Program-made: the position numbers and the translations under genes
The notes under the pieces: generated by a model
Database searches by the model: none
What the model saw: only the letters and a program-made list of their open reading frames with translations
Told to the model about the DNA's origin: nothing
Shown: piece by piece, positions 1-64,000 of the stretch
Layout of the letters: each line of letters begins with the position of its first letter
Position numbering within the stretch: position 1 is the stretch's first letter
Source of the DNA: Laetmonice hystrix
Lineage: Eukaryota
Direction of reading: 5' to 3'
NCBI GenBank assembly: GCA_965235115.1
Contig: OZ249440.1
Coordinates: 17,174,001-17,238,000, forward strand
DNA: 64,000 nt

Positions 1-1087
1 TACACTGTAGCGAAGCCACTGTTGACGGCAGGCGATGCCCAGGCGGAGCACCTTGCTGTTTGAAGCGTGGCCGACCGCAGCTGTAGAAGGCGGTCACTCT
101 GACCCCATTATGTCAGGATATATTTATGCTATGTGACACAAGTAGGTCAGGGTGACATGACAAGTGGGGGGAGTACCCGCAGGTACACCTGTCATTATGC
201 CACACCCCCTGGGAGCCTGGATTGCAAGGCCGACCCCTTTTTAAGGATGATCTTGAGGGTCATAAAGACCATTAAAATTCAGGGATTGTCACACAGAGGT
301 CAGAAAAAAAACACCAAAAAGCTGATGTAAAAATATATAGTGTAAATATACTGAACGGCATCACTCGTAGAATGTGCAAAGTGTTTTTAGTTGAGAACAG
401 GAAAGTTGTTTTCTGAGTAGTCTGTTCCGTTGAGTTTCCTCTCGTACGTCTGGTTTCTAGTCAAATATTGAATGTGACTGTTCTTTTCAAATAATATTTG
501 AGCTATATTTTCAGCTGATGCGTTTTCATTGCTGTTCAGTTGTATCTTTTGGAGCAGAATGGGTGCCTAACTGCCCCCTTTCCTCATCTGTTCGGTTAAG
601 GCCTGATGTGTCAGGTCCCAGTAGAAAACATCGAAATAATGAGGTGAATATATGTCATGCTCCCTCAAAACTATGACATAGCTGCCATTTTTTAACCGTA
701 GAGCTACTGTCAAAATTGAAAGCGTAGCAGTATTTTATTGTCACGTCATGATGCTTAAGTGGGAATCCTACTCTGAAAACTTTCATTCCTTGTTGAACTT
801 CACGTCCACTCTTTACATCTACTCCTGTCTTTTAATAGAAGGCCAAAAAAAACGATACGAAAAAGACTACGGTAAAGTTGTGCGAGCTTTGTTTGTTTCT
901 GCCCTACTTTTACACGCCTTGTGATTTAAAAGAACACGAGAAACTAGGCTTGCTTGAACGAGGTTATAGTTTTTAGCAGTATACCTGACTTCAAGCATTT
1001 TAGAGAGTGCTTAACATTCAAGAAGGATGTCTCCATCAGACCCCCTTCTAAAAAAGAAAAAGTCTATGTTTTCTTTTTATGCATTAG

Positions 1088-1190
1088 ACTTAAGGAACTA
1101 TCTGCCAGTGTTTGTGATGGGACTTAAACCTACACCAGAATCCGACCTTTTTCGATGTTAGATTCTCAGAGAAACCTACTCTACAGTCTG
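1088..1190 (+). other. Candidate non-coding or poison cassette exon, 103 nt
   Basis: Acceptor gttttctttttatgcattag|, donor ctg|gtaagt; stops in all three frames. Confidence 0.3.
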
Positions 1191-1879
1191 GTAAGTGTCT
1201 GCGAGAGGTTTTTCTGCTAAAGTCCGTTAAAACTCGCTGTAGGTGGGTGATGTTTGACTAAGCATGATTGATAAAAATCGGGGAGAGTGTTGGAATCTAT
1301 GAGAGTATTTTTTGCTGGTGGCTGGTATTTGATTTTGCTGTCATGATTGAATTTGATAGAAATCTAGGTGAAGATTGTGAACACGACATTGTGACCCCTT
1401 AAAACACGAAGTTAATTTTAACAGGTACGATATATATATAACCGCCCTGAACCGAACACTCCTGTAAAACCATTTCTGTTTCACGTCTACCAAATGTGTA
1501 TGACATTGCAGGGCTCCAAATTATCTACTGGCCCTTAGGCGCAAATAGGGACATGACTTGCTCATGGCACTCTTACTCAGGAAGGTCCTCGAATGAAACT
1601 TGCTCTTTGTGCTCGTTCAATTCGAGGCTGCTGGTTTCTTCAACTTGATTTTGCCATGAGAAGCTGATCATGTAAGGTTGTTAGGTGTTAATATTATTTC
1701 TGTTATGAATATGTATGTCTGTTTACTTGAAACCCGTCGATTGCCCTGGATGTCGTAAGCCTGGCGCAGTGACAACAGTACAAGGACCACACAGGGAGAT
1801 ACCAATAAAGCGTAGGTCTGTTACATTACGTAAGAGGCCTGCAGATGAAGCAGCTATGGCACTGCACTGCCACTAGTGT

Positions 1880-3760
1880 CCCGTAATTACCAGGGAAATG
1901 ATCTTCTCCAGGTAACCAGGCCGGCGCCACACTTTCGTACCTGCTGCACAGCTAGTGGCGTTGGTCCTGGCATCCCTGACCGTCCGTCAAGAGGACAATG
2001 GTCCAGAGTCAAGGGGCTCTTGATACTAGTATCTGGGACAAAAGAGGACCAATTTGGAAAACATCAAGAAGTCGTTACACAGGTTTCCAGTGAAGGTCCT
2101 GAGAGGCCAAAGGGAAAATTTTCAGCACTTTTTTTTCATATTTCTCAGTTCAGTTTTTGCCGTGAAATTGGTCTCCACCGACTTGGCGGTAAGCCGTCCT
2201 AATCTATTTATTATTGGCTGTAGTATAAATCGTAAGGGAGTTAGTGATTTTATGTTCAAGTAGAGAACTATAGGCGTACACATCAGCCGACTCATGCATA
2301 AAGGCAGTAACTCCACATTTTGGGCAACTCGCCTATAGATTGGTCATTTTGGAACCAGGATAAGTAACATTTATGATCAAATATTAGTTACTGAATATCA
2401 TCAATGTAAGTAAGCCCAATACCCTGAATAGATTTAGACATAAGCAAGGGCTTAACAAATACAATGTACATGAAGAACTGCTGAGTGCATTTAGCCAGCA
2501 CAGCCTGTATTTTGGCATCAAGGCACATGCACAGGCTGGCCTTCTGTGCCTTGGTGGACAAGTTGTCGCATCTTGACCTAGTTCTGGCTCCCGGCCACAT
2601 CAGAGTCGAGCACAGTCGTGGGTGTCCGACTGTCGCATGAAAATATGGCAAACAACATTTATGTGTTGTTGGGTTATAATAAAGTAAAGATAATTACTTC
2701 AAAATAAATTTATTTCTGGTTTCTTATATTTCACAAAAATACGAAAATACGATTTTTTTAAAGGAAGGAATTCTGCAAACCAGACGTTTTCCTCCACCAC
2801 GGGCAAGGCTGGTTTGTGTCAGACATCAGTTTTGGTAATGAGTGGATCTGACTCATACGGTTAAAGTGTGCATGGTGTACCAGCTGGAACTAAAAGATGC
2901 ACAAGCATTGGCTTGTTCCTCAAAGGCAGACTTGATAAACCCGTGTACAGGGCTAACCTGACAGCGTGCCTTTAGTGACTTTCTCCGAAGTGGCGTGAGC
3001 TCAGCGTTGTTTGACCTTTGTGCTCCAAGACCTGCCCCCAAGGGAATAATGAGCCAGAAACAGTTTTCTCACTTCAACTCTACTGCTCTCTGCATGGAAC
3101 CACGACGAACAACGCACCCAGGGTCTTGACACAATTCGGGGAGTCTTTAGAGACTCCTTGAGTCCCTCTCTGAGCGACGTTGCTAGGCATTTTTATTGTC
3201 GCGCTGCCAAAAATGCAGGATTTTAATTGGTTAACCATGTCTTTCTTCAAATTTCCCGTCCTTGAAATATTATTGCCCCACAGCCTGCCTTTCAACCCTG
3301 TTCCCTTCCCATCTGGTGCGGCTCCTGTTTGAGCTGATTCCCCCTTGAGGTTCCATTTGTCGGGGAGCTACAGTTTCTCTACAGACCAGGCAAGCGTTGC
3401 CAGGGGCCGAGGACGGACAGTTTTTTTTGGCTTTGGACACATATTATAATACAGCTTTAGTTTATCAGAGAGAAAATTTGGGAAGCGCGAGTAAAAGGTT
3501 GTATAAGGCTGTAGAGAATGATTTAGTAAAACCAGCAATCTCTCTCCCAGCTGAAGGCTTCCGCCTTTTGTTTTCGTCCTTAATGAGTGCAGCTGGAACC
3601 CATTTCCTTGTGTGGGTCGCCGACACAGAATTTGGTGAGCTTTTATTGGCATGCACGGTTCTCCCAAAGTATAAAGTAAAAAAAACAAAGAAAGTGTTTT
3701 GGGTCAGAAGGGAGATGAGGCGGGGATGTGCAGGGGAGCTGAATGAAATTCCTGGCGACT
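1880..3760 (-). mobile_element. Decayed non-LTR retrotransposon (LINE), reverse transcriptase and C-terminal region
   Basis: Minus-strand peptides across frameshifts resemble RT motifs in the expected order: EIAGFTKSFST (QAGFRK), KKDMVNQLKSCIF, GTQGVSKDSP (RQG..LSP), LSTKAQKA...VKPLL, QNDQSIGELPK (YGELGR), LCSR...GEDHF. Boundaries approximate. Confidence 0.7.
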
Positions 3761-4870
3761 AATTACTGGCGGTGGGCCAATGTTTTGTCTCATTAACTGA
3801 GAGTCCTGGAGGCTGTTGGCATGGTCGTGTTGGGAGGCAGAAAACGTTATTTATTTGGAGCAGCGGTTCTCGCTGGCCAACCTGCTGATAATCAGATTGT
3901 GTCAGGAGAATTGTGTCGTGGGAGGACTTTTGTGCAATGTAGTAACTTTGACGATCTTGAAGTTTTTAGTTGAAATTTTTAGCATGTGTTCATGCCCTCA
4001 AAGGTTACTGGGTATCTTCATATATTATGTAAGAAAGTAGACAAAAGATCAAACTGACACAGCCTCCTAGCATTACAGGTGCATTAAATGCAATTGAAAT
4101 AGAGTACATGTATATTACATTATTTTAGGTATTTTAGCTATTTAGCCTAAATTAAAATACTACATACTATGAGGCGCACTCGGTTGGAGGACTAGAGTGA
4201 GCCTGCTCACTTGGTGACTAGAATCTTGGCTCCAGTGTGACCTCTCTGTTTGCCGCCTATGGCTCCGCCCTGGCAGAGTCCTAAAGTCCCAGAGCTTACC
4301 GTTAATCAGTTGTTTACCACCGACTCTAAACTCTGGGAGGGATGGCCCCAGGGGGAACCCACTGCAGACTGACTGTCCCCTGTATGGTCAGCCAGCTCTA
4401 TATTGATCCCTATCACCTTGACCCTGAGGTCAGACCACTCGGACCCCTCTAGGGCCGTGTCCGCCGTCAGTGGTGGACGAGTTGGGAAGGCTACCTGGCC
4501 CTCATGAGGCGGCACTTTCCATCCTAATACGCCGCCAGTGTCGGGTGGGGATGTCGTGGATTCGACAGTCGGATAATATTCGGTCTATTAGACCCATTAA
4601 GTTGGGTTTATTCTGCCTAATGTGGGTGGCTGTGTAGCTCAAAGTATTACCAACTTTACCCTCCACGACTCTTGGTATACATATTTTAGTTGAAGATGTC
4701 CGGTACTAACGATGCTGGTGGGATGGTGCCGATTGGCCGTCCTTGGAACGATAAGCTCAACCACATTTCAGATTATATCTCTTAGGAAAACTTCAAAAGG
4801 TTAATAACTTATTTGTGAATGATGGTCTCCATGGCAATATGTGGATAGAAGCTTTCTTCAGCCCACGTAC

Positions 4871-5165
4871 GATGGACGGCCCTGTGCCCATGCGCGGTGC
4901 TGTGGTATATGAGGGACGGCTCTGTGCCCACGGTGCTGTGGTATATGACGGACGGCTCTGTGCCCACGGTGCTGTGGTATATGACGGACGGCTCTGTGCC
5001 CACGGTGCTGTGGTATATGACGGACGGCTCTGTGCCCACGGTGCTGTGGTATATGACGGACGGCTCTGTGCCCACGGTGCTGTGGTATATGACGGACGGC
5101 TCTGTGCCCACGGTGCTGTGGTATATGACGGACGGCTCTGTGCCCACGGTGCTGTGGAATACCGT
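4871..5165. repeat. 36-bp minisatellite, about 8 copies
   Basis: Unit gacggacggctctgtgcccacggtgctgtggtatat; accounts for the overlapping repetitive ORFs on both strands. Confidence 0.95.
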
Positions 5166-6899
5166 GTTGTAAAGGAAGGTTCCGTGGCGTTTCCCCAGTT
5201 CGTACGCTCCCTCTGTACACAGTGTGGAGTGCCCCATGATAAGTGTTGTTTGCCCTAAACTCGAGTCCGCCTATGGCAGCGGCGTTGACAGGCCCTGTCC
5301 GCTTGACATGGCCATCTGAAGGTCATCTGCCTCCCGTAAATCTATATTTGGAAGGGGTGGCTATAAATAACCGACGTTGGCTCAATGTGAAGCAAGTCAC
5401 AGGCCCTGATGAGGTGTTCATGGATTAAAAAGATGTTGTTGCTGGAGAAAAGAATTAGTTTTAACGATAAAATATAATCAGAGCTACAGATTGACCTTTG
5501 ACTTTTGTTTGACAGAATCAGCTCAGGATGCAAGGAGTGTTGAAAAGAGTGGTGGAAAATACTGCCTTAAATAAATTATGCAAATCCGTTTTAATTAACA
5601 GGGAGGCTGAAAGGGAAAAAAATTATGGTCCGGGTTGTTTTATATGCCCAGTCGTACAGATTCGGCTGGACATGTTAAAGCCTGTGATGGCCCAGTTGCG
5701 CAATACTGGGTCAGTAAGAGAAATGGCATTGGAAGGACGCAAACCTTTCTATGTCCAATAGATGATTCTAGAATTCAACACTCGACCACTTACATACACG
5801 AACCCTCGCCCTGCCCGTCACCTCTCACGAGCAGCCAGAGGAGGGGGCTGAAGGTCATTTATATCTGCTCGTCGCATAAAAGAGGCTTTCCGTAAGAGAA
5901 CGAGGTTTCGTCTAGGGATCAAGAACAAGCACTGTTTCGGACCAGGTCAGTAGATAAGTTTGAGACATGTGCTGGCCGTGTTGCCAAAGTTGTAGTACAT
6001 CAAAGTAGCAGTCTCTACCTCCACAGATCCTTTACTCCCAGATGTTGTGTGGCGCTTTGATAATCTGTGTCTATTGTCGCACAAACAGAAGAATTACCCT
6101 CTTCAAGTGTTATGTATCATGAAAAGTAAAATGCGAGAACCAAATTCTGAGTTAGCCCCAAAGCACTGACTGGTTTAGAAATGAGCCAGAAGCAAGCTTG
6201 GTATGTCCTGAAAGGTAAGTCCAAGTAAATCCAATACATGGGGGGAATAAATCAGATTAAAGCGAGCAAGTCCAATAATCCCACATACTGGTGAATAGGT
6301 CAGAATAAAGCTAGGACCTCCCCAGTCATTATACCCCCCTACTGTAGGAGGCTAAAGCTAGCAGTTGAGTGGTGCTTCGGTCCCGACACACGTTAATGTT
6401 AAGTGCCCGCCCGCCCGGAGGCTGGCTGGCCCCAAACCGTCCCTAGCCGCCAACCAGCCTTTGTACCAGAGGATCGACTTGACCTACTTGTCGGCCAAAT
6501 CCAATTTCATACGTGAATGGCGTCGGTTGAACCACAAAGGGCCCGCACGCTCGCACAATGCAGTTTGTGGGCGCTGGCAACAGATTGGAGCCGTCAATGG
6601 TACCAAACAATCTCCGAGCTGCTGCGAAATATGGCGCAATTTAAATCACTCAAATTAATTTCAGCTGACGGCGACATATTTTTGTTCAGCTTCCAACAGA
6701 AGAGCCACAATAAAGCATTAGGATGCAAAGATATGAGCGTTTTTGCGGAAAGTGATTACAGGTCGGGTTACATTAAGAGGCTCCAGGATTAGAATTAGAC
6801 GTTACATTTTTAACTTTTCAGGAAGAATAAGACAATTTGCATGGGCTTTTTTCTTTTTATTTCTGGAACCGCAACTGAGCTGGATCGTGATTTGTTAGG

Positions 6900-7190
6900 T
6901 GGGGAAATAGATCATGGGATTGGTTGCTCTAAATTATTCTGATCACTGTAAATGATAATACAGTTGACATTTGATCAGGAAAGTGAGGCACAAACTGAAG
7001 ATTGAGTGAGAAAGAAACTCGCCACCGGGAGGCAATCTGCTACTCTTTTCAGAAAGTGATATGGGTTCAACGTCTTTTAATTGCCGGTTGTATCCACAAG
7101 GAGGTGGGGATGATCCTGTATGGACTCTGAATACATTAGCAGATCCCTTTAAGATCCGGATACATTTACAGTGGTGGTATAACAAGCGAA
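6900..7190 (-). mobile_element. Possible CR1-like LINE 3' fragment
   Basis: CGYNRQLK...GEFLSHSIFSL weakly resembles the CR1 tail RGHN.KL...FFS.RV..WN. Confidence 0.3.
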
Positions 7191-8045
7191 CCGAGTTATG
7201 AGTTCAAGGACAGAGGTCATGTTTTGTACATTGATATTGATACAGGTGTATTACAGATTTAATTGTAACACAGCGGATCTGGGTCCCTCCAAGGTGTCAA
7301 GGCCAGGTGGCACCATTATGTGGCAAGTCGTCGAAATCTGCAGTCGTAAAGGTGTCAGATACAGGGTTACATGGCCGCCTCATTGCCCATTAAGGTGCTA
7401 ATTGCCCAACAGTGCAGCTGATTTTTGTTTACTACCTGATGATTGTGAGCCCCAGTTTGTATTAATTGACCGTTTATTATTCGCATTGTACTGTAGGAGG
7501 ACAATTAGTGCATGGTTATTTCGTCGATACCGTTATATTAGAGCAGAAAGAACGTGTATTTTTCTACTCAAAGGCAACGGAAAAAAGATCGATGCGTTGA
7601 AAGCTATTTGAAAATTACTCAAATCCAGGAAGTTGGGAAGGGGCGAGGGCGGCTGCAGCTGGGGCCACTGGCAACGGAACAGGTTACAGATTGTGGAATA
7701 AACGGAATTCTATACTCGTTCGTTACACTGACGAATGACTTATAAATATGGTCAGGCCATAGACGCTAGGCATAAGAAGAAGACACAGGAAAAAGACGAG
7801 GGTCTCGCCGCCGTCGCTAATTTACCCCTCCCCAGGTCTGCCCCTGCCATGATTTTTGTTATTCAGTTCACCGTACGGGAAGCGGTGTCACCGATAGAAA
7901 GCTTGTTAGATGCGGTTATTGCTTATTTTAAAGTCTGTTGCTTTGAACAGTATATTCCGTATTTCTTATGCTTTCGTTGAACATGCATCATTAATTTTGT
8001 TTTCACCCAATGCTGCCTACGTTTGCAGATATTTAAGACACAGAT

Positions 8046-8082
8046 ATCTGACGTTATGTTTCCTTATCTTTCCAGGTAAGTG
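8046..8082 (+). other. Candidate recursive splice (ratchet) site 1, junction 8075/8076
   Basis: tctgacgttatgtttccttatctttccag|gtaagtg: branchpoint-like CTGAC, AG-free pyrimidine tract, CAG followed directly by a consensus donor. Confidence 0.6.
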
Positions 8083-8378
8083 GTTTGGGCGTGCTGGTGG
8101 GGGGCTCTCGGCACTGATTCTGTCTGCTGACATCCATGTAACCTTGGCCACCAGCTAAGTGACCCGCTTCACCATACCTGTACTGTCGGCACTTGATAGC
8201 ATGGGACTCTTAATTGTCTGTATAAGGTGGGCAATGTATGACAGGTGTTACGGGAGAGGGCGCCTTACAGGTAAAATAGGAACTGGGCAAGGTACCGAGA
8301 CCAAACTTGATAAGTGACTTACTCCATGCTGATCAAGCCAAGGTAGACCAGACCAGTGACTCTGGAGGGACCATATCA

Positions 8379-8968
8379 GTCACATTCTTGTGGATCTATG
8401 GACCATATCAGTTACGTTCTTGTGGATGGACCATATCAGTCATATTCTTGTAGATCTGTGGAACATATCAGTCACATTCTTGTGGATCTATGGACCATAT
8501 CAGTCATGTTCTTGTGGATGGACCATATCAGTCACGTTCTTGTGGATCTATGGACCATATCAGTCACGTTCTTGTAGATCTGTGGAACATATCAGTCACA
8601 TTCTTGTGGATGGACCATATCAGTCACGTTCTTGTGGATCTATGGACCATATCAGTTACGTTCTTACGGATAGACCATATCAGTCACATTCTTGTAGATC
8701 TATGGACCATATCAGTCACATTCTTGTAGATCTATGGACCATATCAGTCACATTCTTGTGGATGGACCATATCAGTCATATTCTTGTAGATCCATGGATC
8801 GTATCAGTCATGTTCTTGTGGATGGACCATATCAGTCACGTTCTTGTGGATCTATGGACCATATCAGTCACGTTCTTGTGGATCTATGGACCATATCAGT
8901 CACGTTCTTGCGGATCTATGGACCATATCAGTCACGCTCTTGTGGATGGACCATATCAGTCATATTCT
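8379..8968. repeat. Minisatellite of mixed 32-bp and 28-bp units, about 19 copies
   Basis: ggaccatatcagtcacattcttgtggat with or without a ctat extension. Confidence 0.95.
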
Positions 8969-10787
8969 ACCGAACATTCCCCAAGCTAGACGCCCCAGAC
9001 GCCGCCCCAACAGTCAGTCCTCACTGTCAGTAGTTGTTGGAAAGTGGCCTTTAAAGCAGTATACGGCCGGCCGGCCGCCTCCAGCTGCAGGGGGTGAGTG
9101 CCTCAACGGTGTCGATGTTCAATGAGGGTGATGTTGGCATGGTGACCTTTCACTGCCGAACGGGGTCATGATGTTGTAGCGGTGGTGACCTCTTCCAGGA
9201 AAACGGGGTCATGTAGGGATGGTGCCCTTGTACAGATTCATGAGGTCATGTGGTGGCCACTGATGATCTTGGGAGTTGTACGGGGCAGTGTGTCATGCTG
9301 TTGTGGTAATGATCAGGCTGTGCACAGGGATGTCATATGAACAGAATAAGGCGGCGGCTTTTTTTAATTTCAAAGCAAAATTGTGTCATCACGGAGACAG
9401 CACTAAGATATGCTTGACCCATGGACTCGAGGAACTCGATAAACCTAGGCCAGTAATAGTCCCAATCCAGGTCAAACTTAGGGGGGCCCTGGTAAGAACC
9501 ATAGCAACGGTTTCTAGTGGTTGACGTCGGCCCTTTTTCGGTAGCCTGAAATATGTTGCATATAACTAATTAATAATTGGCAGTTTCTGCACAACTGTGG
9601 AAAAACTGTACATTACGGTTTATATTTACCAGCCTTGCTATTTATTTCTTGACGGTAAAAAGGCAGCTCTGTTTGAATGCCACCTGTGTTGGCCTGAGTT
9701 GTGACCAGACAACGCCTGTCAGTCATGTTGGCTTTCCTTACCAGCTAGTGCCCACGGTGGACTGTTTCAAAAGTACACCTGCGTGTTGAGAAATGTGCCA
9801 TTTAGTTATTGGACTCCCGCCTCCGCACCAATTTGTCTAGTTTATGGGGCAGCTAAAGGGCGGACTGTAAGCTGCCCTGACCTTGCTGGGTCCAAACGGG
9901 GCCCAGCTTGGTTTGATAGATGTTATTGTGGATGCCTCCACTGGCCTTGGCATGCCAGCCTGTACTGTCTTGCAGCTCACCGCGAAAACCCTGAGAGACG
10001 GGCTCCTTCAAAGGATAAAGAAAGGCTGGGTAAATTTACTTCCTGATAAATGGCAATATACCCTAAGGTAGAATGGGGAGTTGGTGGATGAAGGTTCTTG
10101 TTACTTAAAATCAGGGAGAATTTGTGAAAAATAGAGCGTGATTCAAGGGAGGGTGTCCTTATGTCTGGTCCCGCTTTTCTTGACAAAGGCAGGCTGTATG
10201 GAATGAAAATGTAAAAAATCACTGAGTGGCGTCTGCTGTAGTTAGAGCAGAATAAAATGGTAAACTATGCATGGCGAAGTGTTCTTAATGTACTTCATTA
10301 GCTGAAAAAAAAAACAGAATCCTGTTCATACAAAGGCAGATAAAATCATTTGAAAAGTAGTTTGAACTGTGCACCGTATTCTTTTCTGACTACATTCACG
10401 TTATACTGCTTATGAATAGGCGCCAGGAGAAAAAAATCTTGGAAAAAAAGTAACGAGGCGATCTTTCCTGGACTCATGTGTACTGTTATAGTATGCGTGA
10501 TTTTTTAAAGAGAGCTAGAAGGACGCTATCTCCAAGTTATGCACGGGCATCAGACGTAACCCAGTTCACTTTCAGAATGTCTGGAACTTATAAAGAAAAA
10601 TTGTATAGCAGCTGCACCCTACTGGGATCAAACGCCGGTCTCAAGATTACTGTGCACACTCATTCGCATAGCATAAGGTATCAACGTCCATGCCCCCTCG
10701 GCCACTTCACTTCAGTGTGTGTGTGTTGGGGGGGGGGGGGGGGCTTGCTTAACAGGCTGCTTGTTCCTCTTGTGGGATGGCAGACAT

Positions 10788-11130
10788 NNNNNNNNNNNNN
10801 NNNNNNNNNNNNNNNNNNNNNNNNNNNNNNNNNNNNNNNNNNNNNNNNNNNNNNNNNNNNNNNNNNNNNNNNNNNNNNNNNNNNNNNNNNNNNNNNNNNN
10901 NNNNNNNNNNNNNNNNNNNNNNNNNNNNNNNNNNNNNNNNNNNNNNNNNNNNNNNNNNNNNNNNNNNNNNNNNNNNNNNNNNNNNNNNNNNNNNNNNNNN
11001 NNNNNNNNNNNNNNNNNNNNNNNNNNNNNNNNNNNNNNNNNNNNNNNNNNNNNNNNNNNNNNNNNNNNNNNNNNNNNNNNNNNNNNNNNNNNNNNNNNNN
11101 NNNNNNNNNNNNNNNNNNNNNNNNNNNNNA
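10788..11130. other. Assembly gap, 343 N
   Basis: Run of n; the ORF calls spanning it are artefacts. Confidence 1.
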
Positions 11131-12252
11131 CATGTACCTGACTAAACTGCACTAGCTGTCTTTTTCGTCAGACGCATTGAAACCATCCTATTTTAAGGAG
11201 ATCTATATCGGGCTGATATGTTTTAAACATTTATTCTATATATATATGACATTGTACCTAAGTGAAGGTTGAATTTTGTAAATTGACAGACCAGTTCAAG
11301 GTTGGCACTCTTAATTCAGTGTCACAAAACGAGTAGGCCAATTGTCGAGGTCAAACATTCAATTTGAAAGAGAAACTGAAAGTAGGCCTGTGGTATTAAC
11401 TTGAGTAACTGCAGCACCAGCACCACAAGCACCAGCACCATCAGCAGGAAGAAATCAGGCGGCCCTCTGCCATGCCGTCCCCAGGCGTGTAGTGGTTCAA
11501 TGATTGATGAGTGACCATCAGTGGGGCTGATTGGGGCCTGTCTCGGACTGCCGACCGAATGGCCCACTGAATGGTCAGTGTTACCACCCCCCAACCCCCA
11601 CTCTGCCGGCAGTTAGTCCGTCACGTCCGTCCAAACCGCGCCTGCCCGCCGGTTTGCCGACCCCGGAGAGCAGTCAAGGCTTGCCGTGTGGTCTGTCACG
11701 GCCCACTCCTCCAACCGACCCAAGCCACCTCCCCTGACGGTTACAATTAGGCACGCGGCTGGGGCATTAAGGCCAGTTGTTTGGCAGACAGCATAATTTA
11801 AGATTTGTGGAAAAACCAGAGTATAGGCCGGGGCTGAAAGGTGTTAGTCAGTGCTCCCAGCGGAGATTTTTTAACGCATAATAAACAGTTAAAAACATAA
11901 AAAATCCATGCCCATTCCAGTTGAAAGATCCTATTCATAGTAATAGTAATTGTAACGATTCTTGAAGCGGGATGCAAAGTTAAGGCGGTTTCGTGCTTAC
12001 GTGAATACTAGATTTTCAAAGAGAAATCCAGATGTCAAAAAAGAGATAAAAGCAACTCTTTCAATATAGTTTTTTGAAAAAGTCAACTGATGGAATCCTG
12101 AATTGAAATCCTTAAAATAAATTCCTATTGAAGATATCTCATTTCCTTATCCTTATTTAGCACCGTTGACTTTAACGTTAAGAGATATTATCAATGTTGG
12201 GCAACATTAATTTCCTGTTGCTTATACATTTTGTTGGCAGTGTACCTAGTAT

Positions 12253-12400
12253 GTCAGTGATGTAAGCCTTCGGCTGCTGATCATTGCCTCTCATTTCCGT
12301 TGACGGTTACTTGCAGCATGGTCGGTGGTTTTTCCTGGATACTCCAGTTTCCTCTTTAACAAATTATTCCCTCTGGAGGTTGCTGGTATGAGGCGTAAAC
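12253..12400 (+). mobile_element. SINE fragment with Meta/V-type conserved core
   Basis: ggtcggtggtttttcctggatactccagtttcctc resembles the core GGTCGGTGGTTTTCTCCGGGTACTCCGGTTTCCTCC, followed by a ...ggcgtaaac tail. Confidence 0.55.
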
Positions 12401-15149
12401 CCCGAATCCCATTCCCAATCCCTTTTGGAGAACAACGTTGAATACATTGCCTCATTTCCCGGGATGTCACGTGAGTCGTGAATGCATAGAGTATAGAATG
12501 ACCTTTGGTGAGAGTAGGCTGGTCATTGTCAGGGTATGAAGTTCAGAGTCTGAACCGGCACGTGGGGTCCCGTCAGTACGGGGGTGGGGAGGGCGGCAAC
12601 AGTGGGCCGACATGCTATAACCGAACCGGCGGGCATTCCGTCCCACGCCAGTTTCTCTCTGTTGTCGCACTCCTTCACGTTGTCTCTTTGATGTTGGCCA
12701 CTCCTCATTGTGTGCAAGTCGGCGCACAACAAAGGCCACCAGCTCCGGCTGAGCCGTACAATGATGTGTAACGACTGAATGTAGATTCTATACGGTGAGC
12801 GCCGACTTATTGTTCAAGGCAGAATGACCCAAATCCTTGCTATGTGGGATCCATTTTAATTTTCACTTCCAGCATGTTATATCATGTAATCACCTCTTAT
12901 GTAGTCATGGTGAAGGATTCTTGGAGCCAATATCATATCAGCATATCATATCAGCGACTGTGGCTGAGGGCCTGTTCCTGCTGTGTGTCTCATCGCCGTT
13001 TCAGTGCTCTTGACACGTCGCTGAAAGGGTATGGCGTTGTCCCGGTGTGCGGGATTCTTTCTTTGCCTTCATCGTCTTCATCAGATGTGTGCTGAAGATG
13101 GCCAACTAGTGCCGACAGGACGGCAAACCACCCGGAGTGGCGTGAGGATCATTCAGTCAGGGCCCCAGGAGTTGTTGGAACATGGGGAGGTCTTTGGGTC
13201 TATTTCACATGCAACTGGTGGTCTGGTGACGTGGTGTGCATTTTCTGGGAATCTTCTCAAGGGTTGCCCTCCTTTCCGTGTTATAGAGCTCTACAGTCAA
13301 CATTCATGGTCATGTTAATTTCCTTTTATATTACTGTGTTTTTTTTCGCACTACTTTATAAAAGTGAGTGTCATTTTTCGACAGTCTGAAACTCACATCC
13401 AAGCTCTGTCAACCATTAGTACAGCTCCCCGGAATATTATTATAAATTATTTACGTAGTAACTAGCATACCCAGGCAACAGACTCGGCTATCGTATAACA
13501 TCGTCAGCATGGAACCTTTCACATACGAAATACTATAGCTGTTGGACAGGACATCCGACATAGTCATGAATTTCTCTTGTCTCTCAGCAACACGTTTTGG
13601 CATGGCTTAAAGTTGCACGACTGTATATAAATCATGGTATCGTGGGATGTAGATGTTTGGACGGTTTTACGCCCTGTCCCTATGTTAAGGCCACCTTCAG
13701 GGCGTTCCTCCATTCTCTATGGTTTGAGTGAGCCAAAAACCCAGCGTCTGTTAGATAGAATGGTGCACCTTTCATTGGCTCTGTGCTGTGGGAGATAAAC
13801 AACCTGAAAATGGCACCAGTTTGATGTGGTGTGACGACGCCACCAAAGCCGCTGCCTCGTCCAGGTATTGCTAACAGTAGAGTCGGCGTTAGATCAGTTG
13901 ATCAGACAATATGCTTCCTTTAACTGGCACAAACCCGTAATTAGGCATCATTAGCGTCACATTAACCTATATATTCTATTTATAGAACTACAAAGGGATG
14001 CTTTTTGCTGTCACGAGTGTCGGAGGTTGTTGAATTTGAAGCATGGAAGTTTTTATCTGACTGCGCTCCATAAGAAGTCGGATCAACGTATTGGGGGAAA
14101 ATGATTTGGAAACAAGTCGGGATCGAGTCAGAAATGGTTGTGTAATGCCGGTCTTATGTCGCCCTTGGCGGTAGGTGGGGAAACGGGATGATTGGCTACC
14201 ACACGCACACACTGGCTGATCCTGTAGATGTTAAAGCCTTTAGAAGGTGGATGTTGGTTGTGTACACGAGGTAGATATAAAAAAGGGAATGCGGCCCTGG
14301 GGCTACGCGTTTCTCTCTCCCGATCTTATTGCTGAGGAATGGACAGACAACTCATGAAGTAATTATTGAGAAAACCACCTCGCTCGCTCGCCTGGGAAAC
14401 CACATGTTTTATTGGTGAATGATTTCATAAGTCTGCACTGTTAAAGTAATCTCGTATTGTAACATCATGGGACGCTTATAAAAACCGCAGGTAAAAGCCG
14501 TGTAAAATATCAGCTGTTGGTACTATATTGTACATGGCCCTGGTCCGGTTACAAGTGGTACTGTGCAGACCAGGTGGCCGGCTTTCTCCAGGGTTTGCCT
14601 GTGGGAGGAAGGGGTGTGCGGTTGTACAGCCATTATTCAGGCAACCAGCCGAAGGTTGATGCATTGAGATTTCTTGTGACACACAATCCTTTTTCTTTGA
14701 CTTCATTATTGGCTCGTTGTTTTAATGGAGTAAGTGGTCGGGCTGCCCTGGATCTTAGGGCCGCATGACGGCAGGGTCACATGTTGACCGAGTTGTGTTG
14801 TTGTAATAACATGTGGTTATCAAAATCACCTCCGGCGGGACCAGGGGCAAACCTTGTGGCGGGGACGAGGTCCCACACGTCAGGCTGGAGTTACTCGGCC
14901 ACGGACAGGGTCAGAGTTTGGCCTTGTTAAACGTGACCTTGTGACATCACGTGGGGGTTTGAAGGTCTTGAGGGCCAATCAGCTGGTCCCGCTGTGACCT
15001 AGACTGACCCTCGGTGACCTCGGTGATGGCGGAGAAACAAGAAGACAGAAAAAACCCGAAGGGATGGTTGGTTGAGAAGTACGTTGAGAAGGACTCGGGG
15101 TGAAATGAGGGTCTGGGGAGATGGTGGGGTTGGGGTGTATACCGCACCA

Positions 15150-17950
15150 CTTCACTATGAGGGCCTGATCAGTGCACAGGTCGCTCCATCTCCTGATTGG
15201 AAATGAACTCCCAACAACTAAACAAGGCACGCAGCTGGTGAAGACATATATATCCATTATACGTCAGTGCTACAACGTACCGAGAAATATATGATAGAGG
15301 CTTGATCATGATGGATCCAGCAGTGGAAGCTTCAGTGCTAGGTTGCAGGAAATTAGACTCAGGCATGCGAGAAACAGATTCACCATAGAAATCCTTGGCT
15401 CACGTGAACGTACGTTTCCCGGCGTCTGCTGGTGCGAATTCTGTTTTCCCAGTAGCAGCTGGTAATCAATACATGTTGTGAGTTATGTAAGTTTTAATTG
15501 TTGTAGCACCTTTTGTCGGCCTGTCCAGCTACATTCCATACATTCTCTGGTAGTCGGCTGAGCGCTGGGCGGAGAACGGTCGTGTGTAGATAGGCACCCA
15601 TTAACCTGATTAAATCTACCTTTAGACTGAAGGGGTTGTGGGCACCCAGTACCCAGAGCCTGACATTGGAATGATGGATAGGCCCTGGGTGAGGGCTGTT
15701 ATATTGGATGGAGGCCGGGAGGGGGAGGGAAGCAGGAGTGAGGGGGGGGGGGGGGGGCTTGCTGGTAAGAGGAAGGCTGGTGGTAGGATTGATACCTTTC
15801 TCGTCTTTTTAAACGCCTTATTTGTTTGTGGCCTTGAACCGGGGGTAGGCCACGAGGTTCGAATTTTTCTTTCCTAACGGATTTTCTGTGTCGCAGTTGC
15901 TATGGTAACAAGACCCTTGAGACCGCGTGTTGTCATGACAACTGGGTGCTTTATTGTTTGGTATGTTAGGGGGGTGATGTCTGATTGAAGGTGGTGCCTT
16001 CCCCACATCCACACCTACACCCAGACGCTTGAGGATGGTGACATGGGGACGCTGAGGAGGGTAACACGGAAGGCGACCTTTGATAGCCTGGGGGCGGGGG
16101 CTGATCGGATCCCTTGGTCCAGGCCTGGGGGCGGGGGCTGATCGGATCCCTTGGTCCAGGCCTGGGAGCGGGGGATGAACGGATCCCTTGGTCCAGGCCT
16201 GGGAGCGGGGGCTGATCGGATCCCTTGGTCCAGGCCTGGGAGCGGGGAATGAACGGATCCCTTGGTCCAGGCCTGGGAGCGGGGGCTGAACGGATCCCTT
16301 GGTCCAGGCCTGGGAGCGGGGGCTGATCGGATCCCTTGGTCCAGGCCTGGGAGCGGGGGATGATCGGATCCCTTAGTCCAGGCCTGGGGGCGGGGACTGA
16401 TCGGATCCATTGGTCCAGGCCTGGGGACGGGGACTAGCTGATCGGATCCCTTGGTCCAGGCCTGGGGACGGGGACTGATCGGATCCATTGGTCCAGGCCT
16501 GGGGACGGGGACTAGCTGATCGGGTCCCTTGGTCCGGGCCTGGGAGCGGGGACTGATCGGATCCCTTGGTCCAGGCCTGGGGACGGGGACTGATCGGATC
16601 CAGGAAGCTCGATGTAGCCTTACAAAAACCGGCCTGGACCACTGTGTCCGATATGTTATCTGAAATGCCAGAGAAGGCGGTCCCTGCAGTGGTCGTATAA
16701 ACCCCACTTGATCGGCCAGCCACGAAGGATCGCCTTGATAAGGTAGGCGTGTCGGGGGGGGGGGGGGGTGTACCTGAATGTCCAAGGGTTGCTGGGAGCG
16801 CCAAACATCCCTGGCCTGCATACATAGAGACTCCCCCAGTCTGAACACAACGGGTCGACCCTGAAATCGGGAACGATATTGGATCTCTTTCCACCTATCG
16901 CTGCAGTTCAATCTTAGCAGCAGGGAGAAATATGTTGGCTGAAGTTACGTGTTAAAAGAAATTGGTGGCGGGAAGGGGGGAGGGGGGGTTGAGGGTCATG
17001 TCTTTGGAGACATTTAAAGTGATAGGGGAAAGACTACACGGAACCTTTTCAAGGAAAGGTCACTGTGGGCCATCTATTGTGTTCAGCGAGAGAGTGGTTT
17101 GGGCGTTGCGTCTGTTCCCCCAGGTCTCCCAGCTCGGATTGTTGTTAGGAGCAGTGGTTGTAGAGGTGTTTGTGTGTTATTGACCTCTGTTTCCTTCAGA
17201 CAGGTTGTTTGTGACCGGTAGAAGAGGAGAGAGGCTGTGTTGTTCTGGGAGCCATTTCTGTTGTTGTCTCGGGTTGTTTTCACATGTTTGCCGGGATAGG
17301 TCCAGAACATACTTCCTCTCCCTGCGTCATGTTGACTCAAAACTTATCCTCTCGAACGCGGCCGTTTTTGACTAACCTGTACATACAGCCACAGGGTGTT
17401 GTAACTTGTAGAACTTGTCGGGTCATGAAAATCCTTGAAAGTCGTGGAATCTCAACAATATCCGCGGGCCTGGGAATCCAGGAAAGTGAGAAAATGAACT
17501 CGTTGAAATCGATGCCACTGACTTGATTATGTACGCTCATTGTTATCCAGCGAAGCCCTAATAAATAGGGTTTGGAGGCATTGAACTTTACCTGTGAGGA
17601 CTTCGAACTCTGTACTATACACTGAATTATTGTTGTGTTGTTACGTCGAGAACAATTCGTTTCCCTGATCATGCATCAATTGGTGCATGGTTCAGAATGC
17701 GGGTCGGTTTTAAATGATAAGAGGATATACAGGGAGGAGAGTCGGAGGGATCTGCACTACATACGTCCACATTGAGAATGGACAGTGTGATTTCATGGTT
17801 TGCAATATCAATTAAACTTGAAGTTGAACGATCCCGAGTGCCGAATAAACGGATGTTTTCACATGAATCTACCTGATCTGATTCCATGGAGAACTTTAGA
17901 TTGTAATGAAAGGGCGGAATAATCTCCACGTCACCACCCTAAGTTAAAGC
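15150..17950 (-). mobile_element. Heavily decayed CR1/L2-like LINE (ORF1, endonuclease, linker), interrupted by a minisatellite
   Basis: CENIRLFG (ORF1 RENIRIFG-like), TGGVSMY (GGGV.IY), GVYTT (YRPP region), APPSIRHHP (SDH region) and AKDFY appear in the expected order. Many stops. Confidence 0.45.
16085..16600. repeat. 37-bp (some 41-bp) GC-rich minisatellite, about 14 copies
   Basis: Unit ctgatcggatcccttggtccaggcctgggagcggggg; source of the 298-aa Pro/Arg-rich ORF. Confidence 0.95.
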
Positions 17951-18880
17951 GGCGGAGATTAGCACCAAGTACTTGGGGAGAGTGCTGTTTATCTGGTATT
18001 GAGAGGAGAAATCGATCCAGAGAGAGAGATAGATACTTCTTTATCTAGTAAGTATAGAGGAGGGAGAGTGGCTCAAAGACCCCACGGGCAGACAGAGAGA
18101 GCTTACGTTCAGGTAGGAGCACAAAGTTTAGTTTAGTTCACATCCCCTAGGGGCAGTAGAACCCGAGCACCAGGGTGAACCCAAGCCCAGTCAATCTGAT
18201 GACTCTGAAGTTGAAAAATGACACGACGCGGACGCTTCAGTCGAGTAGAAGGCAAAGGGGACACTCCAAGTCCAACCAGATCTGGCGTCGCACTGCCAAC
18301 TAGACGCTCAATGACTGACACTTTCTGGGCTTCACACCCTTGGAACTGCGACATGCAGGAAATAAATTTCAATTTTATGTGAGACCTGTCTATTCTTAGA
18401 CATCAGAACCTGTGCTTCAAACGAATCAAAGGGACTATTTTCATCGAAATATGACAAATGTTATTTTGGAGCAAATCTATGTGGACATATGCCATTAGCC
18501 TTGAAGGGTTGGAGAGGGGCAGCCGGTGGGGAAGGAGGTTTAGCCGACCGTAAAACCGAAATCTTGGAGTGGGTTCAAGCTGAAAGCTCCCATATGTTGT
18601 GTATTAGTCCACAGTAGCTTACCATGGTGATTGGAGCTTGGCCCAGACCGCCCCAGACAGGCTCAGCCGGCTGAGAAATGTTGAGATTTGTGGGCTGGGG
18701 GCCAGGAGAGTCGGGTTGAATTATTTGGGGCAAGGAAGGAGGTAGAGGAAACGAGCCTCTCTGTCCTTTTCTTCTCTTCTTCCTCCTTGTCCTCGTTCAG
18801 GGTTAGTCAACGTGAAATGTACATGTTCATAATAACTACGAAGAGCTTTCTACGTTTAGCTTTCATGATATTTTCATGAT

Positions 18881-18923
18881 CCTATTATTTTCTTTCTGAC
18901 GGTTTTAATTTTCCAGGTGAGTG
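18881..18923 (+). other. Candidate recursive splice (ratchet) site 2, junction 18916/18917
   Basis: cctattattttctttctgacggttttaattttccag|gtgagtg: same architecture as site 1. Confidence 0.6.
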
Positions 18924-19829
18924 AACGTTTGCCTACCCTAGCCACATCAGAAGAAGGCTTCAAGATAAGTGGGGTCACTGTTTTTTGATGGTAGGGGAGT
19001 AATGTCAGTACTGGATTCCGTTATGGTGGAGAGAGGGTCAATACTGGGTTGAACTTCACCCGTCCTGCCTGCCAACAGCCCATTGGATTTGTCAAAAGCC
19101 CCTTGGCCAATCCTTATGAGGAGACCTGGTTGGTCTGATAGCCTACAGACTTCCAACAGAACCAGCCTGCACGCCACCTCCTGTGATGGTTATTGCAGGC
19201 CAATATCTAGCTTGTCTGATACTAGTAGGATACTATCGAGTCCAAAAAGGCAAGATTGTGATTGCTAACGACTATGATAATTGAGAGATTTAAATTGCAA
19301 GTATTCCCCACAGAGCTGGGGGATTGTGCCATCGTCCAGTGTGTATGGATGTAGGTTTTGGGGAGAGATCACCAGATTCGGTTGTCTCTATGATCCTGTA
19401 TGTATGTGAGAAGAAAATCCGACAGTCTGGTGCCGGTCAGTGGTGGTACTGTAGGTCCCCAGTCTATGGGTGGACGGTATCGGCTGGTGGTCGAGTCCGG
19501 TGAGAGGCAACCAGAAAACAATATCTGGCTGGTTCAGTCGGAGTATAGGATTGGTGATACGGCGTGAGGCAGTGGAATGTGTGTGTGGATGGAAGATAAT
19601 TGTAACCAGCCAGGTCGGCGCGGGTTATTAATATTAGGAGATGTTGTCTGTGCACCCGGCCAGCCAGCCCTTCCGGCTGGGCCTGATGACTATCACCGGG
19701 AGGGTGGCGGTGGGACAGGTGGACGGCCCACTCGCCTAGCTGTCCAGGCCCGTGATGGATCGGAGAGACCGGGGGGGGGGGGGGGAGCGCAGAACACTGA
19801 TAAAGTTTGGGTACCAGGAAACCTTCAAA

Positions 19830-20190
19830 CAAATGGAAGGGGGCAGAGGTGTCGGGGGACTTTCAAACCTGATTGGAAAGAGCAGGGGAACCTACACAAC
19901 TGATTGGAGAGGACAGTGGACCTAAAATCTAATTGGAAACCGTTGCAGTACCAGACCAGAGGACCTCCAGATTCGATTGGAAGGGGCCGGGGTACCAGAT
20001 TGGAAGGGGCCTTCAAAACTGATTGGAAGTAGGTGGCAGACAAGGGGACTGGTGGCAAGGGGATGGGGGACCAGTTGACCATCAAAACTGCCTGGAAGGG
20101 GTTGGGATACTAGGGGACCTTCATAATTGATTGGAAGGGGGCAGGTATATCCAAGGCACCCAGGGGTATGGGTACCAGGGTTAACCGTCA
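19830..20190. repeat. Degenerate repeat built on a (ct)gattggaaggg core, inside the LINE
   Basis: At least seven ATTGG cores at 22-44 bp spacing, with one larger gap. Confidence 0.75.
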
Positions 20191-23100
20191 AAACTGGTGC
20201 GAGGCCGAAGACAGTTTATGATTTGCTGCAGCTGTAAGGCCTGCATTTTGTTTCATAAAAAAGAAAAGTCCATGACTGTGAAGGTTTCTAGCCGCACCTG
20301 ATTGGTATGATTGTGGTGAATCATGTGCTGTATGCGTTGCCATGGCAGTCCCCTCATCTCCAGACTGTATTCCTGGCAGGGATGATTTATGAGGGCGGGG
20401 TTAGGAAGTAGGTTGATGCGTAGTGTTCCTACAGTTAGGGTGGTCTCCCAGGGCACGGTTTTTTGTTCGGAAGATCTGATTGGGTGTTCAAGTGAAACTA
20501 TCCAATCGCAAGCCATGAGACAATGTTTTGAGTATAACATTGGGTGATGCGGTCATGAATGCCGTCCAGACTCCTATACGGAAGAGTTAAAGACCACCAT
20601 CAAGAATCAAGATGTAAGCATCTGCAGACTTTGGTTGATTGAGGATGCCTGGATCCCTTCCTGCAAGGATACATCGGGTGACAGTCTGCCTCTGGTCTGT
20701 GGAAATTCCCACTGTTTTCAGTGGAAATTTTACCCAAGGGGAGATTATCGTACACCAAGTTCGACGGCAGCTGGCCTTTGTTATGCCAACCGATGTGTGG
20801 CAGACAGTCTGTCTGACAGGTAGACGTGGCACGGATCATGAGAAACGGCCATAAATAATTCACCCCTCTCAACACCCATCCCCCACCACCCCCACCCCCA
20901 TCGGTCGGCAGGTACTATTGTCCCGCACGCACGTGCAGCTGATCCACATAGCCTGGCCCCGATTGAAAGAAGACATAATGAAACGTTCAGTGAACCCTTG
21001 AAATTGCCGTGATTCACTGGAAATCGTTTAGTGACCATGTTTGCGCCGAATCCCAGACCTTGGTTATTCTCTAGTCTAGTCTAGGTCGTGTTAATATCGG
21101 GATGTGGTGGAGATGTGGTGAGATGCCAGGAACTGGGGGTGAGACTGCTCTTCAAGTATAGAGGGCTTTGGCTGAGAGGCCCTTGGAAAAATGCCTTTGC
21201 AGCAACAATGTTGGAACAACGAGTTCTATACTCGTTGGTTGGAACAAGTGCATGCAGGAAGGAAGGACTTGAGTAAAAACCCTAAGTCGACAGTGAAGGC
21301 CACCAACAGATTACAGGGTATCAGTAATATCTTATGGCTTTGCGAATCACAACCTCTGTCCTACACGGTAAAGTTGGTCCCTGTCTGGTCGGGCCTCAGC
21401 ACCATAAAGACCGTCCTTGACGACACTCTGACCTAGTTAGTCTGTTCCGGACCACAATACAAGGACAAGATGTCCGCATAGGTACTCCAAATAAAATGGA
21501 ATGGAAAAGAAATTAAAGAAATGGAACAAAAAGACTTAACGTAACGGGTTTTTTTCGGGTAGGGGATGGGAGCACTTCAAGCATTGACCAGCCACGGCGG
21601 AACCGCTTTAATATCCGTCTGGGGGCCCTCTGTCAGGGGTGAAGAGTATCTTGTAAGGCATTGAATGGAAAGACTGTTCACAGGACAGAAGGGTCAAAGT
21701 GGAAGAGAACTTCGTCTTGTTAGTTTGGGTTGGAAAGAAACATTTAGAAAGGACTTGGTCTTTTTCAAGATGTTAAAACGGAGGGAAAGTGGTACACGAG
21801 ATGCCTGCAAGCGTTGAGGTTTGTCCAGGAACTGTCTTGGTGTGTGGTGGGGTGAGATGGACAGTTCCCTATATGTCCCTCCTCACTGTCTGATTGAGGG
21901 TCATTGTGTTGTCGGTGTACCTCATCAGACGGGCAGAATGAGACCAGGGAGCCGCCCCATCTCACCCCCAGCCACCCATTCTCTGGACACCATTGTCGGG
22001 TGAACCTTTATTATAGTAGGATTTCTTACATTGGCAGTCTGCACTGTACCGTTATTACTTGCTCAAAGTAGGCAGTGTAGACTCATCGGGGCACGTTTAG
22101 ACAGACGAACGATCCAGGAGTTGCAGGGGGGGGGGGGGGGGGTGTGGCCTGCGTTCACGCTCAGAAAAAATGTGGCTTTTGTTTCGCGGCAAATTCACCA
22201 TTCTACTTCCATGATTATTTCAGACTCTGTTAGATAAGAGTCTAGACTGTTATAAGCGATGTCAGAGCCATGTCAGTCTGGTAGTGTACCGAGGGACTTT
22301 AGGTAAATCCGGTCACAGGACTGGATTGCCTCAAGCAGCTCTGTCATGAATTATTTAGGTTTATCCAACCCGAGTTGACATTTCTTTCAGCAGCATATAC
22401 ATTTGTACAAGTTTAAAAAATATTTTTTTGGTGGGTCATTTACACATGGCTCGTTTCATTCAGTTCAGGGCTAGGCGGAATGACCTGAGATGTTTGATGT
22501 GATTAGACGGAGCAGGAGGGACCTCCCCCATCCCCCTCTTCCCGCAGAAGTCACCAGGAAGGGTGTAAGTTAACACAGCTTCAAACGGACCACAAAGTCA
22601 GTTCACTGCATAAAAGCTCAGACATTGTGTCTCACATAATGTAGTATGAAACTGGGAGGGTGTAGTCCATCTATTATTAACGTATACATGTTTGTCTGTC
22701 TGTCTACGGAAGGCTTTCGTTGCCATGGCTGCTCCACTGCCGATGACTGAATACATGTTTTTTGCCACATTTTGGGGAGGCGGTTTCTGTACGGTCGGCG
22801 TTATAACAAGTGTGTGTGCCTCAGGTGGTCAAGGTAGTGGTGAAGGAAATAGGTGACTGTCAGCATGCATGCGTGAAGTGTATGTCCTGGTGGACTTAAC
22901 GGGATCACCTAGGCCAGGACATGGCGAGGCTAGGATTCCACGTCTAATGGTGCCCAAGAGGCGAGCACACTGATTGTGAAATGTACCCTCTGGGTTTCTG
23001 CTGACATTTCTGTGCAAACAACTTATTTCCTGTAGCGCAAACAGTGTATCTGCGTACATCGTGATTAGATGTTGAGATTTCTGCCCAGTTTGTGACTGGA

Positions 23101-23927
23101 AGTGATACCATAGCTCTTATACTGATGGTTGCTGAAACAGACTGGACGGACAAACATTTCTTTTCGTTTTGGTAACCAGGATGGGGTCAAGGCGTCTAGA
23201 ACTTTTCCCACTGGTACCCCCCCCCCCCCCCCCCCATCCCTTATTTAAACTAATGCTGCTGCTAACGCTACTGCATCCACAATCATTGACCTAATTTTGT
23301 CCATGATAAGCCGGCAGACAGTGAGTTATATTGCACCTTGACCTAGAATAGAAATGGGTCAAGGACAGAGGCTGTGCGTGCTTTCTAGAGGCTGCTGGGA
23401 GGGGAAGGAATCTGGTCAGACAGGGACCGGTAGGAAACAAGGGCAGATAGATTTCCTTTATGAGAACACTAGCTCACTTGGTCTCAACGTCAGTGCTTGC
23501 TCTCAGTATCAGTGACAGTCCTGAGGTAAGTTCAGTTTTGGGCAAATTAAATAAATGATTAACAGTTGGTCCAAGGTTGCATGATGAGCCGGTTTGACAG
23601 ATGCGTGATGGTGTTGTTAATGACAGTGGTATTATTAACCAATTGTCTGTTGCCGTGTTGTACCTACATGAGATTGGACCCGAGTGACAGGGTTCACCTG
23701 GGGATACTAAGTACCTCACCTACCTACCTGTACCAGCCTGCACACTTCCATAATAAGCGTTTGGTCAGGTGGTCAAGGCACTCACACTGACTGATTGACT
23801 GGCTCTGTTACTGGTCAGTGTGGGGTCACGACCCCCTGACCCCGATCTGACCCCAGCTGGCCAGTGAACAGCCGGCAAGAATCACCTGAACAACTTGTTT
23901 GGTACCTCCTCTAATCCGCCTGTAGTA

Positions 23928-24074
23928 GTCCTAAGATGGGCCCTAACACACCAGGCCCGACATGTGGCGGACATTCTAGTTTTACAACAGGGAACAAAAG
24001 TCCTAAGATGGGCCCTAACACACCAGGCCCGACATGTGGCGGGCATATTTCTAGTTTTACAACAGGGAACAAAA
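23928..24074. repeat. 72-bp tandem duplication, 2 copies
   Basis: gtcctaagatgggccctaacacaccaggcccgacatgtggcgg...gggaacaaaa at 23928 and 24000. Confidence 0.9.
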
Positions 24075-24133
24075 TATTGGAGGAGGTGGGACAAGCAATT
24101 TTGGATCTAGCCTAGCTATGACATTTTAAATTT

Positions 24134-24276
24134 AAAGTTCAGGTAAGCCTATAAGACAAATTGCCGGTTGATGTAGTGAGACAGTAGAAAGTTTGTGTAG
24201 AGCAAAAGTTCAGGTATGCCTATAAGACAAATTGCCGGTTGATGTAGTGAGACAGTAGAATGTTTGAATAGAGCAA
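24134..24276. repeat. 71-bp tandem duplication, 2 copies
   Basis: aagttcaggta(a/t)gcctataagacaaattgccggttgatgtagtgagacagtagaa occurs twice. Confidence 0.9.
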
Positions 24277-24891
24277 GTTCCCGACTCTACAAAATCTACA
24301 TTTTGGTTGCCCTTGGCCAGGTGCACACAGAAGCCAGAATAGCCTCCCGTAGTGTGACTCGGGGCAGTGCAGGGCAGAAGCCAGTATTGATGTGGATATT
24401 CTACTAGTCATGGTGTATAGTGTTTCCTTGCCATTGCCAACCAGGTCGCAGGTTTAGCAGGAGGTCTCTTCAGTCTCCTCCGTCTAGAGCAGCCTGTAAA
24501 TCAGGCAGCCTGCCATACCCCGTCCCACTCGCTGGGGGTGGTTCTTATATGATCCAAGGGACAAGGTCAAAATCCCGATTTGAGTTGGTGGGGGTAGGTG
24601 ATGTATTGCGTTGTTGGGATCCGCCCAGCCCTGAACCAAAGCCCCCACCCTCAACCTCACCCCACCGGGAGTGTGTTGTGTTGTGTCCCTCATATAGGAG
24701 GAGTGTGTTTGGCCGGGCCGGCTGGCTGGCTGGCTGGGTAGATATTGTTTGGGGGCCGTTTGTGTTGGCCGAGTGCCACCACTGGTGGCGGTGGGTGGAG
24801 CTGCCCACCGACACACACATATTCACCAGACGGTTGGGACCACGGGTTGTTCTCAACCCCCCACCCAGTTACCGAGCCCTCACAACACGGA

Positions 24892-24934
<43 letters not shown>

Positions 24935-27900
24935 GGGGGGGGGGGGGGGGGGCTCTCATATATAGCAAGGCTGATAGAAAGAAAGACTCTTAATAGCCTC
25001 CCTGAATTTTTCAGTTTATGTCAATTTAGAAAGTTTGTGAAATTGAAGGGCATAACACTTAAACTGAGGATCTCATTAAAAAGGGAAAGTGAAAGATCCT
25101 CCCACTTATGTCGTGAATGACCCTAGACCCGCCAAAAAGGCAAAACGGAGCCTTGCTTTGATCTATGTGTGCCCTCGACCTGAGGAGGTGAGAAGCTGAA
25201 CTCCAAGTGAAAGATGGCGAAGCCATGAGCAAGTGTTGGTTTGGTTTGAAAAGGAATGGAGTGAGTTCAGGCTCAGTGTTCCAGACATTGTGTCAGCAAA
25301 GTCGGGGCCGGATGGGGGGGGGGGGGGGGGGATGGTGCTATTTTTGATGTAATGAAGGGAGAGGATTTCTAATTAATGACCGGGTCAGATTGTATCCCCC
25401 CGTGATTGTGTGATATTTATGAGATAAAGAGCTACCGTCCCAGTCAAGGAGTAAGTTATCAAAGGACCTGTTTCTTCAGCACAGACTCTAGGGTGACTTG
25501 TTTTAACTTACGTCTAAAGACAAAGTAAATCATGTTGTGTAAGGATCTAGTTCTCTATACCGACAACTCTGTAAAACAGCAGTAAATGCCCAAAAGAAAA
25601 AACGTTCTTGGATTTTGTCAAGAAATCTTAAATCCTTTTATTCATGGAAAATTAAAGAGTTTTGTTTTTGTAGCTATAAAAGTCTACCTTTTAAAAAGGT
25701 CATTCCCACAGCATCTTTCACCACTTGTGGCTTCTTCGGGTCATGCAGTCTCACTGAATAGCTCTTTGTCCACACTGGCAATGTTGGAAGCGCCAAATGT
25801 CTTCTGGAATACCAATAGCTTAATTCTGTGGCTTCTGTGAGGGCCCTAGCCTTAAATGGTTTCCTTCATTAAATAGTTTCATCAGTGTGTAATTCAATTT
25901 TCTTCATGAGAGGCCACGTTCCAAAGCTTTGAATGGAATTAGGTGAGAAAAAGCCAGTATTCTGCATTCCAATTTTGCCTAAAGTCACATTGAGCCAGAT
26001 TAGAGAGGAGTTGATTACCAGTTAGTGCACTATTTTACTCGAGAATTTACCAGTGGAAATTGAAGTAAACAGAACATATTAAAGTATAAATTTTATAGAA
26101 AGGTCCAAGCTACATTTGTACTTGGGAAGTGAGAGAACCCCCTGGTTTCCCGTTCTCCAGTCAGGGAACACTAAGACTAGTAGTGGAGGAAAATACGGAA
26201 ACAACAAGTTTTATAATTTGGGAAATTTCACAGTCAATTTGAGTAAAAAAAAACGTGGGAATACGGCATCTAAATATTTCAAGAGGGATTTATCAGCATC
26301 GCAATGTGTTCTTCTTTTATTAAGTTCCCTCACAGCTGGTAAACAAAAAAAAACATTACATTATTTGCACAATGATTTGCGTGATGTTCAAAAGCGTGTG
26401 GAGAGGACCCAGAAATACAGATTTCAAACAATACAGCAAAGATTAGGATCTATGACTGAAACATGCACACAGAAAACGAACACTTTGCATAGTTCAGGCA
26501 CGCCTAGTCATCAAGGGGTAATAAAATCCCACTGTATGCATTCTTTTGTTTGGTTGAAAGGAGAACAAGGTGTCGTCATTTGAATAAAATGGTTGCTACT
26601 AAAAAACTGTATCTGTTAGTAGCTTTTGTGTACTGTATATTATATCTGGTTTAGGTCATGCGTTAGGCGTTATCGCCTTGTAGAGTAGGGCAGTCAAGTT
26701 GACTGTGCTTTGTAATGTCAATGAGCAGGGTTATTGATTTAATGAAAAGCACACGCTGTCACTGGCATGGCCCCAAATGGCGGGTATCTCACTGGCAGAG
26801 TCAATCAAGTGTGTTTTCCAACAACTCGTCCAAGAGCAGTTGTGATCGTCAAGTTCGTCCTTTTGTTATGATTTGAATGTGGAGAGATACAGCCACAGGT
26901 TGAACAGGATCCGAGACATGTGGCTTATAAATCATGGATGGTACGTGATGGCATTCAGACTGAAGCCCCGGGTGCCTTTAAGAGGCTGTTCACGGTCAAG
27001 GTCAATTGGCAGGTTTGTTTTGGTCTGTAGTTCCAGGGATGGCCGCACGGTGGCAGCAGCAGTCGGGACGCTCCCCCACGAAGGCCACCGTGTGTGACAG
27101 GCGGCAATGAAAGAAATGTAAAGCAACCGCTATTAGATTAAAACACGGCATTTTAAAAACAGTTTTTTTGGTTACCAATAAAGGTAATGCAGTTGTCTGC
27201 CTGAGACTAAAAAGTACGTACTTGATTTTTTTAGTGGCACCGTCTGATTTGGATAAGTAAACTGTGCCATTGCCAGAGGGAATGGTTAAATGGAATAAAC
27301 GGCTGACACAGAAAAAGACATCACGTGTGTAGTACACAGTGGAAGATTCAACCACACATTTTCCGCTTGAGGGACTCCTTGGAATAAACATACAAAAACG
27401 TGGCGACCTAGATTCATTGCGGATGCAGTTTGAATCGTAGGTAAGGCCCTGAGGCTGAAGTATTAACGCCAGAATGAGTCAAAGCGAATAGTGGCCTTGT
27501 CAACTGTTTGTGCATTAAATATATTTTTACGATTTGAATTGTTGTCACCAATGCCCTCCTAAAAAGCTGGCCATGGAAGTTGGCTTGGGGACCCATGAGA
27601 CGCTTGGCCCAGATTCAAAGTGAAAGGACTCAAAATACTTATTGGCTGTAGTGTCAGCTTGACAAACGTGATTGATCAATTACTTATATATGTACTACCA
27701 TATGTAGGAAGGTCTGGTGACAATTAGGGCTAACGTACAATAGTCGATACAAAATTCAGGCTTAGTAATGAAACATTGAATATACCTGTGCACACAGAAT
27801 CAGCATTTATAACACTTATGCCAGTTATTTCTGTTGGTTTGGCATATATTATAACTTTATGAGATGTATACCTGCTAGTACGGCAGTTTGTCTTACTTAC

Positions 27901-30531
27901 ACGGCGTAGTGCCTGGAGGATCGAGGTACTGGAGCCGGGCACCCCCCCCCCCTCCCCATGGCGTTCATCAATTCTGGATGTACATGCTGAGGAAACGTCC
28001 AGACAATGGCGATCATATGTCATGAGGCAGGGTCCTTTGTGGCGAGGTCTCTTTATAACACGGAGCATTGATCAGTGCCGCAAGACATGATAGTAACCAC
28101 CTTCACGTAACGATCGCCTGGGGACTTTGTTTGGATGACAATGGTGAAAGTATAAAAGGGAACATGGTAGTTGACATACCGTGTGCATGGCCTCATGTTC
28201 TAATGACATATTTATAGATGCTCCAGGTTTTTAGAGCAGGTTTATGTAGGCTGTCTGGAGGGCGTATATTTGGTGTCATTACGGAAACGTTAAGGAAAAA
28301 TGCTTGACGCTTTTGCTATTGCTAGAACCAATGACAACAAAAGAGTGGGGATGAATTCGCATAAAATTCTCCTTAACTGAAAGCAAGTAGGCAGGTGGTG
28401 ACAGTGATTTATTTTGTATCATTTCCATGTAAATATATAAAGACGGCAAGGATTTTTTTCGTTTCTGTCGTCAGCCTTAGAACATCAGGGCTTATTTAAC
28501 ATGTCAGCAGATGAACTAAACTAGGCTAAATTATTTATGTCTATCATGAAAACGTAAACTGGCCAATCGTTGTCCAGACTGACCAGTCTATGAAATTGTT
28601 TCCTGTAGCAGGGGAAGACACGACAAATGTAGACAGTCCAAAACGGTCCCAAACGTAGGGTTTTAACCCAAACGACTTTGTTCTATGAAACAAACAATAC
28701 AAGTAAAAGTAAGCCTGAGTGTAGTTACTGCTGGAATTTTGCCAAAGTCCTACTTTCCTACTGATCACGTACTGCTACAGAGAATGATGAGTTGATGTAG
28801 CACTGACCATTGCTCACTGCCAGGTGTTAAAGTAGATATACTGACAAAAAGGGCAGAGACACACAGGAGGTGGAAAAAGTAGGTAAAAGCACTAACAGAA
28901 CAAGTCAGGTGACTTTTCACAGCCAAGGGATGTTTTCTCCTTGTCGGAGTTTCCAAAAGGGTGTCATATCAAAGGCCTTCTCTAGAATGCGACCACAGGC
29001 TGCCTTTACTGAATCCGGGCGGCGGACTGCCGCTGATGAGAGGAATGCCAGATGAGACAGTATGGGTTCTGACGTAATGGAAAGTAGTGTTTACTATTGG
29101 AGTCTATCCCAATATTGTATTCTATCCCAATCTCTCTTCAGCTATGCACACACGCAGAGATGAAGGCAGTTGTTGATGGGCTGGTGGTTTTGAAATTGTA
29201 TGACTGGTTCTTTCAAAGATTTCACAGCATGTAAAGATGAAGTCTGAGTTTGATGGTAGAGGGGGGGGGGGGGGGTAAATAAATGATCCGGCTTACACTT
29301 TGAATAATACGTGATCTACCATAGCGTGCAGGCTAAATAACACGAGCGTCAGTGTCTGTTGTGCCTTTGGAGTACCTGAGGACAAGGGGGGGGGGAGAAT
29401 AACCGTATAGAAACATGTAGTCAACTACAGTAAATTGAGTAATACACAGTACTTCAGTGAAACAGGCAGTTCTCCAATGTTTGTTCAAGTATTTGGCGGA
29501 TTACAAGAAAACATTTTTTTGAAATCTAAAAGGACATTGGGTTAAAAAGGCTTGAGTCCTTATGGGGGAAGATGTTTTCTGCAGTGATCTATAAGACGAA
29601 GAACTAAAAAGGTAGCAAGCTATTTGTATCAGGCTTCTTTGTCCCTCTCGGAGAGAGTGGGATGGGTTCCAGGAAGTGTGACATTATGGTGAAGAAGCTT
29701 AGTTTGTATTGATGTGGATGCTGGTGTGTATTTATAACTGAGAGGCCCCTGGGTGGAAACCTTTCTCGGTGATACTCTGTGATAGAACTTGTAAGTAGAG
29801 GACCACTGTAGTAGTGAAAGGAAAGCTCCCCTCCCCCCATGTCCTGTTTGAGGATCCGGCCTAAGTAGTCTGGGCACTGTATTATGACAGCCTGCACTGT
29901 TTGATTGTAACGCCTGAAAGCCAGAGGGGTTTTGATGTAGCTACTCGTGTGGCTGCTAGAGGAAAAGTCCCAGACGGCAGGCCGTCTGTCTGGGCTGAAG
30001 TAATAGAAACCGGCTATGTTCTACGGCTGCTTTGATACGCAAAAATGGGATAAGTGATATAGGAGATCATTTCCAGTGCCAAAGGCTCTACTTAGAATCT
30101 GTCGAATCTATCTACCGGCACAGCTGAATATGGTATATTAGACATCAGAAGTCATTGCATGAGTTTCTGTTCATAATATTTTCAATGGGAATTTTAACAA
30201 ATAGAGAACATTTCATAGTTATTTCTCAGCTCCAATGTGCTAAAAAGTGAATTTTGCAGAAAGAACCCCCCCCCCCTCCTCTAAGGTTTATCGGTTGTGC
30301 TGAGTAGTTTGTCGGGTTGTCCACATCCAAGGGGTTTACATATCTGTGGGAAAATCTTTCAGAATTATTAACGGTTGCATATTAGGAATGCTTATTTGTT
30401 GTAGAACCAGTTTATCATAAAATACATTTGTTCTTTTGAAGAGTCAGACAGAGTCTGATGCTTGTTACAGACGTAATTCACATTCACAGTCATATTTCTT
30501 AACCATATTTTGCTTTTTTCGTTTATTCCAG

Positions 30532-30696
30532 GTACTGGTTGAATTCGACGATTGTGAGTGGAAACGGCGAGAATGGATTCGCATTTACGAAATCTTTCAA
30601 GTGTTCATTGTGGAGTATACGTTAGTGTGGGCCCCAAGATGCTATCCAGAGGAGGAATACAAAAAGACAAGGCAACGAATACTATGGCCAGCCCTG
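30532..30696 (+). CDS. JMJD1C: JMJD1C/KDM3-family histone demethylase, internal coding exon (equivalent to vertebrate exon 2), 165 nt, phase 0-0
   Basis: Acceptor ttttttcgtttattccag|, donor ctg|gtaagt. Translates VLVEFDDCEWKRREWIRIYEIFQVFIVEYTLVWAPRCYPEEEYKKTRQRILWPAL, colinear with remembered human JMJD1C VYVEFDDLEWDKREWVKVYEDFSTFLVEYHLIWAKR...QIQWPAL. Confidence 0.93.
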
Positions 30697-31477
30697 GTAA
30701 GTGGAGACTGAAGTGAAATTTAAGCTCGTGACAGTTTGTGTGATGATAATGGAGTTAGATAATATTGGATCCCAACCCTGCACCCCAATACAATTCCTCG
30801 ACACTGCCCGTGGGGGGGGGGGGGGGGGGGGGGGGGGCTGTTGTAACGTCATTTTTCTATACTTTCACTCATCGTTCAAACATAAAATTTTAACATGGTG
30901 AAAATGAAGGTAAAGGGAAGAATTTCACCTGCAGCTTTCAGAACAATTTGCAAAACTTGCGCTAAGTGAATTGTTGTGAAGTTGCCCCTTTAAGAGAGCA
31001 TATTGAAGCTGTTTGAGGTTCCACGTGTTGGTGGTGCTATCAGCGACCTTTGATGGGTAGACTGTGAGATATGTGACAAGGTTGTGACAGGTAGGTTGCT
31101 ATCGCTGGTGGCGGTGGGGGGAGGGGGCAGGGCAGGGTTAGTGAAATCATGGTCATGGGCGTGGTGAAGGTACCGCTAGCACGGTACACCGGAGGACCCG
31201 CCCAAGGGTACATGGCGCTAGACAAAGGGGTCTGAGAGAGGCAGGTAGATACCGGCAGGTAGCTGTCCCTGGGGGTTGGGTAGGGGTGTATGGGGGGTCA
31301 CGCATGACGGATTGCGAGGTCACGCTCTCTAGACTGTATGGGAGTGGGGTGACGGCGACACTCTCACACTGTTTGTTGGTATGTAACAGGTGGGGTGAGT
31401 GAGGGATGGCGCTCTGAAATTGGAGGCTGGCAGCCAGGCACAAAAAATGGAGGGGGAAAAAACAAACCAAATAAACA

Positions 31478-31946
31478 CAGGGTGCCCAGCACTCCGCCTA
31501 TATTTTTCTTGCCATCCTATAACTTCCTATATTTTGAGAAAATTCCTATAAATTCCTATATTTGAACATTTCTGTAAGCCTGTACATACTGATATGAGAC
31601 TTTGTGGAAACATAAAGTCAATTCAGATAAAAATACTTACTTAATAATTTACTCACGGCTGATTATCCATTGGCGGTTTGTATCTGATACTAACTGGTTT
31701 ATCAACTTTATGTATATTAAAAAGTGGTGAGGATGAAATGTTGTAGGGGTAGGGGAGGCCTTCTTGAATGTATACAAATATGTTTATTTGCCATTTTAGA
31801 AGCTACCATGTACCTCAATCTTGCCTGTAATAATCACCTGTATAAAATGACAAAAATTGCTCGTATATAGTTTATATTCCTATAATTTTGGTTTGAAAAT
31901 TCCTGTATTCCTATAATATTTTGTGTGTAAACTGCTGGGAACCCTG
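31478..31946. mobile_element. Non-autonomous DNA transposon (MITE), 469 bp, 14-bp TIR
   Basis: Left cagggtgcccagca, right tgctgggaaccctg (13/14 inverted match); taaaca on both flanks; subterminal ttcctata arrays. Confidence 0.85.
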
Positions 31947-33742
31947 TAAACACTAAATAAAATATAGAGCGTAGTTCTAAGACAGTTTCTAGTCTGAGAA
32001 ATGGCACTTAGTCTTAGATATTATAACTTCATTCAACATTTACTATTTTTACTACTTTACTATGAACCTGTGGCAAGTAACTAACAACCTTTTAGAATAA
32101 CTAAATTCAGACTTGGAAACCTGGAAAATTTGAAAATAAAATAAGCCAAATTATTAGGGGAAAGGTATGGAACTCGCCATGGTGTGGTTATCCTACATTA
32201 TGGGTGCCTCCAGACCATGTTTACTGGGTCAGATGTTGGTCCGGACTTAGTGCCTTTGTTAGAGAACGTTGTCGTCACTCAGCAAGTACGGAGACGGATC
32301 CCGAGGTCAGACTGTCGCCATGACCCCAGCGCCTCCTACTGGGGGCTGATCCTGGTCGGATCGTGAAATGGTAGACGTGTTGGTGGGCACGGAATGCGGC
32401 TAGCAGGAAACGGCGACAAATGATAACATTACCGGAGCTGTGAAAACTGGGACAATAAACAAAAGCCAAGGATTAGTGTTTCTCTTTGTCGACAATCAGT
32501 AAAATATCATTTTCACCAAATATGATTTCTTATGTTAGGGTATAGGGACCACAATGTCAGGATTACTTGGTGGATGTTAACTGTTAACCATGTCTTTCTC
32601 AGAGAATTACAAAAGCAGCTGAAGACTTTTCAAGGAATCTATATAATTATAAACGGTGGTGGCTTGGGAGGAGGTGGAGGAGGGGCGGGGGGCTGTGAAA
32701 GCGGTGTCAGTGAGAGGACCTGCCACTCAGGTATTCAGGTAGAGATAAACCGGTGAGATAATTTGTGGTCATGATGTAACACAAAGACGACGCTAACACC
32801 TCCTTGTACCGACAAGTGTTGTCGGGTGTAGTGTTATGTATAATGAAGATTGAAACGTATAATCTGGCTGCTGGCATGTTGGGTGTCGGGGCCTAATTTA
32901 TAGAATACGTTAGGCCATGTTTTACCGCCAGGCAGTGCCAGCCGTACTAAAACCAATTTGTCAAGCCTGACATGATTTACTGTATGTGGTCCATTGCTAC
33001 CATGTTGTGCTTTCATGCAGAAGAAAGAAACCTTGTGGAAGAAATTGAAAAATATTGAATCAAAACGTTAAATTCGGCCGAGTACAAAGCTTGGATTGTT
33101 TTGATTTGGGGAACTCCCAGGTGTGGCAGATTGTGGCAACAGTCCAGAATGACATTCAGGTACAAGAAGGTCCCCCACCTGTCAGTCCCTGTGGGTCTGG
33201 CGTCCCACTGTGCCTGTAGGGGACCGTGACAGGAGGGTTGGACGTGGCCCGGCGGCCGTCAAATGTGGCCCAACGACCGACGGGTGGTCGTCGTGACCTA
33301 GTTCTGATGTCGTCGTGGTGACCCCACCCCATTCATCTGACGTGCCCCCGGAGGGCCGCTGACCTAGTTGTGATACACCTGTTACAGCAATACCGCTTGT
33401 CGACAACAGATAAACAACACCGACCCCCCCCCCCCCCCCCAAAAAAAAAAAAAAAGGTCTTAGTCGTAGCTCTCACGATTATAAAGGTGCTTGCAAAAGG
33501 TGGTCTGATATTTGTCACAAGTCTGAGCAAAGGAGAGAATATACAAGTTAGAATGTTCTCAAATCTTTTTGTCTCGATTTTCTGAGATCACTGGGGTTTA
33601 AAATATTTGGTTAATTATTAATGCCTTTAAAATAAGCTGTTCCATCTAACCACATTTAACTGGACAGTGAATCCACCTATAGTGCGTGTAACCAGTTGTA
33701 TTTTTAACAGTGTATGTAAATCTGATATGTTTCTGTTTGCAG

Positions 33743-33871
33743 TGCTTCGAACCACTCGTTGATAAATCCAGCTTCACCAGCCTGAAGCTGAAACCTGTAG
33801 AGTTTGTTGGAGGACACCGAGAACTGGATTTCTTGGAGGAGTCGGAGATACGCTACTACAAAGTCAGTAAG
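33743..33871 (+). CDS. JMJD1C: JMJD1C/KDM3 next coding exon; ends at 33862 (120 nt) or 33871 (129 nt), both phase 0
   Basis: Acceptor tttctgtttgcag|. Translates CFEPLVDKSSFTSLKLKPVEFVGGHRELDFLEESEIRYYK(VSK), matching JMJD1C TFKPLVE...AVEFL...LDFL. Donors aaa|gtcagt (33863) and aag|gtaagg (33872). Confidence 0.9.
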
Positions 33872-34813
33872 GTAAGGCTTCGGGAGCAGGCTTTACCTCA
33901 GCCTGGGATTTTAACATGTGTAAAAGTCCAGAATAGAGAGTGCGATTTCAAAGAGTAGCAGGTACTTTACCGGTATATCAGAATCATTCATCCCAAGACA
34001 TTGCAGGGTGGGTCGATTTATGGCATCAGAAATCAGGATAATGCTCTGATTGACAACATGAGTACTTTAGCAATAGAAATTCAAGAAAGAGCCTTTGAAT
34101 TTGATGAAAAGTGTAAATATTTCATTCAGAGAATTTAGAACATTCTAAGGTGCCTCCAGGTAATTATAGATATGAGTCAAAAGACAAACTTAGAGTGATG
34201 AATTAAGTCAGAGAAATGAATAGAGCAGTTCTGCTTCTGAAAGAGAAATAAAAGAATAGGATCACAAACCAATTTTCATATTCCCGACTTTAAAAGGTCG
34301 CTGATGTCTTTCCATTACATTACATGGAAATGACAGAAATAGAAAATTTGATTATCGGAGCGGAGTAGTTTTTGTGGTGAGTTAGAACAGGGATCTGTCA
34401 TTTGACATTAGCTGATGATTTAATGGCCCCGGCAGTGAATGGAAGGGGTGGGCAGCAGAATGTTGAAGGATGAAGTGACAGTGATCGAGTTGGCCTGAAC
34501 TGTGACAAGTGGTTTCTGATGCCTTGGTTGGGGCTGTGTACACCCACATTGAGTGGATGTGGGTCAGGTTGCTGCTGCAGGCTGGCGGTTGGCTGGCAGT
34601 GATGGAGATATAAGGCTTACAGTTACATTGCCAGCTGTTCCCGTTGGCAGGCCGTGTATGTGGGACACACAGAGGCTGGTGACATTTATAAAGACAATGG
34701 ACGGTCCTCCAGCGGCTAGACGAGGGGGGTGGGGGGAGGCTGGCGAAGGTATGAACACCCCCCACCATCACCCAGTGGAGCATGGTGGCGTGATGCCAGT
34801 CATATATCACTCA

Positions 34814-34932
34814 CTCACAATATACAGTGGCTGTGTTCACATTGAGCACTGTACAAGTACCAGATTTATTGTCTCACAATATACAGTGGCTGTGTTCACA
34901 TTGAACACTGTACAAGTACCAGATTTATTGTG
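34814..34932. repeat. 59-bp tandem duplication, 2 copies
   Basis: ctcacaatatacagtggctgtgttcacattga(g/a)cactgtacaagtaccagatttattgt occurs twice. Confidence 0.9.
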
Positions 34933-36299
34933 AGGCTACCAATAACCAACGAGTATTCTATACTCGTTGCAATAACTGAGGCGAAGACGCAGAAATAGTA
35001 CAATTTTATGGCATGTATATCAACGTAACTGGAAGTAGACAATGGGGTCCTTACGTTGTCTTCAATCGCCCAAATCTTTATTTATACTTTTTGTTAGTGA
35101 GCAGATTTTACGGAGGTATGAGTTAATTTTTTATCTAACAGAACTGATCTTGTGTAGGTTGGAGGTAATGTGTACGGTTTGATCTATGCCTGGAACACGT
35201 GGTTGGACCATGGCAGCCTAGGGCAGCGTCAGAATTACAATACGTGATGTTAGGGTCTCAAAATGATGGTTACAATGGGCATAGGTCTACCACAGTTACT
35301 TACTCGGCCAAAAAAAAATCCTGTGAAGTTGGTAATTGAGGATGCCATGGAATATGTTAGCACAGGAAGAAAGTCAGGTCGAGAACAAAGATGGCAGGAT
35401 GTAAAACCACAAGGAGTCGACCACAACGCCCCGACAGCAGGAAGTGTGCTCCCCAAGGTGGCCAACGGCATTCCCAGGCCAGTCAGAGTATCGGCACAGG
35501 CCTGAACAGGAAACGGACTCATACACATGTGTAAGGGAAAGGAAATAACATTTAAAGAGGCGTTCTACTTTTTTGGGGGATGGGGTGGGGGGGGGGAGCC
35601 GGGGTGGGTAGGGGGTGGTGGTGGGTCTGTATTTCTTAGTGGTGGTAAACCTCGTGGTAGGATCGTTGGTATGGGACATATTGGACACAGAGGGATCTGT
35701 GGCCCCCGTTGGAGGTTGGGAGATGTAGGTCAAGTTTTGGAGCGTGGTCTGTGGTTGTGGCTGGGGACTGAAGCAGGAGTGGGAACAGATGGCCTCGCGG
35801 CCTTCAGGAGAGGGCAGCAGGACACATGGAAGTAGATTGAGGTGCTTGGGGCCGGCTGACCCCATAAAATGGAGACATGATAATCTGTGATTCATGTTTT
35901 GCCTTGTGGCATAGATGATCTATTATTCAGTACTGTGCATTCAATAACATGCATGATATCTTATGTATACATTTATACATTCAAGGCACAAGACATTCAC
36001 GTTTTCAGTGTTTAAAAATGTGCTCCTGAAAACCCGGAATGAGTGGCCCTAGACTCCGATTGGAATTTTGGCAATTCTATCAGCAGGTGGGAAGATCAGA
36101 TCATAAGATCAGATCATAAAATCAGCAGCAGCCAGAAGATTGAAAAACGGAAGCCAGAACAGATTGCCAAGATCATGGGAATTGGAAACGATAGATATAC
36201 GCAAAATAAGAATCAGCGACAGCGGGGACTACGCATGGGCGAAGATTAGAAATCTCCGAGGGAAATGATCAGGGGACTTAAATGTTCTCAATTCTAGAA

Positions 36300-37400
36300 T
36301 AAGCACAGGCCATGGCAAACTTTGATTGCCCCATATGAAAGGGGAAATTGAACGGAAATTTCAGTCGGAAAGGCACACTGATATTGGTAGTTGTGCCCAT
36401 GTGTTAAAAGGCTATTTATGTTCCTGTGATCAGAGTTTATCTGAAGTAGATGAGGACATAGGAATTCTGGTTTGAGATATCGTGTCAGATTAAGTGTTTA
36501 TGACCTAGATCTGCACAAAGGATTGCAACCTTCGCTTCTCTTGCACGTTCAGCATTTTCTTACGCGAGTCTATGGCAGTGCTGACACCTAGTGTGCAATC
36601 GACGAACTAGGGAAAAGGAGGTTACCTGTTGCATGCGTTCTCGTTTAACTCCCCAGTCCATCAGTTTAGATGGTACGTTCTTTTCTCGAGTCAAAGGCTT
36701 TGCCTATTTCGTAGTTCTTTATAAATAAGTAAATAATGAGCTTGGCCACATTTGACGGGAATGGGCTCAAGATGAACCCAGTTGCAAAATATCCATGACG
36801 CCACTGACTGAGCTAGGTATTGTTTTTGAAGTAGGTAAGCTAGAGACCGACATAGGTAGGGTTAGAAATAGGATGCAATCTAATTTGCCTGGGTCATCCT
36901 GACGATGGAGTAAGGGTTGAAGAGCCGGCAGTATCCGTCTCAAGGGTCATAAAGATCAGTCGCTCGTTCAGTTTACACGGTGCCATATTGGCTCATGCCA
37001 GCAGCTCACAGTCGGGATGGGAGGAACAAATTACCTATTAGCATGCAACTGCAGCTGGCTTCTAGGGTCGATCAAAGGTGGCCGTTGTCGATGTTTGTTG
37101 GAACTCCTAGAGCGTGGGCACAGCAGAGTGTGCCAATGGCCGATCAGCCAGGTCTCATAGAAGGGAAAATTATTGCCAATGAATTGTAACTCGACCCTGG
37201 CTGATTTGCTACTCATGTGATGCCATTTAAATCAGACTTTGCACTGTGGAGCATCATCAACTACAGAAGGTTATTTAGGAAAAAGAGGGAAGTGTGTGTG
37301 TAGTGATTGAAGGCGTTTGGCACGGATCCAGGTAATTTTACATCCGGCTCGTCTGTATAGAAGAACCAAACACTTGTACAGCAGCAGGGCTAGCAGATCA
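36300..37400 (+). mobile_element. Possible decayed LINE RT C-terminus and RNase H start
   Basis: ISLDGTFFSRVKGFAYF (I..DG..LE.V..FKYLG-like), QRWPLSMFVGTP, and RIQV/FTSGS (WIQVFTDGS-like). Weak. Confidence 0.35.
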
Positions 37401-39649
37401 TTACACTGGAGGAGAAGCATGTATGTATACATAGGGGCTACATTACATTTCTTCTAGGGGCGTAGACGTCCTCCTGTTGACTGAACGCATTAGTGTGTTG
37501 GATTTCTTGTTGGCAATTCTCCCAGCACCTTTGACATTTGAAGGTGTAAATTTGTCTGGGAGGATTTTCTGTTGAATGTATTGCAAGAAGTAGAATTTTT
37601 TACCTCAGTAAATCACGGGGTGGCAACCGGTTGGCAGGTGCTGTCGCTTGCCAAGCTAAAACAGGAGTTGGTTTATTTATGTGAGTCACCTAAAGTGCTC
37701 TTTGCAGGCGGGTGGGAAGGCTGTCTGCCGCTTTCTGCTGTTGTCAGTATGTATGTAGATTTATATCCAAACTACGCCCCGAATAGGTGCGTGGGCTGAC
37801 AGTAATGAGAATCTCTGCGCCTGTTTCGGACTGCGCCATAACACGTGATCACGTTTATAGGCCGACTGCCGTGAACGTGTTGAGGTGGCGTTGTTGTAGC
37901 CAGGATTTCGAGAGAGACTTTGCCAGGATACGGTTGACCCTGAGCTTGTAACCTTGAGGTCTGTGGTTGGGGGGAGGGGCGTCCATATTCGGTGGGTGAG
38001 TCAGCTTTGTGTGGTGGCGGTGAATGTCTGTCAGTCAGCCCTGTCCGTCACCTCTCGCCGCTAGCATGATGTCAGCATACAATAACAACAACCGGAGCAC
38101 GACTCGCTGAGGCAGGTGTACCCGGCGCGACCTCTAGCGACGGTAGTGGGATCCACCTAACCGCACGCCCGACACTCAGTAATAGCACTGACCCACAAAC
38201 AGTAGGGGGAGGGGGGTTGAGGAGGAGGCCGGAGGGGGGGGGGGGCGCAGGGCGTGAGAAACACGGCCTAAATCCTTTGTCCTGCTAGCTCGGCACAGAA
38301 AACTCGGTTTACTTGCCAGCGCTGGGGTTAGAATCTGAGAGGATTATTTGACAAGTGGCCTAAGTAGTTGTCACAGAGGTTGAAAGGGATGGTGGTAATG
38401 TGGAGTGGGGGTGAACGACTTCTCAACTCAAACGTTGGATCCCTGGTGGTAGGGAGGTAGCCTGGGTCGTGAGATCGGAGAGGTCGAAGAGCAACATTTA
38501 TGCACTACCAATTCCCTCATGGATTTTCTATGTAAAATTAGCAAATCGCTACAGTTTTGGAGCTGTCATTATATCTTTATATATCGATATTAGATATCGA
38601 CTAATCTTTAAGGTTTATCTTACACCTGATGACCTGAGCCTGAAGTTCTGTTATATTAGTTGAAACCAGATCAGTTGGTACAGTTTTGTTCTTCGTTCTA
38701 AATAATCTTCAGGAAAGAATTGTTGGAAGGTACTTAGAAAACACATGAAAGTGCTCGAAGGGTCTTCAGTTAATTTTCGCCCCTGTTTGTTTGGGGGAAG
38801 AAATCGCCTGCACCAGTCAAAGTGACCTTCCTTATAATATGTGTGTACCTGTCAGGCTGTTGCTGTGGCTTAAACCCCAATCTCAAAATGAGAACTGAGG
38901 AGGATTCATTCCACTCAGACGGGTGGCCGGTACGGCAGGTGCTAGACATACACGCGTACATTGTTCTATTCAAGGCAGACTTTGAACGTGGTCAATAATT
39001 GTGTTGTCTTTAAAAGTTTAGGGCGTACTTTTTATTAGCACATCGAGATTAGTTGTCATATTAAAAAAGCATTAAAAAAATAAGCGGATTGGTGTTTGCA
39101 TGTTGAAAGACTTTTAAGAGGCTAGTGTGTGTTTGAAGTATAAAACAGGATCGTAAAAGGAAGCAAGTCTCTGTTGTGTGTGTCTAATTCTACTTCCCAA
39201 ATGTAGTCACGTATTATTTATGTGAAATTATGCGCCCATTACCTAGTACGATTCAGAAATAGCACTCATTACGGTGGTTTTTTCACGGCAAACATTTACC
39301 GCGGTGGCATGAGATGAGAGCGGTTGGGTGGGGGTTGGTGGCTGGGACGGCGCCGTTGCCTAGCAGTGACACGCGCTGTGGTGGTGCTGCCTGGAGTGTT
39401 AGGAATAGTGACAGTGATTCGGTCCAGGCCCCGGGCAGCGGGACCGGCCGCCGGATCACGGTCTGAGGCTGGGCGGGCGGTGGGTCGGCCCCAGCCAGGA
39501 GTATTGATTGATTACTGCCCAGGTTATCATCAGGATTATTATTATCATCGGATGACGCACCTGTTTTTATCCGACGGCGGCGGCAGCGTGCGACGCAGCT
39601 GGTGGTGGTGGTGATGCACCAAGGGCGGTTCTTATCAGGTCTTGTCATT

Positions 39650-40600
39650 GTCACTGGGAATGTTCGACCCATGGCTTCATTGTCAGTCAGTGGGAATGCT
39701 CGACCCATGGCTTCATTGTCAGTCAGTGGGAATGCTCGACCCATGGCTTCATTGTCAGTCAGTGGGAATGCTCGACCCATGGCTTCATTGTCAGTCAGTG
39801 GGAATGCTCGACCCATGGCTTCATTGTCAGTCAGTGGGAATGCTCGACCCATGGCTTCATTGTCAGTCAGTGGGAATGCTCGACCCATGGCTTCATTGTC
39901 AGTCAGTGGGAATGCTTGACCCATGGCTTCATTGTCAGTCAGTGGGAATGTTCGACCCATGGCTTCATTGTCAGTCAGTGGGAATGCTTGACCCATGGCT
40001 TCATTGTCAGTCAGTGGGAATGCGCCACCCATGGCTTCATTGTCAGTCAGTGGGAATGCGCCACCCATGGCTTCATTGTCAGTCAGAGGGAATGTTCGAG
40101 CCATGGCTTCATTGTCAGTGGGAATGCGCCACCCATGGCTTCATTGTCAGTGGGAATGCGCCTCCCATGGCTTCACTTTCAGTCACTGCATGGGAATGCT
40201 CGACCCATGGCTGTCAGTCAGTGGAAAAGCTCGACGGACGACCCATGGTTTCACTGTCACAGTATCAGTCAGTGGGAAGCTCGACCCATGGTTTCACTAT
40301 ATCACAGTATCAGTCAGTGGGAAAGCTCGACCCATGGTTTCACTATATCACAGTATCAGTCAGTGGGAAGCTCGACCCATGGTTTCACTATATCACAGTA
40401 TCAGTCAGTGGGAAAGCTCGACCCATGGTTTCACTATCACGTGTACAGTATCAGTCAGTGGGAATGCTCGACCCTTGGCTTCATTGTCAATCACTGGGAA
40501 TGCTCGACCCATGGTTTCAGTTCACTGTCAGTCAGTGGGAAAGCTCGACCCATGGTTTCACTAGTATCAGTCAGTGGGATTTCTCCACCCATGGTTTCTA
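39650..40600. repeat. 36-bp minisatellite (about 13 near-perfect copies) grading into longer diverged units
   Basis: Unit gggaatgctcgacccatggcttcattgtcagtcagt; later units such as gggaaagctcgacccatggtttcactatatcacagtatcagtcagt. Confidence 0.95.
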
Positions 40601-41249
40601 GTCAGTAAGAGTACTCCACCCATGATTTCACCCTCAGCCGGTAGGGATTCGTTATCGTCAGGTGAACTATTTCTTCTCCTGGATGATCCCAACGCCTGAA
40701 CATTGTAATGCCGCGATTCGAGGCACGTCCTATGTACCCAGGCCTTGCCACTGACAGGCTTGACGTCCCAACGTTATCACAGTCTCGTGCCACTGACAGG
40801 TTTGACGTCCCAACGTCATCACAGTCTCTCGGCGCCGTCTGAGTTACATCACATATTGCCATCACGTATGTGGCCGTGAGACGACACGACGTATGTTGAT
40901 CTCGGCGTGATTTAGATGGGGTTAGTAGGCTGTACCGATTGGAATGTCACGAATGAGTGGCATCAGGTATTGGTTCAGGTGTGCCCTACACCTGTCCTGT
41001 CATGGGATTGACAGATCTCTCAGTCCCGACAACTGGCTCGTTCTATTTATTCCGGAGTGTTGGACTGTGTGTTTTATTAGTAATTTATTCCGAGTGTTTT
41101 TTCATATGGAAAGTTAGATTTATTACTGAGAATATTTATCTTACCTGTGGTCGCCTGTGTTCGCGAGTGAAGAGAGGGTGAAGTTGAAGGCGACTGGTGC
41201 CTGGAAGTGTGGCCCTATTTCTAGGAAGTGCCAGCAAAAGGCTCTGATA

Positions 41250-41950
41250 CGAGAGTCGAGAGTCGGTGTGAAGGACTGAAGTCCCCAGAAACCAATTATA
41301 CTCGATTTACAGGAGGCTGCTATCATCAAGTATAATTGCTGCCGCTAGACTCCCCCCACAACAAGAATCCACCCATATACCGGTTAAGCGGGACGACACT
41401 GCCCTTATTATATTGAGGGACGCGTCCTCAGCCTGATGAAGGTCATAACATGCTGCAGCTGTCTTGATTTTATCTACACAGATGGCCTGCTCTCTATGGT
41501 GCTGGGAGATTCTATAGATGGAGGGTGCAAGTATGGCCAAACTGACCAAATCTTAGATTCAACATTTGTACCCTCCTACAGGACAAAACTTCCCGCTTAC
41601 CGTGTTCGACTAATAGCAATACAGTGTGTCCTGAAATTCTGGACTCGTTCGGAAATTCAATACTCTCCCAAAGACCAGGCCGAAGTATTGGACTCCGACT
41701 GATGTCACATCCTCCTGAGAAATCATCTCCAGTTTTAAACATACATGATGCAGATTGTTTTCGTGTGGATCCGTAGTTTGGTGACACCCTGTAGGCGAAC
41801 AGCCAGGGGCGCTCACAGCATGGTTATCGACGACCAAGAATAGTTGTAAGGGGACGTCGGTGGAGCACATAAAGATACCTTGTACTGAGAACATGATATG
41901 ACGGTGACCGTGATTAAGTGAAATCCAATCAGTCAGACGGAGAACATTGC
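41250..41950 (-). mobile_element. Decayed I-clade LINE RT fragment
   Basis: VQYFGLVFGRVLNF (KFLGLIFD.KL.F); downstream QCRPA*PVYGWILVVGESS resembles AFRTSPVESLYVEAGEPS. Confidence 0.4.
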
Positions 41951-43264
41951 AAGGTTTATCTCTGATAACAGGCACAAGAAGCGGCCAGATAAGGTGAGGG
42001 CTTATAAAATATTATATGGCCCTACAGAAGTTTAGTAGGTTAGTACTATGTGCACAGGCAGCACTTGCTGGACAAGGAGTAAAGTCCCTGGCCCTGGTTT
42101 TTAGTTTGCAAACCTTCTGATTGGTCCTTTAAATGAAGTCAGCCAATGAGAGACCATAACACAAGTCAGTCTTAAAATCCCAGTCTTAAGATTGGTAAAA
42201 TGACGAACTAAAAACCGGGCCCAGGAGTAGGTGTGTGTTGGGGGGGGGGGGGGGAGATCCCGACCCCTGGTGAGAAGAGAGCGAGTCACATTAGAACCCG
42301 TCCCATCCCGTTAGCCGGCACGCAACCGCAGAAACGTCCATACGCACGTGTTCCGGACCCCCTACCCCGACCCTAGCCATAAATAGGCCCCTGGATGAAC
42401 AGACACCCCTCTGTGATGGAAAGGGCGCCATCAGGGGTCAGAGGTGAAAGGTGAATCGGTGACCCAGTTCCGGTTGTAGTGTGATTTACCGGCCTGCGTT
42501 CCCCAGTGAGTTGTTGGACTGTGTGTTGTCCTTGTGTGTGTTGCCCCACCCGGATACCAACCATTAACACACATACACTTGAACACTCTTACCTCCAGGT
42601 TGGAGGGAAGGCTTGGTGTGCAAACAAACCGTAAAAAATGGGGTCGTCATTTGACAGTGGTAGGCCACAAAGAGTTGGCCAGCAGTATAATATTGTCACC
42701 AGGAAGCCGGAGGCAAGTTAAATATCTGTGACCTTGAAATTCGAGCCGGGATGCCACCGCTGTGATGTGTGTGTATTTGACGAACGGCCCCAGCACTCCT
42801 TCACAGTATGTTTGCACGTGGTTCCGTTAATAAGAGAGGGTGTTTTGATGACACACTTTGGGCATGTACAAATCCGCCTGTGACCTTGGCACCTTTGACC
42901 TTGTGTATAAATCCGAAGCTGAACCATTTACTCTAATTAGAACTCGGATAATGGTGTGGTTGACAGACGGTGTCATGCTGTGAGGATGTCTTGATGAAGG
43001 ATAAAACTAGGTTAATTAGAAGAGCCTTGAGGTGGGGTCTGATAGGAATACGTATTGCCGATGTGATTGCGAGAGAGGGTCGTGAGAGGTGATGGAGACG
43101 TCGGATACACCGTGACTAACGGTAACCATATACACCGACCTCCACGTTACCATCGATCCGACAGTCAGCCGTCAACCTGCAGAAGACAAATTTTATGACA
43201 GGATGCTTGTTCAATTAGTCACTACGCGCGCAAGAAGGGAACGGTATTGGTGATGTACTGATGA

Positions 43265-43585
43265 TGAGGGCCAGGATTTAGGACATACCTTAACCAGGGG
43301 CCAGGACATAGGACAGAACGTGTGACACCTTGATCAGAGTAAGGATTTAGGACACAGGTGATAATGACACCTTATTCAGGGCAATGTATACATCCTTATT
43401 CAGGGCCATGATTTAGGACACAGGTGATAATGTATGCATGATACTTATTCAAGGCCAGGATTTAGGACACACAGGTGATAATGATACCTTATTCCGGGGC
43501 CAGGATGTAGCACACAGGTGATAATGTATGTTACATTATGATACCTTAATGATCAGGGGTCAGTATTTAGGACACATGTGACTTG
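43265..43585. repeat. Degenerate minisatellite of about 40 bp
   Basis: Recurring ggccaggatttaggacacaggtgataatgataccttattcag. Confidence 0.85.
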
Positions 43586-44333
43586 CAGCACATTCTAACC
43601 GGAGAGACAGAGAGCCGCGTGCCTGTCACCTGAGGATGAGCAATGACTACGACCTGGCTGACCCTTGCTCCTACAGACAGCGGGGTCTCCCTCCCTCCCT
43701 TCCTCCCTCCCAGCTGCCGCTATTGTCTGCCTTACAGCCGGCATCTGTCAGTGAGATGTTTACATGTCGGGGTCATCCCTGTACAAACACTGATGGCAGG
43801 CCACAGGTTCTGAGGTTGGTGGTGACTGCCAGAGCACGCCCTATATGATCCATGTACATGAGGATCAGGCGGCCAAGCAGATTGTGGATGGGAGCCACTG
43901 TCTCGTCTCTCCAAACATCTCCGTATTCCGGCGTTTGGCTTCCGATTTTAGATCGTGCATGTGGTCCACTTGGCTGTCAGCTGAAAAAAAGAGAGTTGAT
44001 GAAAAAGTGATAATTGCCTAAAGGGTTGTCGGGGGAGGGGGTATCTGGGAACCTCCTCTTGCCTGGGCTGGATCTATGCCAGGCGAACAACATTGTCACC
44101 CGCCGTTAAAAACACCGGATACACGTGAATCTAGCCAAGCCTACTTGGAAACACATTCTCTTCATCTGTGCAGGCGAGTGTGAGGGAGGTCGTGTTTATT
44201 GGGCCGCTTGTGCCTGGAATGCCTGTCAGACATAGTACATCATTCAAGTTTGTTGATTGCCATGAGATCAGATTTGAATTGATACACTGACATCAGGCTA
44301 CCGTACTTGATATTTTGGTTCGGATTGTTTGTT

Positions 44334-44438
44334 ATTGCCAGGTTTATGGTATTCACTGGGACCTGTTGTTAAATGACTGAGCATTGTGATTGCCAGGTTT
44401 TGGTATTCACTGGGACCTGTTGTTAAATGACTGAGCAT
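44334..44438. repeat. 55-bp tandem duplication, 2 copies
   Basis: attgccaggttt(a)tggtattcactgggacctgttgttaaatgactgagcat occurs twice. Confidence 0.9.
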
Positions 44439-46890
44439 GCCTCTAAATTGGCTCAAACACAGGTGTAAATGATATTGTAAGTAACAGATCCACGACTATG
44501 GACCGACTTTGGGGTTGATTTATACGTCTGTGGAAATATTCACTCTATTATATTATTGTTAGTAAACAGGCCGCTGCCGCTGGTTGTATCGGTCGGAGTG
44601 GTGGACTCAATCCACTCCACCCAGTGTGTATAATGTTCATGTTGTCGGGGTCCTGGCTATCGTCACTCAGTGCCGGGCTGACTTGATGACTGGTGACGGT
44701 GACCTGACTCGTGGTCACAGCCCCACCCCGCTCACAGACAGACACTGGGCCTGGCAGCACCTTGACTCTCAGTCTCTAAGTACAGACTAACTGATATTTA
44801 TGTAGAAAAGAGACATGTGTCGTACACGTACAGGTTAAAACGTGTGAAAGTTTACATGTAAACACCGGCTGGCTCCTGTGGTATTAGCGCCAGCGTCGGG
44901 AATCTGATGGTGTTTGAGAGTTGTTACTTTTGTTGTTTGAATTTGATGACATGGAAGACAGAAGGAGCCCACAACAGCAGGTGAATATGACAGGGAATGG
45001 TTGTTAGCTACCTGTACGTGGGCGTGGATCAGGGATGGGGGCTGGGATGGGAGGGGGGGGGGGGGGGGGGGGTCATGAATTAGTGAATCCATACACGTAA
45101 ACTAAGGTTTTACTATTATATCACTGGAAATATCGAAGGGCTGAGTCTGTAGGCGTACTCATACAAGCCAGGGTATCTTGTGTAAATTTGGGAGGCAGCG
45201 GTATGAACCCTATTGCATCTTATATAAAGTTAGGTAAAAATTACTAGGGTTAAGGAGCTTTGATCTTCTATCAAAATGTAAATACCTGTAATCTCTAACT
45301 AAACTAAGGAGAACGCCCATAGCGAGTGTGTGTATCCTGTGACCTTGAATTAGCTGGTTGTGTAAACATGAATGAGAGTAATAGATAAACCATAGATATC
45401 AATAGTGTAGGTGAAGGTCGGAGTCTACCACCTGGCGCGGTGCCCAGGTTATCCAACCAGTCGGAGGTCGGGGGGCGTGTCTGCCAGAGGTAGCCAGTGA
45501 TATTAAACCAATCTCCGGATCCACGTGAATAATTGACATGTACGCGGGGATAGTATGGCAGAGAGGAGGTGTGCTGACGGTGACCGTTTACTCCCCCGGG
45601 CTGGGGGGGGGGGGGGGTATAGTGTGTTAGAGCGGTCGGGTGTTGAGGTAATAGATATGCTGTGTACAGTTGAGTAAGACTAGATCACAGGCGTTAAACC
45701 CTCTCTGCGGATCCACACCTGTTGTTTTTGGTATCACTCACCATTATGGGGGGGGGGGGGGTATTCAGTACTGGTCAGTGTTTGGTAAGCCTGCCGCCTA
45801 CTGGTCAGGTAGTTGTTCACACATCTTCCACCCGCTCTGCTCACACCCCCACCACATATTAACACCGAATTAACCTGGCCGAAGTGTGGCAGAAACTTTA
45901 GAAGCTCGACGATATGAGAGTTAATCAAAGCAGGCACTGGGCTGAAGCATACAGACCTCAGACAATGAACTAGGCCTGTGGCATGTCACACAACCGACCC
46001 AAAGGGCCAAGGTCGGGGCAAGGTCGAATGCTTAGAAGGCTTGTCAAAGGGCATTTGTGTAAGCTGATACGCATGAAAGGCTTTAGGGGAGACAAAATTG
46101 TGTTAATGGCTTTGGTAGTATGCTATAATTGGTGAGGAATTGCGGGCTGATGGTGTGATGGAGAGCAGGTTTAGTTAGTTAGTGGGAGGCGTTGAGTTAC
46201 CGGAGTCACGTTACGGCAGGTCAAGAGGTCGGCTATGTGTGTACGCCGCCACAACAGGGACGTTAATCTCGGCGGATATTATTGCCCAGGTCAGTCCGTG
46301 CCCACATCTTCAGGGCTCTGCAATATGTCAGTTTTATTTTTGACTGTACATACATAGGCAGTGATGGCTTGATCATAGTTGATGGCAGAGTGAGTGAGGT
46401 TATATCAAACCGTGTAAGGTAGTGTGTGAGGGTTTTAAATACTGTCGGCGGTGTGGAGAGAGATGTTTAACTGGGTGTGGTGTCTGAGGTTGCTCCATGT
46501 ACGCCGGAAGACGAGGCGCTGTGAAGGATCGAGTCTGACAAAAACTTTTGATAAATGTATACACAACTGGGCAGGTTGAGATGTAATGGTCAGTGTCGTG
46601 TTCTATAACAAAGGGAAGTCGCTCTCTGTACATGTCGCCATTGTTTTCTGTTCCAGGACATTATTCACCAGTGTCTTCTCCGTGTTTTTAGTCATGGTCG
46701 TGTATTGTCTGGTTTCAGTTGATGTGTTTTGTTAGTGACCCCCCCCCCTCCCGTTTGTATTCTCTTCATGAGCAACGTATACCCATTGGTGACCCATCTT
46801 GATGCCCTTGCCCAATCTCGCCACTGACCGTTTCCATGCCATCCCTTGTCACGTGACCAGTTCCATGACGTATGGTGGTTTCAGTTCCAG

Positions 46891-47097
46891 GATGTGGACA
46901 CGTCGGTGCCGTCGCCGGCCCGTGAACACCCGGAGGTGGTGAAGGAGGTACGCGGCTGGTTGGAGTACCAGGAGGGCCAGAGCATCCTCCTGACCACGCC
47001 CTCCGTCCTGGTTGGTTTCAGGGTGGAGGTCTACCGGGCTGAGGGCACTACACAGTGGTACACAGCCGTTATACAGTCCTACAACGACAGCACCAGG
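46891..47097 (+). CDS. JMJD1C: JMJD1C/KDM3 coding exon, 207 nt, phase 0-0
   Basis: ttccag| acceptor, agg|gtgagt donor. DVDTSVPSPAREHPEVVKEVRGWLEYQEGQSILLTTPSVLVGFRVEVYRAEGTTQWYTAVIQSYNDSTR matches JMJD1C ...GYRVRVYRQDSATQWFTGII... Confidence 0.93.
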
Positions 47098-50000
47098 GTG
47101 AGTACAAACAGCTCTTCCTCAAGCTGGCATAGTCTGCTATATATGTCAATATCAAGATGCCTTTATCAGAAATGTTGAAAAATAAAGTGACCACTGTAAT
47201 AGGAAATTGAGCTGGAATAAGAAATCGGAAGTTCGTTAAAAAAGGATGCGGCTCCTTATAAAGAATTTGCAGTTTTTACAGCGTATAGAGTGTTTATTTT
47301 TTTCCATTTTTGGCAGAACTGTCAGCACATGCGTAGACCTACACACTTAAAAAAGGTCATAGGATAATTACTATAGTCGGGTGGTCTTGCTAGCTTACCC
47401 TTCTTCTGTGTTGGTATATTTGGCCACAATGGAGAAGTCCTGGGTTGTCCAGCATGATATGGTAATTAAAGTGAGTGCATCTTGGTCACCGCGTCAGTTG
47501 TTGGTTGTGACAGCAGACCTATACATATCATGTGTAGGTTCCTCAGGAGCTCACTGCTACCGCTATAATAGCGGCAAGAAAGTTCCCGCGGCAAAACGTG
47601 GGTAGTCTGAACGCTGATCTTTATCAGACCTTATCATTTCTGCCGGCAGAAGCTCTCCCGGCAACTAGGTGTGAACACGGCCTAGGGCACAGGTGTTTTT
47701 TTTTTGAATGGCGGCATCAGGCAATCACTAAAGATATTTGAAGGCTAAAATCCCAGTCAGACAGTGCTTGTCACGGCCAGTTGTGTTAGTCATGACCTCA
47801 TGGTTATTTCCCAGTAAGTTGTGACTTTATATGAGTAGAACGTAGTATTATAATGAGAGCCTGGTCTGTGACGTTGATGGAGGGCCTCCGTCGGCACGTT
47901 GAGATTCCTGTCTGTGCGCGGCGGGCATTCATCAACGTAAAGTGGTGATAAAGGTAGCCATTAATATGTATTGCCATGGTAACAGTTGGTACGACCTGCC
48001 CAGTTGTCTGTTTGGAGGTCACGTCCTCAGAGGTCGCGGCCTGGCGACCAAGAAGTGGTCCAGACACTGAGACCAGTGTGGTTTGGGCCGAAACCGACCT
48101 GGGTCCAGCATTGGATTCTCACTCATGAAAATCGGGCACATTCTACAAACTACATTTGATGTAATTGACTGAGGTACCGTAAAACAAATCTTTCTTTGCT
48201 ATACCCTCCCCTCTCCCGGCATCTAAAAACACAACTCCCAGGCACTGAGGCAGTCCAGGTTTTTGACGTTCTTTAACCAGTACCGTTGGGCCAGCCTCCC
48301 AGAGCCTCTCGCCCTGGGCAGGTTAGGATTCCCACATTCTGCCGATTGATAACTGTAGATGGGAACCGACAGGAAGCTTTTAGTGATGGGTCATCTGGAT
48401 GGCCACAGTTGCCCAGTCGTTAACGTTATATTTTTGTTTGGCACAGTGAAGGATAGAAATGACATTTTGGGACGAGGACCCGTGTTGTGACATCCTGGTG
48501 GCTTGCTGCAGGGTAATTGTTGGAAGGTCGCCGGAAAAACGGCGACCATTTCTGAGTGTGATCTTCGCTGTGGTCACGTGTGACCGGCACACTGTACGCA
48601 GAATGTAACTGTGCCCTGGATCGGCAACAAGTTGAAGAAACAAGTACTATTGAGAAACCCTACCCCAATAAGGTGAAGTGGAGGTGGGGTAGAAACCTGG
48701 GGTAATTTATAGGGAGGGGGGTTGTCAATGTTATCAGTCAGGTCTGTCTACAATCTGTCCTCAAGAAATGGGTCTGCTCCTTACTTTGGATAGTCTAGTC
48801 TTGCTCTCGTACTGAACATGGAGAGGGGAGAGTGTAGCATCACTGATTGAAGGGGGGGGGGGGGTGCTTGTTGCTGAGTTGCTGCTGCTGCTGCGTAAGT
48901 TATTCAGACAGATATTATACAAAACGGATACGACTACATCTATCGGTATTTTACTTTCAAACAAGGTTCACTCGCCCTTTAGCCGGCCTCTTTCTGACAG
49001 GAGTGTGAGTAACGCAGTCCACCCCCCTCCCCCACCTCACATCAGACAATCATTCTGAAGGCAGAATTCATTTGTAGTCAGGTACTTGATTTGTGGGGTG
49101 AACCATAATTTTTGTTACCCCGTCAGTAATCTTTCCAGTCAGTCTGCTCTATTTTTTTTTACCGGGACGAGTTTCCGTTTTTTAACCCCATTTCTGGGTC
49201 ATGTGATGACTGGGGCCGGTTTGATGGAGTTGTGAGTGAGTGTGGGAACGGTAGCATATGGTCAGGGTGACAGCTCGGCATTGAGGGTGTGCAGTCTACC
49301 CTTCAATCCCGAGGAGGTCGGCACGCCCCTCCAGACCCCCCCCCCCTCGTCTCCCTCCAGCAGTGGCACGGGAGCGGCCAGGCACACATGTCTCTGAACA
49401 TGTTCGTCGGCCTCACGTGTCCTCATCGACTGGGAGGTGGACAGGGGGGTCAACCTATGACCTTTGCCGCAGTCCTGCGTGTCTGAAGCACACTCGTCAA
49501 AATATGTTGACAGGCTGAACTTCATTACGACGGCACCGACTCAAGACTTGTCATGGGAGTGTCCCTGTTTGAGTGGTCAGGTGGGTGTCCCTGCGTCCAG
49601 TCATTGAGAAAATGGTCTATGTTGACGAAATATTCTTATATATCCATGGTTTACTCGGGGATTCCTGAATGATGCAGTCATCAAGAAAGGTTTGTAGAAG
49701 GGTTCCAGTGTGAGGTCTGTTTGAACAGCCTTGAATCGGACGATCTGTGCTTCCTAACGGCACTCCGCTCCCCCCCCCCCCAACCCTCCCGCCCCAATGT
49801 ATTCTGAAGTTGTAGGTTAGCAAACAATGTGCGACATCTTTGACACCTCAGGCGGTGTCTGTGTTTGACCACCGACAGGAGGTGGGATACTTACCGTTTG
49901 TGAAGACTATAAAAGGTAGACCTCGGGTGGCCGCCGCCTCGTTTTGACGAGGCCTCGGAAACAGCGTCTCCGCGACCCCGTGACCCGTCACGGAGAGGGT

Positions 50001-53000
50001 GCAGTTTTCATGAGGTTAACGTCCAAACCACGTCATTAAGTTGTCGTGCCGACGCATGTACCGCCCGTCACACTCAGACATCAATACAGGGGGTGGTCCA
50101 ATGCAGGTCCAGTCCCGGTATGGTCGTATACAGGTCCGTGTATTGGCAGGTCCAAGTACTTGTACTTGTACGGCTTGCAGATTGAATGTCGATGAACAAT
50201 TAGTCAGCAGGATGTTTCACCCCGCCGTACGGTGGCGCTGTCGGGGTTTATTTTTATTAAGGCTCCAGGTGGGCGGTGTCCACCTCCTGTCTCAAGGCCG
50301 CCTCACACGGTACGATACGATCTACGATACGATTGTCCACGTACGATACGATGTCGTGCAATCGTAAAATTTTAAACATCTAGAAGTATCATAGGCCAGG
50401 TTTAACTGGCTGGTGGCACAAAGTAGGCCATGTAAAATAAGCTGTGAAATCCATTTCAACCAAGATGATTTTGCTTGAGAATTGGCCCCAGGACATGGTC
50501 GGCAGGCTGTTGACAAAACATGAAGGTGGGAAATGAGATTATTGCGTTTGCGAAATGTTATCGAAGGGTGAAGTCAAGGAAGTTTTTTTAAGGGCAAGTT
50601 GGCGGTGCATGACTTCCCCAGCAAGATGCTGATGGTTCAGGGTTGCCGGGCCCCCAGGGTCCTATTAACGGGTTCCACAATGGGAAGAGTCCTGTTGGGT
50701 ATGACCTGAATGTTGCACTTGGATGGAGAGCTCTACATTCCATCAAAATACCCGGGTTTGATTGGGGGGAAGGGGGTCTGCTGACTGCATGACCTTTAGA
50801 AATTATCTGACACCTTTGTAAACCTGGCGGCCACTGTCACCTACTTTGTAAACCTGCCAGAGGGGTACATGAGTAGAGGCGCTGGCTGTGGGCTACCAAA
50901 GGCGGAGTGCCTGCGCCCCCCCCCCCCCCCCCCCCCAGCCCTATATATGCTTCTGACTGGGTTATCAAGGTCCGCTGCCGGTACACTGAATACGCAGTGA
51001 TGTCGTACAAGATGTAGTACAACTACAAGAACCTTGGTTATTCTCCACAGAGTGCATTTTGTAGAAATGTAGGCAGGTTCGTCGTTCGACACGGCTATGC
51101 AGCCTGGATGGAGACTGGAGTGGTACTCCAACCACACAACCAGGAGATGGTGGTGGTGGGGGGGGGGGGGGGGGGGGGTCGGCTCAAGCCTTCAACATCT
51201 GTTCCCAGATATCCCCTCCCCCAACGTCCGGTCTGTTTTTTACCTGGACTGCGTCCCGAGTGTAGGGAACGGTTGTGGTAATGGAAACCAGTCACAAGTT
51301 TTACAGCTAAAGGCAAAGTACACCACTGTGCCAGGTGTGGTCACGGATTTCCTAGTGTCGGCAGGCGGTTGACCAGCCCAGCGGGAAGCCATGTACATGG
51401 GGAGGTGGGGGGGGGGGGGGGGGGGAGGTGATAGCATGATCAGAGACGGACTCCTTTTTTTCCCTGGATGTTCCTCGGAGCATGCAAAGACTGGACTCTT
51501 TCTGCTGGAAGGGGGCAAGTCTAAAACCAGCTCGTTCAACCATTTCGTGGGGCTGTCAGGACGGCCCTGACCGGTATGTTGACTTGGGAGGGTCATTGGC
51601 GTTTTGACCTGTTTACACAGATTGAGCTGAACCTGTATATGGACAGTCGTACCTGTGATAATTGTGCCCTCGGGTGAACCATACTCGTTGGGTGAACCCA
51701 GTCCTCATTTAAAAGGTTTGCCCCCCATCCATCCCCATCCCACCCTCCGCCATGGTTGAGAGTTGGGCGAGTCCCTGCGAAAGTGGGTCAGGGCCTCATT
51801 GGGTCACAGACCCACGTCACAGTAGTAATGGTTCACGAGCCTCGGGCACCAATGAACCGTTAATTTCGGACCCTGTCTTGTACAAAACGGCCACGGATGA
51901 CTAAATTGAACTGTAACAAGGGGTGGACATGGAAGTGCAAGGGGGAAAATCGCTGCGCTGTAAAGCGTCTTGAAAAAAGTTCAAACATTATTTCCAAAAA
52001 CACTAGAAAATGGCTCAAGTTTAGAGTGCATAATTTTCTTTCAAAACAGAACATTTTAAAGAAGAAAAATTAATGAAAGCTCAGTCTTACATTTGTTTTG
52101 ACAAAATACGAAGAAGTCATATGCCAATACACTGCTTTGTTCGTGCAGTACCAAGCGTCAGTACTGTAATATTTTGAGGACACATGGTGTGATGATACCG
52201 GGTGCCTGACATTGGAAGGAGTCAACCCAAAGTGTTTAGTGTCGGCACTCTGACAGTCGTTTTACTTTTTGTAGTTATATGTGAGGTGACTGTACCACGA
52301 GGTGGGTTTGTCATTGCACATAATTATTGAGTGAAATCGGACACATTCATGACCATCTACAAGATGACACCGGATATAATGGGAGTAAGGATCGGCCGCT
52401 AGAATCACATGAAAAAGATATTTTTTCTGTCATATATGACAAATTACGGTCTCGCTTTTTTTTCTTTGGGATGATTGCCGTCTAGAGTGTTATCGCATGG
52501 TGATTTAGTTTTTGTTATGACTAGGTTAAGCGACTGCACATAATTTGTTAGATGTTGGTGCGCAGCTGAATGTAAGCTGTCTAAGGGCTGTAATAAACCA
52601 CTTGGTTCGGTGTGCATCGGCTGTCAGACACCAGGAAGTTGGGACGTTTTATATTCCGATCACACTCTGGCCCCATGGTTCATGGATGGATCATAGCTCG
52701 CTCTGCCGGGCAGTCTTTTCATTCTGGCGGTCTGTCTGAGGGTGATGATCGAGGTGAGGTGTAATATTGCATCAACTGGAATACATATTAAATTGTACAC
52801 AAAGACCATTCGCTGTGACGCTGGGCAGGTTAACATAGATAAAGGAACCTTTTATGGCAGTGTCGTTTCGTGCCATATTAGCTATATCATTAGGTAATTG
52901 TTTGTTGGACGACGACAGGGACAAAGTATCCATACCGGTATATACCTACAATAAAGTGTTACATAAACGTAAAGCAGTCACCCGTCACAACTGGCAATCC

Positions 53001-53324
53001 TTTCGACATAACACAGTTAGAATTTGCACCCTGCCAGCAGCACACTTGGAGCTACGTTTATGTTAATGTTTTTCCCCCCATACAATGTTTGTCATTCTAG
53101 GCGTATGTTGAATAGGTAAAAAGATAAATATTGGTAGTCGACATTTATGGTGCTATGATTTATTCTGAAATTCTAATTCGACCTTTCCATCCATGGACGG
53201 TGTGTGTGATCGATTTCCTGAAGTGACAGAGCCGTCCTGTTGTAAACAGCGCACGTTCACGTTGAATAGGCGTTTGTTCCCGTCCTCAATGATGAAAAAA
53301 GATCAAAATATCTAATCGCCTGTC

Positions 53325-53462
53325 GGCCTGTCTCACCGTGTGTAGAAATGACCGTAAACGGCCTGTCACACCATGTGATAGGTCGGGCCTGTCACCATGT
53401 GTTGACAGGACGGGCCTGTCACACCATGTGTAGACATGACCGGCCTGCCACGCCGTGTGTAG
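53325..53462. repeat. Degenerate minisatellite of about 28 bp
   Basis: Recurring cggcctgtcacaccatgtgt. Confidence 0.8.
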
Positions 53463-53959
53463 AGAGGTGTAACACGGTAACTAAGTGTGGAGAGATGACA
53501 GCCTGAGCTCCATTACCTGAAGCCTATCCTTCCAGTCTCTCAGTCCGTCCGTACACCTCGTATGTAGCAGCGAGATGTAATCGTTAACAGCCAATGTAAT
53601 GATGTATCCGTTGTATCGGCCGTTACCGTGGCTGGAGCCCGCTATGATCCGCCGAGTGATCCGCCAGAGCAGCACGCATGGCGGCGGGCCTTGGAATTAC
53701 CGACCGTATGTGTGGACAGCGATTGTGAGCACTATTTCCATGAAGTGAAAGGCGAGCATTATTCAGGGCCGTTTGTTAGGGGGGAATGGCCGCTTGGAGG
53801 TTTCTCGTGAGGTCCACAATACGTGCGTAGAATTACCTGTCACTGTGTCAGCTGTCGCCAGGAGGGGCTTTAGTGGTAGTAGTCGGCTGTGAATGAGGTC
53901 CGATCCAGTGACATGTCGGCCGGTCACTGAAAGCATGAATAGCTCATCATAGCGCGTCT

Positions 53960-54440
53960 GCTACAAAGCGACAGTTTGATATCCTACACAAATGGAGCTT
54001 GGATGGAGTTTGTTTTTAATGCACAGTTCAGTTTCAGAAGCACATTTTCATGATAGTGTGCAACGTGTGTGTCAAGGTTGGCCCGAGCTGCTGGGATTCT
54101 TTACACATCCCGCTATTCATGAATCAAAGCTGAGAGGCCCTCTCAAAGGGAGGGACTCCTTGTCAGCATCCATCCCACATTCCTGAATCCACAGGACATG
54201 TGGCAGGGTGTGTAGATAAGAGCCCTCGATCGTTATCATTGCTGACCATGCACCGACTGGTCTGGGGGTCTCTAGTCTATACTATTAAAAAGATGGTTTC
54301 CGAGCCGGGATATTTCTTTGATCGCCATGGTGGCATTCAGTACTCGTACATTGTATTCAGCAATGAATGTCTCCATGTTTCCATTGATGTGTTTTTTTCC
54401 CTTCCTGATTATGTTTTTACCCACCGTGGTCTTGTTATTG
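53960..54440 (-). mobile_element. Decayed LINE endonuclease fragment (I-clade-like)
   Basis: GNMETFIAEYNVRVLN...GNHLFNSID resembles the EN segment RG..IE.FI....L..LN...GT.S.IDL. Confidence 0.45.
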
Positions 54441-54501
54441 TTAGTGGGAGACTTTATGGCCGATGTATGACCTGTAGCTGACCTTTGACCTTTGCCTGCA
54501 G

Positions 54502-54586
54502 GAGTTGAGTGTCACTGACGACACGGTGTTGGAGGAGCACAATGAGGACCCTGCCCTGGTGCAGATGAAGCTCATTGGAGACGGAG
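54502..54586 (+). CDS. JMJD1C: JMJD1C/KDM3 coding exon, 85 nt, phase 0-1
   Basis: Acceptor cctttgacctttgcctgcag|, donor gag|gtaaga. ELSVTDDTVLEEHNEDPALVQMKLIGDG matches JMJD1C MIVMNDQVLEPQNVDPSMVQM. Confidence 0.92.
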
Positions 54587-55879
54587 GTAAGACCTAATTT
54601 TCTTTGTACTTTGTACATGAGGGACAGAGGTATTGTAACGTATTCGAGACAGAGATAAGAACTTAAGCATTGTATTACAGCATTGAACAGCAAGGTGAGG
54701 AATTTTCTTTTGTATTATAACATTTGTGACAGCGGAATTCTGTTTCCACTCCACTGTATCCTTGGGACAGAGGCGAGAGCAGCGACTTTTTAGTGAAGTG
54801 TTTTGTAGTGTTTTGCAGCCAGTTCACTACTCAAGCCGTAAAATGACCGGATAACTGGTAGCCATGTTTGATGTACTCAGAACAGAAACAGCGTCAGATG
54901 ATAATAAATTTGAGAAAAGGTCTGGAGCTAAAGATGGAAGGGATTCGGGGGAAACAAAATGGGACACTACTAAACGTATGGACAAAGGACCGTGGCTGTC
55001 ATCCGAGGTGTAACCTTACACGATGTTGGCCATGTCAGGCCCTCCTGCCTCAGTTTCACAGACCGCACTGGCAAGTTTAGATGTTGTTGTTGTGGATTTC
55101 AATCAGCAGCAATCTTGGATTTCCACATGTAGGTGTGAAGTGCCCTTTCCTTTATACGATTTCTTCACTGGGTAAGGAGGTCAGAGCTGGTGGTGAACCG
55201 AGAGATGAATATCTTTCCGCCAGGGGTGAACTATAAATTTGAGGACTCAGAGGGTAGTAAACGTTGATTATTATCTTCAGAGCGCAAAGGCTGCTAGAAC
55301 CCAGGCTGATCCAGGTGACTGACTGACTGTGAATTTCTATTTCTGTTTTAACTCCCAGATTAGTTCTGTTTGGATATCGATCGGAATGAGATGTGAATTT
55401 TCTGTGTGTATGTATGCACATATCAAAATGACTGCTCAGGTGTGTTGGCAGCCTCTACCGCAGAAGTTATAGTTTACAGATGAAGAATAAGACACGATTA
55501 TTGGGGTATACTTTGAAGGAGGGGGAGCCCCCGATGGAAGACATGAGGAGAGAGGGCTAGTTGTACCCCAGATCTCGCTGCAGGGTGGCTGCGTTCATGA
55601 GGGGTGCATGACCCCTACCCGAGACATAAGTCACCTCTTTGAGACAGTTTTATAGGAAGCCAGGGAAATATAACACCATTTGCTGACAGCCCCCTACTGC
55701 CGTATGCCGCTCGAGCATGGCTCACATTGGGGTTGAGGCGATTGGTACTGGTAGGGTGGGTGTTGGTTATCAGAACAGTTGGGGGACCGTTTGTAAGCTA
55801 TGTCACATTATTGACTTTATTGACTCATATCAGTTTGGGTTGATACGGTGATTCGGAATGCCTCAGCAGTCGCGGATTA

Positions 55880-56190
55880 TTTATGATGGGGAGAAATGCC
55901 CCACCAACTGGTCTTAAATGCCCCGCCAACCAGTCTTAGATGTTTATGAGGAGGAAAGGCCCACCAGCCAGTCTCAGATATCTATGAGGAGGAAAGTCCC
56001 AACCGCCAGTCTCAGATTATTTATGAGGGGGAGGAAAGTCCCAACCGCCAGTCTCAGATATCTATTATGAGGAGGAAAGTCCCACCAGCCGGTCTCATCT
56101 ATGATGAGGAGGAAAGTCCCAACCGCCAGTCTGGAGCTATTTATGATGAGGAAAGCCCCACAAACCAGTATTAGATTGATGAAGATTGGA
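55880..56190. repeat. Minisatellite of about 38-42 bp carrying NF-kB consensus sites
   Basis: Unit atgaggaggaaagtcccaaccgccagtctcagatatct; ggaaagtccc (reverse complement GGGACTTTCC) at 55991, 56033, 56074 and 56111, ggaaagcccc at 56150. Confidence 0.9.
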
Positions 56191-56391
56191 AGGAATGTAC
56201 ACTCTGTAACCCCCCACCCCAACCCCCAACCCCAACCCATCAGCACCAAAGACCAGCTGGGGGAAGCACCCCATTGCGCCCTCCGCGACCTCCCTTTACA
56301 AGTATACACTGGAAGGAGCCGTGAGGCCACAGTGAGCTGTTTACAGTATTGAAGTATGGCGCAGTTCACGCAAGTGTCTAATATAGCCCGA

Positions 56392-56486
56392 TATAAATAA
56401 CCAGCCAAGCAAAGTGGCGCCGTATAGACAGGCCGATAAGGCCGCCATGCTATTTGAGAGTGAACTACCTCCGACCATGGGTGAGT
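56392..56486 (+). promoter_or_regulatory. Candidate internal TATA promoter and alternative first exon (MLFESELPPTM + 1 nt, phase 1)
   Basis: TATAAAT at 56392-56398, GCCGCCATG with ATG at 56447, 11 codons plus one G, then |gtgagt at 56481. Phase equals the end phase of exon 54502-54586. Confidence 0.5.
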
Positions 56487-59319
56487 GAGTGGGTGAGTTC
56501 AGAGCGAGTGGGGCTGGGGTGCCCGGCCTCTCACCTGCCCCTCCCCCCTCCCAACGTAAACAGATCCCTGTCTGCCCAAGTGGCAGTGACACCCGCCCCT
56601 AGACGCCCCTCCCCTCTCAATCCACCAGTCGTCTCGCAACGAAAGTTGTGGTGTGGAGGGGAGGGGACATACCTCACAGTGGCTTCAATTTCAATTCAGC
56701 AAATAAAAAGGAAAAAAGTCAAGTCTCAGAGTTTTTTCCCCCTTTCTCTTGTGACCTAAAAACGCAAGTGTACGTGCTTGGGAATTCAATGTTGTTTAAA
56801 TTGACTGGGGAGGGAGATGTTTGCTATAAACGACAAGTAGAGGGGCTCAGGTTGTTTTTCTATGGGGAATAGTAAGTCGGTTGTTGGATAGAATACCCAG
56901 GCCGAGTGTAAACACATATCGCCGACTGGGCCGGCCTGTCGAGGACCAATGTAAGCACGCCTGAGCTACTAAGCACAACCGGCAATGGCGACGTTTCCCC
57001 CAGCGTTCCTTCTTGGCAGACCACTTTGTCTTGTGAGTTATTATACAAATATGGCACTTGGTTGAGTGCAATATTAACATTTATTGCACAGTCATATTTA
57101 TACTATTTATCGTTGTGATTGCTGTCTCCTTTCATTATTTGGCCCACAAGGTGATGGGAGTTTGGAAGCCGTGTAATTGGTTAAGTGGATTGTGTATGTG
57201 TCGACACTGTTTTCTGGTTATGTTTATGGTCAAAAAGGAGTTCAGTTACGTTTTATGATAACAGTTGTGAAATGACGAGGTCAGATTCCGCGGACCTTTA
57301 TCGCTCAGTCATAATAACGTCTGTGGTCGGGGGTAGAATCATAATCATGTCTGGTGACAGGAATGAGGGGTGTTTTTGCTACGGTATTGTGTACTGGTTC
57401 ACAGACCCGCTGGGCCTCCAGGCCTGATAGAGTATGTATAATATAGTCCGAGGGCTACATTATATATACATAGTCATAGTCTGACAGTGGTGGTTGCAGA
57501 ATAGGTCGTGATTTTAGATTTAGATATCGAAGGGCCAGGGCCAGGGTGGGAATTGACCTTGGCTTAGTTTCCAGTCGATCGTGACGTAAATATGAGACGC
57601 GGCCGGTGATAGTATACGTCACGGGACGTATGGTAGACTGACAGTATTACACCGTGATACTGATAGCCTCCATCCGACCAAAAAAACTGATGTCAGTCTT
57701 CGTGGAATATAAGTCGGTGTTTAGGTCTAAGCATGTGACTGCTGTTACTACGGTTACATCTGCTGCTACTACTACAACTACGACGGTGCCATCTGCTGCC
57801 CCAGTGTGCCGCTGCACCTGTTGCGGGCCACACCGACACTGCGTAGTTAGGCCATGACGGTAACGAGATATCAAGTCATGCTCCCGGGACGACCAGCAGA
57901 GGTAGTCAGACGTTTCAGGTCATGATCAACAGAGCCGATGGCATTTTGTCACGTCCCGGGACGTGGAGGGAGACTTGTTTATGTGTGTTAAAATGTGCGA
58001 GTTGATGGTATAGGCAAATGAATATGGTGTCCGTGCTTGAGTCGGCAACGTAGTGACAGTTGGTGTTGGATTGTCTTGAATTCTATGTTCATACTCCCAA
58101 TGTTCACCTAGGATAATGTTTATTTGTGCCCCCCCCCCACCCCCTCTGCATCTGAATACTGTCTGACACTGGTCAGTTACACCGACTGACCCCACCAGGC
58201 GCCTGATAACTTGGCGGATGGACGGATGAGTTGTGAATGACAATGGAGTCAATTAGGTGTAATCTCAAGTAGGACGTTAATGATAGACCAGGACATGAAA
58301 GTATGGCAATATAGTCTGTGGATAGCGGGAGGTGTTCCCCTGCTCAATGATGTAATGCATTGTAGCGTGCATTATTAGAGTGACAACGGAGTGAATTATG
58401 TAAGCTTAAAGGAGTTGTCATGTATATCTCGAGACGGTAAATAATGCAAGGGTCACGCCGCTCCGTTATTCTCATAGTGACATGCGTGATAACAAACATG
58501 TCAAGTAGTAATATTGTATGCCCTGACGCTCCGCCCTAATGGAGGCAATGTATGGAGTTTTAATGTTTCTCTGGGCTCGGTGGGAGTGTTGGAGGTTGGT
58601 GGTTGGGGGGCTGCGAGCACAAAGTAGTTGGGTGATGTGGTGGGGTCATTCGACCAGCAGGGGTTTAAGCGGGTTAATAGTACCAACCCGCGGGGGCGGA
58701 GAGATCTATTAAAAGAAATAAAAGTATTTAAATGAGCTTGAGTGTCGCTGGAGCGATAAATGGTTGTCGGTCGGCACTCAAATAGATGTAGGGTGGGGAG
58801 GTCAAGCGGACAGTGGGGGTGGGGAGGGGGTGAGGGTAATGACCCTTAAGGTGCAACTGTATTAAACCGGTGCCGCCATATAATGTCAATGCAGGTGGAG
58901 GTGAGTGAATGTTGACTGGAGTGTGCAATACTGGCTTCTGTCTGACCTGGCCCGGAACAAAAGGGGTCAAGTTGGGGTCAGTCCACGGCCCAGTGGACGG
59001 CTGGTTGACCGGGTGTGCTGCCACGTACCCGGGGCCTTGTTATGGACCCCCACCGGACCCACCCCTAACCTGGGGTCACAGTGACAGGTAGACACGTGTC
59101 CATCACCTGACTACCACTGCTGGGTGTGAGTAAATTAGGAGGGGGGTATGATTTGTCAACAGTATTTCAGCCAGGCTCGGGGCGAGATTGAAACTTTAAA
59201 AACTTGTTCAGTCGTTGGACCAGATCGTTACAATAACATAGGAGTGAATGGAAGGCTGCTGGTTACAGCCACCATTCACTGCTGTGTTAACTTAACGATC
59301 TGGTTATTAACCAGCCTTA

Positions 59320-59950
59320 AGCCCGATACACACGATCCAACAAGTTGGACCCAACACGGTTGGATCCAACTTGTTGGTTGGAGTTGGGTCGTGTGTGATA
59401 TCATCAAACAGCCTCTATCCAACAAGTTTTTTTGTTGGATGAAGTTGAACTCGTCTCTACTTCATCCAACAAGTTGGATGGTGTTAAATGTCAGAACACT
59501 ACAAGAACCAATCAGAAGTTCTCCAGCAAATATGTGACTCCTCGCCACATGGTTTGAGGTCAGCAAAATAGCGTCAGGGAAGCAGACGAGATGTGCATGG
59601 TCTAACGAAATTCTGTAACCTCTTCCGAATAATTAGGGCCATGATAATAATGAATAATTAATAATAATAATAATAATAATCCCATGATCCCCAGTGATGC
59701 TATACCTTTATCGTGGCCCGCCTATCTGACTCCATCTTTACAGCATCAGCTAAATAATAGCCTTGGCCTTGTCTGTGATCTATATATACTTATAAATTTT
59801 ATAATAGATGTCAAGAAATTGAGAGAAAATCCACTGTGTGTTGGATGAGGTTGGATAGAAAAGTGTGATCGTGTGTGTGGCTCAAGTTGGATCCTACTTT
59901 TCATCAGATTTGTTGGGTCCAACAAAAAGTTGGATCGTGTGTAACGGGCT
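59320..59950. mobile_element. PIF/Harbinger-type MITE, 631 bp, TTA target-site duplication
   Basis: tta|agcccgatacacacgatccaac ... gttggatcgtgtgtaacgggct|tta; 3-bp TWA TSD typical of PIF/Harbinger; internal (aat)n tract. Confidence 0.9.
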
Positions 59951-60019
59951 TTAGTGAGACGGGCCCCCAGGGGCGGTGTTGACGAGGATGACGTGAGAAA
60001 GAAACCTACCACCTGGTTT

Positions 60020-60268
60020 TGTGTTTTGCCTAACTTCTGCGGCCTGCCCGTTTCCTGCAGCCTGGGGTTCGTGTTTTGCTGAACTACTGCGGCCTGCCCG
60101 TTTCCTGCAGCCTGGAGTTCTGTGTTTTGCCGAACTACTGCGGCCTGCGCGTTTCTTGTAGCCTGGAGTGCTGTCTTTTGCCGAACTAGTGCAGCCTGCC
60201 CGTTTTCTGCAGCCTGGAGTTCTGTGTTTTGCCGAACTAGTGCAGCCTGCCCGTTTCCTGCAGCCGGG
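60020..60268. repeat. 51-bp minisatellite, about 4.7 copies
   Basis: gtgttttgccgaactactgcggcctgcccgtttcctgcagcctggagttct; source of the 17-aa repeat ORF. Confidence 0.93.
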
Positions 60269-60865
60269 GTTTCTGTCAGTGTCAATCGTAGCCGCCAGAC
60301 AATTGAATTAGCTCGAGGTCAGTGGAGGCCGGCGGGGTGCCAACGGGAGAGATGTGTGTTAACAAACAGGGAGATCAGCCTAGGGCACGACCAGGCACTA
60401 CTGCTAGAGACGTGGGGGGGGGGGGGGGGGGTCACTCCGGCAGTCTGGGCCGGGAACTAGGCCGGTGTGACCCCGCTGTGACCTTGGCCGGTGTCCAAGG
60501 TGTGAGGGATGGCGATACCCCCCACCCGGTCTATATGGGGAGGGGGTATTTATCTTCCCCCCTGTACGTGTTTGTTATGCTATAATCGCCTTCAGGTAAT
60601 GGTTTCTGTTGTGGTTGGCAGAGTGTGGGAAGTAGGTCAGAGGTAAGGTGGTTTGAGATGGGATGATCAAAGATCAAACAACCTCCACCGACAGGTATGA
60701 GGTAGGTGGTGGTATCTCAGCCCGCCCCCTCCTCCGCCTACATACAATTTGCGCTGGGGTGCAGTGACGCAATCTCCGCCCAGCAAATAGGGGGGGAGGG
60801 GGGCTGAAAGTATTACATATTGAGGAAAGTAGATGCCGATTTGTTTGTTGGGTACCATGGAGGAC

Positions 60866-61044
60866 GTGTTGAACTGGCCCGTCTGAGGAAGGGGATACCG
60901 ATACCAGCTCCAAGTTACACGGTCGGCCATGGCGTGTTGAACTGGCCCGTCTGAGGGAGGGGATACCGATACCTGCTCCAAGTTACACGGTCGGCCATGG
61001 CGTGTTGAACTGGCCCGTCTGAGGGAGGGGATACCGATACCAGC
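60866..61044. repeat. 68-bp tandem repeat, about 2.6 copies
   Basis: gtgttgaactggcccgtctgagg at 60866, 60934 and 61002. Confidence 0.92.
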
Positions 61045-62130
61045 AGGACATGTGAGGTGTCGCATCGTCGTCAGCATGACTTCACAAACTCGGGGGAATT
61101 TTCTTTGGGGAAAAATCAAGGATTTTGAAATTGACCCAGATGTGAAAAATTTCGCCAGTCAATTGAATTTCAGGTGTGCATTGTCAGTGTAGTGTTCATA
61201 ATTGACAAGCCTAAAATTCTTATCATGAAATGAATTAGAGGGGGTACGTAAACATTTGTCATCTCCAGCAGAGACAGTAGCTGTCACACTTGGAGAAGCG
61301 GCCAGGCTAGGTCGATTGCGTGCCTCTGGGTGGACTGTAATCACTGTACATGCATGTCTGCGCCAGGAAGTGGTGGCTGAGAGAGCGTGGGAGAATGGGA
61401 GCCTGACCGTAATAAGGTCAAGGTGGTCGTATATAACGGTGGCGTCATACAGGGTGTGTTTGTGTCACACACCGTGTGTATGTGTGGTCACAGCTGGCCG
61501 ACCTGCAGCAGCCATGTGGGGGAGCATGTCAGAAGGCGGTCGGGGGGAGGAGGTGGAAACTGGCGTTTGATTACGGCTGGTTATAATGTGACCCCCAAAT
61601 TGACACCAGCTGGTCCTGCCCCCCCCCCCCCAAATCCTTCCACCCCTCCAGGTGGAAGGATGGGGGGGGGGGGGGCAATGCGTTTGTTATTGTGGTGGAT
61701 AAAATTGGCGCAACAGGAGTTGATAAACAAATATCGCAACACCCAAAAGCTATATGGTAGGCCGAATGGACACTATGTGCATTGATGTGGTCCCTCGTGC
61801 ACCACGCCAACAAATTATGGTTGGCCAAAAAGCCTTAGCGAAGTCTCCGATTGCGTAGGGAACCAGCGAGACTAAAACTCTGTGTGGGGAGGTTGTGTGT
61901 GTGGTGGTGGGGGGGGGGGGGGGGGTTGGAAATCAATACGTGCTTATTGATCGGATCTCTTTGAAGTTGGCAAAGCGTCGCGTCTGAAAAAAACGGTGTT
62001 GGGAAAGTGAGGCACTTTAAGAACAAGTAAGTTCATCTGGGTGGTTGAACTTTAGTCAAGGAGGGGTAATTTATGGTCAGCCCCACTCAGCGTGGCGAAT
62101 GACGGGCAAGGCTTGTGAATAATGCAGATT

Positions 62131-62190
62131 CAGCAGCAGCAGCAGCAGTGCCAGCAGCAGCAGCAGCAGCAGCAGCAGCCAGCAGCCAGC
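62131..62190 (+). repeat. Interrupted (CAG)n microsatellite: (CAG)6 TGC (CAG)9
   Basis: Direct read. Confidence 0.95.
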
Positions 62191-63895
62191 ACTGACAGAC
62201 TGCTTGCATCTAGCCGCTAGGTAAACACGGGAGTTGGTGGCCGGACGCGGAGCTAGGATACCAAATGCACCGTATCTCCATCGCTCTATTCACGGCCGGG
62301 ACGGGCGCCAGCAGCCGCTGCTGCCGCCTTTGCTGCCAGCCACAGTGGCTGGGTGACGTATTGAGGAGAGCTCCCCCACCCAGACCTGCCGCGCTCCACC
62401 CACCCGCCCGTCTACCCGCCAGTGGCCCGCTCCCAGGAGACGATCAAACTCCCAGTAACCGGGCAATGTGCTCATTTCAAAATCACTACCGAAATTGATT
62501 TACATGATTTCACAATTATGCCGATTTTGTGTCGCCCGGCCGTTGTTGCCATGGATTAATGAAAATATGACTGGATTACTTCAGATGTGAACAATTGGAA
62601 ATTGTTTTTTCAAGAACTCTACACAATAGGTGCCGCCAACTCGACTATGGGTAGCCCAGCTGGAGGTATTAAAGGCACAATGGCAGGCTTGAAGCCATTT
62701 TTTCCAGGCAATTAACGGTTGCGGCATTTCTCAGTCACTGAAGACCAGGCACTGGAGATGGGGACAAAAGCTGATAATTGACCCAGATTCTGGAAGGTGG
62801 TGCCGCTGGGATGTCGAGTTGACGGTGCTCGATCGTGCTCACCCAGAACTGCCGGAACAATTGCCTCTCAGTGAGGATAAATAATTGAACATCTGATCTA
62901 GTCCTTGTTAATGGATACCCGTTTCGCCGTCCGCACACAACCGTAATTGCGTTTGCTTGTTTGGCATCGGCGTGCAGACGTGCAACAATTGTGTTCAGCT
63001 TTCAAAGAATTGTGGAAACGTTGCACATGTGTATTCAGCTGACTTGATGCTATCCAGAACATGGATCGGATTGTGAAGTGTGTATTCTGAAAAGGTAAGA
63101 TCTCGAATAGATTTCAAAATGATATTGATATTCCATGCCTGTGCATCCTCGGCAAATTATGGAGGGATAACGATTCGTCTTAGAAAAGTTGAATTATTTA
63201 ATTAGGCCCTTCAGATTCCCAGTTGGTTTCTTGGGAATACTTTTTGCTAGTTTTCAACGTCAGCAATGTCAGCACTCCAGGTTGGAGCCCCCCCCCCCCT
63301 CCTACAGCCCACTGTAGCATATGGAGGACCCACCTCCAGGGCCCTACTGCAATAAGGACTCGGCGACCTGAGCCCCCCCCCCCCCGGGAGCCAAGGGTGC
63401 CTTGTTGGCACGCTCCTCCAGTACCTCTGGGATATAGAGATATCATCACGTAAGGTATGAGAGCGGCTGGACCCAGATACCGGGTACTGTGTGTTATCTC
63501 GGATAATGAACGCCATAGTAGTGCTGGCTATTTATTTGTTAAAATAAAACCATACACAACGCCCTTGAAGACAATAGGGGTGTGGTTTGGGGTCGATTTT
63601 GTTTTCCCGTTGTCTGCCAGTGCATGTGACCCACTTCTGAGCGGAGCCCCTCCCCCCAACACACACCCATAACTCGAAGTGCTCGGGGTCAAAAAGTGGG
63701 CTTGATGTGGTTGACGATTGGAATGAGCCGACTCGCGCAGTCTCTGTTCCTAACAGGTCGTCGACGCTGGTCAATTATAACGGGCATACAAACGAATTGG
63801 GGCCTCCTTCATTGATAGACAAATCACCCCGAATTACGTCAGGCACGTTAATGGGGGCTAATGGTGGAGCCCACCGTGGAGACTAGGCAAAAACT

Positions 63896-64000
63896 GACGG
63901 TGGAGTGGCTGGAAATACCGGGTGCTACAGACGGTGGAGTGGCTGGAAATACCGGGTGCTACAGACGGTGGAGTGGCTGGAAATACCGGGTGCTACAGAC
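63896..64000. repeat. 34-bp minisatellite, at least 3 copies, running off the window end
   Basis: gacggtggagtggctggaaataccgggtgctaca at 63896, 63930 and 63964. Confidence 0.93.

What the first reader, a model, noticed from the sequence alone, without database searches (positions are those of the whole stretch)
8046..30532. Evenly spaced recursive-splicing architecture in the long upstream intron of JMJD1C/KDM3
Seen: the only two CAG|GTRAGT 9-mers I found on the + strand (junctions 8075 and 18916) both follow TCTGACG plus an AG-free pyrimidine tract ending TTTCCAG. I saw no equivalent on the minus strand. With the true acceptor at 30531 they give segments of 10,841 and 11,615 nt, close to the largest ratchet-free intron between coding exons (about 13 kb). 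Established: 3'SS/5'SS ratchet points remove long introns stepwise in Drosophila (e.g. Ubx, kuz) and in some long vertebrate genes. Inference: this gene removes its >30 kb intron recursively. I know of no report for this gene family or for lophotrochozoans, but could not search.
Basis: partly seen in the sequence, partly recalled or inferred. Interest (0 to 1): 0.85.

Follow-up and report, generated by a model that had tools for sequence, protein, structure and literature searches.

The report
Four candidate recursive splice sites, KDM3 intron
The first intron of this animal's KDM3/JMJD1C-like gene is 64 kb long and carries four evenly spread, sense-strand "acceptor fused to donor" sites that look just like the ratchet points flies use to cut long introns out in steps, but no RNA intermediate has yet been seen.

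Summary
CAG|GTAAGT (8075|8076) and CAG|GTGAGT (18916|18917) are the only CAGGTRAGT 9-mers in the window. Both lie on the + strand, behind TCTGACG and an AG-free pyrimidine tract.

The 9-mer count alone is not above chance. The gene model changes the picture. Coding exon 1 lies 33.8 kb upstream of the window. A spliced RNA contig joins it directly to exon 2 (30532), so intron 1 is one intron of 64,335 nt.

All four match TTNCAG|GTRAGT, the fly ratchet-point core. All four lie in single-copy DNA. The genome-wide frequency of that motif predicts 0.06 sites per intron strand (P about 5e-7; unseen part alone P about 5e-4). The antisense strand has none.

The segments are 15.1, 8.2, 18.6, 10.8 and 11.6 kb, more even than random (P about 0.02). 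The orthologous 43.6-kb intron of another species has one such site, at its midpoint.

No junction, lariat or sawtooth data could be obtained. Genome-wide enrichment tests were inconclusive.

Verdict: probable (about 0.6) recursive splicing, a new member of a known kind. First-stage readers flagged similar, unchecked series elsewhere in this genome.

The parts
1..30531 (+). 3' 30.5 kb of intron 1 of the KDM3/JMJD1C-like gene. The whole intron runs from window -33803 to 30531 and is 64,335 nt. Its 5' part lies in loci L004, L003, L002 and L001.
   Evidence: Exon 1 (MAHKYREEIVGKRFL...HPDIS) is at L004:6041-6196, which is window -33959..-33804. Its donor is TCG|GTAAGA. X4 RNA contig 25 carries the end of exon 1 directly in front of 30532.
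8047..8081 (+). It has a branch-point-like TCTGACG (A at -25), an AG-free pyrimidine tract, TT at -6/-5, and CAG|GTAAGT with the junction at 8075|8076.
   Evidence: The DNA is single copy in the genome. An in-frame stop lies 14 codons after the junction. Only weak downstream donors exist, at 8226 and 8270.
18895..18922 (+). It has TCTGACG (A at -18), an AG-free tract of 55 nt, TT at -6/-5, and CAG|GTGAGT with the junction at 18916|18917.
   Evidence: The DNA is single copy. There is no extended similarity to site 1.
10788..11129 (.). Assembly gap (342 N) inside the segment between sites 8075 and 18916. It makes the 10,841-nt segment length an estimate.
   Evidence: The left flank is a (GT)n/poly-G run. 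The gap was not filled.
30532..30696 (+). Coding exon 2 (VLVEFDDCEWKRREW...WPAL), part of the N-terminal Tudor/PWWP-like region of KDM3.
   Evidence: RNA contig 25 shows a GT..AG joint from 30696 to 33743.
33743..33871 (+). Coding exon 3.
   Evidence: RNA joint and loose end. Homology to FKPLVDK...VEF.
33872..46884 (+). Intron 3, 13,013 nt. It is the longest other intron seen and has no ratchet-like site.
   Evidence: The loose end behind 33871 reads the start of exon 4 at 46885. No strict site lies outside intron 1 in the 124 kb scanned.
46885..47097 (+). Coding exon 4 (FQDVDTSVP...VIQSYNDSTR), with donor AGG|GTGAGT.

Best explanation
Intron 1 (64,335 nt) of this KDM3/JMJD1C-like gene is removed in up to five steps by zero-nucleotide recursive splicing.

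Proposed mechanism: exon 1 ends in TCG. It is first spliced to the acceptor half of a ratchet point, which consists of a branch point, a pyrimidine tract and TTNCAG. That splice places GTRAGT directly behind exon 1 and so regenerates a donor (TCG|GTAAGT or TCG|GTGAGT). Each regenerated donor is at least as close to consensus as the native TCG|GTAAGA. The new donor is then used for the next step, through sites at window -18735, -10503, 8075 and 18916, and finally to exon 2 at 30532.

Shown: the four sites, their strand, their single-copy context, the single long intron, and the absence of the sites from the dominant mRNA.

Inferred: that the sites are used at all, and in what order.
For: 1. Gene model. 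Exon 1 is at window -33959..-33804 (tblastn E 1e-16 to 3e-20). The X4 RNA contig joins the end of exon 1 directly to 30532 and continues through exons 2, 3 and 4.

2. Site count. Four sense-strand sites have YAG|GTRAGT, at least 65% pyrimidines at -23..-4 and an AG-free zone of at least 15 nt. There are none on the antisense strand and none elsewhere in 124 kb on either strand. Dinucleotide shuffles expect 0.13, and none of 2000 shuffles reaches 4.

3. Genome-wide frequency. All four match TTNCAGGTRAGT. That motif occurs 1169 times on both strands of the 627-Mb genome. This gives lambda 0.060 for the intron strand and P(>=4) = 5e-7. About 0.01 such 64-kb strand-windows are expected genome-wide.

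4. Out-of-sample test. The hypothesis was formed on the window.

5. Fly ratchet-point hallmarks that I did not use for selection. TT at -6/-5 is present in 4 of 4 sites; it is found in 99.5% of fly ratchet points (10.1101/006163). CAG is present in 4 of 4. CTAAC or CTGAC lies at -24, -25 and -18 in three sites.

6. Spacing. Segments of 15,069, 8,232, 18,578, 10,841 and 11,615 nt are more even than random breakpoints. P(min) = 0.017, P(max) = 0.035, P(sd) = 0.013. They fall within the fly range of 2.6-63.6 kb, mean 18 kb (10.1101/006163).

7. All four sites lie in single-copy DNA.

8. Reading on from exon 1 into each site meets a stop within 3-24 codons. This matches the out-of-frame cryptic exons that must be skipped (PMC8605326).

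9. Orthologous intron in another species (ENA ERZ24900295 ctg6578l, exon 1 81% identical). It is 43,643 nt and has one sense-strand PPT-TAG|GTAAGT site at +21,052, which is 0.48 of its length. No comparable antisense site exists. Fly sites tend to lie near intron midpoints (PMC6110457).
Against: There is no direct RNA evidence. The only RNA data set for this organism is one run kept as assembled contigs (X4). It cannot show rare intermediates, and it was not listed as holding the site-1 region.

The thresholds of the 'strict' motif were set after the sites were seen.

A clear cryptic RS-exon donor exists only at -10503 (+88, CAG|GTGAGG). It is weak or absent at the other three sites.

Site -18735 lacks a YTNAY branch-point match.

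Cross-species support is thin. Species B has one site, with Y fraction 0.60, just under my cut-off. Nothing aligns beyond the 11-nt core GTAAGTGGTTT. That species also has two antisense AGGTGAGT sites with poorer tracts.

Genome-wide enrichment of the motif is modest and within k-mer noise.
Confidence: 0.62

Rival explanations
1. The sites are edges of ordinary, rarely used or tissue-specific exons. These could be cassette or poison exons that begin at the AG, or alternative first exons that end at the CAG. They would not be zero-length ratchet points, and the intron would normally be removed in one step.
For: Site -10503 has a good donor 88 nt downstream, so an 88-nt exon could be defined. 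Vertebrate recursive sites are mostly such RS-exons (PMC8605326). Only one RNA run could be examined.
Against: The dominant mRNA contig joins exon 1 directly to exon 2. X4 is not listed as a holder of the site-1 region. A plain acceptor has no reason to be followed by a perfect GTRAGT four times. A plain donor has no reason to be preceded by a branch point, a pyrimidine tract and TTNCAG four times. Any inclusion gives a stop within 3-24 codons.
Confidence: 0.15
2. The four sites are chance cryptic sites with no function. The first-stage scan of very many windows would then simply have picked a lucky cluster.
For: CAGGTRAGT alone is at chance level in the window. AGGTRAGT in the intron is 6 against 3.3 expected, P = 0.12. 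Motif thresholds were chosen after the fact. Genome-wide k-mer controls vary by 1.6-fold.
Against: P is about 5e-7 from the genome's own motif frequency, with about 0.01 such clusters expected in the whole genome. Two sites were found in sequence that the selection never saw (P about 5e-4). All four are on the sense strand, with none antisense. The spacing is even. TT at -6/-5 is present in all four.
Confidence: 0.13
3. The GTRAGT motifs are sense-strand U1 snRNP binding sites that protect the long intron from premature cleavage and polyadenylation (telescripting). The upstream pyrimidine tracts would be incidental.
For: GTRAGT is somewhat commoner on the sense strand of the intron (30 against 20). 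From my own knowledge, sense-strand U1-site enrichment is established in vertebrate genes.
Against: This does not explain why 4 of the 6 sense AGGTRAGT sites carry CAG, TT at -6/-5, an AG-free pyrimidine tract and, in three, a branch-point consensus. It also does not explain the even spacing.
Confidence: 0.05

Closest known systems
Drosophila zero-nucleotide ratchet points (Ubx, kuz, luna and others; Hatton 1998, Burnette 2005, Duff 2015 = bioRxiv 10.1101/006163; Pai 2018 = PMC6110457)
   Same: Both have a juxtaposed acceptor and donor of the form (Y)n-TT-N-CAG|GTRAGT. Both lie on the sense strand of an intron longer than 40 kb. Several sites occur per intron (1-6 in flies, 4 here). Segment sizes fall in the same range. 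Branch-point-like motifs lie 18-25 nt upstream. The sites are absent from mRNA. Any cryptic exon would be out of frame or stop-containing.
   Different: Use of the sites is not demonstrated here; there are no junction reads, sawtooth coverage or lariats. The organism is neither a fly nor a vertebrate. The host gene family (KDM3/JMJD1C) is not among reported cases in the papers I could search. Conservation could not be tested in close relatives.
Vertebrate recursive splicing through RS-exons (Sibley 2015; Blazquez 2018; summarised in PMC8605326)
   Same: A regenerated donor sits at the 5' end of a cryptic exon that would introduce a premature stop. The proposed logic is donor competition.
   Different: Only one of the four sites (-10503) has a convincing downstream donor to define an RS-exon. 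The number of fully suppressed sites in one intron resembles flies more than vertebrates. PMC8605326 notes only nine such sites definitively in mammals.
KDM3/JMJD1 histone demethylase genes (host gene)
   Same: Exons 1-5 match KDM3B/JMJD1C-like proteins of arthropods, Lottia and vertebrates. The exon 1 relatives found in other species carry Pfam PF22989 (DUF7030).
   Different: Only the N-terminal exons lie in the window. The JmjC domain was not examined.

Membership tests
Recursive splice site / ratchet point (fly type) | Acceptor and donor juxtaposed: pyrimidine tract, NCAG|GTRAGT | tested here: met
   All four sites have CAG|GTAAGT (three) or CAG|GTGAGT (one). Y fraction is 0.65-0.80 at -23..-4, and AG-free zones are 17-55 nt.
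Recursive splice site / ratchet point (fly type) | Lies on the sense strand inside a long intron (flies: 11-133 kb) with no annotated exon at the site | tested here: met
   Intron 1 is 64,335 nt. The RNA contig joins exon 1 directly to exon 2.
Recursive splice site / ratchet point (fly type) | TT at positions -5/-6 (99.5% of fly ratchet points, 10.1101/006163) | tested here: met
   4 of 4 sites. Exon 2's ordinary acceptor also has TT there, so TT is not specific to the ratchet-like sites.
Recursive splice site / ratchet point (fly type) | Branch point about 21-36 nt upstream | tested here: inconclusive
   CTAAC lies at -24, CTGAC at -25 and CTGAC at -18. Site -18735 has no YTNAY match. This is sequence only; no lariat reads are available.
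Recursive splice site / ratchet point (fly type) | Splicing intermediates: exon-to-ratchet junction reads, sawtooth coverage, segment lariats | not testable with these tools
   Only one RNA run (X4) exists here, kept as contigs. Reads were laid on exon 2 to fix the gene model.
Recursive splice site / ratchet point (fly type) | Evolutionary conservation of the site | tested here: inconclusive
   Species B's orthologous 43.6-kb intron has one sense PPT-TAG|GTAAGT site at its midpoint. Only the 11-nt core matches site 8075. No close relative's DNA could be fetched. Only 16 kb of species C's intron was available, and it held no such site.
Recursive splice site / ratchet point (fly type) | Cryptic RS-exon with a downstream donor weaker than the ratchet donor (Joseph 2018, PMC8605326) | tested here: inconclusive
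   Site -10503 has CAG|GTGAGG at +88. Site 8075 has only 7/9 matches, at +151 and +195. Site 18916 has a poor match at +87. Site -18735 has none within 400 nt.
KDM3/JMJD1C-like gene | Homology of the N-terminal exons to KDM3 family proteins | tested here: met
   Exon 2 gave 165 hits, including proteins of 1753-2572 aa; one cluster checked is named lysine-specific demethylase 3B-like / JmjC protein 2C. Exon 1 matches with E down to 3e-20. The JmjC domain itself was not examined.

The most novel reading that the evidence does not exclude
Fly-type zero-nucleotide recursive splicing is not an insect speciality. It would be an old bilaterian way of handling very long introns, used genome-wide in this non-insect, non-vertebrate animal (perhaps hundreds of sites). 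In the first intron of KDM3 it would be maintained across distant species: four sites here and a midpoint site in a species whose exon 1 is only 81% identical.
Probability: 0.3. Interest if true: 0.72.

Novelty: new member of a known kind. Interest (0 to 1): 0.55.

Why it matters
As far as I know, and in the papers I could search, recursive splicing has been demonstrated only in Drosophila and in vertebrates, where it mostly works through RS-exons. A four-site, fly-style series in a 64-kb intron of a chromatin regulator, in an animal outside both groups, would help answer two questions. One is whether the mechanism is ancestral or convergent. The other is whether intron length itself selects for ratchet points every 10-20 kb.

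The prediction is cheap to test: four RT-PCRs from exon 1.

If the sites are used, damaging any of them should put a stop-containing cryptic exon into the KDM3 mRNA. They would then be functionally important non-coding positions that genome annotation misses.

Tried and rejected
1. The bare 9-mer count as evidence. It is at chance level.

2. A common repeat or transposon origin for the sites. There is no similarity between sites. Each site is single copy.

3. Nested genes or a LINE in the intron. Nine intronic ORFs gave no Pfam family above its curated cut-off. The 298-aa antisense ORF at 16015-16911 is a 37-nt minisatellite. I therefore found no support for the 'antisense LINE relic' note.

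4. An exon 1 inside the window. None exists. It lies upstream.

5. Genome-wide enrichment without annotation.
   - Y8-CAGGTAAGT gave about 43 non-satellite hits against 19 for the reversed control, while R8-CAGGTAAGT gave 35 against 39 (Fisher P = 0.014).
   - TTNCAGGTRAGT gave 1169 against 710, AANCAGGTRAGT gave 774 against 604, and the decoy TTNCAGTGRAGT gave 778 against 1115.
   - The effect sizes are no larger than the scatter among the controls, and satellites inflate the counts. I judge this inconclusive.
   - A same-strand pair at C5:27965822/27972193 turned out to be a 99.75% duplication.

6. A larger sample of real genomic background.

7. Looking for exon1-plus-ratchet read-through peptides among predicted proteins. 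No protein from this species was returned.

8. Relatives' DNA around exon 2. There was no DNA, or only a 1.1-kb contig.

9. Species C. Its contig ends 16 kb into the intron, with no site in that stretch.

10. Searching proteins with the 82-aa ORF across site 1. I did not run this, because a conserved core of about 10 residues could not reach significance.
Full report
**Observation.** CAG|GTAAGT has its junction at 8075|8076 and CAG|GTGAGT at 18916|18917.
- They are the only CAGGTRAGT matches in the window. Both are on the + strand.
- Each follows TCTGACG (8047-8053; 18895-18901) and an AG-free pyrimidine-rich tract ending TTTCCAG.
- On its own the 9-mer count means little. 1.12 are expected, and 31 of 100 dinucleotide shuffles give two or more.
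- The two sites share nothing beyond the short motifs. Each lies in DNA that is single copy in the 627-Mb assembly.
- The assembly gap at 10788-11129 sits between them in intronic sequence, next to a (GT)n/poly-G run. It makes the 10,841-nt distance an estimate and has no bearing on reading frame. I did not try to fill it.

**Gene model.** The ORF starting at 30532 (VLVEFDDCEWKRREW...) is the second coding exon of a KDM3/JMJD1C-like gene.
- It gave 165 hits, including full-length proteins of 1753-2572 aa. One cluster that I checked is named lysine-specific demethylase 3B-like / JmjC domain protein 2C.
- In those relatives about 52-60 residues (M..R.EIVGKRFL..W.W..GVIRA...) precede this exon. 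Nothing like that is in the window.
- I fetched 60 kb upstream. It contains MAHKYREEIVGKRFLSVRSASKLKTNKISEWEWRSGVVRAVTHKDSSHPDIS at window -33959..-33804 (L004:6041-6196), followed by TCG|GTAAGA.
- Intron 1 therefore runs from -33803 to 30531 and is 64,335 nt.

**RNA check of the premise.** Four public runs hold this locus, and none is on record as RNA.
- X1-X3 cover the whole laid stretch, introns included, and behave as DNA.
- X4 has 58 Mb of contigs and holds the exon share of the words.
- Laid on 28000-33950, X4 contig 25 (864 nt, depth 24) matches exon 2. It skips 3,046 nt with GT..AG ends to exon 3 (33743-33871). It then continues into letters that are the start of exon 4 at 46885.
- In front of 30532 the contig carries 242 letters ending CCACAAAGATTCTTCTCATCCGGATATTTC, which is the end of exon 1.
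- So X4 is spliced RNA, and the dominant mRNA joins exon 1 directly to exon 2. All candidate sites are intronic. The refuting condition 'the gene starts downstream of 18917' is not met.

**The unseen half of the intron.** I scanned the full intron for AG|GTRAG on both strands. Two more sense-strand sites of the same build appeared:
- ...tattctctcctttgatctgttacag|GTAAGT at -18735 (L002:1265|1266);
- ...gtaactaaccagtaatctgttgtgttttcag|GTAAGT at -10503 (L002:9497|9498).

Both are single copy.

I defined a simple strict motif: YAG|GTRAGT, at least 65% pyrimidine at -23..-4, and at least 15 nt free of AG.
- The sense strand of the intron has exactly these four sites. The antisense strand has none. 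The other 184 kb of strand in the 124-kb region has none.
- 2000 dinucleotide shuffles give a mean of 0.13 and never more than 2. A first-order Markov simulation gives 0.13-0.19.
- Those thresholds were chosen after seeing the sites, so I add two cleaner measures.

First, all four sites match TTNCAGGTRAGT, essentially the fly ratchet-point core.
- That 12-mer occurs 1169 times on both strands of this genome, counting all real donors, repeats and true ratchet points.
- This predicts 0.060 in the intron strand. P(>=4) is 5e-7, and about 0.01 such 64-kb clusters are expected in the whole genome.

Second, the hypothesis was formed on the window alone. The 33.8 kb upstream is new data. It holds 2 sites where 0.03-0.07 are expected, P = 5e-4 to 2e-3.

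**Anatomy of the sites**.
- All four have C at -3 and TT at -6/-5. Duff et al. found TT there in 99.5% of fly ratchet points against 44% of ordinary acceptors (10.1101/006163).
- Three have a strong branch-point match: CTAAC with A at -24, CTGAC at -25, and CTGAC at -18. Site -18735 has none.
- After the first step, each site would regenerate TCG|GTAAGT or TCG|GTGAGT. These are at least as close to consensus as the native TCG|GTAAGA.
- Reading on from exon 1 (phase 0) meets a stop after 13, 2, 13 and 23 codons, so any inclusion would be a poison exon.
- A convincing downstream donor that could define a cryptic RS-exon exists only at -10503 (CAG|GTGAGG at +88). The others have weak candidates or none. 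That is a gap relative to the exon-definition model of Joseph et al. (PMC8605326).

**Spacing.**
- The five segments are 15,069, 8,232, 18,578, 10,841 and 11,615 nt.
- For four random breakpoints in 64,335 nt, a minimum this large has P = 0.017. A maximum this small has P = 0.035. A spread this small has P = 0.013.
- 'Evenly spaced' survives in a weaker form. No piece exceeds 19 kb, and the 13-kb intron 3 has no such site.
- Fly values are comparable: introns of 11-133 kb, 1-6 sites, and segments averaging 18 kb (10.1101/006163).

**Other species.** Exon 1 peptides from unnamed ENA assemblies are 77-81% identical.
- For one species (ERZ24900295 ctg6578l, GC 34%) I walked along the contig with six look-ups until exon 2 appeared. 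Its intron 1 is 43,643 nt.
- It contains one sense-strand site, ...tgtttttctttttgtag|GTAAGTGGTTTA, at +21,052. That is 0.48 of the intron. It has 82 nt free of AG and TT at -6/-5.
- The two antisense AGGTGAGT sites have poorer tracts.
- The chance of one such site is about 0.12. The chance of lying this near the midpoint is about 0.035. Pai et al. report that fly sites tend to lie near midpoints (PMC6110457).
- Apart from the 11-nt core shared with site 8075, nothing aligns. This supports the architecture but does not show orthology.
- A second species' contig ends 16 kb into the intron with no site.
- DNA of closer relatives was not obtainable.

**Genome-wide tests.** These were inconclusive.
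- Eight pyrimidines plus CAGGTAAGT gives about 43 non-satellite hits against 19 for the reversed control. Eight purines give 35 against 39.
- The looser patterns and a same-composition decoy show that controls scatter by 1.6-fold.
- Satellites and duplications contribute to the counts.

**Literature.** No paper in the library links recursive splicing with JMJD1C, KDM3 (one incidental co-mention), molluscs (two incidental co-mentions) or lophotrochozoans. I did not verify the organism's phylum. It is neither a vertebrate nor a fly, judging by the identity of its KDM3 exons to those groups.

**Verdict.**
- The sequence evidence for a four-site, sense-strand, evenly spread ratchet-like series in a verified 64-kb intron is strong.
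- The functional claim rests on analogy with flies. I put recursive splicing at about 0.62.
- Rivals: ordinary rare exons 0.15, chance 0.13, and U1 decoy sites 0.05.
- It is a new member of a known kind.
- First-stage readers noted similar series in other long introns of this genome (Eph, NCX, TMEM132, an LDLa gene). I could not check them and do not count them as support.

Noticed in passing
window 8363-8968: A minisatellite (32-nt unit, about 19.5 copies, with 92- and 152-nt higher-order periods) starts 288 nt downstream of candidate site 8075. It accounts for the 199-aa ORF at 8390-8989.
   Followed up: partly
window 16086-16601: A 37-nt minisatellite (13.7 copies) underlies the 298-aa antisense ORF at 16015-16911. 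No Pfam family matched. I found no sign of the LINE relic suggested by another first-stage note.
   Followed up: partly
window 39650-40598: A 36-45-nt minisatellite in intron 3 gives a long false ORF (GMLDPWLHCQSV repeated).
   Followed up: partly
G000:C12:26313499-26316376: A satellite with about 63 listed copies at roughly 37-nt or 74-nt spacing. Each copy contains CCCCCAG|GTAAGT, a ratchet-like motif repeated in tandem on one strand.
   Followed up: no
G000:C5:27965822 and 27972193 (L010, L011): Two T-rich CAG|GTAAGT sites lie 6.4 kb apart on the same strand. They sit in a 99.75%-identical duplication of at least 2 kb, so they are not independent sites.
   Followed up: yes
G000:C1:15934599, 15962320, 15989691 (- strand): Three TTNCAGGTGAGT sites on one strand are spaced 27.7 and 27.4 kb apart. 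This could be another ratchet-like series or a tandem duplication. There is also a 4.1-kb-period array of TTACAGGTGAGT at C1:26798520-26827535.
   Followed up: no
L004:6188-6210; L014:10148-10175; L015:10148-10175: The exon 1 donor context TTTCG|GTAAGA(A)TTT is nearly identical in three species whose introns are otherwise unalignable.
   Followed up: partly
window 28000-33950: DNA contigs of the same sample differ from the reference at roughly 1-2% of intronic positions, with many small indels. This points to high heterozygosity. X4 RNA contigs also cover short intronic pieces at 32082-32232 and 32304-32454 at low depth.
   Followed up: no
window 30529-30537: Exon 2 itself begins with GT (ccag|GTACTG). 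The real acceptor is therefore also an AG|GT, but with a poor donor half.
   Followed up: no

What the first reader, a model, noticed from the sequence alone, without database searches (positions are those of the whole stretch)
56392..56498. Phase-matched alternative first exon predicting an N-terminally truncated KDM3/JMJD1C
Seen: TATAAAT, then an ideal Kozak GCCGCCATG 55 nt later, MLFESELPPTM plus G, and |GTGAGT in phase 1, the same phase as the upstream exon's donor (54586). Neighbouring GTGAGT copies at 56485 and 56493 give the wrong phase or include a TGA. Established, from memory: vertebrate JMJD1C has shorter isoforms from alternative first exons. Inference: this exon splices to the next downstream exon, producing a protein lacking the whole conserved N-terminal domain but keeping the downstream zinc-finger and JmjC regions.
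Basis: partly seen in the sequence, partly recalled or inferred. Interest (0 to 1): 0.75.

Follow-up and report, generated by a model that had tools for sequence, protein, structure and literature searches.

The report
Candidate alternative first exon of KDM3
Inside a long intron of a histone-demethylase (KDM3/JMJD1C-type) gene of a spiralian invertebrate lies a short stretch that has every sequence mark of a second gene start that would make a protein without its N-terminal reader domain; the design fits the gene and matches isoforms annotated in molluscs and known in humans, but no RNA data could be reached, so it remains about an even bet and would be ordinary if true.

Summary
The two neighbouring GTGAGT copies give phase 2 or fall after a TGA.

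The host is a 173-kb KDM3/JMJD1C-type gene on the + strand. The exon ending at 54586 is the last Tudor exon. The next exon lies 20.3 kb downstream of the candidate, outside the window, and its acceptor is phase 1. The spliced product would read MLFESELPPTM-V-VESILKGENLG... It would lose about 240 residues (PWWP/Tudor) and keep the zinc finger and JmjC.

Annotated isoforms of a chiton, a clam and a mussel transcript use alternative first exons joined to the same exon in the same phase. For the chiton I confirmed on DNA that this exon lies in the orthologous intron. Human JMJD1C has a form 219 aa shorter.

A background model expects 0.011 such constellations in this intron.

No RNA run was reached, because my run search was intron-heavy. 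There are no close relatives, no CpG-rich signature, and two competing donors. The transcript is therefore unproven: about 0.42 real, 0.40 chance.

The parts
54502..54586 (+). Constitutive exon, the last part of the Tudor_KDM3B domain (ELSVTDDTVLEEHNEDPALVQMKLIGDG + G). Its donor GAG|GTAAGA is in phase 1.
55880..56190 (+). Minisatellite (38-42 nt unit, about 6 copies). It carries 4 x GGAAAGTCCC and 1 x GGAAAGCCCC (kappa-B-type decamers) 233-456 nt upstream of the TATA. It is a possible upstream element of the candidate promoter.
   Evidence: These are the only such sites in the 64-kb window (0.68 expected). All arise from one duplicated unit.
56208..56238 (+). C-rich repeat (AACCCC/CACCC-like), about 155-185 nt upstream of the TATA.
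56392..56398 (+). TATAAAT, a candidate TATA box 55 nt before the ATG. The predicted start of transcription is near 56421-56426.
   Evidence: Histone genes of this genome have their TATA 49-77 nt before the ATG.
56447..56480 (+). Candidate coding part of an alternative first exon: ATG (context GCCGCCATGC), MLFESELPPTM, then G as the first base of a split codon. A second in-frame ATG lies at 56477 in ACCATGG.
56481..56486 (+). Candidate 5' splice site TGG|GTGAGT, phase 1.
   Evidence: It matches the donors of confirmed exons of this gene in form.
56485..56498 (+). Two competing GTGAGT motifs. TGA|GTGAGT at 56485 is in phase 2. TGG|GTGAGT at 56493 follows an in-frame TGA and is as strong as the first donor.

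Best explanation
The stretch is a candidate internal TATA-type promoter with a short first coding exon of the KDM3/JMJD1C-type gene.

Inferred steps, none of them shown:
- Transcription would begin about 25-30 nt after the TATAAAT, near 56421-56426.
- The first ATG (56447) opens an 11-codon frame, and the exon ends at 56480.
- The donor at 56481 is spliced across 20.3 kb to the acceptor of the next constitutive exon (C5:17250773, outside the window).
- The protein MLFESELPPTM-V-VESILKGENLG... continues as the canonical one.

What is shown is that the motifs are present, that donor and acceptor phases match, that the spliced frame is open, and which domains would be lost and kept. The product would lack about 240 N-terminal residues, the PWWP/Tudor reader region. 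It would keep the long disordered middle, the zinc finger and the JmjC catalytic domain.
For: - Motifs and phases are confirmed.
- The gene model places the candidate directly after the last Tudor exon.
- The TATA-to-ATG distance of 55 nt falls within the 49-77 nt seen at histone promoters of this genome.
- No ATG lies between the predicted start of transcription and 56447.
- The chance expectation of the constellation in this intron is 0.011. The candidate is the only hit in 488 kb-strand of real sequence.
- The stretch is unique sequence, not a transposon copy.
- The same architecture is annotated elsewhere. Liolophura sinensis isoform X3 starts from an exon that I mapped inside the orthologous intron, joined in phase 1 to the VVDSILRG exon.
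- Ruditapes philippinarum X3 and X4 and a Mytilus transcript contig join other N-termini to the same exon, with the junction codon changed as phase 1 predicts.
- Many molluscs have Tudor-less forms about 232-236 aa shorter.
- Human JMJD1C has a described isoform 219 aa shorter (PMC3623819).
- The chiton's annotated alternative exon also lies in CpG-poor DNA, so the lack of a CpG-rich signature here does not count against the model.
Against: - There is no RNA evidence of any kind. The only runs found are DNA.
- No same-species protein or transcript was found in the protein collection.
- No close relative was available, and the peptides of the annotated mollusc alternative exons are unrelated, so conservation is untested.
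- CpG observed/expected is 0.44-0.53 at the site, against 0.62 for the gene and 0.8-1.3 at the canonical 5' end.
- The GCCGCC context is not the start context seen in this genome.
- The donor sits in a GTGAGT-rich simple tract. One equally strong donor 12 nt downstream would bring in a stop, and a second donor 4 nt downstream would shift the frame. This looks unselected.
- About ten other in-phase ATG-donor pairs exist in the intron.
Confidence: 0.42

Rival explanations
1. Chance constellation. The TATAAAT, the ATG and a GTGAGT-rich simple tract happen to lie together in unselected, unique intron sequence. The stretch is removed with the 22-kb intron and has no function.
For: - All the motifs are short and frequent. 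TATAWAW occurs 0.57 per kb, GTRAGT 0.49 per kb, and GCCRCCATG 7 times in 488 kb-strand.
- Ten in-phase ATG-donor sites lie in the intron.
- A second TATA + ATG + phase-1 donor lies 12 kb downstream in the same intron.
- Three overlapping donors in two phases make a phase match easy.
- There is no CpG-rich signature, no RNA, and an 11-codon frame carries no coding signal.
- The site was picked by eye among many possible patterns.
Against: - Under criteria calibrated on this genome's histone promoters, only 0.011 is expected in the intron and 0.78 (any phase) in the 488 kb-strand searched. The candidate is the only hit there.
- The position in the gene is exactly where relatives have alternative first exons.
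Confidence: 0.4
2. A real transcription start with another fate. The kappa-B-type minisatellite, the C-rich tract and the TATA would form an enhancer or promoter. Its transcript would be non-coding or unstable, or would use the donor at 56493 or 56485, or another acceptor. In that case no Tudor-less KDM3 protein starts at 56447.
For: - Five kappa-B-type decamers cluster 233-456 nt upstream, the only ones in the window.
- The competing donor at 56493 is as strong as the first and brings in a TGA.
- No long open frames suggest a nested coding gene in the intron.
Against: - There is no RNA evidence either way.
- The five sites come from one duplicated unit, so they count as one event.
- No Rfam family matches the site. 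The only matches in 54000-59000 are far below their thresholds and lie downstream of it.
Confidence: 0.12
3. A recursive-splicing (ratchet) point, or a cluster of U1-binding sites that helps to process the long intron rather than an exon.
For: Three 5' splice-site motifs lie within 18 nt, in a 22-kb intron.
Against: A ratchet point needs an acceptor AG directly before the GT. Here the bases before the three GT are GG, GA and GG, with no polypyrimidine tract.
Confidence: 0.03

Closest known systems
Liolophura sinensis (chiton) KDM3/JMJD1C-like gene, annotated isoform X3 (XP_064602585.1)
   Same: An alternative first coding exon lies inside the orthologous intron, between the last Tudor exon and the VVDSILRG exon. 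It is joined in phase 1 to that exon, and the product lacks the PWWP/Tudor region. I mapped it on the genomic locus L051. It also lies in CpG-poor DNA.
   Different: Its exon encodes 56 residues unrelated to MLFESELPPTM. It lies only about 200 nt before the acceptor, against 20.3 kb here. It has no evident TATA box. It is an annotation whose RNA support I could not inspect.
Ruditapes philippinarum isoforms X3 and X4 (XP_060600677.1, XP_060600678.1) and a Mytilus transcript contig (P0294)
   Same: Different short N-termini (for example MSEIKQEVQSENEF) are joined to the same exon. The junction codon changes (V to I, V to M) as a phase 1 junction predicts.
   Different: The peptides are unrelated. 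The genomic position of those exons was not checked, because the Ruditapes gene range was too long for DNA to be served.
Mollusc isoforms that start at M(K/R/H/Q)LIDDG (Saccostrea, Gigantopelta, Haliotis, Octopus, Mytilus, Patella, Sinanodonta, Liolophura X4)
   Same: These are Tudor-less KDM3 proteins about 232-236 residues shorter than the full form. They show that N-terminally truncated forms are a recurrent annotation in spiralians.
   Different: They begin at the conserved Met inside the last Tudor exon (VQMKLIGDG here). Their alternative 5' end therefore lies upstream of that exon, not in the intron after it.
Human JMJD1C isoform 2 / s-JMJD1C (Wolf et al. 2007, as cited in PMC3623819)
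   Same: It is a described isoform of a KDM3-family gene that is 219 aa shorter at the N-terminus.
   Different: It is a vertebrate paralogue. I did not check its exon structure or whether it arises from an alternative first exon in the equivalent intron.

Membership tests
KDM3/JMJD1 family gene (host gene) | JmjC domain of KDM3 type near the C-terminus | tested here: met
   PF02373 matches at C5:17312598-17312843 on the + strand. That exon is 75-78% identical to KDM3 proteins of molluscs and arthropods.
KDM3/JMJD1 family gene (host gene) | N-terminal PWWP_KDM3B / Tudor_KDM3B region and the KDM3 zinc finger | tested here: met
   PF22987 matches at 46984-47097 and 54487-54585 with E 2.8e-11 and 3.7e-6. 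PF22988 matches only weakly at 30604-30699, E 0.22. Exon-by-exon tblastn to full-length homologues includes the zinc-finger exon at 136309-136593, counted on from the window.
Alternative first coding exon of this gene | ATG-started frame open to a consensus 5' splice site, sense strand, inside an intron | tested here: met
Alternative first coding exon of this gene | Donor phase equals the acceptor phase of the next constitutive exon, and the spliced frame is open | tested here: met
   The donor is in phase 1. The acceptor ...tttcag|TTGTAGAA is in phase 1. The joined translation is MLFESELPPTMVVESILKGENLG....
Alternative first coding exon of this gene | Transcripts that start at the site (capped 5' ends) | not testable with these tools
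   The single run search returned three DNA runs of one sample and no RNA run. The query was 96% intron, so RNA runs holding only the 85-nt exon fell under the tool's threshold.
Alternative first coding exon of this gene | Junction reads from 56480 to the next exon | not testable with these tools
   Same as above. No joints or loose ends appear in the DNA contigs.
Alternative first coding exon of this gene | Conservation of the exon in related species | tested here: inconclusive
   The nearest proteins found are molluscs, at about 75% identity in JmjC. No same-species or close-relative protein was found. The alternative N-termini annotated in molluscs are unrelated in sequence.
TATA-box core promoter | TATA consensus at the usual distance upstream of the start of transcription | tested here: inconclusive
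   TATAAAT is present. Its 55-nt distance to the ATG lies within the 49-77 nt of this genome's histone genes. The start of transcription itself is unknown.
Recursive splice (ratchet) site | Acceptor AG with a polypyrimidine tract directly abutting GTRAGT | tested here: not met
   The bases before the three GT are GG, GA and GG, and there is no pyrimidine tract.

The most novel reading that the evidence does not exclude
The kappa-B-type minisatellite (5 sites), the C-rich tract and the TATA box form an NF-kB/Rel-responsive internal promoter. On immune or stress signals it would switch a spiralian KDM3 demethylase to a Tudor-less form, coupling innate-immune signalling to an isoform change in an H3K9 demethylase.
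Probability: 0.1. Interest if true: 0.5.

Novelty: new member of a known kind. Interest (0 to 1): 0.22.

Why it matters
If real, the exon would show that this animal also makes a KDM3 demethylase without its N-terminal PWWP/Tudor region. Such a form is annotated again and again in molluscs and described for human JMJD1C. The promoter upstream, with its repeated kappa-B-type sites, would suggest when the short form is made. In itself an alternative first exon is an ordinary feature of large animal genes, and nothing here changes what is known about the family.

Tried and rejected
- **RNA evidence.** The single run search, on 54400-56700, found only three DNA runs of one sample. Laying them gave flat DNA cover with no joints. 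In hindsight the query was too intron-rich. An exon-rich query might have found RNA runs, so 'no RNA holder' is not evidence of silence.
- **Same-species proteins or transcripts.** A search with the horseshoe-crab homologue over the Tudor/VVESILKG region found no same-species protein. A search with the 1008-aa open frame of the next large exon found nothing at all.
- **Transposon or LTR origin.** Rejected. 55300-57030 is single copy, and a multi-copy MITE-like end starts only at 57031.
- **Nested coding gene in the intron.** No convincing open frames, only repeat-derived ones.
- **Known RNA families.** Only two sub-threshold matches, both downstream of the site. No tRNA was found.
- **CpG signature.** At first I took the lack of a CpG-rich signature as evidence against a promoter. 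I withdrew this when the chiton's annotated alternative exon proved just as CpG-poor.
- **'Ideal Kozak'.** Down-weighted after looking at histone genes and the canonical start codon.
- **Larger random genome sample for the background rate.** A Markov simulation was used instead.
- **Ruditapes locus.** The gene range was too long for DNA to be served. Isoform look-ups by exact sequence failed because only the longest product is on record.

Full report
**1. The observation**

Reading 56100-56800 confirms each element at the stated place.
- TATAAAT is at 56392-56398.
- GGCCGCCATG has its ATG at 56447-56449, 55 nt after the first T of the TATA.
- The codons for MLFESELPPTM run from 56447 to 56479, followed by G at 56480 and GTGAGT at 56481-56486. 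The donor is therefore in phase 1.
- The GTGAGT at 56485 would give phase 2. The one at 56493 lies after an in-frame TGA (56486-56488).
- The upstream exon is 54502-54586, with a phase 0 acceptor and the phase 1 donor GAG|GTAAGA.

Two small corrections apply. Position +4 of the start context is C, so the Kozak match is not complete. A second in-frame ATG at 56477 sits in ACCATGG directly at the donor.

Independent DNA contigs of three runs of one sample carry the same sequence. They differ only at 55874, 56409, 56569 and 56648, and none of these sites touches the TATA, ATG or donor. The stretch 55300-57030 is single copy in the 627-Mb genome.

**2. The gene**

The window is C5:17174001-17238000.
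- A JmjC match lies on the same strand at C5:17312598-17312843.
- Tudor_KDM3B (PF22987) is split over 46984-47097 and 54487-54585.
- PWWP_KDM3B matches weakly at 30604-30699.

I aligned full-length homologues exon by exon, counting coordinates on from the window. Coding exons lie at 30532-30696, about 33743-33862, about 46885-47097 and 54502-54586. The next lies at 76773-76897 (C5:17250773-17250897, outside the window). After that come a 2.9-kb exon within the open frame 111176-114199, further exons, the zinc finger near 136309-136593, and JmjC from 137984 to 139145.

The canonical start codon (MAHKYREEIVGKRFLSV...) lies 34 kb upstream of the window, at C5:17140041. The gene spans about 173 kb. 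The candidate lies in the 22.2-kb intron that follows the last Tudor exon.

The best-matching homologues are molluscs (Sinanodonta, Liolophura, Saccostrea and others) at about 75% identity in JmjC. This points to a spiralian with no close relative in the protein collections.

**3.

The acceptor of the next exon reads ...gtttttggtttcag|TTGTAGAAAGT. The canonical codon is G|TT, so the acceptor is in phase 1. Joining 56447-56480 to 76773-76897 gives MLFESELPPTMVVESILKGENLGIAPRRRSCNV.... This is identical to the canonical protein from the junction codon on.

The product would lack about 240 residues, the PWWP/Tudor region, and keep everything downstream. The structural half of the interpretation therefore holds.

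**4. Is it more than chance?**

Loose criteria do not make the site special. In 164 kb of + strand, TATA (20-120 nt upstream) + ATG + open frame + GTRAGT in phase 1 occurs at three loci, one of them 12 kb further on in the same intron. The intron offers ten donor sites with an in-phase ATG. The three overlapping GTGAGT copies in two phases also make a phase match easy.

I then calibrated the criteria on true TATA promoters of this genome. The histone H2A, H2B, H3 and H4 genes have their TATA 49-77 nt before the ATG and always A at -3. The criteria became: TATAWAW 45-80 nt upstream, the first ATG after it, purine at -3, and a frame open to GTRAGT. In 20 Mb of order-3 Markov sequence trained on the local 244 kb, this occurs 1.6 times per Mb-strand, and 0.5 times in phase 1. 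That gives 0.011 expected in this intron. In the 488 kb-strand of real sequence I hold, the candidate is the only hit.

The GCCGCC context adds little. Neither the histone genes nor the canonical start of this gene (cgtgtcATGG) use it.

**5. Comparable isoforms elsewhere**

Cluster members of the mollusc homologues and their N-termini show three recurrent kinds of shortened forms.
- (a) Forms that start at the conserved Met of the last Tudor exon, M(K/R/H/Q)LIDDG. These are found in eight species and are about 232-236 residues shorter.
- (b) Forms with a different N-terminus joined to the VVDSILRG exon. These are Liolophura X3, Ruditapes X3 and X4, and a Mytilus transcript contig. The junction codon changes (V to L, I or M) exactly as a phase 1 junction predicts.
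- (c) Forms that start in the next large exon (MHYKK...).

For kind (b) I fetched the chiton locus and mapped the exons.
- The last Tudor exon is at L051 56255-56341.
- The VVDSILRG exon starts at 61790.
- The X3 first exon is at 61419-61586, inside the orthologous intron, with donor GAC|GTAAGT in phase 1.

For humans, PMC3623819 describes a second JMJD1C isoform 219 aa shorter and cites the s-JMJD1C paper.

**6. What speaks against it**

- No RNA could be reached. My one run search used a stretch that is 96% intron and returned three DNA runs only. Laying them showed flat DNA cover. This is a limit of my query, not evidence of silence.
- No same-species protein turned up.
- CpG observed/expected at the site is 0.44-0.53, below the gene's median of 0.62 and far below the 0.8-1.3 of the canonical 5' end. 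The chiton's annotated alternative exon is equally CpG-poor (0-0.13 against 0.7-1.2 at its canonical 5' end), so I give this no weight.
- The donor lies in a GTGAGT-rich simple tract. An equally strong donor 12 nt downstream would bring in a stop, and another 4 nt downstream would shift the frame. This does not look like a selected coding exon.

**7. Weighing**

I took a prior of about 0.3 that a coding alternative first exon exists in this intron, because two to three of eleven annotated molluscs show one. I took a few per cent for the chance that a real one would carry a TATA at this distance, a purine at -3 and a GTRAGT donor. Set against 0.011 expected by chance, this puts the odds near even.

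My figures are:
- 0.40 for a chance constellation
- 0.12 for a real start of transcription with another fate (non-coding, another donor or acceptor, or an enhancer transcript)
- 0.03 for a role in intron processing

A ratchet site is excluded by the missing AG before the GT.

**8. Surroundings**

- Upstream lies a minisatellite (55880-56190) with four GGAAAGTCCC and one GGAAAGCCCC. These are the only such decamers in the window. A C-rich repeat follows at 56208-56238.
- Downstream lies a stable hairpin at 56606-56666, with free energy -37.1 kcal/mol and z -3.9. Its weak match to an archaeal H/ACA family is far below threshold.
- A multi-copy MITE-like end starts at 57031.

**9. Verdict**

Its central claim, that a transcript starts here, is untested. 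If true it is a new member of a known kind and of modest interest.

Noticed in passing
window 55880-56190: A minisatellite of about six 38-42-nt units. It carries four GGAAAGTCCC and one GGAAAGCCCC (kappa-B-type decamers), plus GGAAAGGCCC at 55953. These are the only such sites in the 64-kb window (5 found, 0.68 expected). They all come from one duplicated unit.
   Followed up: partly
window 56606-56666: A G/C-rich hairpin (CCCCTCCCCTC ... GGAGGGGAGGGG) with free energy -37.1 kcal/mol and z -3.9 against shuffles. It lies 125 nt downstream of the candidate donor. Its only Rfam match (Pab91, 33 bits against a threshold of 71) is a chance-level hit.
   Followed up: partly
window 57031-57089: The end of a multi-copy element, with at least 70 matches on many chromosomes at 84-96% identity. 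The matches often come in oppositely oriented pairs about 100 nt apart, which looks like MITE terminal inverted repeats.
   Followed up: no
L002, about 4430-4475 (C5:17242430-17242475; 68430-68475 counted on from the window): A second TATA + ATG + GTGAGT phase-1 constellation in the same intron (ATG context ACTGACATGT, donor GGT|GTGAGT, TATA 83 nt upstream). It is a rival candidate or a sample of the background.
   Followed up: no
L016 6041-6199 (C5:17140041-17140199): The canonical first coding exon of the gene (MAHKYREEIVGKRFLSVRSASKLKTNKISEWEWRSGVVRAV...), 34 kb upstream of the window. It lies in a 4-kb CpG-rich patch (observed/expected 0.8-1.3) flanked by strongly CpG-depleted DNA.
   Followed up: partly
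window 54565-54567: The conserved Met of VQMKLIGDG, at which eight mollusc annotations start their Tudor-less isoform, is present here too. A short form could therefore also arise from a start of transcription upstream of exon 54502-54586.
   Followed up: no
L021-L033 and L034-L047 (C4:36.53-36.63 Mb; C20:7.16-7.20 Mb): Two tandem arrays of histone gene clusters, with units of about 7.4 kb and about 6.6-7 kb. TATA boxes lie 49-77 nt before the start codons, and A is at -3 throughout.
   Followed up: partly
window 55874, 56409, 56569, 56648: Single-base differences between the DNA contigs of the three runs of one sample, probably heterozygous sites. 56409 G>A lies between the TATA and the ATG.
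   Followed up: no
window 10788-11129: A run of 342 N (assembly gap or masked). It was left untouched.
   Followed up: no
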